Part shown: positions 1 through 40,104 of the stretch, piece by piece
Layout: every line of letters starts with the position of its first letter
Numbering within the stretch: the stretch's first letter is position 1
Origin: a virus
DNA length: 40,104 bases
IMG/VR virus record: IMGVR_UViG_3300038505_000020
Location: 1 to 40,104 of that record
Strand: one strand, 5' to 3'
Notes under the pieces: model-generated
The model's input: only the letters and a program-made list of their open reading frames with translations
What the model was told of the DNA's origin: nothing
Database searches by the model: none
Program-made: the position numbers and the translations under genes

Positions 1-107
1 TTCAATGTAAGAAATAACTTGACTTACGTAATCTCTGTCTATATCATTTGCAAATCTTATCCTGTCCCAATTTTTTAAAACAGTGTTTTCAATCCTAATA
101 TGTTTAT
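1..107. repeat. Terminal overlap, left copy. It is identical to 39998-40104 and indicates circular closure or terminal redundancy; the unique unit is 39,997 bp.
   Basis: Direct comparison of the two ends: ttcaatgtaagaaataacttgacttacgtaatc...aatcctaatatgtttat is present at both ends. Confidence 0.95.
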
Positions 108-1215
108 TGATTGATTCAGTAAATGGCTTAACTCCATGATTTCCTCGAAGCTTGTACAAGTCCCTAGCACAATATCCCTTATCTGCATTTGATTCTACTA
201 TAATTGTACCAACGTTAAATTTATTTAGTAAATTTATTATTTCTTGATATAGTGAGGAAACATTTTTTTTCCAAACGTAACCTCTTACTTGAATATATTC
301 ATTATTAACAATCCCACCGATTGACAAAGCTGTATAGTTTGACCCACCATATGCTGGGTCAAGAAATGCTAGATTGTGAACATTTGTATTCCATTCAGAA
401 TATTTTGGCTCTGGAAAAAATGCTGTCTCTTGTCTAATATGCATAAGCTCATAATTACAAGCAAATAGAGAACTACTCATTCCAGCTCGAAGTAAATTAA
501 TTTTTTCCTGTGATATTATATTTGTATCATAGATTGAGAATTTTTTTATTTCTGGAACTATTTTTTCTATTATATTCCAGGCGTCCTCTTCATGCCATGG
601 GGTACCAGTAAATAAAATTTTTCCTGAATCTTTAACTATATTCAGCAATTCCATAATATAATTTTTTGTCTTTTCTCTCTCTGCTTTGGAGTATCTGTCT
701 TCAATTGTAACGATATCATCAACTATTATGATATCTGGATGTCGCCCTGTTATTGACGCACCACAACCAACCGCAGTAAGATTGCTATCTGGAAAAAATT
801 TTTTTTTGATTGATAAGTCAAATTTAAGCTTTGACCAATTCTCTCCAATCAAAGATTCAAAATTATAAAACAAACTAAATAATTTTTTGCATTTTTCGGA
901 TTCAAGAATTTTTTGAATTGTATAAAGGACTTCACTTGCTAGTGTCTCTGTTTTTCTAACTAATAATATTGTTATGTCTGGATTAATTAAAAACAATAGT
1001 ATTATTCCAACGATGATTGAAGTAGTCTTATATGATTCTCTATGTGCTTGTATCGATTTATTCCCCTCAGTAAAAAATAAATATTTTATCCAGTCTGAAT
1101 GAATTTGTGAAAGCTTTGTAAATCCAAAATAGTGACCTAGAAAATGTGGATTCTCCCTAATTGCGAAATAAATTTTTTTTTCTGTCTTAAATCTATCATT
1201 GGACGGATTGCTCAA
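1..1215 (-). CDS. terL: Terminase large subunit, N-terminal and central part. The gene wraps around the window junction and ends at 39908.
   Basis: It is absent from the ORF track because it runs off the left edge. My manual translation of the minus strand (codons phased on multiples of 3) is open from 1230 to 1. It reads ...IQAHRESYKTTS (Walker-A-like), PDIIIVDDI (Walker B), FTGTPW, and LDPAYGGSNYTALSIGG / VESNADKGY (RNaseH-like nuclease). The start is ambiguous: TTG at 1215, or ATG at 1199 plus a -1 shift in an A9 run. Confidence 0.85.
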   Translation of the reverse strand, partial: MSNPSNDRFKTEKKIYFAIRENPHFLGHYFGFTKLSQIHSDWIKYLFFTEGNKSIQAHRESYKTTSIIVGIILLFLINPDITILLVRKTETLASEVLYTIQKILESEKCKKLFSLFYNFESLIGENWSKLKFDLSIKKKFFPDSNLTAVGCGASITGRHPDIIIVDDIVTIEDRYSKAEREKTKNYIMELLNIVKDSGKILFTGTPWHEEDAWNIIEKIVPEIKKFSIYDTNIISQEKINLLRAGMSSSLFACNYELMHIRQETAFFPEPKYSEWNTNVHNLAFLDPAYGGSNYTALSIGGIVNNEYIQVRGYVWKKNVSSLYQEIINLLNKFNVGTIIVESNADKGYCARDLYKLRGNHGVKPFTESINKHIRIENTVLKNWDRIRFANDIDRDYVSQVISYIE

Positions 1216-1558
1216 TTGCGTTATTCTCTTTTAATAATCCTAAGGAAATAAATTCTTTCTCTAACTCTATTACATTTGGCTTAGCATCAATATTGACGTT
1301 TGCGTTGTAAATAAATTCTTTAGGTTTTCCATACATTCTATCTAATATAAGAGAAGCTGCTCTAACATTACCTTTGATTGCACTAACGCATAAATTTCTT
1401 AACATTACTTCAATGACTGTTTTATTGTCTTTTAATTCTTCAGTTAAAATTCTTGACAAAATAACTTCAAGACTCTCTATTTCTTTTATTTTTTTTTTAT
1501 CAAAGCTGCCTTTTTTTCTGCCTCTATTTTTGGGCTGATATGAAGAACTAAATCGCAT
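1196..1558 (-). CDS. terS: Terminase small subunit.
   Basis: 120 aa. It has a basic N-terminus (PKNRGRKKGS) and ...VRAASLILDRMYGKP, typical of small terminases. It lies immediately upstream of terL, and its TGA stop overlaps an ATG (ATGA at 1199..1196). An RBS (GGTGGAG) lies upstream. Confidence 0.65.
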   Translation of the reverse strand: MRFSSSYQPKNRGRKKGSFDKKKIKEIESLEVILSRILTEELKDNKTVIEVMLRNLCVSAIKGNVRAASLILDRMYGKPKEFIYNANVNIDAKPNVIELEKEFISLGLLKENNAIEQSVQ

Positions 1559-1631
1559 TTGTTTTTTACTCCACCGTTTTATGATTCGTTTTGATCTCGT
1601 TAGTAAATAAATATTTTTTACAAAATACTAT

Positions 1632-2195
1632 TCATATGTTTAGTTTATTAAGAATATTTATAAGCCCTTCTGAGGGACTGCTTCCATACTCAAAAAGTTT
1701 TTTCCTTACACTGTCAAATTCTTCTTTTGTCCCAAACTGCAAAACTAAAGTAAATTTTTTTACTTCTTCTGAATCTATATTAACTTTATCTGATTCATCA
1801 AGATCATTTTCTAAAAAATTTATTTCATAAAATCCCCAGTCTTTCAACTCAACTAAATCAAAATCTTCTGCGAGAATATCAAAATCCCAATTGCCAAATG
1901 AAATGTTGTCTTTAATAATGAACTGTCTTTTTTTTGACTCGTCCCAATCGTCGCACAATATAACAGGGACTTTTTTTACTCCAATTTGTTTTAACGCTTC
2001 AAGTCGCATATTGCCGCCAAGGACTGTATAAGTACCGTCAAAATTTGAGAAGCAAACCAAAGGTCTTTTTTTAAGCATTTCTGGAAATTCTTTTACTGAA
2101 TTGACCAATTGCTTAAAACGATTATCTTTAATAAGTCTAGGATTTTTATTATTTCTTTTTATTAAGTTTACATCAATGTCAATAATTTCTTGCAT
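1632..2195 (-). CDS. ParB/Srx-like N-terminal nuclease-domain protein.
   Basis: 187 aa with KNPRLI and GGNMRLEALK motifs (ParB-N fold). It is the first gene of the packaging cluster. No ParA gene or parS-like array is visible. Confidence 0.6.
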   Translation of the reverse strand: MQEIIDIDVNLIKRNNKNPRLIKDNRFKQLVNSVKEFPEMLKKRPLVCFSNFDGTYTVLGGNMRLEALKQIGVKKVPVILCDDWDESKKRQFIIKDNISFGNWDFDILAEDFDLVELKDWGFYEINFLENDLDESDKVNIDSEEVKKFTLVLQFGTKEEFDSVRKKLFEYGSSPSEGLINILNKLNI

Positions 2196-2208
2196 TGTTT
2201 TAATGACC

Positions 2209-2253
2209 TTTTATATTTAGATTTTTATTTTTTTTCTAAATATAAAAAGTCAA
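2209..2253 (-). promoter_or_regulatory. Candidate promoter/operator in front of the packaging and late block. It has a TTGACTTTTT -35-type box (2253..2248) followed by a perfect 13-bp inverted repeat (2209-2221 / 2235-2247).
   Basis: The minus strand reads AAAAAAAATTATTGACT TTTTATATTTAGA-13nt-TCTAAATATAAAA GGTCATTAAAACAATG. The same TTGACTTTTT box occurs at five other promoter-like sites. I found no convincing -10 at 17 bp. Confidence 0.3.
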
Positions 2254-2262
2254 TAATTTTTT

Positions 2263-2469
2263 TTATTCTGAAATAATAATTTTTTCATTTAGTATAGAAA
2301 TTTCTGTGTAATACAGTGGGAATTCTTCTTGCAATTGTACACAATCGGATAGCCCATTGCATAATACACGCACGAAATAAATATTTATTTCATCGCTTTC
2401 ATTTGGAAATAAGCTAAATGAAAGCCAAGATAAAATAAATATAAGAATGTAAATAAAAAATGTTTTCAT
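2263..2469 (-). CDS. Small secreted protein (signal peptide), paralog of 2466..2693.
   Basis: 68 aa. It has a hydrophobic N-terminus (FFIYILIFILSWLSFSL), then YFVRVLCNGLSDCVQL, the same (Y)FV-x-(I/L)xC-x4-5-C pattern as its neighbour. Confidence 0.45.
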   Translation of the reverse strand: MKTFFIYILIFILSWLSFSLFPNESDEINIYFVRVLCNGLSDCVQLQEEFPLYYTEISILNEKIIISE

Positions 2470-2693
2470 ATTTTACCTTCCTTGTAAATAATTTTTTGAT
2501 TTAATTTGATTACGTCTATTTTTTCGCTTTCTATCTTTTTTTCATTTTGAAGTTTTAAAATTATCTTATTGCATTCATCAATTGAACTGCATGCAATTTT
2601 TAAAACAAAATAATTTTTTAACTTAAACTTCAAAGGTTTAGTTAAAACAATTGTAGAAAAAAATAGTGATAAAATTAGTAAAATCTTATACAT
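2466..2693 (-). CDS. Small secreted protein (signal peptide), paralog of 2263..2469.
   Basis: 75 aa. It has the N-terminus ILLILSLFFSTIVLT, then YFVLKIACSSIDECNKI. Its stop has a 4-nt overlap with the next gene. Confidence 0.45.
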   Translation of the reverse strand: MYKILLILSLFFSTIVLTKPLKFKLKNYFVLKIACSSIDECNKIILKLQNEKKIESEKIDVIKLNQKIIYKEGKI

Positions 2694-2705
2694 ATTGAAC
2701 TCCTT

Positions 2706-2996
2706 TTAATTCCTGCAAGCTTTATAAAAACTTTTATAAAGAATTTTATATAATCTTTTAGCTTTATTTATATCATATGATATATAGAAAAAAATTTTTT
2801 TATTTGATACGTCGTTGTGAAAAAGCTTAGTTATCAACATTTTATTTACAAAAGCTAACTGCTTTAATTCAATTTCTTTACTAAATCTTTTTGTTGTACT
2901 TCTGTAAAGCAAGTAAGATAAGTCGCAATCAAACGACCTATTGTAAAATAAAGTAAACGCATAATTTATTTTTTTCTTAGTAATTTCAAAATTCAT
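2706..2996 (-). CDS. Hypothetical protein.
   Basis: 96-aa ORF with an RBS (AAAGGAG) upstream. It is co-oriented with its neighbours. Confidence 0.4.
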   Translation of the reverse strand: MNFEITKKKINYAFTLFYNRSFDCDLSYLLYRSTTKRFSKEIELKQLAFVNKMLITKLFHNDVSNKKIFFYISYDINKAKRLYKILYKSFYKACRN

Positions 2997-3025
2997 TTTT
3001 TAACTCCTTTTATTATAATTTAAAA

Positions 3026-3051
3026 GCTAGCATAAAAAAATTTATGCTAGC
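3026..3051 (-). terminator. Hairpin terminator between the 3065..3937 gene and the 2706..2996 gene.
   Basis: An 11-bp stem, GCTAGCATAAA-aaaa-TTTATGCTAGC. T-rich tracts follow on both strands. Confidence 0.45.
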
Positions 3052-3064
3052 AATAAAAATTTTT

Positions 3065-3937
3065 TTACAAACTATTAATAAAGTCTTCAAGAATATAATA
3101 TTCTTCAAGAGAGACTTCATTCTTTTGTTTCTTTTTGACTAAGCTTGAAAATAGCTCATTCTTACTTTTTCCAGAAGAGAAAGCATTGTAAATTTTTTCT
3201 TTCATTTCTTCCAACTTTACTTCATTGGTTATTAATTCTTCTGAAGTTTGAATATTGCTATTGTTTACATTTGAGTTTTCATTTTCTTTTTCTTTCTCAT
3301 TATTATTGTTATTCTGCTGATTGGAATTTACAATTGTACTTATATCAGTGTAATCTTCCAAGTCTTGCGTGAACAACATTCCAGCCATTGTAGATTTTAT
3401 CGTTGCATCTACAAAGCTTCTCTTAGCTGACATCTTTAAGCAAGTGTTATACACGTCTGCAATGTCAGGATTCTCAACGTATATAAGCTCATAGAAACCC
3501 CAGCCGTTTTCAGTTTTAACAGCTTCTTTCCCTTGTAGCTTATATTCATTTTTTCTAATTTTATAGTCTTTAGGAATTTCACCTAAATATTTTTTTTCCT
3601 TTCTATATCTATATTTTTTTTCCAAAGTGCTGCAGGAACCAACTCCTGTGGAAATAATTTTTCCACTTTTGTCAAAAATTTCTGTAGTAGAAATATATTC
3701 TCTATGGTTATTTTCGAGAAGTTTTACTTCTACAATTGTTTTTGACGTATACCCAAAAAGCAAAAGAAGTTTTTCAGCTCCTGCTTTTAGCAAAGTTGGT
3801 TTGTCAGTGCCTGGAATTCTACCATAATCTACATTCTCAACTAAGACTTCATCATAAGCTTTCTTTAACAGCTCAAGTGAAATCTTAATATTATTTATTT
3901 TCTCAATGTTTATGTTTTGAACTTTTTCTAGCTCCAT
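3065..3937 (-). CDS. Conserved phage early protein, possibly a single-strand annealing/recombination protein, with an Asn-rich linker and a C-terminal tail.
   Basis: 290 aa. The motif VDYGRIPGTDKPTLLKAGAEKLLLLFG ... NTCLKMSAKRSFVDATIK...FTQDLED resembles a widespread phage early family; I cannot decide between an Erf/Rad52-like SSAP and the N4 gp49/Sf6 gp66-like family. It sits in a module with two nucleases. Confidence 0.35.
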   Translation of the reverse strand: MELEKVQNINIEKINNIKISLELLKKAYDEVLVENVDYGRIPGTDKPTLLKAGAEKLLLLFGYTSKTIVEVKLLENNHREYISTTEIFDKSGKIISTGVGSCSTLEKKYRYRKEKKYLGEIPKDYKIRKNEYKLQGKEAVKTENGWGFYELIYVENPDIADVYNTCLKMSAKRSFVDATIKSTMAGMLFTQDLEDYTDISTIVNSNQQNNNNNEKEKENENSNVNNSNIQTSEELITNEVKLEEMKEKIYNAFSSGKSKNELFSSLVKKKQKNEVSLEEYYILEDFINSL

Positions 3938-3957
3938 TTTTTATACTCCTTTTTTTA

Positions 3958-4350
3958 TTAAAAATTTTTATCAATTTTTTCTTTATTGTTGTTTACGCAA
4001 TTACACTTAATTATTTTTTCGCTTATATTATTTAATTCATCTTCTAAAGCTCCACTTGGAACTAATTTAGAAATTTCAAACATAATTTGAAACTTATCAA
4101 TCAAGTTATTTTCAAGCTTAATTCTTAACTCGTCATATTCCTTCTTTATGCTCGGATTCATGTTAATTGCTTTATTCAAAGTATAACGCAATTGTAAATC
4201 TGAATATATTCTATAATCTAAAGTATCACCGTTTTTCAATGAATTGCCATTGTGATAAAAATTGGAAATTTCTTTTTTACCTTCATACTTAACAATCCAA
4301 ATATTGCCAAGCCCATCACACTTAGTGCAATTATTTCTTGAATATCCCAT
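3958..4350 (-). CDS. Hypothetical protein with a Cys-pair (zinc-ribbon-like) motif.
   Basis: 130 aa with CTKCDGLG near the N-terminus and KCNC near the C-terminus. Confidence 0.4.
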   Translation of the reverse strand: MGYSRNNCTKCDGLGNIWIVKYEGKKEISNFYHNGNSLKNGDTLDYRIYSDLQLRYTLNKAINMNPSIKKEYDELRIKLENNLIDKFQIMFEISKLVPSGALEDELNNISEKIIKCNCVNNNKEKIDKNF

Positions 4351-4798
4351 CGTCTATTTCTCCATTAATAATATATGAGTCAATAATTTTTTTAGCTTTT
4401 ACTATTGCATCGTTAATTTCTATACCTTGCCCAATTGTAATAACGCACATTTTGGATTTTGCAAGTGCTTCTTGTAATATATTTTGCTCTTCACTCAATT
4501 TTCCTTTTTTTGTTTTTAACTCAAGCCCTAAGGAAGAAAAATATTGAGTTGAGAAAAAAATTATTATATCAGGAAATCCCCGCCATCCGTTTAGTGCTTT
4601 TTTTATCTTAAGTAAATTAAAATTTTTTGTGGGAATTGATAATCCCTGTAAGTGATTAGATAAAAAAGGAATTTTGGGATAACTTCTCTTGAGATATTGA
4701 ACTACCTCATAGTGAATTATGTCTTCTTGATTTTTAAAACGAAATCCCTTGTACTTGTACATAATTTTTTTACCATTTAACTCTATTGTAAACTTCAT
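4331..4798 (-). CDS. VRR-NUC family (PD-(D/E)xK) nuclease.
   Basis: 155 aa. The motif GWRGFPDIIIF...LGLELKTKKGKLSEEQ matches the VRR-NUC G-x-PD ... E-x-K ... S-x-x-Q pattern. Confidence 0.6.
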   Translation of the reverse strand: MKFTIELNGKKIMYKYKGFRFKNQEDIIHYEVVQYLKRSYPKIPFLSNHLQGLSIPTKNFNLLKIKKALNGWRGFPDIIIFFSTQYFSSLGLELKTKKGKLSEEQNILQEALAKSKMCVITIGQGIEINDAIVKAKKIIDSYIINGEIDDGIFKK

Positions 4799-5918
4799 CT
4801 ATCCGAACGTAATTATTCGGATTCAAAACAAACTGGATCGTTGGTACTGCAATCCCACTAAGCCAATAAGAATAAAGCTCCTGAAAAAATTTATTTCCGC
4901 TGCCTTCTTTTTCTTTTGTCAATATTTTTTTTATCTTAATGACTTTTAAGATCTTTTCTGCTATCTTCTCAAGAGATAAAAGCTTGTCGTTGTACACTCT
5001 TTCCATAAGTGAATAATTTGCCGTTTGCATTATATCATGTGAATTTTCAATCAACGCTTGTTTGTCTTTTCTTAAAGCCATTACATTTGGGACATAATAA
5101 GAATCTTCACTAAAAGCAGAAGTGATCTTCTCAATATATCTTACGCATTGGTCTGGATTCAATGTATTCTCTTTAACGGGATATTCTTCATTTGTTTTTT
5201 CAATTGCTCTTATAAAGCTGTCAAGAATTTCTTTCTCTTTTTGTGATTTTTTGGTCAATAAATTTTCTTCCTCTTTAGTCAATAAGTTTCCATCTTCTTT
5301 TGTCAAAAAATTTTTTTCTTCTTTCGTCGAAAAATTTTTTTCGTGCGGATATATATATATATTCTGGTTTTTATTGTCTGGTTTTATTATTCTGTTTTCT
5401 ATTAATGCTTGCCCCCGTTGGCAAACTTGTTTGTCATGTTGACAAGCTTGTTTGTCATGTTGACAAGCTTGTTTGTCCACACTGACAAACTGATATTCTT
5501 GTTTTTCGAGAATTTCATCAATTTCTCCCATTGAATCTTGCGTATTTTGAGTTACATTTGCTTCATCATTGGCTTGATTAGATTTTCCTTCTATAAAGTT
5601 AATAATTTTTTCTTCATTCAATTTAAAATATCTTCTTCTTGGCATTCCCGCATTTTTTATTTCAATAAATCCAATTTTTTTTAAAAAATTTATTACTGGG
5701 TCAATTCTTCTTCTTTTGAGTCCAATTTCGTTAAATTTTTCATAGGTATAATAAAACCAGCTTCCATCCAGCAGCATGTTATTATCTCTAAAATAAACAT
5801 ACTTATCTATTAGCTCGGATAAAATAACTGTTCTATCTAATCCGATCGCTTTTATCAATTCTTTATTGACCATCAAGAAACTATGTTTTGCTAAATAATT
5901 GTCTATTGTTTTCTTCAT
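4770..5918 (-). CDS. Replication initiator/organizer: N-terminal winged-helix domain, repeat-encoded linker and a C-terminal domain.
   Basis: 382 aa. The N-terminal ~110 aa is duplicated in the next gene. The central part is encoded by tandem DNA repeats (DKQACQH x3, EEKNFLTK x4), an architecture like lambda O with the origin inside the gene. Confidence 0.5.
   Translation of the reverse strand: MKKTIDNYLAKHSFLMVNKELIKAIGLDRTVILSELIDKYVYFRDNNMLLDGSWFYYTYEKFNEIGLKRRRIDPVINFLKKIGFIEIKNAGMPRRRYFKLNEEKIINFIEGKSNQANDEANVTQNTQDSMGEIDEILEKQEYQFVSVDKQACQHDKQACQHDKQVCQRGQALIENRIIKPDNKNQNIYIYPHEKNFSTKEEKNFLTKEDGNLLTKEEENLLTKKSQKEKEILDSFIRAIEKTNEEYPVKENTLNPDQCVRYIEKITSAFSEDSYYVPNVMALRKDKQALIENSHDIMQTANYSLMERVYNDKLLSLEKIAEKILKVIKIKKILTKEKEGSGNKFFQELYSYWLSGIAVPTIQFVLNPNNYVRIDEVYNRVKW
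5248..5345. repeat. Four tandem ~24-bp repeats (TTTnGTCAAnAAnTTT..CTTC) inside the rep gene; candidate iterons.
   Basis: GTCAA/GTCGA cores lie at 5253, 5278, 5302 and 5326, spaced 24-25 bp apart. Confidence 0.6.
5418..5492. repeat. Three tandem 21-bp repeats (TTGACAAGCTTGTTTGTCATG) plus a terminal inverted repeat (GTTTGTC-cacact-GACAAAC); candidate iterons.
   Basis: The units lie at 5418-5438 (degenerate), 5439-5459 and 5460-5480. Each contains inverted TGACAA/TTGTCA half-sites around an AAGCTT centre. An (AT)7 tract at 5349-5362 lies between the two repeat clusters. Confidence 0.65.
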
Positions 5919-5942
5919 GTTTTTCCTCCTTAATAATTTTTT

Positions 5943-6290
5943 TCAAAAATATAATTTTCCTTCAATGAAGTTAACAATTTCTTCTTTATTCAATTTGAAA
6001 TATATTCTTTTTGGTATTCCTGCATTTTTTATTTCAATAAAACCCATTCTTAGTAAAAAATTTATTATTGAATCAATTCTTTTTCTTTTTAGTCCGATTT
6101 GGTTAAATTTTTCATAATTATAATAAAACCAGCTTCCTTCAAACAGTATGTTATTTTCTTTTGAGTATGTATACTCATTCATTAGCTCTGTTAGTACAGC
6201 TGCCCGATCTAATCCAATTGCTTTTGTCAATTTTTTATTGATGATTAAAAAACCATTCTGCATTGAATAATTATCTATTGTTTTCTTCAT
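5943..6290 (-). CDS. Stand-alone paralog of the Rep N-terminal winged-helix domain.
   Basis: MKKTIDNYSMQNGFLIINKKLTKAIGLDRAAVLTEL...FIEIKNAGIPKRIYFKLNKEEIVNFIEGK aligns with residues 1-115 of the 4770..5918 product. The true start is probably the ATG at 6290, which has a GAGGAG RBS; the track's 6305 TTG start lies in the leader. Confidence 0.6.
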   Translation of the reverse strand: MKKTIDNYSMQNGFLIINKKLTKAIGLDRAAVLTELMNEYTYSKENNILFEGSWFYYNYEKFNQIGLKRKRIDSIINFLLRMGFIEIKNAGIPKRIYFKLNKEEIVNFIEGKLYF

Positions 6291-6295
6291 GTTTT

Positions 6296-6360
6296 TACTC
6301 CTCAATAATTTTTTTCAAAAAATACTTGAATTTTTTACTATCTCTACAATTGTAGATATT
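6296..6360 (-). promoter_or_regulatory. Promoter/operator/leader module, copy 1: CTACAATTGTAG palindrome (6344-6355), then GAGATAGTAAAAAA, then the GAGGAG RBS.
   Basis: The minus strand reads CTACAATTGTAGAGATAGTAAAAAATTCAAGTATTTTTTGAAAAAAATTATTGAGGAG. GATAGTAAAAA is shared with the -10 region of the main early promoter at 10040. A near-identical copy lies at 6571-6640. Confidence 0.45.
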
Positions 6361-6408
6361 GACCATCAAAAAATTATTTTGTATTAAATAATTATCTAGT
6401 ATTTTCAT
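6298..6408 (-). pseudogene. Relic third copy of the Rep N-terminus, truncated after about 17 homologous residues.
   Basis: ATG at 6408 with an AGGAG RBS. MKILDNYLIQNNFLMVN aligns with MKKTIDNYLAKHSFLMVN (rep) and MKKTIDNYSMQNGFLIIN (paralog). The frame then runs into promoter module copy 1 and stops. Confidence 0.45.
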
Positions 6409-6568
6409 TTTTAAGCTCCTTTAAAAAATTTCTTTCCCTCACTTCTGAAGTGAGGGTTTTTTTTAAGTCAATCTCTTCAATAATTTTTTTATGAATGCTT
6501 GGATTCTCTTCTAAGCATTTCAATATTTTATTTACTAAATCAACTGATAAATTGTTTTTTATTTCCAT
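6398..6568 (-). CDS. Possible small ORF (56 aa), below the ORF-track size cutoff.
   Basis: ATG at 6568 lies 8 nt after a GAGGAG RBS and directly downstream of promoter module copy 2. Product: MEIKNNLSVDLVNKILKCLEENPSIHKKIIEEIDLKK.... It contains the 6436-6456 hairpin, so the coding status is uncertain. Confidence 0.25.
6436..6464 (+). terminator. Strong hairpin plus T8, oriented as a plus-strand intrinsic terminator inside a minus-strand gene block.
   Basis: CCCTCACTT-ctg-AAGTGAGGG followed by TTTTTTTT on the plus strand. On the minus strand the trailing sequence is only AAAGAAATTTTTT. Confidence 0.4.
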
Positions 6569-6570
6569 AA

Positions 6571-6651
6571 ATTTTTCTCCTCAATAAATTTTTTTATAAA
6601 AAAAATACTTGTCTTTTTTACTATCTCTACCATGGTAGGCAATACGCCTAC
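6571..6651 (-). promoter_or_regulatory. Promoter/operator/leader module, copy 2: CTACCATGGTAG palindrome (6626-6637) overlapping a GGTAGGC-aatac-GCCTACC hairpin (6633-6651).
   Basis: The minus strand reads GGTAGGCGTATTGCCTACCATGGTAGAGATAGTAAAAAAGACAAGTATTTTTTTTATAAAAAAATTTATTGAGGAG. It is about 85% identical to 6296-6360. Confidence 0.45.
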
Positions 6652-6659
6652 CTTTGTAA

Positions 6660-7022
6660 TTACTCCCATACTTTCTTTTCTTTGAATTCATATTTTATTT
6701 CCAAATCTTTAACTTTTAATTTTTTTAAACTTGTCCCTAAAACTTCTATCTTATCTATAGATTTCTCAGGGATTTCCTTCATTTTTATTAACTCTTTTAA
6801 AATAAAAATCAAATTCTCAATGCTATTGGATTTAAGCATGCCAAAGCTCTTTCCAGGATAGAAATTATTTACATCATCGATTCTATTTAAATCACCTTTA
6901 TTTAGTAAATTATTTATTTCTATCCTCAAAGCATCCGCAACTTTTTTTCTATCATTTTTCAATTCATTAATTTTTTTCCTGAATTCAATTCTGTAATTAG
7001 TTAATTTTTCATCTTCTCTCAT
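6660..7022 (-). CDS. Hypothetical protein, charged and probably coiled coil.
   Basis: 120-aa ORF that abuts the upstream gene with a 5-nt gap. Confidence 0.4.
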   Translation of the reverse strand: MREDEKLTNYRIEFRKKINELKNDRKKVADALRIEINNLLNKGDLNRIDDVNNFYPGKSFGMLKSNSIENLIFILKELIKMKEIPEKSIDKIEVLGTSLKKLKVKDLEIKYEFKEKKVWE

Positions 7023-7027
7023 TTTTT

Positions 7028-8242
7028 TTATTCCTCCATCTCTTCATTTTTATAAATAAAGCCCAAGCCAAAAATTTCTTTCATTTTCTCCAATTCATCT
7101 TTATCAACAAATCTCAAATCAATATTGCTCATTGATTGCTTTAGTATGCTTTCAACAATTGTTTGATTTGTCTTTGTATCTATCGATTCAACAAATGTAA
7201 AAAATGAATCTATTAAATACTTAATAAATTTTTCCCATTTTAAAGAATCGTTATAAGTAAATAAGATTTCATTTATGCTTGATTTTGGCTCATTCAATAA
7301 ATTGTTTTTATCTTCATCAATAATTTTTTGAATATATTGCTTTGTTGTGTTTGTCTCTGAACCACTTCTTTTTTTGTAAAGCTCAAACTTAATGATGTCC
7401 TCAATTGAGTTTCCCTCATTGAGTAAATCAATAATAATTTTTTTCTTGCGATAATCATTTACTTCTTTTATGCTTGGGGGAGATATATATATTGCCTTAG
7501 TATCCTTTAAATTAAAGTAAGAATATAAAGCAATTTGTATTTTATTTTGAATCGGCATTTCATCAAATGATGAAATTTTTTTACTTGTAGTTTTTAATTC
7601 ATATATATAATTTTTTGACTCCCAATCAAGGAAAATGTAAAAGTCCAAAAAATCATAAAAAAACTTATGATTTATTTTCTTTGAAACTTGATATTGGATA
7701 AAACCTTCCTCATTTTTTACTTTTCTGAAATGATCAATTGAGTCATTCTTTACTAGCTCAATTGTAGTAAATTCTTCTTGAATTAGGGAAATAATTTTTT
7801 CTATTTCTTCTGCATTTAGCCATTTGGGAAGATCTTTTTCATCCTCGATTAGTGTTAATATATTATTTCTCAAATTGGAAATAAAAATTTCTTTCCCTGA
7901 CTTAATGTCATTCATGAATGAATCCTTAACCTTACTTTTTGTATTTTCGTTTTTAAACATTTGCAGTATTTCGTGAACGACATTAAAAAAATAGTAATAT
8001 TCATAATCAAAGTCTTTGTTTTCCAAAGCAGCTGCAATATGGAACTCAATTGTTTTTCCTCTAATCATTTTAATTTTTGGATAATTACTCTTTTGTTTTA
8101 GTATTTTATCCAAAGAAAATAATAATCTATTTGAGTAGAACTTGCTTAAGCTACTTGAAGAAAGATGATCAATTCCCAGTATATTTAATTTACTAAATAT
8201 ATTATTTACTTGTTTTTTTGTAAAAATTTTTTTATTTCTCAT
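7028..8242 (-). CDS. PD-(D/E)xK (RecB/Cas4-like) nuclease, probably a recombination exonuclease.
   Basis: 404 aa with FLDW...YIYELKTTSKK...QIALYSY, which matches the D ... E-x-K ... Q-x-x-x-Y pattern. An RBS (AAGGAG) lies upstream. Confidence 0.5.
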   Translation of the reverse strand: MRNKKIFTKKQVNNIFSKLNILGIDHLSSSSLSKFYSNRLLFSLDKILKQKSNYPKIKMIRGKTIEFHIAAALENKDFDYEYYYFFNVVHEILQMFKNENTKSKVKDSFMNDIKSGKEIFISNLRNNILTLIEDEKDLPKWLNAEEIEKIISLIQEEFTTIELVKNDSIDHFRKVKNEEGFIQYQVSKKINHKFFYDFLDFYIFLDWESKNYIYELKTTSKKISSFDEMPIQNKIQIALYSYFNLKDTKAIYISPPSIKEVNDYRKKKIIIDLLNEGNSIEDIIKFELYKKRSGSETNTTKQYIQKIIDEDKNNLLNEPKSSINEILFTYNDSLKWEKFIKYLIDSFFTFVESIDTKTNQTIVESILKQSMSNIDLRFVDKDELEKMKEIFGLGFIYKNEEMEE

Positions 8243-8284
8243 TTTTAATCTCCTTATTTTGTTTTAAATCTTAATTAAAAAAAA

Positions 8285-8304
8285 ATTTATCACTACAATA
8301 GTAG
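8285..8304 (-). promoter_or_regulatory. CTAC-N4-GTAG palindrome (8293-8304) followed on the minus strand by TGATAAAT; candidate promoter/operator for the nuclease gene.
   Basis: The minus strand reads TTTCTACTATTGTAGTGATAAATTTTTTTTT, then AAGGAG and the ATG at 8242. The architecture matches the 6344 and 6626 sites. Confidence 0.35.
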
Positions 8305-8328
8305 AAATATAAATAACTATGCTTTTAC

Positions 8329-8733
8329 CTAGGTATTAATTAATAATTTTTTTATCTCCAATATATCTTTAGAGATACTTATGTGATGAATGTCACAAAG
8401 AGATTCATAATATAGAATATTATGTAAATTTACACTTCTTCTAAAAAAAAGAGTGTATTCATCCCCCTGAAAATTTGTAACTTCATCACTATCGTCCAAA
8501 AAAATAACATCACCAGTGTAAGCTCTATTGTTTATTATTGTCTGTTTTATCTTATAATCATTTTTTTTATGGAATTCCAATAAGCATTTTTCCCAGAATT
8601 CAATAAATTTTTTATCAGCTAGTCTTCTACTATTGAAATCATAGATCTCTCTAGCAACAAGCTCTTCAGTTTTATCATTTATTAATGTCATTATTTGTGT
8701 AAAAATTGTTAATTCTGATTTTATTATATTCAT
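8329..8733 (-). CDS. Hypothetical protein.
   Basis: 134-aa ORF with an RBS (AAGGAG) 7 nt upstream. Confidence 0.45.
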   Translation of the reverse strand: MNIIKSELTIFTQIMTLINDKTEELVAREIYDFNSRRLADKKFIEFWEKCLLEFHKKNDYKIKQTIINNRAYTGDVIFLDDSDEVTNFQGDEYTLFFRRSVNLHNILYYESLCDIHHISISKDILEIKKLLINT

Positions 8734-8768
8734 ATCGATCTCCTTAATTTTATTTAAAATTTATTAAC

Positions 8769-8796
8769 AAAAAAAAAGGGATGGTTTCCCATCCCC
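8769..8796 (-). terminator. Intrinsic terminator.
   Basis: The minus strand reads GGGGATGG-gaaa-CCATCCC followed by T9. Confidence 0.75.
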
Positions 8797-8826
8797 TGCA
8801 ATAGTAGAGATAATCTACAATAGTAG
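8796..8826. promoter_or_regulatory. Two adjacent palindromes: CTGCAATAGTAGAGATAAT (8796-8814) and CTACAATAGTAG (8815-8826).
   Basis: They belong to the same motif family as 6344, 6626, 8293 and 9378. The first abuts the terminator stem. Confidence 0.4.
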
Positions 8827-8833
8827 ATATTTG

Positions 8834-8872
8834 TTTACTACTTATTTATTTACTACTTATTTATTTACTTAA
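8834..8872. repeat. Tandem 15-bp direct repeat (TTTACTACTTATTTA), 2 full copies plus a partial third.
   Basis: Copies at 8834-8848 and 8849-8863, partial at 8864-8872. It overlaps the stop codon of the 8861..9316 gene. Confidence 0.8.
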
Positions 8873-9316
8873 TTTTTCGTTTATCTCCTTTTCTAAATCA
8901 CTACTTGACGCATGGAAATTTCTTATAAACCCATGATCGCTTATATTATATCTTGCACTTTCAGGAATATAAGAAATTTCTTCCTTGTGTTTTTTTATTG
9001 ATCCAATTACTCTTTCAATTGAATAAAAGTGTCCCAAAAAGCAATTGTTATTCTCTCTACCTCGACCCTCAAAATAGTAAAGAGAATATTTACTTTTAGC
9101 ATTCATAATTCTGAATGCATGATTTATTTTGAATCCTATTCTTTCCGATTTTTTTGAAAAATTTTTCAGGTTTTCTTCAACGGAAAGATTTTTATCATAG
9201 TTAAAAATTTTTTTATCAAAAAATTTTCTCATGATAAAAATTTCATTGTCTTTGTATTTCGAGATAATGATATTATCATTATCTTCTTCTACTTTATAAT
9301 AGAAATTTTTTTCCAT
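8861..9316 (-). CDS. Hypothetical protein.
   Basis: The track ORF 8861..9406 begins inside the terminator/palindrome cassette. The plausible start is the ATG at 9316 (MEKNFYYKVEE...), preceded by AAAGGAG. Confidence 0.45.
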   Translation of the reverse strand: MEKNFYYKVEEDNDNIIISKYKDNEIFIMRKFFDKKIFNYDKNLSVEENLKNFSKKSERIGFKINHAFRIMNAKSKYSLYYFEGRGRENNNCFLGHFYSIERVIGSIKKHKEEISYIPESARYNISDHGFIRNFHASSSDLEKEINEKLSK

Positions 9317-9347
9317 TTTTTGCTCCTTTGTTTTAAATTTATTAAGT

Positions 9348-9378
9348 AAAAAAAAAAGGGATGGTTTTACCCATCCCC
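9348..9378 (-). terminator. Intrinsic terminator, a paralogous copy of 8769-8796.
   Basis: The minus strand reads GGGGATGG-gtaaaa-CCATCCC followed by T10. Confidence 0.75.
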
Positions 9379-9392
9379 TACTATAGTAGAGA
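9378..9392. promoter_or_regulatory. Palindrome CTACTATAGTAG plus AGA, fused to the terminator stem.
   Basis: The plus strand reads CCCC-CTACTATAGTAG-AGATAAT. The 46-48 bp block formed by the A-run, hairpin and palindrome is duplicated at 8769-8814. Confidence 0.4.
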
Positions 9393-9395
9393 TAA

Positions 9396-9417
9396 TAGCT
9401 AGACAAAAGTCTAGCTA
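9396..9417 (-). other. Perfect 9-bp stem hairpin directly after the stop of the 9422..9715 gene.
   Basis: TAGCTAGAC-aaaa-GTCTAGCTA. Confidence 0.6.
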
Positions 9418-9421
9418 TTAA

Positions 9422-9715
9422 TTACTTTTTGAATTGGCTTAAGTCCAAATTTGTAGCCAACTCAAGAAAACTTGAATCTGTTTTGATTTCAAATGATCCT
9501 GAATAAAAAGATCCATTGAAATCAAAAACAAACCAGTTGAACAAAGCATATGAATTTTTCCCACTTTCATATGCTTTGTTTAAAAAGCTCAGACAGTCGC
9601 CTAAGCTATTAAAATTTTCTATTTCCTCGTATTTTTTTTTAGCAAACCATTCAATTGGTTTGCGAACCGATTCTTTTTCTTGTTTGTATCTATAATCACA
9701 AATAAACATTTTCAA
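9422..9715 (-). CDS. Early small protein, paralog of 9712..10011.
   Basis: 97 aa. The C-terminus WFVFDFNGSFYSGSFEIKTDSSFLELATNLDLSQFKK aligns with that of its neighbour. Confidence 0.5.
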   Translation of the reverse strand: MKMFICDYRYKQEKESVRKPIEWFAKKKYEEIENFNSLGDCLSFLNKAYESGKNSYALFNWFVFDFNGSFYSGSFEIKTDSSFLELATNLDLSQFKK

Positions 9716-10011
9716 CCTCCAAATTTTTTGAATTGGCTCAAGTCTGGACTTGTAGCTAATTCAATAAATGATTTTCCTTCTTCAATTTTGAAAGATCCAA
9801 AATAACTGGATCCTTCAAAGTCTTGAATAAACCAATTCATTTGCATGTTCTTATAGAACGGATATTCTTTTCTGATTGCAGAATATTCTTCTGAAAGATA
9901 GCCTAAACAACCGCCTAGGCTATCTGCCCTCAAAGCTTCTTTCTTGAGGACTTTTTTGTAATCTGCCCCATATACTGGGGTTTTAATTTCATAGCCAAAA
10001 CTATATCTCAT
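9712..10011 (-). CDS. First early gene; small protein, paralog of 9422..9715.
   Basis: The plausible start is the ATG at 10011 (MRYSFGYEIKTPVYG...), after AAAGGAG. The track's longer 10155 start runs through the promoter. The C-terminus is WFIQDFEGSSYFGSFKIEEGKSFIELATSPDLSQFKK. Confidence 0.5.
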   Translation of the reverse strand: MRYSFGYEIKTPVYGADYKKVLKKEALRADSLGGCLGYLSEEYSAIRKEYPFYKNMQMNWFIQDFEGSSYFGSFKIEEGKSFIELATSPDLSQFKKFGG

Positions 10012-10039
10012 TTTTTGCTCCTTTAATTTTTCTATTTTT

Positions 10040-10068
10040 ACTATCGTATAAAACAAAAAAAAAGTCAA
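10040..10068 (-). promoter_or_regulatory. Main leftward early promoter.
   Basis: On the minus strand, TTGACT (10068..10063), a 17-nt spacer and GATAGT (10045..10040), preceded by the UP-like ATTAAAAAAATGC and phased A-tracts. The RBS and the ATG at 10011 lie about 25 nt downstream. Confidence 0.6.
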
Positions 10069-10084
10069 GCATTTTTTTAATTTT

Positions 10085-10200
10085 TTTTTAAAAAATTTAA
10101 AAAAATTTAAGCCTAAAAAATAAAAAAAATCCCCAAAAATCAGGAAAAATAGCAATACATATACAGCCGATTTTTTTAAATTTTTGATGTTTTTTATATG
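10085..10200. repeat. Intergenic module Z, one of four related ~100-bp modules. It has phased A-tracts, AAAAAATCCCCAAAAAT, a 39-bp spacer with an ATACATATACAG core, and a degenerate inverted arm.
   Basis: By eye it aligns with 13145-13225, 18385-18480 and 18630-18725. Confidence 0.5.
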
Positions 10201-10293
10201 ATCATAATAAAAAAAATTATTTACTAAAAATTATGAATACAAAAAAATAATAACAAGAAAAAACTTTTTTACAAAATTACAAAGGAAAAAATA

Positions 10294-11076
10294 ATGATAA
10301 AAGATCTTATAAAAAAATATTTTATAAATAAATTTAAAATATCAAAGGTAGATAAAGTAGATGAAGTAGATAAAGCAAATGAAGTAGAAGAAACTCAAGA
10401 AATTATTGATAATAGGAAAGAAAATAATAACAAGCTTACTAGAATTAATCCGAGATACAAAATCTATACTGATACAGTCAAGATTTTATCAAATCCCGAA
10501 AATTCACAATTGGACAATAAATTAAGTCCCAATAGTGCTTGCAACGTTACAGCATTGCAAATAGCTATGTCACTTGATTGTAGTATTACTGACGACGAGC
10601 TTTTTATTCTTTGCAATTCCAAAGAGATTGCAGAAAGAGTCAAAAAAAAATATCCAAAAGATTGGTCTTGGATAAAAAATTTTTTTACAAGAAATTGTGC
10701 AAATGAAGTTTGGGTTGTCTTGGAAGAAGTTTGTAAATATATTATTGGAAATGATTATTGCAAGATTATTCACAATTTATCTATTCAAAAAATTATTGAC
10801 GAAATAAATATGGGATATGCTGTAGTTGTCAATGGCAAGTTTACTCATTCGGGACATTTTGTTACAATTGTAGGATATGATCTAAACAAAGGTTCTTATA
10901 TAGTTAATGATCCTTTCGGCGATTGGAATACTAGATATAAAGTAAAAAAATTTCTAAACTTGGAATATTCAATCGAGAAGTTAAAAATAAAAAATACAAT
11001 ACCAAACAATAAAGAAGCTTTTCTTTCCAATATGGCAATCTTAGTTCATTCAGACAGGAGAATTCCAGCTATATGA
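10294..11076 (+). CDS. Papain-like cysteine peptidase (C39-like fold); candidate endolysin.
   Basis: 260 aa. It has a putative Cys nucleophile in PNSACNVTALQIAMSL and a His in GKFTHSGHFVTIVGYD..YIVNDPFG. The N-terminus is encoded by five 9-bp repeats (KVDKVDEVDKANEVEE). It is translationally coupled to the two downstream genes, the last of which is spanin-like. Confidence 0.45.
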   Translation: MIKDLIKKYFINKFKISKVDKVDEVDKANEVEETQEIIDNRKENNNKLTRINPRYKIYTDTVKILSNPENSQLDNKLSPNSACNVTALQIAMSLDCSITDDELFILCNSKEIAERVKKKYPKDWSWIKNFFTRNCANEVWVVLEEVCKYIIGNDYCKIIHNLSIQKIIDEINMGYAVVVNGKFTHSGHFVTIVGYDLNKGSYIVNDPFGDWNTRYKVKKFLNLEYSIEKLKIKNTIPNNKEAFLSNMAILVHSDRRIPAI

Positions 11077-11285
11077 GTAATATTATAAATTTGAAAAAAT
11101 TTATTGAGTTAAATAAGATAGATATAAATTATTTATCAAGCAAATGTGGTATCTCAATTAATAGAATGAAAGAAATTATTGAATCACAAAATAAGATGTC
11201 AGACTATGAAGCATTTAAAATATCAGTTATTTTAAGCATTCCTTTTACAAAATTATATTGCGAGGACATAACAAATGAAAACTAA
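11073..11285 (+). CDS. XRE-family helix-turn-helix protein.
   Basis: 70 aa. LKKFIELNKIDINYLSSKCGISINRMKEIIESQNKMSDYEAFKISVILSIP fits the Cro/C1-type HTH pattern. Its ATG overlaps the upstream stop (ATGA), and it overlaps the next gene by 11 nt. Confidence 0.55.
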   Translation: MSNIINLKKFIELNKIDINYLSSKCGISINRMKEIIESQNKMSDYEAFKISVILSIPFTKLYCEDITNEN

Positions 11286-11676
11286 AATAATTTTTTTACT
11301 GCTTATAACGTCTTGCGTTTCTACTCCAAATTTAAATATAGACAAGCCAAAAGACTACTCACAAGTCATAAAAACATTGGAAAAATCAAATATAGAAACA
11401 AGCTTAAAAGCAAAGGTGGTAAATACAATCAAAGAGCAAGAAGACTATAGTAATAAATGTTATAAAAAAATTATTGAATTGGAAGAAAGATTAAATGAAT
11501 TGGAAGAAGTAAATAAAAAATTGAATCAAGAAAATATTGAGCTTAGGAGAGAGCTAGCTACTTGGCTAGCAATAAAAACTTTTTTCTGGATTGCAATTGT
11601 AGTGATATTGCTTATAGTAGCATTTAGATTTTTATACCCCATCATAAGGCCTATTATGACAGGGCTGCCGATATAA
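11275..11676 (+). CDS. Unimolecular-spanin-like protein: N-terminal lipoprotein signal, coiled coil and a C-terminal transmembrane helix.
   Basis: 133 aa. MKTKIIFLLLITSC provides a lipobox (ITSC). There is a heptad-rich ELEERLNELEEVNKKLNQENIELRREL region. The C-terminal TM segment is WLAIKTFFWIAIVVILLIVAFRFLY. Confidence 0.5.
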   Translation: MKTKIIFLLLITSCVSTPNLNIDKPKDYSQVIKTLEKSNIETSLKAKVVNTIKEQEDYSNKCYKKIIELEERLNELEEVNKKLNQENIELRRELATWLAIKTFFWIAIVVILLIVAFRFLYPIIRPIMTGLPI

Positions 11677-11683
11677 TTTTATT

Positions 11684-12115
11684 TTAGTCAAAATATTTCG
11701 TTTTTCTTTTTATAAATAAAATTTTTCCATTTATCTCTTTGATTCTTAATATGGTTTCTCCAATTTTAAATAAGTCGGGAGTGTACTCGAATAAATCCAT
11801 GCATTGTTCAAAGTAATGGAAAATTTCATAAAAACAATTGTTTTCACGAATGGAAAAAATCCTAAAATCAATTTCTTTAATGTAATTAATGTAAGTCTTA
11901 CTTAGTGCGTAATCATAGAATTTCTCTTTTAATTCATTTTTAACAATATAAAAAAAATTTTTTTCCTTATATTTATCATTTTTAAATTCAAAGCATTTTT
12001 CAAAAAATTCTTCAGAGCCATCAACGTATTCCAAAGTCTCAAAGCAACAGCTATTCTTGAATACAATGATCTCCTTTTCGTAATTCACATAATCCAATTT
12101 AAAATCTTTCTTCAT
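11684..12115 (-). CDS. Hypothetical protein, Cys-rich and cytoplasmic.
   Basis: 143-aa ORF with an RBS (AAGGAG) upstream; the last gene of the leftward accessory operon. Confidence 0.45.
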   Translation of the reverse strand: MKKDFKLDYVNYEKEIIVFKNSCCFETLEYVDGSEEFFEKCFEFKNDKYKEKNFFYIVKNELKEKFYDYALSKTYINYIKEIDFRIFSIRENNCFYEIFHYFEQCMDLFEYTPDLFKIGETILRIKEINGKILFIKRKTKYFD

Positions 12116-12186
12116 TTTTTTATTCTCCTTTTTTGTAAAAAATTAATTAATTATATCAAAAAAAAATTATTTAAAAATTCAATTTT

Positions 12187-12576
12187 TTATTTCTCCAAAT
12201 TTATAGAGCTTGCAAAAAGTAAAAGTGAGTTAAAATTAATTAACTTCATAAACTCATATTGGCAAGTAGGCAAATTGTCGTAATTTATCGTAACAAAAAA
12301 GAAATTGTCTTTTCTTGCTATTGTTAATGTCTCTGAATTTTTAATCTCCCAAAAAAAGTGTCCATTTCTTCCAATTGAATAGTTGCAATATATCCCATCG
12401 CATATCACAGAATCGTAAGCATACATTTTTTTATTTTGCATTTTTATCAAAAATTTATTAAATGTATGAAATTTTTTACCATGATAAAAATAAAAAGGTT
12501 TCAATAAATTATTGCAAGCATTATAAATTGCTAGCTTGCTGTAGTAGTTATTTTGTAGCATCATTTTTACTTTCAT
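12187..12576 (-). CDS. Hypothetical protein, paralog of 12580..13020.
   Basis: 129 aa. YYSKLAIYNACNNLL... and ...CQYEFMKLINFNSLLLFASSI align with the neighbour's SYSKLALYKSCRNLL... and ...NEYEFMRLINFNLLLRFAHSM. Confidence 0.5.
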   Translation of the reverse strand: MKVKMMLQNNYYSKLAIYNACNNLLKPFYFYHGKKFHTFNKFLIKMQNKKMYAYDSVICDGIYCNYSIGRNGHFFWEIKNSETLTIARKDNFFFVTINYDNLPTCQYEFMKLINFNSLLLFASSINLEK

Positions 12577-12579
12577 TTT

Positions 12580-13020
12580 TTATCTCCTGTTTTTTATTTT
12601 TTTTACTTCATTTTCGAAATAAATTTTTTCATTGTTTATATCTCTATCTATAGTCATAGAATGAGCAAAACGCAAAAGTAAATTAAAATTAATTAATCTC
12701 ATAAATTCATATTCATTTATTTTACAATTGCAATAACTTATATTTATTTTCAAGAATTCATTGTTTTTACTTATATTGAATATTTCAAAATCCAAAATAC
12801 CCCAAGAAAAATAATTATTGACTGAATATTTACACCATACATTCCTGGATAGATTAGCATTGAATGAGTTTAATTTTATATCTTGTTTATTTTTAACAAA
12901 ATCTTTAAACTCATTGAATTCTTCATTCTCTGCATAGAATGACAATAGTAGATTTCTACAAGACTTATAAAGTGCAAGTTTACTATATGAGTCTTGTTTA
13001 TATGTGATTTTAATTTTCAT
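12580..13020 (-). CDS. Hypothetical protein, paralog of 12187..12576.
   Basis: 146 aa with an RBS (AAAGGAG) upstream. The alignment is described under the 12187..12576 feature. Confidence 0.5.
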   Translation of the reverse strand: MKIKITYKQDSYSKLALYKSCRNLLLSFYAENEEFNEFKDFVKNKQDIKLNSFNANLSRNVWCKYSVNNYFSWGILDFEIFNISKNNEFLKINISYCNCKINEYEFMRLINFNLLLRFAHSMTIDRDINNEKIYFENEVKKIKNRR

Positions 13021-13144
13021 TTTTTTTAATCTCCTTTTACTTTTAGATTTTTTTTATAGAAATATTTTAACAGCTAAACTTTTGTTTAAATGTTTATTAA
13101 TTCTAATTCATTTTAAATCAAAAAAAGTAAATAATTTTTTAAGT

Positions 13145-13225
13145 TTTTCTAAATTTAAAAAAATTTAGTAAATACAATAAAAAAAATCATTAGAAATAGA
13201 AATACATATACAAAGAGTCTTTTTA
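13145..13225. repeat. Intergenic module W, related to 10085-10200.
   Basis: AAATTTAAAAAAATTTAG...AATAAAAAAAATCATTAGAAATAGAAATACATATACAAAG matches module Z almost position by position. Confidence 0.5.
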
Positions 13226-13399
13226 TTATTTTTGGATCTTTTTTTGGTATTTTTCTAAATTTTTATTTATTATATTTTTATTTATCAATTTTTTATTGAC
13301 TTCTGGAGCAATAACAGAGTCAAAAAACAAACCAAAAAACAAAAGTGCTGGTGCGATATAAAAACAAAATATTTCTTGAAACTTATCAATTTTACTCAT
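13226..13399 (-). CDS. Small single-pass membrane protein.
   Basis: 57 aa starting at the ATG at 13399, which follows GAGG. The product is MSKIDKFQEIFCFYIAPALLFFGLFFDSVIAP plus a basic tail. Confidence 0.4.
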   Translation of the reverse strand: MSKIDKFQEIFCFYIAPALLFFGLFFDSVIAPEVNKKLINKNIINKNLEKYQKKIQK

Positions 13400-13411
13400 T
13401 TTTAACCTCAA

Positions 13412-13491
13412 TTTTTTTCTAAAAATTTTCTAAAAAAATTTCAAAATCATTCCAAACCCATTCCAAAAAATTCTAAAAATTCCAAAGCTTT
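13412..13491. repeat. Array of TTCCAAA / TTCTAAAAA boxes, copy A.
   Basis: TTCTAAAAATTTTCTAAAAAAATTTCAAAATCATTCCAAACCCATTCCAAAAAATTCTAAAAATTCCAAAGC. A ~30-bp block, CATTCCAAAAAATTCTAAAAA(A)TTCCAAA, is shared with 14065-14155. Confidence 0.7.
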
Positions 13492-14064
13492 TTATTTATT
13501 AGAAAAAATTTCTTGATATAGTTCTTCTATTCTATGCTTGTTATTCTCAATTGAGAATAAAGCAAAATCTTTACTGTCATTTATTTTTTTACTTTCCAGT
13601 ATCTCTGCTGGAAGTGAGTTATAATAACTAGTATATAAGTAATCATATAGTTTAGCTTTCATTTCTTCAATTGTAATTTTTTTTTCTTCTTTTTTATTAT
13701 TATTCTCCTCCCCTACTCTATCTATAGTAGGGGATAATTTATTTACATCCTCTGGAAAGTATTTATTTTTCAATATTTCTTTGCGATTTTTCAAAAAATA
13801 AAGCATCTCAGTAAATATTATAACTGCTTTAGAAAGAAGCCAAATTGCGAGTAGTAAATAAATTATAAACTCAAATATTGCATGATATTCACTTGTAGTT
13901 ATTGGCCTTAGCTTAAAATATTCACGTAAAAAAATTATTGATAATGGTATAGATAATAGTATTACAATAATTAATAGTAGTAAATATTTTATTAAGCTTG
14001 GTATTTTTTCTATTGTAATTCTCCCTGCATTTACTATATCTGGTGCAATTTTTTCTAAATTCAT
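13492..14064 (-). CDS. Membrane protein (2 predicted TM helices) with a charged C-terminal domain.
   Basis: 190 aa. The TM segments are YLLLLIIVILLSIPLSIIFL and FEFIIYLLLAIWLLSKAVIIF. Confidence 0.45.
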   Translation of the reverse strand: MNLEKIAPDIVNAGRITIEKIPSLIKYLLLLIIVILLSIPLSIIFLREYFKLRPITTSEYHAIFEFIIYLLLAIWLLSKAVIIFTEMLYFLKNRKEILKNKYFPEDVNKLSPTIDRVGEENNNKKEEKKITIEEMKAKLYDYLYTSYYNSLPAEILESKKINDSKDFALFSIENNKHRIEELYQEIFSNK

Positions 14065-14155
14065 TTTCTAAACTCCTTCCAAACTCATTCTAAAAAAATT
14101 CCAAACTCATTCCAAAAAATTCTAAAAAATTCCAAACGTTGGAATTTTTTGGAAT
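14065..14155. repeat. Array of TTCCAAA boxes, copy B, ending in the inverted pair TTCCAAacgTTGGAA.
   Basis: There are four direct TTCCAAA boxes plus two inverted TTGGAA boxes. The inverted pair lies at 14130-14144. Confidence 0.7.
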
Positions 14156-14437
14156 TCAATCTAAATTCCCTTTCAACGTTTCCCTCATACAAAAAAACAA
14201 AGCTGGAATCATGTAAAAAATTACAATTGCAAACAGTAATTTAGAGTTATGAGTTAAAAAAAATAAATAACTCCCATAAAGAAGAAAAAGAGAAGTGATA
14301 AAAAATAGAATCAAGTTAATAATAAATTTTTTCTTATCATATTTTTTTTCTTCTTCCATTAACTCAATATTAAAGCTTGAATAATTTATTTCTTTATTTA
14401 AACCATTTGTGATAAATTTATTTACTTGTTTGTTCAT
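14156..14437 (-). CDS. Small membrane protein (2 TM helices).
   Basis: 93 aa with FIINLILFFITSLFLLYGSYLFFL and LLFAIVIFYMIPALFF. It has a 4-nt overlap with the upstream gene. Confidence 0.45.
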   Translation of the reverse strand: MNKQVNKFITNGLNKEINYSSFNIELMEEEKKYDKKKFIINLILFFITSLFLLYGSYLFFLTHNSKLLFAIVIFYMIPALFFCMRETLKGNLD

Positions 14438-15192
14438 TTTCTTAACTCCATTTTTTTAAGTTTATAATAAGTTGACGAAACTGGTATTTTTAGTTCACTT
14501 GCAATTTCTTTTGCTTTTTTGTTCTTATTGTAAAGTAAATTAATTTTTTCTTCAAGTGATAAATTTATTTCTTCCTTATTTTTTCTTTTCTTATTTTCAA
14601 AAAAAAACTGCAATTCCTGTGAAGAAGTTGAAATTACAATTGTAAAAATAAAGCTTACTGCTAGTGCAATAATTACTCTTAATATTATCTCGTGTAGGTC
14701 AATTTTTTTTTCTTCAAGTAATAAAATTTCTTTCCTGTAGCTATTTATTGACTCTTCAATTTTTTCTTTCATAAATTCAATATTTTTCACTTCATATGAT
14801 TCTCTTTTCTTGCAGTCCCTGTAGTAAATAATTTCTTTATCATTATTTGGTTTTCTGCAATTTATATTTAACTTTAGATTTAATAATTTATTTCTTTCTT
14901 CTTTTATGCTTTTTAAAGCTTCTTCTTTTTTGGTATTTATATCTTTATAAAAACTGTTATACTTATCAAAAATTACGTTAGTATAACTTGTAAAGAGTAA
15001 TACGCCGAGAAGGAAAGATATTGCTTTTCTTTGATTTTGATTTGCAAATATTGAGGAAAAAATAGCCAAAAAAACAATTGTAGAAGAGACCAAAGCTGGA
15101 TTTTGTATGATTTTTGAAAACATTGCCTCAAATTGCTTTTGTTCTACTATTGATATAATAAGCAAACAAGCTATTGATATAATTACTTTCAT
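14434..15192 (-). CDS. Multi-pass membrane protein with a C-terminal resolvase/sigma-region-4-like HTH.
   Basis: 252 aa. It has three N-terminal hydrophobic segments, a coiled coil and a fourth TM helix (ILRVIIALAVSFIFTIVISTS). It ends with LSLEEKINLLYNKNKKAKEIASELKIPVSSTYYKLKK. There is no SD; the ATG lies 6 nt after a -10-like TAAAAA. Confidence 0.5.
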   Translation of the reverse strand: MKVIISIACLLIISIVEQKQFEAMFSKIIQNPALVSSTIVFLAIFSSIFANQNQRKAISFLLGVLLFTSYTNVIFDKYNSFYKDINTKKEEALKSIKEERNKLLNLKLNINCRKPNNDKEIIYYRDCKKRESYEVKNIEFMKEKIEESINSYRKEILLLEEKKIDLHEIILRVIIALAVSFIFTIVISTSSQELQFFFENKKRKNKEEINLSLEEKINLLYNKNKKAKEIASELKIPVSSTYYKLKKMELRK

Positions 15193-15198
15193 AAATAA

Positions 15199-15228
15199 TT
15201 TTTAATTTACTAAAAAAATTTATGTCAA
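15199..15228 (-). promoter_or_regulatory. Leftward promoter of the membrane-protein operon.
   Basis: On the minus strand, ATTAAAAAAATGC-TTGACA (15228..15223), an 18-nt spacer and TAAAAA (15204..15199). The UP/-35 part is identical to the promoter at 10063-10080. Confidence 0.5.
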
Positions 15229-15242
15229 GCATTTTTTTAATA

Positions 15243-15269
15243 TTGACTTTTTATTTATATCAATAAAAT
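15243..15269 (+). promoter_or_regulatory. Rightward promoter of the portal/MuF block.
   Basis: TTGACTTTTT (15243-) and TAAAAT (15264-15269), separated by a short 15-nt spacer. The ATG at 15277 lies 7 nt after the -10, with no SD. Confidence 0.4.
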
Positions 15270-15276
15270 TTTTACT

Positions 15277-16821
15277 ATGAAATTTTTTGAGAAAATAAAA
15301 AAATTTTTACAAAAAACACAGCCACAAAATAGCAATGGTTATTTTTCTTCTCCATTGAGTGGAGAAAAGAAAAAAAGAAATTCTGCTTATCAAGTGTATA
15401 GCTTATCGGACATAGTCCAAGTTCTAGCAAGAGACAAAATGGGATTAAATATCCCTGTTAACATTCAAGTAAACTTCAGTCAGCTAGACCCCATGGACTG
15501 CATAAACATTTATACAAAATGTGCGCCGATTTTTGGGATAGTTACGTCCAGAGCAAATAAAGTATCAGCGACTGAGTGGCATGTAGTACCGAAGAAAAAA
15601 AATATTGATAAATATATTTACAATCTTAGGTCATTTTTTTCTTTAATTAAAGAATATGAAGATTTGGAAAATAGTAAATTTTTTCGTTTAAAATTATCAG
15701 AAATCTTGTTCAAAGAATTACCAGATTTAAAGCCCGATTTATCAAATTTTGAAAATTCGATATATAGAAAATCAAAGCAACTAATGAGTGCAATTGCAGA
15801 TAAGTCTTCAGAGATAGAAGAATTTATTGCAAATCCCAGCGAGGGACTTCAATCAAACGATATATTTAAGATGATCGTTCAGGACTTGTTGATTCATGGT
15901 TCAGTTAGCATTTACAAAGCTTTTCTTAGTAAAAAAATTTATGTACTTCCTGGAGGCTCAGTTGAGCCCGTACGTGATAAATTTGTTGGTGGCACTGAAT
16001 TATATCTACAAATTATTGACAACCAATTTGAATTATTTTATCCAAACGAAATAGCTTATGCACAATATATGCCCAATAGTTCTATCTCGCATGGAGTCAA
16101 GCCACTTGATTCAATAATTAATTTAATAACTGAATATATTTTTTTTGAAAATGATTCAAGAGACAAAGCAGATAACTTTCAGCCACCCAGTAAATTAATT
16201 GTTTTCGGGGATAGAAGTACTGGATTCGAAGACATGGACGTTGACAATATCAATAGAGAAGAGCAAAGAAGAATTGAATTCAAGTTAAATAGACCTGTAC
16301 ACGATGGAGCAATTGCAACGTTGACTGGGTATGGACAGCCAATGCTTGTAGACTTATCTAAGTCAGATATCTACGCAAGCCAAATGGCAAGACAAGATCA
16401 AATTCTAAAATTTATTGCGTTAGTGTATAACGCATCAAATCTTGAAATCAATGAGACTGGTTCTTCAGGCACTAGTGGAAGAAGTACAAGTGAAGCACAA
16501 GAGAGAAGTGATAATTCACGTGGAGTTAGGCCACTTTATCAAACAATTGAAGGACTATTCAATTATGAGATTATTCCTGATTTTTTTGGAAGAAATTATT
16601 TCTTTGAGTTCTCTGAGTCATTGTCTGTTATGGAGCAAATAGAAGTAGCAAAGCTTAAGAAAGAAAGTGGACTCATGACGCCTAACGAGATTAGAGTAAG
16701 TGACTTAAGCTTAGATCCAATAGAGCTACCAGAAATGGACATGCCAGCAGGAATTACTCCAGAGCAGCAAAGTCAACAAATTTTTGAGCAAATAAATAAT
16801 TCACTAAAAAATAAGAAATAA
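15277..16821 (+). CDS. Portal protein.
   Basis: 514 aa. Its size and motifs (CINIYTKCAPIFGIVTSRANKVSATEWHV..., acidic C-terminus) fit HK97/SPP1-type portals. A MuF-like gene follows. Confidence 0.7.
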   Translation: MKFFEKIKKFLQKTQPQNSNGYFSSPLSGEKKKRNSAYQVYSLSDIVQVLARDKMGLNIPVNIQVNFSQLDPMDCINIYTKCAPIFGIVTSRANKVSATEWHVVPKKKNIDKYIYNLRSFFSLIKEYEDLENSKFFRLKLSEILFKELPDLKPDLSNFENSIYRKSKQLMSAIADKSSEIEEFIANPSEGLQSNDIFKMIVQDLLIHGSVSIYKAFLSKKIYVLPGGSVEPVRDKFVGGTELYLQIIDNQFELFYPNEIAYAQYMPNSSISHGVKPLDSIINLITEYIFFENDSRDKADNFQPPSKLIVFGDRSTGFEDMDVDNINREEQRRIEFKLNRPVHDGAIATLTGYGQPMLVDLSKSDIYASQMARQDQILKFIALVYNASNLEINETGSSGTSGRSTSEAQERSDNSRGVRPLYQTIEGLFNYEIIPDFFGRNYFFEFSESLSVMEQIEVAKLKKESGLMTPNEIRVSDLSLDPIELPEMDMPAGITPEQQSQQIFEQINNSLKNKK

Positions 16822-16825
16822 AAAA

Positions 16826-17920
16826 ATGATAGTTAACTCAAAATTAAAGCAGAAAAAATTTCTTTCCTTGATAAACGAAATGGAAAATGATTTACACGAC
16901 GTTTTTATTATTATTAGGAATGACGTTCTTGAGCTAATAGACACAGCAGTACAAAAACAAATGTCAATTGAAGAGCTTGAAATAGAAATCGATAAATTAT
17001 TGATTAGTGACTCAAGCAACGAAATAAATATTAGACAAATAATAGATGAGAATGTAAGCGATGATAAAGCTGAAGAAATTACAATTGTAGAGAATTCAAA
17101 TAATAATTTAAAACGAGTGCAAAAAGCAAAAAATAAATACGAAACTTCATATGATATAGCAAGAAGAAAAGAGCGTTTGTCAAAAAAATATAGTGACTCC
17201 TGGAAAGGTAAGAAATATGAAAAACTTATTTCCAATATAATAGCAGAGAATTATGCAAAAATCTCAAGCAATGTTTTAAAAGCAGACAAAAAAAAATTTT
17301 TTCTAAACTTAAAAACGTCAATGCCAAAAAGAAATGTAGAAAAAACAATTGTATTACCCCCCGTAAAAGAAGTCATAAACAAAAGTCCAACGATAATAAA
17401 AGCAGCTGAAAAAGGAAAATTATTGACAAAGACCATAAGAGACTTATTAAAAAATGATATTAAGCAAACTCTATTATCAGAGAATATAACGACCAAAAGA
17501 GGATATGTAAATAAAAACATACAAAAAAAATTACAGAAAAAAATTATTGAAACATTCCAAAACTACACAGAAAGAAATAAAAAATTTAAAGTTCCAAATA
17601 ATGTAAGAAATATAGCAGTTACAGAGAGTAGATTTGTTATTAATAACATAAGACATGAATACGTTAAGAGAATTAGTAATGAAGTAAAAAATAATTTTTT
17701 GATAAAAAAGAAATGGATTCAAAATAAAAGCTTATCAAAAAATCCAAGAGAGTCACATACAAAGCTTCATAATAGCAGAGCAATCTTATTGAATGAGCAG
17801 TTCAATGTTAACGGACATCTAGCATATTCTCCACACGACGTAAGATTACCAGCAAGTGAGACGATCGGCTGTTCATGTGAGCTGAAGTACATTTTTGTCC
17901 CGAAAACCAAAAAAAACTAA
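16826..17920 (+). CDS. Head morphogenesis protein (Mu F / SPP1 gp7 family).
   Basis: 364 aa. The C-terminal region RESHTKLHNSRAILLNEQFNVNGHLAYSPHDVRLPASETIGCSCELKY matches the family signature (R..H..l.g....F......PgdP.....nCrC). Confidence 0.65.
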   Translation: MIVNSKLKQKKFLSLINEMENDLHDVFIIIRNDVLELIDTAVQKQMSIEELEIEIDKLLISDSSNEINIRQIIDENVSDDKAEEITIVENSNNNLKRVQKAKNKYETSYDIARRKERLSKKYSDSWKGKKYEKLISNIIAENYAKISSNVLKADKKKFFLNLKTSMPKRNVEKTIVLPPVKEVINKSPTIIKAAEKGKLLTKTIRDLLKNDIKQTLLSENITTKRGYVNKNIQKKLQKKIIETFQNYTERNKKFKVPNNVRNIAVTESRFVINNIRHEYVKRISNEVKNNFLIKKKWIQNKSLSKNPRESHTKLHNSRAILLNEQFNVNGHLAYSPHDVRLPASETIGCSCELKYIFVPKTKKN

Positions 17921-17953
17921 CATTTTTTTATTTCCAAGTCTAGTTTTTTTTCC

Positions 17954-18157
17954 TTAGAGCATTTGTCCTATAATAGAAGGATAACTTTCTTCCCTAGAGG
18001 CTAAACCTAGACCTTCTGTTAAACTATCTCCAAAAAATAAAATAACTGGTTTAGAAGTTTCAACTACAGGTTTTTCATTCACAGAAGTGTCCTCTTGGGA
18101 TTTACTACAGTGAGCAAAACAAACTAAAAAAACTAAAAAAAATAAGGAAAACTTCAT
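17954..18157 (-). pseudogene. 5' fragment (67 codons) of a GDSL/SGNH esterase lipoprotein gene (TesA-like).
   Basis: MKFSLFFLVFLVCFAHC (lipoprotein signal) ...VILFFGDSLTEGLGL...SYPSIIGQML, then a stop. The catalytic GDS block is present, but the remaining ~150 residues of the fold are missing. By eye, G+C is higher than in the phage backbone. Confidence 0.65.
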
Positions 18158-18217
18158 GAGTAAAAAATTTCATTAAAAGAAAAACTGTCAACTTTTAGAG
18201 GGAAATAAAAAAAGCAC

Positions 18218-18290
18218 TCTCCCCCTGCTGGGATCGAACCAGCGACCCAATGATTAACAGTCATTTGCTCTACCGACTAAGCTAAAGGGG
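18218..18290 (-). tRNA. trnN: tRNA-Asn (anticodon GTT), 73 nt, with no encoded CCA.
   Basis: The minus strand reads TCCCCTT-TA-GCTT-AGTCGGTA-GAGC-A-AATGA-CTGTTAA-TCATT-GGGTC-GCTGG-TTCGATC-CCAGC-AGGGGGA-G. It forms a full cloverleaf with one G-U pair each in the acceptor and D stems, T33, anticodon GTT, A37, a TTCGATC T-loop and discriminator G. Confidence 0.9.
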
Positions 18291-18384
18291 ATTGTGCTTC
18301 TCTATCCAGGTTCTAATGAAGAGAAATTTTTGTCAAGTTATTTAAAAAAAATCAATAAAAAATTTACAAAATCTTATTGAGAAA

Positions 18385-18480
18385 TACTGTAAATTCCCAA
18401 TAAAAAAACCCCTAAAAATCGCAAAAAAGACCTTATATATATACAGTGATTTTTCTTAATTTTTAGGGATTTTTTGAATT
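18385..18480. repeat. Intergenic module X, just upstream of the tRNA. It has 17-bp inverted arms flanking a 39-bp spacer with a (TA)5 core.
   Basis: The arms are AAAAAACCCCTAAAAAT (18403-18419) and ATTTTTAGGGATTTTTT (18459-18475), with one mismatch. The core is TATATATATACAG. It is related to 10085-10200. Confidence 0.55.
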
Positions 18481-18629
18481 TCCAAATTTATTTTTTCGAT
18501 ACTCACAGGGACTTTTTTTGTTTTTCCAGTGTCTTTACACGGATTTTTTTTTATTTTTTTTCAGTTTATTTAACCTTTTTTTTAAAAATGAAAAAATGTT
18601 TGGCTTTTTTTTGTCTAAATCGGTATTAT

Positions 18630-18725
18630 AAAAAAATAAAAATTTAGAAAAATCCCCCGAAACCACAAAAAAAACGCAAAAAATCAGTGATATATGCATT
18701 GCGATTTCTCCATATTTTTTAAGAA
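18630..18725. repeat. Intergenic module Y, the most diverged copy.
   Basis: GAAAAATCCCCCGAAACCACAAAAAAAACGCAAAAAATCAGTGATATATGCATTGCGA. Confidence 0.4.
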
Positions 18726-18787
18726 TTTTATTTAGTTTTTAATATAGATTTTTTTTAATTTTTTTTAAAAAAAATAAAAAAAAGTGA

Positions 18788-18816
18788 TTGACTTTTTTTG
18801 AGTTTTGATCTATAGT
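18788..18816 (+). promoter_or_regulatory. Sigma-70-type promoter for ORF 18837..19415.
   Basis: TTGACT (18788-18793), a 17-nt spacer and TATAGT (18811-18816), followed by the AAGGAG RBS and the ATG at 18837. Confidence 0.65.
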
Positions 18817-18836
18817 AAAAATATAAGGAGTGAGAA

Positions 18837-19415
18837 ATGAGCAGTTTAAAAAATAGGCTTGAGAAAGCATTCGAAAAAGCAGGACTCAGTGACTGCGTAT
18901 TTGTCACTGAGTCACATAGTACAAATTCTGTGTACGTTCATCTGATGTTTTGCAGCGAAGACATCCGCATCAGCGACCACACCAAAAAGAATGTTCTAGG
19001 GGAAGTAGATCCCCTAGACATCGCATGGGAGATTTCCTATGCGGCGGAAGAAATATCTGAGATTTTGGAAAAAGATGGAGAATTTACTCCATCTCAAATT
19101 CAAACTTTGAAAAATGAATTTGAAAAAATCTCTAATGGCATTTATGCCAGAAGAGAGAACCTAGAAAAAGCAAGAGAAGTCTCCATTAAAAAAAGAGAGG
19201 AAAGAAGACTGCTTGCAATAAAGCAAGCAGAAGAATTTTTAAATTCAAACCACTATTTACTGAATTCAATAAAAAGAAAAAACGGCCTATTCAAAAAGAA
19301 TAGGCACGTTGAATTTTATTCCTTATTGAATTATTCAGGAATAAAAATATCAAGAAAAGACGCTTACTCTTTGTATGCAGAAAAACTGTGGGAGCAAGAA
19401 CAAGAAAAAGGCTAA
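18837..19415 (+). CDS. Hypothetical protein, moron-like and compositionally distinct.
   Basis: 192 aa with its own promoter and RBS. The 5' half is visibly richer in G+C than the backbone. The motif is SVYVHLMFCSEDIRISDH, followed by a charged helical C-terminal half. Confidence 0.55.
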   Translation: MSSLKNRLEKAFEKAGLSDCVFVTESHSTNSVYVHLMFCSEDIRISDHTKKNVLGEVDPLDIAWEISYAAEEISEILEKDGEFTPSQIQTLKNEFEKISNGIYARRENLEKAREVSIKKREERRLLAIKQAEEFLNSNHYLLNSIKRKNGLFKKNRHVEFYSLLNYSGIKISRKDAYSLYAEKLWEQEQEKG

Positions 19416-19429
19416 CTTTTAAGTTAGCC
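19400..19429 (-). terminator. Hairpin GGCTAACTT-tt-AAGTTAGCC at the stop codon of ORF 18837..19415. A T-run follows only on the minus strand.
   Basis: The stem lies at 19410-19418 / 19421-19429. The minus-strand trailer is TTTTTCTTGT and the plus-strand trailer is GAAAAAAAT. Confidence 0.35.
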
Positions 19430-19758
19430 GAAAAAAATATACAAGCTAGTTTTACAAAAAAGAATAATCAATCATATCACAGCAAAAAAAAAGACAAAGC
19501 TAATACACGATTAAGAAGTAACCACTGTAAAAGTCTATTAATCTTATGCGTCCTTGATATTTGCTTTCTTCATAAATAACATTTTAAAATATTAAACAAA
19601 TAGAATTTATAATTTTTTACTTTATACTTGATACAAGTAAAACTATAGAAAGAAATAAAAAATTGAGTAAATAAATTATAGACCACAGTAAATCATTAAA
19701 GACAAAGAGTTTTATAATTTATAATCAAAAATGCACTTTTTTATAGTTTCCCAAATGT

Positions 19759-19788
19759 TTGACTTTTTTTTTGGTCTTAAATTATAAT
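19759..19788 (+). promoter_or_regulatory. Sigma-70-type promoter for ORF 19806..20126.
   Basis: TTGACTTTTT (19759-), an 18-nt spacer and TATAAT (19783-19788), followed by the AGGAG RBS and the ATG at 19806. Confidence 0.65.
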
Positions 19789-19805
19789 ATAAAAGGAGAT
19801 AAAGA

Positions 19806-20126
19806 ATGAAAAAAGTAAAATTAGATCACAAACAAATTGAGCAAGTAAAAAAAAGTTGCTCAAAAATTTTAGATAAATTCGAAAAAGAACCAATATATTT
19901 AAATGGCGGATTGATATTCAATTCAGGAGAAGATCCTGAACTAAAAAAGATTTATGTTTATTATAATTACAATCTTAGTTTTTTTGAATTTGGAAATATT
20001 TTTTATAAAAAAGATATTTATGATTTCGAAAATAAATTACATATCTTCGAATTTAATAAAAATATTTTTTTTTATGAAATAAAATATAAAAAATTTATTC
20101 AAGATTATTTTTTATTCCTAAAGTAA
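19806..20126 (+). CDS. Hypothetical protein.
   Basis: 106-aa ORF with a consensus promoter and RBS. It is rich in Phe, Tyr, Asn and Lys. Confidence 0.45.
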   Translation: MKKVKLDHKQIEQVKKSCSKILDKFEKEPIYLNGGLIFNSGEDPELKKIYVYYNYNLSFFEFGNIFYKKDIYDFENKLHIFEFNKNIFFYEIKYKKFIQDYFLFLK

Positions 20127-20151
20127 ATAAATTATAAGCTACAATAGTCAA

Positions 20152-20523
20152 TTAATTTCTTGATTTCTTTTTGTAAAATTCTTCATGAGTCCTTTGCATT
20201 TCCAAAGCATTTGTTTCTTCATTTCTATTTTCATTTGTTTCCAAATTTGAAATTCCTCTCCAAGCCAAAATTGTTTTTGTAAAAGTTTCTCCCCCAATTT
20301 TTATGCTCACAGGCAAAACAAAAACCCAAAGCACTTTTTCAAAAAAATTTAAAATATCAGAAGAAACTAAATTTATTTCTGTCCCAAGTCCTTTTCTTAC
20401 AATTGCAGTCCCGATTGTAGCAACTGCAATTAGGACTATTGTAAATATTAGCATTACCCAATAACTTATTTCTCCAATTCTCTCATATCTGTAATCAAGT
20501 TTTTGTTTTAAATTATCATTCAT
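20152..20523 (-). CDS. Small membrane protein; holin candidate.
   Basis: 123 aa. It has two or three TM segments (ISYWVMLIFTIVLIAVATIGTAIV; VLWVFVLPVSIKIGG) and a highly charged C-terminus. It is the last gene of the late block. Confidence 0.35.
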   Translation of the reverse strand: MNDNLKQKLDYRYERIGEISYWVMLIFTIVLIAVATIGTAIVRKGLGTEINLVSSDILNFFEKVLWVFVLPVSIKIGGETFTKTILAWRGISNLETNENRNEETNALEMQRTHEEFYKKKSRN

Positions 20524-20547
20524 TTATTTCCTCCATTATTCAATAAT

Positions 20548-21249
20548 TTATAAACTATAACCTTTGTAAGTTATACCTGTTAATCTACCATTTAACAAAT
20601 TAAATCTATTCCCGATCGTCTTATATTCAGTTTCTACAATTGCTTCAAAGCTATTTAAAATAAACCATAAAGTTTCGTAAATATTTTTTTTACTACTTAG
20701 AACTTCTAAAAACTCAACTAATAAAGTCTCATAAATATACATTTCTTCTTCATATACGGCCATAAATTTATTGAAGTCCTGCTCGGACATATGCTTGATT
20801 AATACTATTCTAAGCTTATCTCCAAGAAGATCAATATGTCTTAAGTATTCATCTCGTAATAAGCTAACTATAGACTCACTGGAAAAATTATTGATTGAAA
20901 ATAAATTATTTATTCTTATGACGTATTTTAAATAATTTTTTAACAGTATTTTTATTGATTTCAATTGTAATATAAGTACTTTTTTTGCAATTTCTTTCCT
21001 TCCTACATTTACAATTGAGTTCACTAATACTGGATTTTTTATTATATCATCTATTAAGTAAAAAACTTTATGCTGAAAAAATTTTTTTCTATTAAAATAA
21101 ATTCTTATCATGGATACTATCTTCATACTATTTATCCAAATGAATAATTTTAAACCACCAAAAATAGTACCCAATGAAAATAATATATTGAATAAATTAT
21201 TTGACAATAAATTTCCAACAGCTTTTAATACTTCTGTATTTAATTCCAT
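20548..21249 (-). CDS. Hypothetical protein with an N-terminal TM segment.
   Basis: 233-aa ORF between the tail-fiber assembly gene and the holin-like gene. Confidence 0.4.
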   Translation of the reverse strand: MELNTEVLKAVGNLLSNNLFNILFSLGTIFGGLKLFIWINSMKIVSMIRIYFNRKKFFQHKVFYLIDDIIKNPVLVNSIVNVGRKEIAKKVLILQLKSIKILLKNYLKYVIRINNLFSINNFSSESIVSLLRDEYLRHIDLLGDKLRIVLIKHMSEQDFNKFMAVYEEEMYIYETLLVEFLEVLSSKKNIYETLWFILNSFEAIVETEYKTIGNRFNLLNGRLTGITYKGYSL

Positions 21250-21254
21250 TGCGT

Positions 21255-21920
21255 TTATAACTCATTCAAATCAATAATAGTAGAAATTTTTTCAAGATCT
21301 TCATATGTTTTACAATTGTTTATTTCATTTTTTCTTTCATTAGCAAGTACTAATATAGTTCTTTTGTAATTTGCCCCATCTTGCAGCAATTGTTTTAATT
21401 GTGCTTTTGTATGATTTTTATACTCCCAATTATCGGAAAGATTTTTCTTGCATTTGAAAACGCTATCAATTCCAGAAGAAACAAGCCCAATTAAATTTAT
21501 TTGGTCTTGCTCTTCACTTGGATAAATATAAGGTTCTCCTAATGCACTGCTATAGAATCCAGAAATAATTAATTTCCTTGCATTACTATTTACTTCATTT
21601 ATCTTATTTTGTCTAATTGAATCAATTGTAATTAATCCATCTTGCAAAAGCTCTTTTTCTGTTTTAGGGACTATTTCTCCATTTTCAGAAATTTTTTGAT
21701 TTGACTCAATTTTTTTTTGACCAATATCAATAAGATATTGAGTGTATTCTTTCAATGAAAGAATTTGCCATTTATCTTTTTTCTCGTCAAAAATAATTTT
21801 TTGATTTTCTTTTATTACTGGTGGCTTTTTTGTAGTAGCTGAATAATATAACCTTTCAGGAATTCCTTCAAACTCATTTGTAAATTCTTTCGTTAATTGA
21901 TCATATCCATACCAAATCAT
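21255..21920 (-). CDS. Tail fiber assembly/chaperone protein.
   Basis: 221 aa, directly downstream of the fiber gene. The N-terminus MIWYGYDQLTKEFTNEFEG resembles tail-fiber-assembly proteins. Confidence 0.4.
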   Translation of the reverse strand: MIWYGYDQLTKEFTNEFEGIPERLYYSATTKKPPVIKENQKIIFDEKKDKWQILSLKEYTQYLIDIGQKKIESNQKISENGEIVPKTEKELLQDGLITIDSIRQNKINEVNSNARKLIISGFYSSALGEPYIYPSEEQDQINLIGLVSSGIDSVFKCKKNLSDNWEYKNHTKAQLKQLLQDGANYKRTILVLANERKNEINNCKTYEDLEKISTIIDLNEL

Positions 21921-21936
21921 AAATTTATTTCCTCCT

Positions 21937-23322
21937 TTATCCTCTAACTATTTGATACATTAAAGCAAAATTCTTAGGTCTAGTCTCATTTGCTATTCTT
22001 GGGACTCCATTTACTCCGTCATTCACTGCGTTAGTGACAAAATTATTGATTGAATTTCCAGCACCTTGAAGATAATGTGATCCATAATTACCATACCCCC
22101 AAACCTGAACCCCATAATTATGATTGATTAACGGATTATGCACAATTGAATGATAATGTCCTTGAAACGCATCTTCTTGTGTATCTCTTATATTTCTACC
22201 GCTTGACGTTATAATATTTCTACCAAATCTATCATTCCAATTTGGTAAAATATTTGTTGACAATATTCTAAATAAAACAGGTGCTTCTGTACTCATATTA
22301 GTAACAGTTGAGCCATCTGGTATGTAACAAGATGGATGCTCTCTTTTCCATCTTGTTTCGGTAAATATATTTCCAATTGGAATGTTTTCTACATCTTTAA
22401 ACCTATGGCCATTTCCCAAACAATAAAAAAATTCTATCTCATTACTAGAATTAAGTCTTATTGTTGCAATTACTCTTTTGTTGTTTTTGTAATAACCATT
22501 TTTTTGTATACTAAAAATTTGTGGAGTATTGCTATAATAGTCAATAAGTAATTTCGGATTTGATACGTATGAATGACTACTTCCAGCCATCTCGCTATCT
22601 GGGATTATCATTGCTTGCAATTGTCCTGAATCAGTTAGTAATACATACAAATGTTTATTTTGTGTTTCTGAATTTGATGCAATTGGAGTAACTCCATCAC
22701 TACTAAACACATTTGTAGTTAAGTTAAAATCAATTGTTAATAATGAATCAGTTACTATCATTTTTTTATTTACTTTTACTATGGAATTTCTTTCTAATCT
22801 TAATATTTTTGGAAAAGATTGATAAACTGAAATTATGGGATTGCAATAACCCAAACTAACATTACTATTTTGAAATTCTTCCAATCTTTCTGAAAGAAAT
22901 TGCAATCTATACAATTGTGTACCTGCAGGAACGTTAACACTGAATGATTCATATAATTCTGCAGACGTATCAGATATTACATTTGCGATTTCTCTATATT
23001 CTCCAATATGACTTCTAATCAAGTCCCCTTGAGATAATTCAGAAAGAAATTGAGTGCCTGACCCTGTTATTGTTATCCCAGAAGTTGAGAATGTCCCAGT
23101 CAATAAAATATCATTGCCATTAAATTTTTGACAATTTTTTCTTCTATTAGGTTCTCCTAATATTTTTCTTAGTCCATAAATTTCTGAGTAAATTTTTCTC
23201 AAAGTGTTAGGTGACCCCAAAAAAGAAAGTGGCTCTCCTGATCCATTTAAACTAGTATTTATTTCATTTATATCGTTTACTATTGTGCTATATTTGATTT
23301 GGTCTCTTGAATTTACTGGCAT
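21937..23322 (-). CDS. Tail fiber with a C-terminal phage-tail-collar domain.
   Basis: 461 aa. The C-terminus ...DAFQGHYHSI...NGVPRIANETRPKNFALMYQIVRG matches the collar-domain ending (ETRPkN.a..y.I). Confidence 0.65.
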   Translation of the reverse strand: MPVNSRDQIKYSTIVNDINEINTSLNGSGEPLSFLGSPNTLRKIYSEIYGLRKILGEPNRRKNCQKFNGNDILLTGTFSTSGITITGSGTQFLSELSQGDLIRSHIGEYREIANVISDTSAELYESFSVNVPAGTQLYRLQFLSERLEEFQNSNVSLGYCNPIISVYQSFPKILRLERNSIVKVNKKMIVTDSLLTIDFNLTTNVFSSDGVTPIASNSETQNKHLYVLLTDSGQLQAMIIPDSEMAGSSHSYVSNPKLLIDYYSNTPQIFSIQKNGYYKNNKRVIATIRLNSSNEIEFFYCLGNGHRFKDVENIPIGNIFTETRWKREHPSCYIPDGSTVTNMSTEAPVLFRILSTNILPNWNDRFGRNIITSSGRNIRDTQEDAFQGHYHSIVHNPLINHNYGVQVWGYGNYGSHYLQGAGNSINNFVTNAVNDGVNGVPRIANETRPKNFALMYQIVRG

Positions 23323-23339
23323 ATTTTTTCTCCTTATAA

Positions 23340-24002
23340 TTACAATTGATCTACGCTAAAATAACTCCATCCGCTAGTTGTTTGCTCTATTAAGAATGGA
23401 TAATCAATCAATGATATATTGTCAATAATAAATTGAGAACCTGAAGAAATTGTTGCTACTCCTATATACACACTAAAATAAATTGGAATTAAATTTTTTA
23501 CTTCTTCAATAATTTTTTTCTTTTGTGCAGGAGTAGGAAATACTTTTAAATCAATCAAGACAACGCCTTTTGGTTTTTGCTCAGTAGTCATAGATATTTC
23601 TTCAATCAAAGACCCTCCATCAATGAAAGAAATTTCAACTTGAAATAAATAATTAAATAAATTTCCTTTGACTAATTGAGTGTCTTGATTCATTATCTTA
23701 TCCAATATTGGCTTTATAACTAGCTCAAAATTTGATAAGTTTTTATGAATATATATTGATTTGGAAATTTTTTCTTTTACTTCTACAATTGTATTTAAAT
23801 CGTTTATGTAAGCTCCAAGAAATTTTGCTGTTTCGATTGGTAGTTTAGTTTTTTCTGCGTTAAAAAAATATTTTACTCCATTTATTTTTTCCAAATAATA
23901 ATTGGAAATTTCTTGCATAAAATCAAGAAATTCTTTCCATCCGTCTTTATTGTATTTCTCTATAATATCAGGAAAAAATTTTCTTACATCAATTTCTTTC
24001 AT
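23340..24002 (-). CDS. Baseplate/tail protein (P2 gpI / XkdU-like position).
   Basis: 220 aa. It overlaps the baseplate-J-like gene by 4 nt, in the usual J-I order. Confidence 0.4.
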   Translation of the reverse strand: MKEIDVRKFFPDIIEKYNKDGWKEFLDFMQEISNYYLEKINGVKYFFNAEKTKLPIETAKFLGAYINDLNTIVEVKEKISKSIYIHKNLSNFELVIKPILDKIMNQDTQLVKGNLFNYLFQVEISFIDGGSLIEEISMTTEQKPKGVVLIDLKVFPTPAQKKKIIEEVKNLIPIYFSVYIGVATISSGSQFIIDNISLIDYPFLIEQTTSGWSYFSVDQL

Positions 24003-25513
24003 ATAATTTCTACATTCAATGAATTAAGTGTCGTAATGTAACCGTCCGTCAACGTAATATCATTACTCGGCTGGACAACTTCTACATAATCTATTGCTTC
24101 CAATTGTGCTAATGAACTAACTATGTCATTTATCAAGAAATTTCTTCCAAATTCAGTATTTCTCGTATTGGAAATAATTTTTTCAGCTTCTACATAATCA
24201 TTTGAATTATAAGTAATACCTGTTAAGCTATTGTATAAATAATTTATTTCACTTATTGCTGACTCAATCCCACTTGATAAATAAATTTCTTTCACGTACT
24301 CCCCATTTTCAGAAATTCTTTGACAAATTATTAATTTTGAGTATCTAATTATATTATTTACATTTGTATTTAGTTTTGGTTTTATTTTTACGTGAACGTC
24401 AATATTTAAATAATTTGGATTTAATACATTTACGTTAACTTCTTCAAGTAAACTTCTTTTTTCCAAAAATTCTTTCACTTGATTTTTTAAACTCGAACTT
24501 GGATTTCCTCCGCCAATTGGGATAATCCAACAATTTATTTCCAACAATCCCGATTTTTTTGCACTAGCTAAATAAACATCTTGAAAGCTCTTAGCTAAAG
24601 CAATTGCACTTGATTCATTGATTAAATATTCACAGCTTCTTGCTCTTATTGGTGCTATTTTCGATGCGTTAAGTAATGTTTCTTCATTTTTTCCTCCTCT
24701 TGCAGGAAATAAATTTATGCATGATACAAAGTATGGATCATTTCCAAGATACTCAACAATTGTATTAGCTTCTACATTTGAATCACTTCCTCCGCCAACC
24801 GCAAAAGAAACATATACATCTAATCCAGCAGCTGGTATAAATCCAAATTGATTATTCGTTACATTATCGATTCCTCCAAGCTCAATAAATGAAGTACCAT
24901 CATTTCTATAATATAGCTTATAATGTTTGTCGTTTGCACTTGAATAAGCAAATGTCTCTACTAACTCATATTGAACTGAATCTATTGTAACAATCAATGT
25001 TTCTTTAATTATATCTTTTTCTGGTAGATCTATTCTCTGAAAACTACTACCATTAGTTTTACTAATTATTTGTGTAGGTTTAGTTTCTTGCTGGAATACC
25101 TCAATTGAAGAAACAGAAGTCCCAATAGAGAAAGTCAAATTATTTCTTGCCTCAAAAATTTTTTTCTTTTTTGCAGTCGTTTCTTGAGTAGAAAAAATTA
25201 AATTATTTTTTGATATTGTGTAACTGCTACTTGCGGTTGCACTTGGATCTATTGTTACTTGAAGATTTACTCTACTTGTTTGCTTCCAGGATAAGCTATA
25301 ATCAAGCAATTGTAGAATGTCCTGTGCAATTGTACGAGAATACCAATTGCTAGGAGTAATTGCATTCATGCAGGCATTCAGAGTATTATTCAACACATCA
25401 AAAATTCCAGCAATGAAAGTTTTAAAAAACATTGGCTGCTCTTTTAAAACTTGATCATTATTTATTTCAGAAATTAACGTTAAAAAATCTCTAGTAGAAT
25501 AATTAATACTCAT
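23999..25513 (-). CDS. Baseplate J-like protein.
   Basis: 504 aa. ARGGKNEETLLNASKIAPIRARS fits the Baseplate_J signature (GG.d.Et...lr.R). It lies between the gpW-like and gpI-like genes. Confidence 0.65.
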   Translation of the reverse strand: MSINYSTRDFLTLISEINNDQVLKEQPMFFKTFIAGIFDVLNNTLNACMNAITPSNWYSRTIAQDILQLLDYSLSWKQTSRVNLQVTIDPSATASSSYTISKNNLIFSTQETTAKKKKIFEARNNLTFSIGTSVSSIEVFQQETKPTQIISKTNGSSFQRIDLPEKDIIKETLIVTIDSVQYELVETFAYSSANDKHYKLYYRNDGTSFIELGGIDNVTNNQFGFIPAAGLDVYVSFAVGGGSDSNVEANTIVEYLGNDPYFVSCINLFPARGGKNEETLLNASKIAPIRARSCEYLINESSAIALAKSFQDVYLASAKKSGLLEINCWIIPIGGGNPSSSLKNQVKEFLEKRSLLEEVNVNVLNPNYLNIDVHVKIKPKLNTNVNNIIRYSKLIICQRISENGEYVKEIYLSSGIESAISEINYLYNSLTGITYNSNDYVEAEKIISNTRNTEFGRNFLINDIVSSLAQLEAIDYVEVVQPSNDITLTDGYITTLNSLNVEII

Positions 25514-25887
25514 AATTTTATTTCCTCCGTAAATAAATTATTTAAAGAAATATATGAGAAACTGCAATTTAATTTTCCTAATTTTTCATTTAATTCAAAA
25601 CTTATATCTTGGAAATTAATTGACACACGTCTTTCATCTTTACTTACTATATTCTCATTGTACAATTGTATTGATTCTACTAAGTCAATAGCTATCTCAA
25701 TTGAGTTTTCAATTGTGAGTGGTCTTTCATCAATCTTATGTAGATTGCTCCCAAATTGTCTATAATATGAAGTAGATTTTTTTGGAGTAAGTGCATGAAG
25801 TAAAACTTCAAATCTTATTTCGTCATTTATTTTTTTACCGTAATTTGATATAAGATTAAAAGAAAAGCTTTCCTGTAACTCATTCAT
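25510..25887 (-). CDS. Baseplate wedge protein (gpW/gp25-like).
   Basis: 125 aa. Its size and its position between the spike and J genes fit. The internal FGSNLHKIDERPLT...IEIAIDLVESIQLYNENI resembles the GPW_gp25 pattern. Confidence 0.5.
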   Translation of the reverse strand: MNELQESFSFNLISNYGKKINDEIRFEVLLHALTPKKSTSYYRQFGSNLHKIDERPLTIENSIEIAIDLVESIQLYNENIVSKDERRVSINFQDISFELNEKLGKLNCSFSYISLNNLFTEEIKL

Positions 25888-25898
25888 AATTTATTTCC

Positions 25899-26597
25899 TC
25901 AATTAGGTGGAGAAGTAGGTGCTGGACTTGACGGTATAGCTGGTGATACATATGTGTGAGTATGTACATCATATGCATTTTTCAACGCATTAAATTGATT
26001 TGTAAGTGTTTGTAAATTATTTCTTACAGTATCCAAAGAACTAATTGAATCGCTTATTTGATTGCTTTTTACCTCCGTTGAGTCTATTATAGTATTATTT
26101 ATTCCGAAATTTATTTCCAGCTTACTTGGTGTAAATTTCAAATAATTATTTCCATTCTTTATTTTAACTTCATTTTCTTTTATTTTTATTTCCAAATCAT
26201 TTATTTTCATATTAAATAAATTATTTCCAAAATCAAATAAGAAAAAAATATTATTTGACTTCTCAAATATTACATAGCTATCTTTATTAGCTTTTTCTAA
26301 TTTTTGAAAAGGTAAGCATGAATAACTTGCACTCTCAATTGTATTTTCTTTAAAGTATATTTCTACTTTGTCGTTTACTCTTGGGACAAATGAACTATAA
26401 AATTTATTTCCTTGCTTTGCAAAGATAAAAGCATTTGTATTGCTTTCTTTTATTCCAAGCTCTGGAATAGCTACTTTTACTAATCCATCGTCAAAAATTT
26501 CTTTCACTATCCCAATATATCTTTGTAAATATTTTATTCTATCGTCTATAATTCTATTTACAACGCTTATAATATCGTCGGAAAAAATTTCTTTCAT
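25899..26597 (-). CDS. Baseplate central spike (gpV-like).
   Basis: 232 aa. It has an N-terminal OB-like region (GIVKEIFDDGLVKVAIPELG...PRVNDKVEIYF), a repetitive beta-helix-like middle and a C-terminal HTHTY (HxH) apex motif. Confidence 0.6.
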   Translation of the reverse strand: MKEIFSDDIISVVNRIIDDRIKYLQRYIGIVKEIFDDGLVKVAIPELGIKESNTNAFIFAKQGNKFYSSFVPRVNDKVEIYFKENTIESASYSCLPFQKLEKANKDSYVIFEKSNNIFFLFDFGNNLFNMKINDLEIKIKENEVKIKNGNNYLKFTPSKLEINFGINNTIIDSTEVKSNQISDSISSLDTVRNNLQTLTNQFNALKNAYDVHTHTYVSPAIPSSPAPTSPPN

Positions 26598-26601
26598 AAT
26601 C

Positions 26602-27882
26602 TTACCTCATTATCTCTAACGTCATCTCATAACTATCAGAAGAGATTGTTTGCTCAATTCCAACAATTCTCCAAATGCCAGTTTCCTTTCCGAAAGAAAT
26701 TTTTGACCGAAACGTTGGAGGAACCAAGCTATTTTCAGAAGCTCCAAGAAATATTTTATCCCCAATTTGATAAAGTGGATTTGGGACAACTTTGCACTTA
26801 GCAGTATAGCCAGCCCCGTTAACGTTTGAAACAGTACTAGTGCGAGTTTTTATAAAATACTCATTTTTTAATTTTTCCCAATCGGTCTCAAAATTGCTGG
26901 AAATAATTTGTGTAACTCTTCTTGAAGCTTCGCCGATCGGCTTTCCTGCAACTTCTTTTCTTATTTTTTCTTTGTTAAGAACGTAAACAGTAACGTTGTC
27001 ATTTTCTGGATTTAATTCTTGAACTTTAACTTCTCCAGTAGATTGATCAACTATTACTTGAGAACCTTCCCCGAAAGTTTGACCAACCCCATTATTGCAA
27101 TCAAAATCAATAGAAATACAATTGCATGATTCATCTAGAGAATAATCTAGATAATGATAATTACCTTTTAAACCTCTTTCAGCCGATAAATTATATTTTT
27201 CCAAATTTTGGAAAGAAATTATGTACAACATAAGAGGATTTCTATCAAAGTTAGTGTTATATATCACTAAGCAATTGTATTTAGTCGCTACTTCATTAAT
27301 GAAGAAGATATTTGTCTTTCCTACTCTACTCAAGAAATTTTTTCTACTAAGTTTTTCATTCATTTCTGGAAAGTCAATAATAATATTTTGACTTTCAATT
27401 CCTAAGTCTTTTGCAGTATCAAACAATGCGTCTTTTATAGTCCCTGAGAAATAATTTTTATCTTTATTTACTCCAGCAGAAGTACCTTTAAGCCCAAATG
27501 TGTAAGAAACTAGCCCATCAGAACAGCTTACTTGCTTATTTATGAGAGAAAAAATCATTACTCTTTTTAGCTCTCCGGTAATGCTATCGTCTGGAAATAA
27601 ATTTATTAAATAATTTATTGATGATTTTAAACCAAAAGTAATAAGGAATAAACAGCTATACTTATTGAGAACTACATCAAATGTCCCAGTGTTATCAATG
27701 AGATTTACATTTGCAGTGGGTGATTCTTTCTCTTTCTCTGTTATTGTTATGCTTGTGAACTCACTTAAACCGTCAGAAAAATTTTGAATTCTATTTCTTT
27801 CAATAATTAAATCATTCAATGTGGGATAAACTTCTACTTCAAAAAATGGAGTTATAGAACTTGTATTTAATAATGACAACAA
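26602..27882 (-). CDS. Baseplate hub protein (gpD / XkdQ-like).
   Basis: 426 aa. The call rests on its position upstream of the spike gene and on its size. Confidence 0.4.
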   Translation of the reverse strand: MLSLLNTSSITPFFEVEVYPTLNDLIIERNRIQNFSDGLSEFTSITITEKEKESPTANVNLIDNTGTFDVVLNKYSCLFLITFGLKSSINYLINLFPDDSITGELKRVMIFSLINKQVSCSDGLVSYTFGLKGTSAGVNKDKNYFSGTIKDALFDTAKDLGIESQNIIIDFPEMNEKLSRKNFLSRVGKTNIFFINEVATKYNCLVIYNTNFDRNPLMLYIISFQNLEKYNLSAERGLKGNYHYLDYSLDESCNCISIDFDCNNGVGQTFGEGSQVIVDQSTGEVKVQELNPENDNVTVYVLNKEKIRKEVAGKPIGEASRRVTQIISSNFETDWEKLKNEYFIKTRTSTVSNVNGAGYTAKCKVVPNPLYQIGDKIFLGASENSLVPPTFRSKISFGKETGIWRIVGIEQTISSDSYEMTLEIMR

Positions 27883-27887
27883 TTTTT

Positions 27888-28151
27888 TTACTCCAGTGGT
27901 ATATAAATTTTTTCTATCTTGCTTAAATCAAAATCATAATCCATGAGATTTTCACAATTGTTTTGGATTATGTTTAGAACTTCTGCTTCTGAACCCATTT
28001 CTTCAAAAGCTATTAAATCTAAATCTCTATTTTTACAATCAACTAAATAAAAATTTTTTGACTTTTTAAATGGATAAATAATTTTTACACTTGTTTTTAC
28101 CCCATTTGGATTTAAGAAAACTTCTTCTTTAACATCTAACCATTCAAGCAT
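27888..28151 (-). CDS. Small tail/baseplate protein.
   Basis: 87-aa ORF, tightly packed between tail genes. Confidence 0.35.
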   Translation of the reverse strand: MLEWLDVKEEVFLNPNGVKTSVKIIYPFKKSKNFYLVDCKNRDLDLIAFEEMGSEAEVLNIIQNNCENLMDYDFDLSKIEKIYIPLE

Positions 28152-28152
28152 A

Positions 28153-28752
28153 TTAATAAGGCCTACCTTTGGAAATTAATTGACTTACTGAATCTTTTAT
28201 TCCAAGTCTTGCTTGAATAACTCTGGAAATTTTTTCTGCTTTATATAGTAAAGAATTTTCATCTAATTCAAGCTCTAAATTTACAATTGTATATTGGCTC
28301 ATTCCTTTTGAATTAGTTAAAGTAGCATTATGCTCGAAATCACATTTGTTTACAAAATACTCAAGTGGTGCAGAATGCATACCCCAAGAATATATAACTT
28401 TCGGAACGCCAGTGAAAGAAATTTTTTTACTAGATATAATAGATGAAATAGTAGGATTATCTGCATTTCTTAATATCTCAAATGCTTTAAGTATATTTGA
28501 ATTTCCTAATATACTCTTTCTATTAATTATTGGCAACGAGAAAGAAATTATTCTATTCTCATTTCTTACTCCTATTTTTGGTTTATAATTTCTTCCAATT
28601 ACAGGAGTTTCAGCATAAATAATTTTTTTACTATCCGTTATATTCGTTGGTATAGTGGGACTTGTTATGAGGATATTAAAATCTTTTATAAATAAAAACC
28701 ATGGTAAATTCTTATCTCGAAGTTTTACTTGCTTTATGGAAAAATTTTTCAT
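28153..28752 (-). CDS. Tail protein downstream of the tape measure (tube-initiator / XkdP-position protein).
   Basis: 199 aa. The call rests on position only. Confidence 0.35.
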   Translation of the reverse strand: MKNFSIKQVKLRDKNLPWFLFIKDFNILITSPTIPTNITDSKKIIYAETPVIGRNYKPKIGVRNENRIISFSLPIINRKSILGNSNILKAFEILRNADNPTISSIISSKKISFTGVPKVIYSWGMHSAPLEYFVNKCDFEHNATLTNSKGMSQYTIVNLELELDENSLLYKAEKISRVIQARLGIKDSVSQLISKGRPY

Positions 28753-28755
28753 TGC

Positions 28756-30300
28756 CTACAACAACCCCTTAGCTGGTGCAAATTTATTGAATTGTTTTTT
28801 CAAGCTTTCGTTACTTGATTTTATTTTCTTTTCTACTTCTTTGGCAATTTCTTGCGGATTGTCCCCTGTTATGTTGAATGTAAATTTATTATCTATATTA
28901 TTCTCTTGTTTTACATTTGCAGAAGTCCTCGTTATTTCCCCATTTGTTTTTTCCGATGGAGAAAATTTTTCTTGAATATTTTTTACGTTTTTTTGGTTTG
29001 ATATATTCTCAACATTTACATTTGTATTTCCCGAAAATAAATTTCCGACTAAAGATCCAATTGATTTAAATTTGTCTACTAAAGAAAAAATTTTTTCTAC
29101 AATATTATTTATTAAATTGGAAATAAAATTTATACCTTCTTGGAATTTTGAAACTAAATCTTGCCAAACTTGTTTAACTGAATTTATTGCTTCATTTATT
29201 GGAAATATATTATTTACAAATTCAATAATTTTATTACTTAAACTATTAAAATATTCTCTTATTTCATTTATTGTACTTGTAAAAAAATTTTTTATCTTAT
29301 CCCAATTCTTGTATACAAGCAATATAGCACCAACCAAAGCAACTAAGCTAGCTATTATAAGAGTAATTGGATTAGCTAATAGTGCCGTGGAGAATGCTAT
29401 AATAGAAGTAGTAGCAGAAACAATCGCAGGAATTAAACTGGCAAGAAATATCTTTCCTAACGCAACAAGTCCAACTGTTAATAATGCAATTCCACCAGTG
29501 GCCAACATTTGAACTAATATTCCGAATTCATCAATTGCTTTTTTGGGATTTTCAAACAATTGTGCTACAAAAGAAATTGCTTCTCCGAACTTATTTAAAA
29601 TTGGCATTGCGATTTCTTGGAATACGTATTTTATCCCTTTTGCAATTGCTTCAAGGACTGGCTCAAGAAGAACCATTACAAATGTTAATATGAAAGAAAT
29701 TTTTAACACGATGAAGTTTAAAAATTCAGATAATTTTGTTGCTGCTCCTTTTATGTCATTACCAGCAACGCCAAATACATTTTTAATAATTTTTTTCACG
29801 GAGTCAAATAATTGTTTCACAACTCCAACAATTGCACGAAAAATATTTCCAACAACATTTCCAAACATTACAAATATTTCCTTATTTTTTTTAACAAATC
29901 CCACAACTGCTTGTAATATTGGGACAACTTGGTCTTTTAAAGGTTTAAAAAAGTTTGAAAATATAATATTCCCAATGTCTGAAAAAGCTTGATTCACTTC
30001 TGGCATTTGCCCCATTGCTTTATTGTATAACCCAGTCGCAAAGTTAGCAAACAAAATACCCTTTGCAAAATCAATAGCACTTGATGAAGTTTGTTTAATA
30101 ATTTCTTGATTTTCTTTTAATTTGGAAATAAATTTTTCTTGCGTTGGTATAATTGATGAAATGGAACTTGATACATTTTTAAAAAAATTTTTTGACTTAT
30201 CTACAATTGTATTCAAGGAAGAAAAAGCATTTGATAAATTGGATGCTTTCTTCTCTGCATTCTCTGAAAACAAGCTTATCTCAATGCCAATTTCTTCCAT
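28756..30300 (-). CDS. Tail tape measure protein.
   Basis: 514 aa. It is helical, with a central hydrophobic block (LLTVGLVALGKIFLASLIPAIVSATTSIIAFSTALLANPITLIIASLVALVGAILLV). It lies directly downstream of the frameshifted chaperone pair. Confidence 0.7.
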   Translation of the reverse strand: MEEIGIEISLFSENAEKKASNLSNAFSSLNTIVDKSKNFFKNVSSSISSIIPTQEKFISKLKENQEIIKQTSSSAIDFAKGILFANFATGLYNKAMGQMPEVNQAFSDIGNIIFSNFFKPLKDQVVPILQAVVGFVKKNKEIFVMFGNVVGNIFRAIVGVVKQLFDSVKKIIKNVFGVAGNDIKGAATKLSEFLNFIVLKISFILTFVMVLLEPVLEAIAKGIKYVFQEIAMPILNKFGEAISFVAQLFENPKKAIDEFGILVQMLATGGIALLTVGLVALGKIFLASLIPAIVSATTSIIAFSTALLANPITLIIASLVALVGAILLVYKNWDKIKNFFTSTINEIREYFNSLSNKIIEFVNNIFPINEAINSVKQVWQDLVSKFQEGINFISNLINNIVEKIFSLVDKFKSIGSLVGNLFSGNTNVNVENISNQKNVKNIQEKFSPSEKTNGEITRTSANVKQENNIDNKFTFNITGDNPQEIAKEVEKKIKSSNESLKKQFNKFAPAKGLL

Positions 30301-30314
30301 GTTTTTCCTCTTTT

Positions 30315-30647
30315 TTATTCATTTATATTTTCAAGTTTATTTTTTATTTCCTTCTGTATCCTAATAGTTTCTTCAAGGATTTCTTCGTAATCGTCAAAAT
30401 TCATATCCAATAAATTATTGTATGTTATCCCTCCATTTGTAATATCAAAAATGGAAAAAATTTCTTTATGAAATATTTTTTTGTTAAAGTCAATAAATTG
30501 TAAACCATGACCAACAATCTCCAAAAAATTTCCTGCTTTGCTCCAAGCTACATTGCCTAGCTCATCTCTGCAATGCAGCTCAGAGCGTAAACGAAAAAAC
30601 CCGTAAAATCTATTGCTTGCTTCCATTGTTTTCCACAATTGCTGCAA
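30315..30647 (-). CDS. Minus-1-frame extension of the tail assembly chaperone (GT-like part).
   Basis: The ORF overlaps the 3' end of 30557..31330 in the -1 frame and has no RBS of its own. A shift at 30602..30596 would give a fusion protein of about 338 aa. Confidence 0.55.
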   Translation of the reverse strand: MQQLWKTMEASNRFYGFFRLRSELHCRDELGNVAWSKAGNFLEIVGHGLQFIDFNKKIFHKEIFSIFDITNGGITYNNLLDMNFDDYEEILEETIRIQKEIKNKLENINE

Positions 30648-31330
30648 GAAATTTCTTTATACAAATTATAACCAAATTTACGAAATAATTTTTGTAATCT
30701 AATTGAATCACTGTAATTTTCAAAATTAAATAATTCTGCTCTATATCTATTTTTTATATTAGTTGAAGAAATACTTGGATTTTCACTGTAGAAAGAAATT
30801 TCTTCCAAACATTTAAAAAATACATCATTTAACATTTGCTTAGTAGATTTCTTTTCTTTCGATACTTCAATCATGTCCCCAATTGTAATATCTCTAAAGA
30901 ACATCTTATCAATAATTATTTCACTGTTTATTCTATGATTTATATCAAATTCATGTAAATAATTTTCTTCATCGCAATAATTTATTTTCAACTCTGAAAT
31001 ATCTATTCTATTATCTATACCATTTTTTTCTTCAAAAATTATTTGACTGCCGCAACCTTGGCGTGGACAAATGTAAACACTCTCTACTTTTGTAGGAAGT
31101 CCAAATTTTTTAAAGCTTTCTACTATAAGAAACTCAACGTTTACGAGTGGGAAATTTTTTATTTCCGAAATAGATGGCTTCTTTCCATCAATAGTAATGC
31201 AACCAAGAAGGAACGATTGCATTGCGTTAAATATATTTCCATTTTTCGCTTCATCGTAAACGTCAAGTACTGTATTTGTAGAAATTTTTTTTACTTCAAT
31301 TTCTCTATCGAATGGAATTGGTAGAATCAT
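30557..31330 (-). CDS. Tail assembly chaperone (G-like, zero frame).
   Basis: 257 aa, between the tube and tape-measure genes. It contains Cys pairs (CPRQGCGS, CSNCGKQ). Near its end it carries a GGGTTTT slippery heptamer that leads into the overlapping ORF. Confidence 0.55.
   Translation of the reverse strand: MILPIPFDREIEVKKISTNTVLDVYDEAKNGNIFNAMQSFLLGCITIDGKKPSISEIKNFPLVNVEFLIVESFKKFGLPTKVESVYICPRQGCGSQIIFEEKNGIDNRIDISELKINYCDEENYLHEFDINHRINSEIIIDKMFFRDITIGDMIEVSKEKKSTKQMLNDVFFKCLEEISFYSENPSISSTNIKNRYRAELFNFENYSDSIRLQKLFRKFGYNLYKEISCSNCGKQWKQAIDFTGFFVYALSCIAEMS
30596..30602 (-). other. Programmed -1 ribosomal frameshift site, G_GGT_TTT.
   Basis: The zero frame reads ACG GGT TTT TTC. After a -1 slip, GGG TTT TTT CGT TTA... 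is the frame of ORF 30315..30647. Confidence 0.6.
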
Positions 31331-31755
31331 AGAAAGACCTTCTCATAACTGTATGGATATAGTGAGACTGTTAATATTGCTTTTTGAACTGAACCTTCAT
31401 CAAAAGCTGGCTCTATTAAATTACCTAATTCGCAATCGCCAAAAACAGAACGATGTTTTGCGTTAAGTATTTCGCCTGACGCATCTGTGAAGTACATTAC
31501 AACGTCTCTAGCAAATGACCCACTTTTGAACCAGTCAAAAAAATATTTCAAAGTTGGACTGTCTCTTTTAACTAAGTAACTTAAGTCCAATTGTTTTATT
31601 TTTTTGTTACTTGATTGAATTAGTCTAGTATATCCATTTTCTGGAACTTCAATTGGGGGATTCTCAATTCCTGTTTCTGATACAGTTAACAATCCGCCGA
31701 TTTGCTCTCCATTAATTAATACAATTCTTCTATCACTTATTGCTTGTCTTTGCAT
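31327..31755 (-). CDS. Tail tube protein.
   Basis: 142 aa, immediately downstream of the sheath gene. Its size is typical of contractile-tail tube proteins. Confidence 0.55.
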   Translation of the reverse strand: MQRQAISDRRIVLINGEQIGGLLTVSETGIENPPIEVPENGYTRLIQSSNKKIKQLDLSYLVKRDSPTLKYFFDWFKSGSFARDVVMYFTDASGEILNAKHRSVFGDCELGNLIEPAFDEGSVQKAILTVSLYPYSYEKVFL

Positions 31756-31811
31756 AAATTTATTTCCTCCTACAATAATTTATTTACTTCAATAATTTAT
31801 TTCATAATTTT

Positions 31812-33578
31812 TTATAATGGTATCACTACACCAACACCGATTGCTAAGCTTGTCAATGGAGCTGGAGGGAAGAACCGAACAAAAATATTACCTTCTCCAA
31901 TTGCAAGCTGTGAGTTAGTGTTATTGAATTGGTCAGCTTGCACAATGAAGACATCTTCAAATGTACTAACCGAACCATCCGATTTAAAAAATTGACCAAA
32001 CGCACCATTGCTATCAATCCCAAAAGGAAATGAACCGTCATATAATTTCTTTCCGAAATCTTTTATTGAATCCGCATAAGTTTTTAGTAATGAAAGTTTA
32101 TTTGGTCTATTTTCTACTTTATATAATGATTCAACAGAAGAAATTTTTATAAAATTTTGCATCACTAAATAATTTATAAACAAAGCTCCAGTATTTGTAC
32201 TTGGAGTATAAGCACTTCTATTGATTAATCCTCTGCCTTGTATGTACTGAACTATATTTACTCCAGCTTGACATATATCAGTACGATCATCTTCGCTGAA
32301 TTCATCTTCAGTAGTTTTTTCTGAAAGAAATCCCAAAATTGGTAGATCATCTCCAGCAGGAACACGATGAAAACCAAATGAATAAAATGAACGAACAAAT
32401 AATCCAGCAATTGCACCGCATACTGGAATACTTAAGCTTGGATTTGAACCAACTCCGATTGGGTCAAAAACTTTTCGATAGGAACTTACAATAATTCCTT
32501 GAACTTGATTACTTCTTTGGTAGAAATTTCCAAGAGAAATTAATTGCTCTTTGGAAAGATTTTTCTGAATGTGATAAATCCAGATGGGAGTATCAAGTCT
32601 ACTTTGGCAATAATTTTCTCCAAAGACATTAACTTCTTTCTCATTACTTTCAGAATTGAATAAAAATCTTACATTTGTATTATCAAAGCTAGTCAATAAA
32701 TTATTCCAATCTGCAATTGTAGGAGAACCTCCATCGGAACCATTTTCTAAAAAATTTATTTCTGTAGTGTCTTCTGGAAAAGAACTATATAAAGTACTTG
32801 AACTATTTAAATCTTCTATATCTAAGTACGGATGATTTTCAAAAACTTTTTGACAATAGAACTCGGTATTCTCTGGCTCCATTGTAATCCAAACATCATT
32901 TTCAGGAATATTTAACTTAATAGGAATTCCATTTCTATTTTTTCGATATGTTACAACTTTAAAGCCTTTGACGTTTACAATTGTATCAATTGCGACGCTA
33001 CTAGATAATGCAGTAATAGTACATTTTTTATTTCCTTCATCAATGGAAATAACTTTCACAAATTGAGTACCGATTTCGAGAACGTCACCTGTGCGAACAC
33101 CAATAACGCTTTGTAAAGAAATTTCTGTATCTCCAGTACTTGCAGCTGCAGTAGTTTTTGTTGTAAATCTATTTCCTTTTTCTATTGTAAATCCTGTTTT
33201 ATTTCCATCTAATGATTTGTCAGAAATTTTTTTATAACATGCTTTAATTTTTATAGTGTTATTGTTGTTTGCGTCTTTTACATTCTTATATGATTGAACT
33301 GCAGTAGATGAGACGAATGGTCTAACAATTACTTTACAACTATTTCCATTCAAGTTGGAAAAAATTGACTCAAGGACATATCTACCAAGATAGCCTTCTT
33401 TGTAATCTCCAAGTTTTACATCAATCTCTGAAACTTGATTTATCTCAATTGTTTGATCAATTCCTCTTGAGAACCTTCCAACCATCCCAACTATGTTAAA
33501 TTGTGCAGGCTGTACTACATTTCCTACTTGTGGGGGTAAGTTATATCCAAAAACTCCTTGTCTTCTTAATGTTGTCAT
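31812..33578 (-). CDS. Contractile tail sheath protein.
   Basis: 588 aa. PVCGAIAGLFVRSFYSFGFHRVPAGDDLPILG ... DICQAGVNIVQYIQGRGLINRSAYT matches the conserved sheath C-terminal domain pattern. Confidence 0.75.
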   Translation of the reverse strand: MTTLRRQGVFGYNLPPQVGNVVQPAQFNIVGMVGRFSRGIDQTIEINQVSEIDVKLGDYKEGYLGRYVLESIFSNLNGNSCKVIVRPFVSSTAVQSYKNVKDANNNNTIKIKACYKKISDKSLDGNKTGFTIEKGNRFTTKTTAAASTGDTEISLQSVIGVRTGDVLEIGTQFVKVISIDEGNKKCTITALSSSVAIDTIVNVKGFKVVTYRKNRNGIPIKLNIPENDVWITMEPENTEFYCQKVFENHPYLDIEDLNSSSTLYSSFPEDTTEINFLENGSDGGSPTIADWNNLLTSFDNTNVRFLFNSESNEKEVNVFGENYCQSRLDTPIWIYHIQKNLSKEQLISLGNFYQRSNQVQGIIVSSYRKVFDPIGVGSNPSLSIPVCGAIAGLFVRSFYSFGFHRVPAGDDLPILGFLSEKTTEDEFSEDDRTDICQAGVNIVQYIQGRGLINRSAYTPSTNTGALFINYLVMQNFIKISSVESLYKVENRPNKLSLLKTYADSIKDFGKKLYDGSFPFGIDSNGAFGQFFKSDGSVSTFEDVFIVQADQFNNTNSQLAIGEGNIFVRFFPPAPLTSLAIGVGVVIPL

Positions 33579-33597
33579 AAAATTATTTCCTCCTTAA

Positions 33598-34761
33598 TTA
33601 AATTATTGACTCAGTTAATAAATTAATTTCCAAATTTTGCTTGTCTACAATTTCGCTTTCAAATGTTTCTTCCGTATAAATAATTTCTAAACTTAAATTA
33701 GCTTTTGAATAAAAAAAACTTTCATTGCTGAAATCAATTACATTTATTTGCTTATCTGTTATCTCGCATTTATTCCCATTAACCCAAATAATGCTTTTTA
33801 AATTTATAAATTTTTTTAATAAATTTATTACAATTTGAGAAGTAAAATTTTTTCTCCAAACTCCTTCTATAATTAGATCATACTTGAATGTATTACCAGT
33901 TTTTACAAATCTAACAGACTCTATATCAGGAGAAATTGAATCTAACTCAAATGATAGATTCTCATAACCAACCCTCTCAATCGTACAATTGTTTGAAATT
34001 GAAATGCCAGGAATTGAAGACTCGATGTCTACAGGATTGAAGTAAACAGGAATATGGACAAAAATTTCTTGATTTGTATAATTATTTAAAATAGTTTCTC
34101 CATTAAATGTTTGTAAAAAAGTTATTTTATTTCCCAATATATTATTTATTTGATGAATTTCATTCCCTATTTTCACGCATAAATATTTTTCCAAATGCTT
34201 TGGATTTGAGACAATAATTTCTTTACTTCCAGCTTGACATGTAACAAACCCAATTGATGAATCTTTATTGTATTCATTCAATGATTCAATTTCATTTTTT
34301 ATTCCATAGACCAAATCAAAAAGTCCCTTATCCTCATAACAAATAATTTCCGAAATAAAAAATTGAATATATTTATCCGCAATTATTTTTATCTTTGATA
34401 AATTATTTATATTCTTTAACTTAAATGTTATTGGCTCAAAATTCTTAGTTACTGGAACAACGAATTCTTCAAAAATAAATCCATCGAAAAATAATATTCT
34501 TAAATAAATGTCATTCACACTTTTTATTGAATTTTTATAATTATCTATTTTTGCAATTGCGTTGAATCTAATTTGCTTATATTTTAATGCAATTGTTGGA
34601 GAAAAAACTTTCTCAATGAAGCTATTTTTATTCATTGTAACAAGGAATTGCTTATCCAAATTTGATGCAGAAAATTCTTTCCAATCAGTTAATGTGATGT
34701 TTGCTCCAGAAGAAGAAGTCCATCCTGAAAGAGAAGTAAGATTATCAATAACTTGTTTCAT
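33598..34761 (-). CDS. Structural protein of unknown role, between the tail-completion and sheath genes.
   Basis: 387-aa ORF. Its 4-nt overlap with the upstream gene suggests co-translation with the virion module. Confidence 0.4.
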   Translation of the reverse strand: MKQVIDNLTSLSGWTSSSGANITLTDWKEFSASNLDKQFLVTMNKNSFIEKVFSPTIALKYKQIRFNAIAKIDNYKNSIKSVNDIYLRILFFDGFIFEEFVVPVTKNFEPITFKLKNINNLSKIKIIADKYIQFFISEIICYEDKGLFDLVYGIKNEIESLNEYNKDSSIGFVTCQAGSKEIIVSNPKHLEKYLCVKIGNEIHQINNILGNKITFLQTFNGETILNNYTNQEIFVHIPVYFNPVDIESSIPGISISNNCTIERVGYENLSFELDSISPDIESVRFVKTGNTFKYDLIIEGVWRKNFTSQIVINLLKKFINLKSIIWVNGNKCEITDKQINVIDFSNESFFYSKANLSLEIIYTEETFESEIVDKQNLEINLLTESII

Positions 34762-35315
34762 TTCTCACCAAATTTTTTACTTATGTCAATAATTTTATTC
34801 TTGTTATCTTTTATGAATTCCCTAATATTGTTTACTATATCTTTGTTTATCTTTTCTTTCATTTCGCTTTTTAAATACCTTTGTTTACCTCTTCTTAACG
34901 GTAAACGTGGAGGTATTCTAACAGTAATATTTTTTCCAAAAGCATTTTTTACAATTGCTCCAAATTCATGGACTGCCCAAATTAATTTTTGACTTTCTCC
35001 GCTGTAATGATTACCGACTGGAGTTAAAAAAAATTTTTTTCCTTTGTTAATAATTTTTAGACCGTTAATCATTGAATTATCGACAGATAAGCCCCATCCA
35101 ATCAAAGGAGTTTTTATTCTCGGCTTTCCTTGTCTTTTTTTTGTCTCTATCGTCTTTGGCTTAAGTGGAGGACTTACAAGATTTGCTTTTAGCAGTCCAT
35201 CTACAATTGTTTTTTTTAGATTAATCAAATGAGTTTTTGAAGCTTGTATTTTTAATTCTTGAACAAATTTTGGAAAGTATCTAAGCCTTTGTGCAATTGA
35301 ACGTAAATTCTTCAT
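34758..35315 (-). CDS. Tail completion / neck protein (HK97 gp10-like or Mu G-like).
   Basis: 185 aa. LKPKTIETKKRQG...LIGWGLSVDNSM...LIWAVHEFGA...IPPRLPL fits the pattern (T...K.......L..tG.l..s......a..hefG....iP.Rpfl). Confidence 0.45.
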   Translation of the reverse strand: MKNLRSIAQRLRYFPKFVQELKIQASKTHLINLKKTIVDGLLKANLVSPPLKPKTIETKKRQGKPRIKTPLIGWGLSVDNSMINGLKIINKGKKFFLTPVGNHYSGESQKLIWAVHEFGAIVKNAFGKNITVRIPPRLPLRRGKQRYLKSEMKEKINKDIVNNIREFIKDNKNKIIDISKKFGEK

Positions 35316-35716
35316 GCTTTATTTACCCCCAAAACCACGTAAAGAAATTTATTTCCAAATTGTGAATAATAATTTTTTTCTTTTATATTGTAAGAAATGT
35401 TATCATAAATTAATTTCCATCTTATAACATCTATTTCTCCAACTTTTGAAATAGCCTCTTCAAAATCAGTAGAAGAGAAATAAAAAATTGCGTCAACTTG
35501 CTCTCTAATCCCTGTAGATTCAAGAATTTTTTGAGTTGGAGAAAATCTAATTGGAAAGCTTTTTATCTTAATCTCAATATTTGAATTAGAGTAAGAAATG
35601 TTATTAAAGTTATCTCTATCTAAGTTACTTTCAGGAATTTTAAGTAAACTAACATAATCGCCATATGCGTTTACAATTGTTTTTACATTCTGCAAAGCAG
35701 ATAAGCTAGTTACCAT
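35312..35716 (-). CDS. Head closure / head-tail joining protein.
   Basis: 134 aa. The call rests on position in the connector gene series and on overlapping start/stop codons. Confidence 0.35.
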   Translation of the reverse strand: MVTSLSALQNVKTIVNAYGDYVSLLKIPESNLDRDNFNNISYSNSNIEIKIKSFPIRFSPTQKILESTGIREQVDAIFYFSSTDFEEAISKVGEIDVIRWKLIYDNISYNIKEKNYYSQFGNKFLYVVLGVNKA

Positions 35717-36573
35717 CCAACAACTCCTGTAATATATTTTTTTAGTAAATTTTTTGCTTTGCGAAATAAATCTTTTCTTATCTCTGTATATTTTCCTTCT
35801 GCCCCAAATGACTGTGAATAGCCTTCAACGGATAGAGAAGAACCACCGCCTTCAATTCCAACTTGATAACTCAATAAATTATATACCGATAAATAAATTA
35901 TAGCAAGTTTTAAATCAATTGGAATCTCGTTTATGCTGTTATATCCGCAAGTGTATTTTACTTTTATATTATTTTTCCCGATTGGAAATAAATAATTTTT
36001 TCCAACTAATTTAACTACATCAAATTTAGTCAAAAAATATTTACTTGAATCTATGATTTGATTGTTTGTCAAAAAATTACTATCACTTGAAAATGATACT
36101 TCCACTATATCTATAACATTCTTTCTATCTAATAATATCTCATTTGTCCCTTGCCCTGAATGATATTCAATAATTTCTGTAATTGAACTTATAGAATATC
36201 CAAGCAAGCTCTCAATATAACTTATTGATTGATTTATTGAATTACTGAATAGGTCATATTCAATCTCTACAATTGTAGCATTCCCGAAATCCTGGAGAAC
36301 ATCCGCATTACTAAAATCAAATTGAATCTTACAAGAAGGAGGAGAAATTATTTTAGTAAAATTATTTACTTTGTGAAATCCAGATATAACACCTGAATCA
36401 ATGTATACGTAACAATTGTTATGTATTATTTGAGGTATGTTTTGAATAGTTACTTCCGTAACACTTGAACTTACTTGATTTACAGAAATTATTTCATGAG
36501 TTGATAATTTTTTAACAAATGGCAAATTAAAAGAATTTATATAGTTTAAAATACTTTCTTCTATACTTGCCAT
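35710..36573 (-). CDS. Head-tail connector/adaptor protein.
   Basis: 287 aa. The C-terminal IPIDLKLAIIYLSVYNLLSYQVG...VEGYSQSF resembles gp6/gp15-type adaptors. Confidence 0.4.
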   Translation of the reverse strand: MASIEESILNYINSFNLPFVKKLSTHEIISVNQVSSSVTEVTIQNIPQIIHNNCYVYIDSGVISGFHKVNNFTKIISPPSCKIQFDFSNADVLQDFGNATIVEIEYDLFSNSINQSISYIESLLGYSISSITEIIEYHSGQGTNEILLDRKNVIDIVEVSFSSDSNFLTNNQIIDSSKYFLTKFDVVKLVGKNYLFPIGKNNIKVKYTCGYNSINEIPIDLKLAIIYLSVYNLLSYQVGIEGGGSSLSVEGYSQSFGAEGKYTEIRKDLFRKAKNLLKKYITGVVGW

Positions 36574-36593
36574 TTGTTAACCTCATTATCTTA

Positions 36594-36827
36594 TCAATTT
36601 TTTTCTACAACCTTCCAGCCCTCTTTAAGTAGTAAATAAATTATTTTTTCATCACTTGTGCAAACAGTATTTGAAGTTATATCCAAAGAATCCTCTTTGC
36701 CATCCTTGTAAAAAAATAATTTACCATCTTGAACATTAAAGGGACTTTCCAAAAATTTCCCGAGATTATTTTTACCACTGGAAATTTTTTCTTTATCATT
36801 GGAAATATTTTTTTGCGTACTACTCAA
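36594..36827 (-). CDS. Small head-associated protein.
   Basis: 77-aa ORF that overlaps the capsid gene stop by 8 nt. Confidence 0.35.
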   Translation of the reverse strand: MSSTQKNISNDKEKISSGKNNLGKFLESPFNVQDGKLFFYKDGKEDSLDITSNTVCTSDEKIIYLLLKEGWKVVEKN

Positions 36828-38205
36828 CTCTCAACCCCCTATACCACACAGAAGTCTTCTCATATGCTGGAACAATTGCTCCATAAGTTTTCACAAGAAA
36901 TTCTTCTTTATCGTCTGTTTGTGCTAGTGGCTGAATGGAGATAAGTCCATCAACTCTATTTCCAGTACTGTGAACATAAGCAAACTTTCCTAGCCCTTCA
37001 TACTTGTGAGTATCAATCAATAAAATATTTTCTGGATTTACCCCAGAGACTTGCAAAGCAGGAATTTCACTTTGCTTATTCGTTGGGACTTCACTTCCTG
37101 GAGTTAAAGAAGTAACCTCAAAGCTGGTTACTCGTCCAGAGATTGTACCAGCAGAATCATAAGTATAAGCAGAGAATATTCTCTTCAATGTTACTGAAGT
37201 TGGACTATTACCTAAGTATAACTTATAGTAATATGCATTTGGCACATCAGTCCAGGAAATAATAAATTTTTGACTAGATCCACCACCAGATAACGTTATA
37301 TTGAATTGTGGACTTGGTATAGTTTCCCCAAATTGAGTAATAGCTACAAGTCTTCCGTAATACGTATCATCTGTTAAGTTACCCCCAGTTATAGAAGGAG
37401 AACCAGCAACAACAGTACCAACAGAATCAGCAGCAGTAACACCTCGACCGCCCATAAGAGTTGATTCCAATATTGGAATATCACGATATGTTAATAATCG
37501 CCAACCTCCAGAAATTTCTGTAGTTGCTAAAGCTCCAGGTCTGTTTTGAAACTGCGTAACATTTGTTAACCTTCTAGATACAAGAGACAACATTTCTGGA
37601 GTCATAACAAAATATCTCTCATGTCCTAGTCCACCATTTCGATTTGAAGCATCGATCATGTCGTCAAGAAATTTCAAATCTGTACCTGGCGGAGTAGATG
37701 GATTACCTCCTGAAAATCCATTCAAGATATTTGTCTCGATCAATGTATACCAGCCGTCAAAGTCATAAGCATTTGCATTTGCATTTCCAAAAACAATTGA
37801 GTTAATTAAATCCAAAGAATGAGCTCTTAAAGAATTTTCAAACTCAATCGCCTTGGCATCATATGCTGACTCTGAACTGTCTTGAAGGAATGAAGTTACC
37901 GCACCTTTTCTTCTAATAATTTTGAGGTTTACGCTAGCTCGTTGAAAGTTTGAACTTCTTGTATGAGTAACTGCATTCTCTCCAACTGGAGCTCCAATTT
38001 GTCCCAAGCTCAATAATTTATTGAATTCGTGAGTTTTAGATTCAACTTTTGTTGGCTTGATTATATTAATCTCTGGTGTTAGTCTTTGTACTGTATTAGT
38101 AATAATTTTTTCTAAATCTTGAGGTACTAAAGCACCACCAGAAGTGTTGCCTGACGTTAAAGCTTTTTGTAACTTTAATTTATTTAAGTCAAAAATTTTT
38201 TTCAT
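36820..38205 (-). CDS. Major capsid protein (HK97 fold) with an internal Fn3/Ig-like insertion.
   Basis: 461 aa. The N-terminal GGALVPQDLEKII and central FLQDSSE..., YFVMTPEM fit the HK97-type MCP family. Residues ~255-385 contain ISWTDVPNAYYYKLYLGNSP, an Fn3-like W..V..A..Y.vY motif. Confidence 0.7.
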   Translation of the reverse strand: MKKIFDLNKLKLQKALTSGNTSGGALVPQDLEKIITNTVQRLTPEINIIKPTKVESKTHEFNKLLSLGQIGAPVGENAVTHTRSSNFQRASVNLKIIRRKGAVTSFLQDSSESAYDAKAIEFENSLRAHSLDLINSIVFGNANANAYDFDGWYTLIETNILNGFSGGNPSTPPGTDLKFLDDMIDASNRNGGLGHERYFVMTPEMLSLVSRRLTNVTQFQNRPGALATTEISGGWRLLTYRDIPILESTLMGGRGVTAADSVGTVVAGSPSITGGNLTDDTYYGRLVAITQFGETIPSPQFNITLSGGGSSQKFIISWTDVPNAYYYKLYLGNSPTSVTLKRIFSAYTYDSAGTISGRVTSFEVTSLTPGSEVPTNKQSEIPALQVSGVNPENILLIDTHKYEGLGKFAYVHSTGNRVDGLISIQPLAQTDDKEEFLVKTYGAIVPAYEKTSVWYRGLRVE

Positions 38206-39851
38206 TGCATACCTCCAAAGATTGAAGAAATAAATTGAACTGAATTATCACTAACAGTACCAGTCAAGTTTTTATTGACTTTTTCACCATTTAAGATTTT
38301 TTGCACATCTTCCATCGTGTAACGTTGACCTAAGTTTGAATTAAAGCCTTTTTGAACTTGAACACTTGTTTGATTTTGAGTGTTTAAGTTTGTCAACATT
38401 TTTTTTAACTGCATAATTTCTTTCTTACTATTCGCAAGCTCTTTAGCTAGCAGAATAGATTTAGAAGAAAATTTTTTACTACTTTTTTCGTTACTTTGGT
38501 TTTTTGATTTATTTAATTTTACAATTGTTTTTGCAATATCTTGACTAAAGCCAAGTGACTTAAGCAGCTCTTCTTGTAATTCAGAGTCTTGCTCACTTAA
38601 CACTTCTTCAGTGTCAATGACACCGCTTTCGTCTGAATCAGCACTTTCTTCATCTGACTCAACGTCAAGAATGCTCTTAATTTCTTTCTCTTCTTCTTCA
38701 TCTTGTTTTTTTGCTTCTTCTTCTTCAATGTTTTCTTTCAAATCTTCAGACTTGGCAATAATTTGTTTTAAAGCTTTTATTCTTTTGATTTGATTTGATT
38801 TGATTAAAGAGAAAGAATTTTTTGACTTAGCTTCAGTAATTGAATTTGACACTTGCTCTAAAGCTGCAGCTTCTTGGTTTTCACTGTCAAGAATTTCTTG
38901 CAACATGTTAATAATTTCTTGAATTTTTTCCTTCATTGTTTTATTGTCCTCCGTTATATTACTTGATACATCTTGAGAACCTTGCAACTGCTCTTCAGTT
39001 GTAGGGGAATCCAATTGCAATGTACCAACATCAATTAGATTTTCCAATAGCTCATCTTCATCCTCAGAAATAACTTCTTTCGGATATAAAAAATTAATTT
39101 CCTTGAATAAATTAATTTTTTTTTCCACATATGAACTATAAGCCGCACGTAAAAATGATTCCTTTTGCACAATATCCATAGTCTCATTTGTAAGGATTTC
39201 ATCTTCTGCTTTGGACATTGCATTTTCAATTTCTTCTAAGTTTTCAATAAAATCTTTATTTCTAAGCTTTTCCGCAGTAATTTGTTTCTCGAAATAATTT
39301 ATTTCATTTTTTCGGAAACTTTTTTCTATTGCTTGCACGATTGAAGGAGTGTAAGCTGGCTTGCTTACTAATGAGACGCCTGGGTCTAACTCTATGTAGT
39401 CAATAATTCTTCCACTTGAAGTGAAAGAAATTTTTTCCTCAGGGACAAATCCCTCAACTGAAAACCCAAACTCTTTTGGATTCTTGTAAGGAGGGAGACC
39501 ATTTGCTTGAAGCCAAACTTTGTTTGCTTCTTCATTATCGAACAATTCAAATTCTGCGTATAAGTCCCCATTACTTAATTTTTGTATAGACCTTAAAATT
39601 CCGATATCATTTGTAAAATCTTTACCATGGTTAACGTAAAGCAAAATATCTTTTGTTTTGGATTGCTCTATCATGCCGTTGATAGCATTCTCACTCATTC
39701 TATCGCCATGAGCATCAACTTGCTGTCCCGAAATTACCCCGCAAAGAAATTTCTTTCCTTTGTCAATTTTTGTATACTTCTGGTTTTTTTGAACTGGCTG
39801 CCTTGTCTCGGGACTAGCAATTGTAAAAATAAATTTTATTTTACTATTCAT
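38202..39851 (-). CDS. Prohead protease fused to an acidic scaffolding domain.
   Basis: 549 aa. The N-terminal ~180 aa (GVISGQQVDAHGDRMSE...LLYVNHGKD..IG) is like the HK97 prohead protease. The rest is an acidic coiled coil (EEEEAKKQDEEEEKE, ESDEESADSDESG). It lies between terL and the capsid gene. Confidence 0.6.
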   Translation of the reverse strand: MNSKIKFIFTIASPETRQPVQKNQKYTKIDKGKKFLCGVISGQQVDAHGDRMSENAINGMIEQSKTKDILLYVNHGKDFTNDIGILRSIQKLSNGDLYAEFELFDNEEANKVWLQANGLPPYKNPKEFGFSVEGFVPEEKISFTSSGRIIDYIELDPGVSLVSKPAYTPSIVQAIEKSFRKNEINYFEKQITAEKLRNKDFIENLEEIENAMSKAEDEILTNETMDIVQKESFLRAAYSSYVEKKINLFKEINFLYPKEVISEDEDELLENLIDVGTLQLDSPTTEEQLQGSQDVSSNITEDNKTMKEKIQEIINMLQEILDSENQEAAALEQVSNSITEAKSKNSFSLIKSNQIKRIKALKQIIAKSEDLKENIEEEEAKKQDEEEEKEIKSILDVESDEESADSDESGVIDTEEVLSEQDSELQEELLKSLGFSQDIAKTIVKLNKSKNQSNEKSSKKFSSKSILLAKELANSKKEIMQLKKMLTNLNTQNQTSVQVQKGFNSNLGQRYTMEDVQKILNGEKVNKNLTGTVSDNSVQFISSIFGGMQ

Positions 39852-39907
39852 AATACAAATTTAACTAGTTAACGGATGGTTAGTATTTGTCAAGAAATTT
39901 TTTTTTC

Positions 39908-40104
39908 CTATTTTACAAAAAAAGATTTCTTCTTTACAATTGTAAGAACTCGAATTAATCCACTTAGAGAATCCGGGGCGTCGTCTGGCTCTTCTCCTTC
40001 AATGTAAGAAATAACTTGACTTACGTAATCTCTGTCTATATCATTTGCAAATCTTATCCTGTCCCAATTTTTTAAAACAGTGTTTTCAATCCTAATATGT
40101 TTAT
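39908..40104 (-). CDS. terL: Terminase large subunit, C-terminal end (continuation of the 1..1215 feature).
   Basis: The frame continues ...SYIEGEEPDDAPDSLSGLIRVLTIVKKKSFFVK, with stop TAG at 39910..39908. The DDAPDS acidic motif is typical of TerL nuclease C-termini. Confidence 0.85.
   Translation of the reverse strand, partial: KHIRIENTVLKNWDRIRFANDIDRDYVSQVISYIEGEEPDDAPDSLSGLIRVLTIVKKKSFFVK
39998..40104. repeat. Terminal overlap, right copy of bases 1-107.
   Basis: Same 107-nt string as at the window start. The open terL reading frame continues seamlessly from position 1 into 39997. Confidence 0.95.

Follow-up and report, generated by a model that had tools for sequence, protein, structure and literature searches.

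The closest described precedent for the element analyzed here is HIP1 (GCGATCGC), the highly iterated palindrome of cyanobacteria, which is itself still unexplained. HIPs follow methyltransferase specificity (PMC4390886), and HIP1 is enriched in all reading frames, has been judged to be under selection and is non-randomly spaced (PMC5861425). Like HIP1, the palindrome CAATTG in the phage genome studied here is non-randomly spaced and enriched in all frames, but unlike HIP1, it shows no strict periodicity (P 0.89). The even, non-random spacing supports the first-pass annotation, which had named HIP1 as the nearest precedent. Strict HIP membership cannot be shown, since it requires a host-genome-wide motif and a cognate methyltransferase.

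The window comprises positions 1 to 40,104 of the IMG/VR record IMGVR_UViG_3300038505_000020. This phage genome of ~40 kb originates from a Yellowstone hot spring, and the sample source was 65 °C sediment (PMC5498146). The first 107 bp are identical to the last 107 bp, indicating that the assembly is circular and 39,997 bp long; the repeat adds no double-counted CAATTG site.

Abundance and specificity of CAATTG

Exact counting detected 103 copies of CAATTG, 28 of ACAATTGT and 12 of TACAATTGTA in the window, close to the earlier tally of 102 and 25 to 30 octamers. Markov models of orders 0, 1, 2, 3 and 4 predict 12.8, 19.0, 27.6, 35.6 and 39.1 copies of CAATTG. Among all 4096 hexamers, it is the most overrepresented at orders 1 to 4, and only AAAAAA exceeds it at order 0. 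When genes were shuffled synonymously, with amino acids and codon usage kept, 38.9 ± 4.9 copies were expected in genes and 101 observed (z 12.7; the highest count in 500 runs was 55). Permutation of codons gave 21.9 ± 4.7 (z 16.7), a 4.6- to ~5-fold excess. For ACAATTGT, the in-gene count was 26, compared to 6.4 and 1.4, respectively. CAATTG thus lies far above both kinds of control, Markov and codon shuffle, that had been proposed with the original observation.

Among the 16 CANNTG words, only CAATTG was strongly enriched. GAATTC (20 versus 18.4 expected) and TAATTA (36 versus 43) were near or below expectation, counts of AATATT, TTTAAA, CTTAAG and GTTAAC were unremarkable, and AAATTT and AAGCTT were slightly elevated (z ~6 each). 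The possibility that other AT-rich palindromes share the enrichment, which the first-pass annotation considered a potential refutation, is therefore not borne out. These data confirm that the CAATTG excess is real and that other AT-rich palindromes do not behave comparably.

The CAATTG sites start at the following positions:
702, 1213, 1888, 2106, 2332, 2579, 2648, 3331, 3733, 4189, 4432, 5201, 6215, 6347, 7156, 7402, 7735, 7759, 8047, 9016, 9042, 9652
10507, 10865, 11594, 11835, 12372, 12725, 13548, 13668, 14224, 14637, 15075, 15791, 16310, 16544, 16965, 17082, 17346
20400, 20637, 20962, 21012, 21313, 21387, 21623, 22143, 22374, 22618, 22680, 22731, 22912, 23343, 23786, 24101, 24514, 24601, 24757
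25102, 25307, 25327, 25344, 25663, 25698, 25710, 26336, 27119, 27272, 27955, 28284, 29058, 29532, 29557, 29643, 29829
30204, 30636, 30880, 31588, 31650, 31898, 32408, 32714, 32978, 32987, 33446, 33986, 34251, 34554, 34590, 34952
35204, 35294, 35674, 35916, 36270, 36413, 36873, 37794, 38522, 39012, 39818, 39937

All but one (6347, intergenic) of these sites are coding; the non-coding DNA, only ~2.5 kb in total, is too short to judge whether it is enriched. The reported wide distribution holds, since CAATTG occurs in each of the 22 genes that are 600 bp or longer. However, the site near 39946, previously placed in non-coding DNA, is coding: it encodes C-terminal residues (…VLTIVKKK…) in a 434-aa gene crossing the window junction. 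This gene is likely the true large terminase, whereas the ORF 38202-39851, earlier called terL, encodes a head-module protein.

A symmetric and evenly spaced signal at the DNA level

Of the 102 coding sites, 75 are read in the frame xCA-ATT-Gxx, 15 as CAA-TTG and 12 as xxC-AAT-TGx. Compared to amino-acid-preserving shuffles, each frame was enriched 2.4- to 3.6-fold (15/74/12 versus 4.8/30.7/3.3 for CAA-TTG/xCA-ATT-Gxx/xxC-AAT-TGx). The previous statement that the motif is nearly always read as (T/S/A/P)-I-(V/E/A/G) therefore describes the main frame but misses the other two. The tripeptide T-I-V recurs 18 times, and S/T/P/A-I-V/A/D/E/G tripeptides occur at ~2 times expectation (frame-1 amino-acid-level potential, 30.7 versus 14.5). 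All synonymous routes to CAATTG are in use, and codon choice is bent its way: CAA-TTG outnumbers CAA-TTA (15 versus 6), although TTG makes up 32% of all TTR codons; nnC-AAT-TG accounts for 12 of 25 cases versus 14% overall; and NCA-ATT-G was found 74 times versus 5 times for NCT-ATT-G.

At 76 frame-1 sites, A was preferred at -1 (46% versus 23% background, p 8e-6) and T at +1 (39% versus 20%, p 1.6e-4), while G occurred only once at -2 (versus 14%, p 0.005) and C only once at +2 (versus 10%, p 0.008). The left and right flanks are statistical mirror images at ±1 (p 0.22) and ±2 (p 0.84), despite the differing codon positions on the two sides. This symmetry is lost at ±3 and ±4, where both sides correspond to the codon background. 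The extended motif is thus a 10-bp dyad, H-A-CAATTG-T-D, reverse-complement symmetric to ±2 only, and the matching preferences on its two flanks suggest that a dimer contacts duplex DNA.

Full 10-bp dyads TACAATTGTA (no strand assigned) and the gene next to one of them:
3329..3338: full dyad
5943-6305, minus strand: replication-initiator-like gene (PHROG replication-initiation matches)
6345..6354: full dyad and sole intergenic site, upstream of the replication-initiator-like gene
10863..10872: full dyad
14635..14644: full dyad
17080..17089: full dyad
23784..23793: full dyad
25661..25670: full dyad, opening a three-site cluster (25663, 25698, 25710)
28282..28291: full dyad
30202..30211: full dyad
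32976..32985: full dyad, with a second site directly after it at 32987
36268..36277: full dyad
39935..39944: full dyad within the terminase gene that crosses the junction, at its 3' end, coding for T-I-V

CAATTG spacing is more even than chance (P ~1e-4). The coefficient of variation of the gaps was 0.69 versus 0.93 in simulations (P 8e-5; the largest gap was dropped in the simulations, too), and the second-largest gap was 1,014 bp, whereas the simulations had a median of 1,602 (P 3e-4); apart from one 3-kb site-free stretch, no gap is longer. The evenness persisted when sampling was restricted to positions with at most one mismatch to the motif (P 6e-5). We conclude that the CAATTG signal is symmetric, acts at the DNA level and recruits synonymous and non-synonymous changes. 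All-frame enrichment, symmetric flanks, codon choice and even spacing together back the initial idea that the force acts on DNA and not on protein. The choice between selection and biased repair had been left open; the evenness favors selection, while TAATTG/CAATTA, being partly depleted, still allows for a repair component.

This C-to-T product was the sole depleted one-mismatch class (35 versus 64, z -3.9). Its ratio of 0.54 is partly specific, TAATTC/GAATTA and TAATTA being at 0.75 to 0.76, and apparent conversion was ~57 to 59% at two synonymous T/C positions (CAA-TTA to TTG and nnT-AAT-TG to nnC). The deficit hints at methylation and repair; methylation is inferred. The pool of CAATTG, TAATTG/CAATTA and TAATTA is enlarged (172 versus 134 expected), and therefore conversion of the T variant alone cannot explain the excess. 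Near-cognates differing at inner positions were raised (CAAATG/CATTTG, 70 versus 38; CAAGTG/CACTTG, 29 versus 12).

A site-free stretch, candidate binders and relatives

Features relevant to the origin and reading of the sites:
1632..2195, minus strand: ParB N-terminal-domain protein, 187 aa (Pfam ParB_N, 5e-8)
17347..20399, no strand: the only long CAATTG-free stretch, 3,054 bp (supported by the probability of zero sites)
17954..18157, minus strand: truncated lipoprotein-type GDSL/SGNH hydrolase fragment, 67 aa (by sequence motif)
18219..18291, minus strand: tRNA-Asn (GTT), inside the site-free stretch

With the site density of the genome, the probability of zero sites in 17347..20399 is 4e-4; with the un-enriched density, it is 0.19. 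The stretch contains 14 positions one mismatch or less from the motif, yet no site. The 67-aa fragment, which adjoins the tRNA gene, consists of a signal peptide, …ILFFGDSLTEG… and a premature stop; we take it to be of the GDSL/SGNH type from this motif and general knowledge. A homolog search with it retrieved no matches, and a search with ORF 18837-19415 retrieved only itself. Neither this ORF nor 19806-20126 had family matches, and scanning metagenome contigs for the exact tRNA-Asn sequence revealed no copy. The fragment by the tRNA looks like captured cellular DNA, and the whole stretch is probably recently acquired cargo that has not yet been shaped by the site-forming process. The absence of sites from this probable cellular DNA (17.9 to 18.3 kb) argues against a host-wide motif, if it was derived from the current host.

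No integrase was found in the phage, and no methyltransferase, Vsr or restriction gene was detectable. For the methyltransferase, this was based on Pfam, PHROGs and a catalytic-motif scan, in agreement with what had been noted initially. The 1632..2195 protein has PHROG matches to ParB-like families and to the N-terminal region of ParB-methyltransferase fusions, the methyltransferase domain itself being absent; among solved structures, the Noc N-terminal domain is closest (E 1e-3). Judged from its sequence and without specificity data, it is the genome's only recognizable candidate for a site-specific dimeric DNA binder.

The nearest relatives do not share the CAATTG sites; for HIP1, conservation of sites is the main reason to infer selection. 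CAATTG enrichment is not a trait passed down the lineage; instead, palindrome excess recurs with different motifs. GTAC is overrepresented in L003/L004 (z 8.7), with spacing also even (P 4e-4), and CCGG/CCCGGG in L005 and L248 (z 9.5 and 12.4), where the excess extends to every frame and across genes. In L005, CTGG/CCAG is the only depleted neighbor of CCGG (25 versus 47). GTAC is nearly eliminated in L005 (0 versus 20) and L248 (1 versus 34), and such excess and avoidance suggest strong methylome-type pressures in the group. A C5 DNA methylase gene is present on the contig of one relative. The relatives' different palindromes, the C-to-T neighbor deficit and the site-free probable recent insert are established along with the excess itself.

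Possible explanations and occurrence elsewhere

We tentatively prefer, while regarding the question as far from decided, a HIP-like site array whose reader is a symmetric DNA enzyme or binding protein; the array would probably be linked to methylation and maintained by selection for dense coverage, with the mechanism still unproven. A two-fold-symmetric protein reading duplex DNA would target H-A-CAATTG-T-D. Most likely it would be a sequence-specific DNA methyltransferase-type activity, assigned to the host because the phage lacks one. The phage genome would be selected for at least one site per kilobase, in every gene, as HIP1 is kept in cyanobacteria. Sites would arise via point changes, synonymous where possible and otherwise amino-acid-changing, and their creation may gain from preferential T:G to C:G correction at TAATTG/CAATTA. 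They would be retained since a short-range, site-dependent process (strand or "self" marking, repair direction or protection are candidates) needs dense, even coverage. Inferred rather than demonstrated are methylation, which protein reads the sites and where it comes from, and what the phage gains. If this is true, a reader of double-stranded DNA would have shaped a whole genome, akin to the HIP1 repeats.

Possible, though we doubt it, is a binding array for a dimeric protein of the phage itself (the ParB/Noc-like 1632-2195 protein, a winged-helix-like or an unassigned early protein), which would organize, condense, partition or shield the chromosome, with diverged specificity explaining the relatives' palindromes. 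A symmetric 10-bp dyad with even coverage is what a structural array needs, the site-free probable foreign insert fits a phage-specific rather than host-wide motif, and the enrichment is not inherited while palindrome excess recurs with other motifs. The ParB-family protein Noc, the nearest solved structure, binds dispersed palindromes. Moreover, dimeric repressors reading exactly TACAATTGTA exist: paired copies adjoin XRE-type HTH genes in at least 28 Bacteroidota loci and BlaI/MecI/CopY-type genes in at least 14 Firmicutes loci. However, no phage protein is homologous to these regulators, the relatives L251 and LE3 have ParB_N proteins without palindrome excess, ~100 specific sites for such a purpose are unknown in any phage, and the C-to-T neighbor deficit is not predicted. 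That deficit is what would be expected if the sites were a functionless by-product of host repair, which we consider somewhat less likely again. Here, an m5C (or m4C) methyltransferase at CAATTG and a T:G-specific very-short-patch endonuclease or glycosylase would convert TAATTG/CAATTA, and a long-resident phage, e.g., a plasmid prophage, would drift to the host's oligonucleotide signature. The apparent conversion at both synonymous positions and the matching CCGG signature in L005 agree with this. An effect of VSP repair on CCWGG/CTWGG abundance is established in E. coli, but known effects are modest compared to 4.6-fold. Such a pairing of methyltransferase and repair would be especially useful at 65 °C, the temperature of the sampled sediment (PMC5498146). 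Nevertheless, neutral drive predicts Poisson spacing, whereas the sites are strongly under-dispersed; the ~80-site excess far exceeds the neighbor deficit of ~29, with the combined pool enlarged; inner-position near-cognates are enriched instead of neutral; and with no integrase found, long residence is an assumption.

Improbable, in our view, is a "self" or protective signal for a processive host machine, either a Chi-like stop for a RecBCD/AddAB-type nuclease, which would slow the acquisition of CRISPR spacers or Argonaute guides, or a signal of the type used in uptake or recombination. Being palindromic, a site would work from either DNA end, and dense, even sites would limit DNA loss. Orientation independence, a maximum gap of ~1 kb and pressure strong enough to alter proteins, as documented for uptake sequences, are compatible with it, and hot-spring communities are rich in nuclease/CRISPR/Argonaute-type defenses. 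However, characterized Chi and uptake sequences are all asymmetric and read on one strand, the symmetric flanks point to a dimer on duplex DNA, and no direct evidence was obtained. Finally, a coding artefact, due to favored tripeptides such as T-I-V, codon-pair bias, protein repeats or AT-rich composition, hardly merits consideration. The dominance of one frame and the recurrence of T-I-V would suit it, but it is refuted by the codon shuffles, the enrichment of all three frames and the mirror symmetry across non-equivalent codon positions. Sites occur in every gene of at least 600 bp, and nothing comparable is seen in AT-rich control loci or for other AT-rich palindromes.

Among the matches listed from viral, genome and metagenome collections, a genome-wide excess of CAATTG was seen in no other DNA. 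Other CAATTG-dense contigs are explained by collagen-type repeats (GGACCAATTGGACC), which are absent from the phage. None of 57 control genome loci reached z ≥6 for any palindrome. Of 45 viral loci, 4 reached z ≥8; repeat artefacts account for two of these, and a third is a CGATCG (HIP1-core) contig.

Size and symmetry of the CAATTG excess

Exact counting gave 103 copies of CAATTG in the window, 28 of them within the 8-bp palindrome ACAATTGT and 12 within the full 10-bp dyad TACAATTGTA. The excess inferred in the first-pass annotation held under Markov models of orders 0 to 4 and under both codon-shuffle controls.

Observed and expected counts of CAATTG and ACAATTGT.
CAATTG, Markov orders 0 to 4: observed 103; expected 12.8, 19.0, 27.6, 35.6 and 39.1
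CAATTG in genes, synonymous codons shuffled per gene: observed 101; expected 38.9 ± 4.9
CAATTG in genes, codons permuted: observed 101; expected 21.9 ± 4.7
ACAATTGT in genes: observed 26; expected 6.4 (synonymous shuffle) and 1.4 (codon permutation)

The highest count across 500 shuffles of either kind was 55 or fewer, and CAATTG ranked first among the 4096 hexamers by over-representation at Markov orders 1 to 4 and second at order 0. It also had the top z score of all palindromes in the window (16.8; runner-up, 5.9). The palindromes that had been named for comparison lacked the same excess: GAATTC occurred 20 times (18 expected) and TAATTA 36 times (43 expected), and AAATTT was mildly raised (z of about 6), as was AAGCTT in the codon-shuffle comparison (z of about 6). 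CAATTG alone stood out among the 16 CANNTG words. A general enrichment of CANNTG or TACAnnTGTA was ruled out, since the CAATTG-centred versions alone were enriched. Copies of TACANNTGTA were AT-centred in 12 cases and TT-centred in 3.

With the same model, the top hexamer reached z = 14.4 in the window versus 6.4 in the Leptospira phage LE3. None of 57 unrelated 8-kb genome loci reached z ≥ 6 for any palindrome. Four of 45 control viral loci reached z ≥ 8, two of these being repeat artefacts and one a contig with CGATCG, the HIP1 core. We found no paper in the literature that mentions iteration or over-representation of the CAATTG palindrome. We conclude that the CAATTG feature in the window is real, strong, and unusual.

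Other palindromes also deviated from expectation. Genome-wide, AGCT (163 versus 103, z of about 6) and AAGCTT (37 versus 15, z of about 5.5) were over-represented and TTAA was depleted (369 versus 533). Two unrelated viral contigs (L020 and L052) strongly over-represented palindromes of their own, CGATCG (16 versus 1.5) and GTATAC (16 versus 2.5); the CGATCG-rich contig is presumably a cyanophage.

All but one of the window sites were coding (102 of 103, with the terminase gene counted), and they were read as xCA-ATT-Gxx (75 sites), CAA-TTG (15 sites), or xxC-AAT-TGx (12 sites). Each frame was enriched 2.4- to 3.6-fold over protein-preserving shuffles (15, 74, and 12 sites for CAA-TTG, xCA-ATT-Gxx, and xxC-AAT-TGx versus 4.8, 30.7, and 3.3 expected), which argues against any peptide or codon-pair effect. 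The imprint on codon choice was strong: Gln-Leu was spelled CAA-TTG 15 times versus CAA-TTA 6 times, with TTG making up just 32% of TTR codons; a C-ending codon preceded AAT-TG in 48% of cases versus 14% overall; and NCA-ATT-G occurred 74 times versus 5 times for NCT-ATT-G. Furthermore, motif-capable tripeptides were about twice as frequent as predicted by codon permutation (30.7 versus 14.5). Non-coding DNA contained 1 site in about 2.5 kb (0.63 expected), too little DNA for statistical power, and the proposal that non-coding DNA is spared was dropped for this reason.

In frame-1 sites, the two flanks differ in codon position (3 and 1 on the left, 2 and 3 on the right). At these sites, A at −1 (46%) mirrored T at +1 (39%), each at about twice the background. 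Among 76 frame-1 sites, G at −2 and C at +2 were each found once (14% and 10% expected). At ±3 and ±4, composition was back to the respective, differing codon backgrounds on either side. The mirrored inner and ordinary outer flanks indicate that the selected element is a dyad of about 10 bp, H-A-CAATTG-T-D, the footprint that a two-fold-symmetric protein would be expected to have on duplex DNA. Three-frame enrichment and flank symmetry together rule out a codon-pair or peptide-motif origin, and we regard a coding artefact as scarcely credible.

Genome organization, spacing, and a site-free stretch

The window represents an entire phage genome, circularly permuted and with a G+C content of 27.8%; its last 107 bp are an exact repeat of the first 107 bp, leaving 39,997 unique bp. 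The sequence was recovered with 100% identity in two independent assemblies (IMG sample 3300006068 and SRA run SRR5650808). The source of the IMG sample was Bijah Spring sediment, Yellowstone, at 65 °C and pH 7 (PMC5498146; bioRxiv 10.1101/169672). Megablast against 50,697 phage records detected no close relative, and a protein scan of viral contigs found no relative. The nearest named relatives were the Leptospira phages LE3 and LE4 and a prophage of Leptospira langatensis, which share one head-module protein with the window at about 37% identity. The following genes were assigned:

39908-40104 plus 1-1215, minus strand, across the window junction: likely large terminase, 434 aa (weak terminase nuclease-domain match and terL position in relatives)
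1632-2195: ParB_N protein, 187 aa (Pfam)
15277-16821, plus strand: portal
38202-39851, minus strand: head-module protein, homologous to LE3 13099-14745; comes after the portal in LE3 and other relatives
Further genes: DUF5681 protein (Pfam); replication-initiator-like genes and a VRR-NUC/resolvase-like gene (PHROG); C39-like peptidase or endolysin; spanin

The gene at 38202-39851 had initially been called terL, an assignment we corrected: its sole match was the LE3/LE4 head-module protein (37% identity). The 434-aa junction-spanning ORF is the likely large terminase. In the relatives, terL, portal, and head protein are contiguous in that order on one strand, and an inversion or rearrangement in the window is therefore likely. 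Here, the portal gene and the next gene (364 aa; together 15277-17920, plus strand) are encoded on the other strand, some 20 kb from the head genes, adjoining the cargo region. In addition, we observed a tandem duplication of about 370 bp (5582-5949 versus 5954-6321, 82% identity), which covers the 3' part of a replication-initiator-like gene (4770-5918) and the gene at 5943-6305 and has weaker copies extending to about 6640. This repeat region may be an iteron or origin region. The sole intergenic TACAATTGTA (6345) falls within it.

The CAATTG sites were distributed more evenly than simulated sites. With the single largest gap omitted in data and simulations alike, the gap coefficient of variation was 0.69 versus 0.93 simulated (P = 8e-5), and the second-largest gap was 1,014 bp versus a simulated median of 1,602 bp (P = 3e-4). 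Even spacing persisted when random sites were restricted to positions with at most one mismatch from the motif (P = 6e-5), and every one of the 22 genes with a length of 600 bp or more contained CAATTG. Site spacing had no dominant period (P = 0.89), and strict periodicity was thus ruled out.

The largest gap encloses a cargo-like stretch, with the following features:

17347-20399: site-free gap, 3,054 bp (P of zero sites at genome density, 4e-4)
17921-20151: cargo-like stretch without CAATTG, with long A/T runs
17954-18157, minus strand: truncated lipoprotein-type GDSL hydrolase fragment, 67 aa, with its own TTGACA-type promoter-like sequence
18219-18291, minus strand: tRNA-Asn
18837-19415 and 19806-20126, plus strand: ORFs without family hits

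The homolog search with the ORF at 18837-19415 returned this ORF alone, that with the 67-aa GDSL fragment found none, and no exact copy of the tRNA-Asn sequence turned up in metagenome contigs. The gap has the look of a recent capture on which the process has yet to act. Should its unidentified donor be the present host, that host is not rich in CAATTG.

Related phages, precedents, and explanations

An excess of CAATTG was absent in the related phage and prophage sequences L003/L004, L005, L006, L248, L249, L250, L251, L372, L373, and LE3. Several of them had excesses of other palindromes; these withstood codon-shuffle controls and extended to all three frames and across genes:

L003/L004: GTAC, 86 versus 45 (z = 8.7), also evenly spaced (P = 4e-4)
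L005: CCGG, 57 versus 23 (z = 9.5); GTAC 0 versus 20; GATC depleted
L248: CCCGGG, 15 versus 1.2 (z = 12.4); GTAC 1 versus 34; GATC, TCGA, and GGCC depleted
L006 (Leptospira prophage): milder excess of CCGG (z = 6.5) and GATC (z = 5.3)

A strong palindrome excess was missing in six relatives. The related phage contigs L005 (1-12735) and L248 (1-21590) have a G+C content of 32%; CCGG/CCCGGG is over-represented and GTAC and GATC are nearly eliminated in them. In L005, TTAG/CTAA words were also in excess, five copies of the palindrome CTAATATTAG among them. The L248 gene set of QueC, QueD (PTPS), QueE (radical SAM), and GTP cyclohydrolase I (FolE) corresponds to the 7-deazaguanine DNA-modification pathway, and a C5 DNA methylase (PF00145) is encoded on the contig of another relative. 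In L003 (1-9836) together with L004, GTAC was over-represented in all frames and with even spacing (93 copies in 9.8 kb). Its flanks were strongly strand-asymmetric (AGTACA 31 versus TGTACT 6; GTACA 63), whereas the CAATTG flanks in the window are symmetric. The nearest relatives shared 49% amino-acid identity or less. Residues at CAATTG sites showed no extra conservation compared to others (0.38 versus 0.42, P = 0.34), the relatives being too distant for a fair test; on the same figures, the idea that sites are confined to variable protein positions was dropped.

The CAATTG array belongs to a known but unexplained kind of genome feature and is not a new category. To our knowledge, highly iterated palindromes (HIPs), HIP1 among them, still lack an accepted function some three decades after they became known. 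Work on them has dealt with cellular genomes of megabase size, in which causes are difficult to tell from effects. Like HIP1 (GCGATCGC) and other cyanobacterial HIPs, the window has a short palindrome far above expectation in all frames, codon and amino-acid usage shaped by the motif, non-random spacing (without a dominant period in the window), and related genomes with alternative palindromes (PMC4390886, PMC5861425). For HIP1, published models tie the origin to methyltransferases (PMC4390886), and there is evidence that it is selected and non-randomly spaced (PMC5861425); its function is unknown. A link to DNA methyltransferases and mismatch repair is suspected for both motifs, and neither has a known function. 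In contrast to HIP1, the window motif is AT-rich, with a 6-bp core and a weak 10-bp dyad; its excess is 4.6- to 8-fold versus 15- to 300-fold; its spacing is even, not periodic; and it resides in a phage with an unknown host and no identified cognate methyltransferase. The first-pass annotation had proposed a force acting at the DNA level, with HIP1 as the nearest precedent, and this view is backed by the three-frame enrichment, the symmetric flanks, and the even density. Our results support a refinement: the element is a symmetric 10-bp dyad maintained at an even density, and sister phages show the same phenomenon with other palindromes.

CAATTG is also the target of MunI/MfeI-type restriction-modification systems, with which the window shares the identical hexamer and a symmetric, dimer-type recognition pattern. 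Phages normally avoid host restriction targets. Here, however, CAATTG is enriched 4.6-fold, avoidance falls on the near-absent CCGG (2 copies), GCGC (1 copy), and CGCG (0 copies) and on GATC (49 versus 81), and no restriction-modification gene is present. Pfam and PHROG scans of 40 ORFs revealed no methyltransferase, restriction enzyme, or Vsr, and a regular-expression scan of ORFs of at least 100 aa found neither of the catalytic motifs [DNS]PP[YFWH] and PCQ, in agreement with the earlier remark that no methyltransferase gene was seen.

Proteins reading exactly TACAATTGTA exist. In the genome loci L128 to L247, pairs of TACAATTGTA with 12 to 40 bp between centres form conserved, operator-like elements. 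These adjoin small XRE-type HTH genes at no fewer than 28 Bacteroidota loci and BlaI/MecI/CopY-type repressor genes at no fewer than 14 Firmicutes loci; in many Flavobacteriaceae/Bacteroidales, the XRE-type gene is divergent from an M14-like peptidase gene. The BlaI/MecI/CopY operator is TACAnnTGTA. Cop-box/XRE operators and the window share the same 10-mer, with paired copies beside regulator genes in 42 of 120 listed genome loci. Such operators comprise one or two intergenic copies, whereas 102 of the 103 window sites are intragenic and the phage encodes no homolog of the XRE-type or BlaI/MecI/CopY-type regulators.

As an explanation, we tentatively favor a HIP-like array for a symmetric, probably methylation-linked activity supplied by the host, selected for coverage and possibly with a part played by T:G repair; methylation, reader, and host are unidentified. 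The array could instead bind a reader encoded by the phage, which we consider unlikely but keep in play. The only recognizable candidate is the ParB_N protein, for which the Noc N-terminal domain was the closest solved structure; PDB sequence searches with four candidates were otherwise uninformative. Noc/ParB systems also combine a ParB-family protein with many dispersed palindromes per replicon. Noc sites, however, span 14 to 16 bp and are sparse, at about one in 50 kb, unlike the dense window array, and ParB_N-like proteins are present also in relatives without palindrome excess. Uptake sequences (USS/DUS) and Chi resemble the array in having about one copy per kilobase, preferred frames, and a protein imprint. 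They are asymmetric, 5 to 12 nt long, read on one strand, and a property of cellular genomes, whereas the window motif is palindromic with symmetric flanks. Nothing ties it to uptake or RecBCD. A Chi- or uptake-like protective signal seems quite improbable.

A purely neutral drift to a host signature by repair of the very-short-patch (VSP) type is, in our view, doubtful, and we rank it behind the phage-encoded reader. In Escherichia coli, Dcm/Vsr VSP repair leaves CCWGG over-represented and CTWGG/CCWAG depleted. Similarly, the target palindrome is in excess in the window, and the sole depleted one-mismatch class, TAATTG/CAATTA (35 versus 64 under codon permutation, both strands combined; ratio 0.54, z = −3.9), is what C-to-T deamination of the outer cytosine of CAATTG would produce, as expected of cytosine methylation followed by T:G-directed short-patch repair. 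The same pattern was detected in the CCGG-rich relative L005 (CTGG/CCAG 25 versus 47). Specificity is only partial, given that other TAATT words were at 0.75 to 0.76 of expectation. Furthermore, the neighbor deficit of about 29 is too small to supply the excess of about 80, and the inner-position variants CAAATG/CATTTG and CAAGTG/CACTTG were enriched, not neutral. VSP-type repair expects no selection on spacing; the CAATTG spacing was instead more even than a random draw (P = 6e-5). Deficit-excess mismatch, enriched inner variants, and even spacing argue that repair bias alone is not the explanation. The magnitude in the window is also far larger than that of a VSP footprint, and the window has no cognate C5 methyltransferase and no Vsr- or Mig-type enzyme. 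What is left of our expectation goes to something not considered here.

A broader proposal, to which we give only a small chance, is that each member of a Leptospira-phage-like lineage keeps a dense, even "barcode" of its own palindrome, required by an undescribed system. The barcodes would be CAATTG in the window, GTAC in L003, and CCGG/CCCGGG in L005 and L248. A symmetric reader, encoded by phage or host and switching specificity between lineages, might mark the replicon as self, or protect or organize it over distances of up to 1 kb. If true, this would be a phage counterpart of HIP1 and a tractable 40-kb HIP model, with the site-free 3-kb insert as a negative control.

The phage displays a HIP-type signal, with a DNA-level force rewriting codons and amino acids, symmetric recognition, and non-random spacing. 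It adds an AT-rich, restriction-type hexamer, motif-free DNA that looks recently acquired, and sister phages with different palindromes. Its value is that of a small comparative system, in which a genome of 40 kb comes with a site-free internal control and with sister phages that have other motifs. Finding the motif reader could reveal how and why such motifs arise and why a phage multiplies a restriction-type site instead of purging it. Beside the familiar palindrome avoidance, palindrome excess could link uncultured phages to a host or lifestyle.

Searches for a host and for other CAATTG-rich sequences

The genome bins from Bijah Spring include Spirochaetes, Deferribacteres, and Chlorobi, with no host link for the window contig (PMC5498146; bioRxiv 10.1101/169672). 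A thermophilic spirochaete host would fit the kinship with Leptospira phages, which is a guess. Among the matches listed in viral, genome, and metagenome scans, there was no genome-wide CAATTG excess elsewhere, an absence that is weak evidence. For viral contigs with three CAATTG within 80 bp, the matches listed were mostly collagen-like GGACCAATTGGACC repeats and chance occurrences. In 185,579 species genomes, the matches listed for paired TACAATTGTA (within 30 bp) included operator pairs, and no locus among them exceeded 1.6 sites per kb. For ACAATTGT…CAATTG…CAATTG in metagenomes, they were tandem or iteron-like repeat arrays only.

In the viral contigs L018, L059, and L106, the CAATTG density was due to collagen-like Gly-X-Y repeats written GGA-CCA-ATT-GGA-CC. 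Such repeats are a trap for density-based CAATTG searches. The metagenome contigs L323 (121-310), L257 (2540-3750), L352 (1174-1480), and L265 (3115-3400) contained arrays of 18- to 67-bp repeats centred on (T)TACAATTGTAA or ACAATTGT, which look like iteron, operator, or satellite-like repeats on the same dyad.
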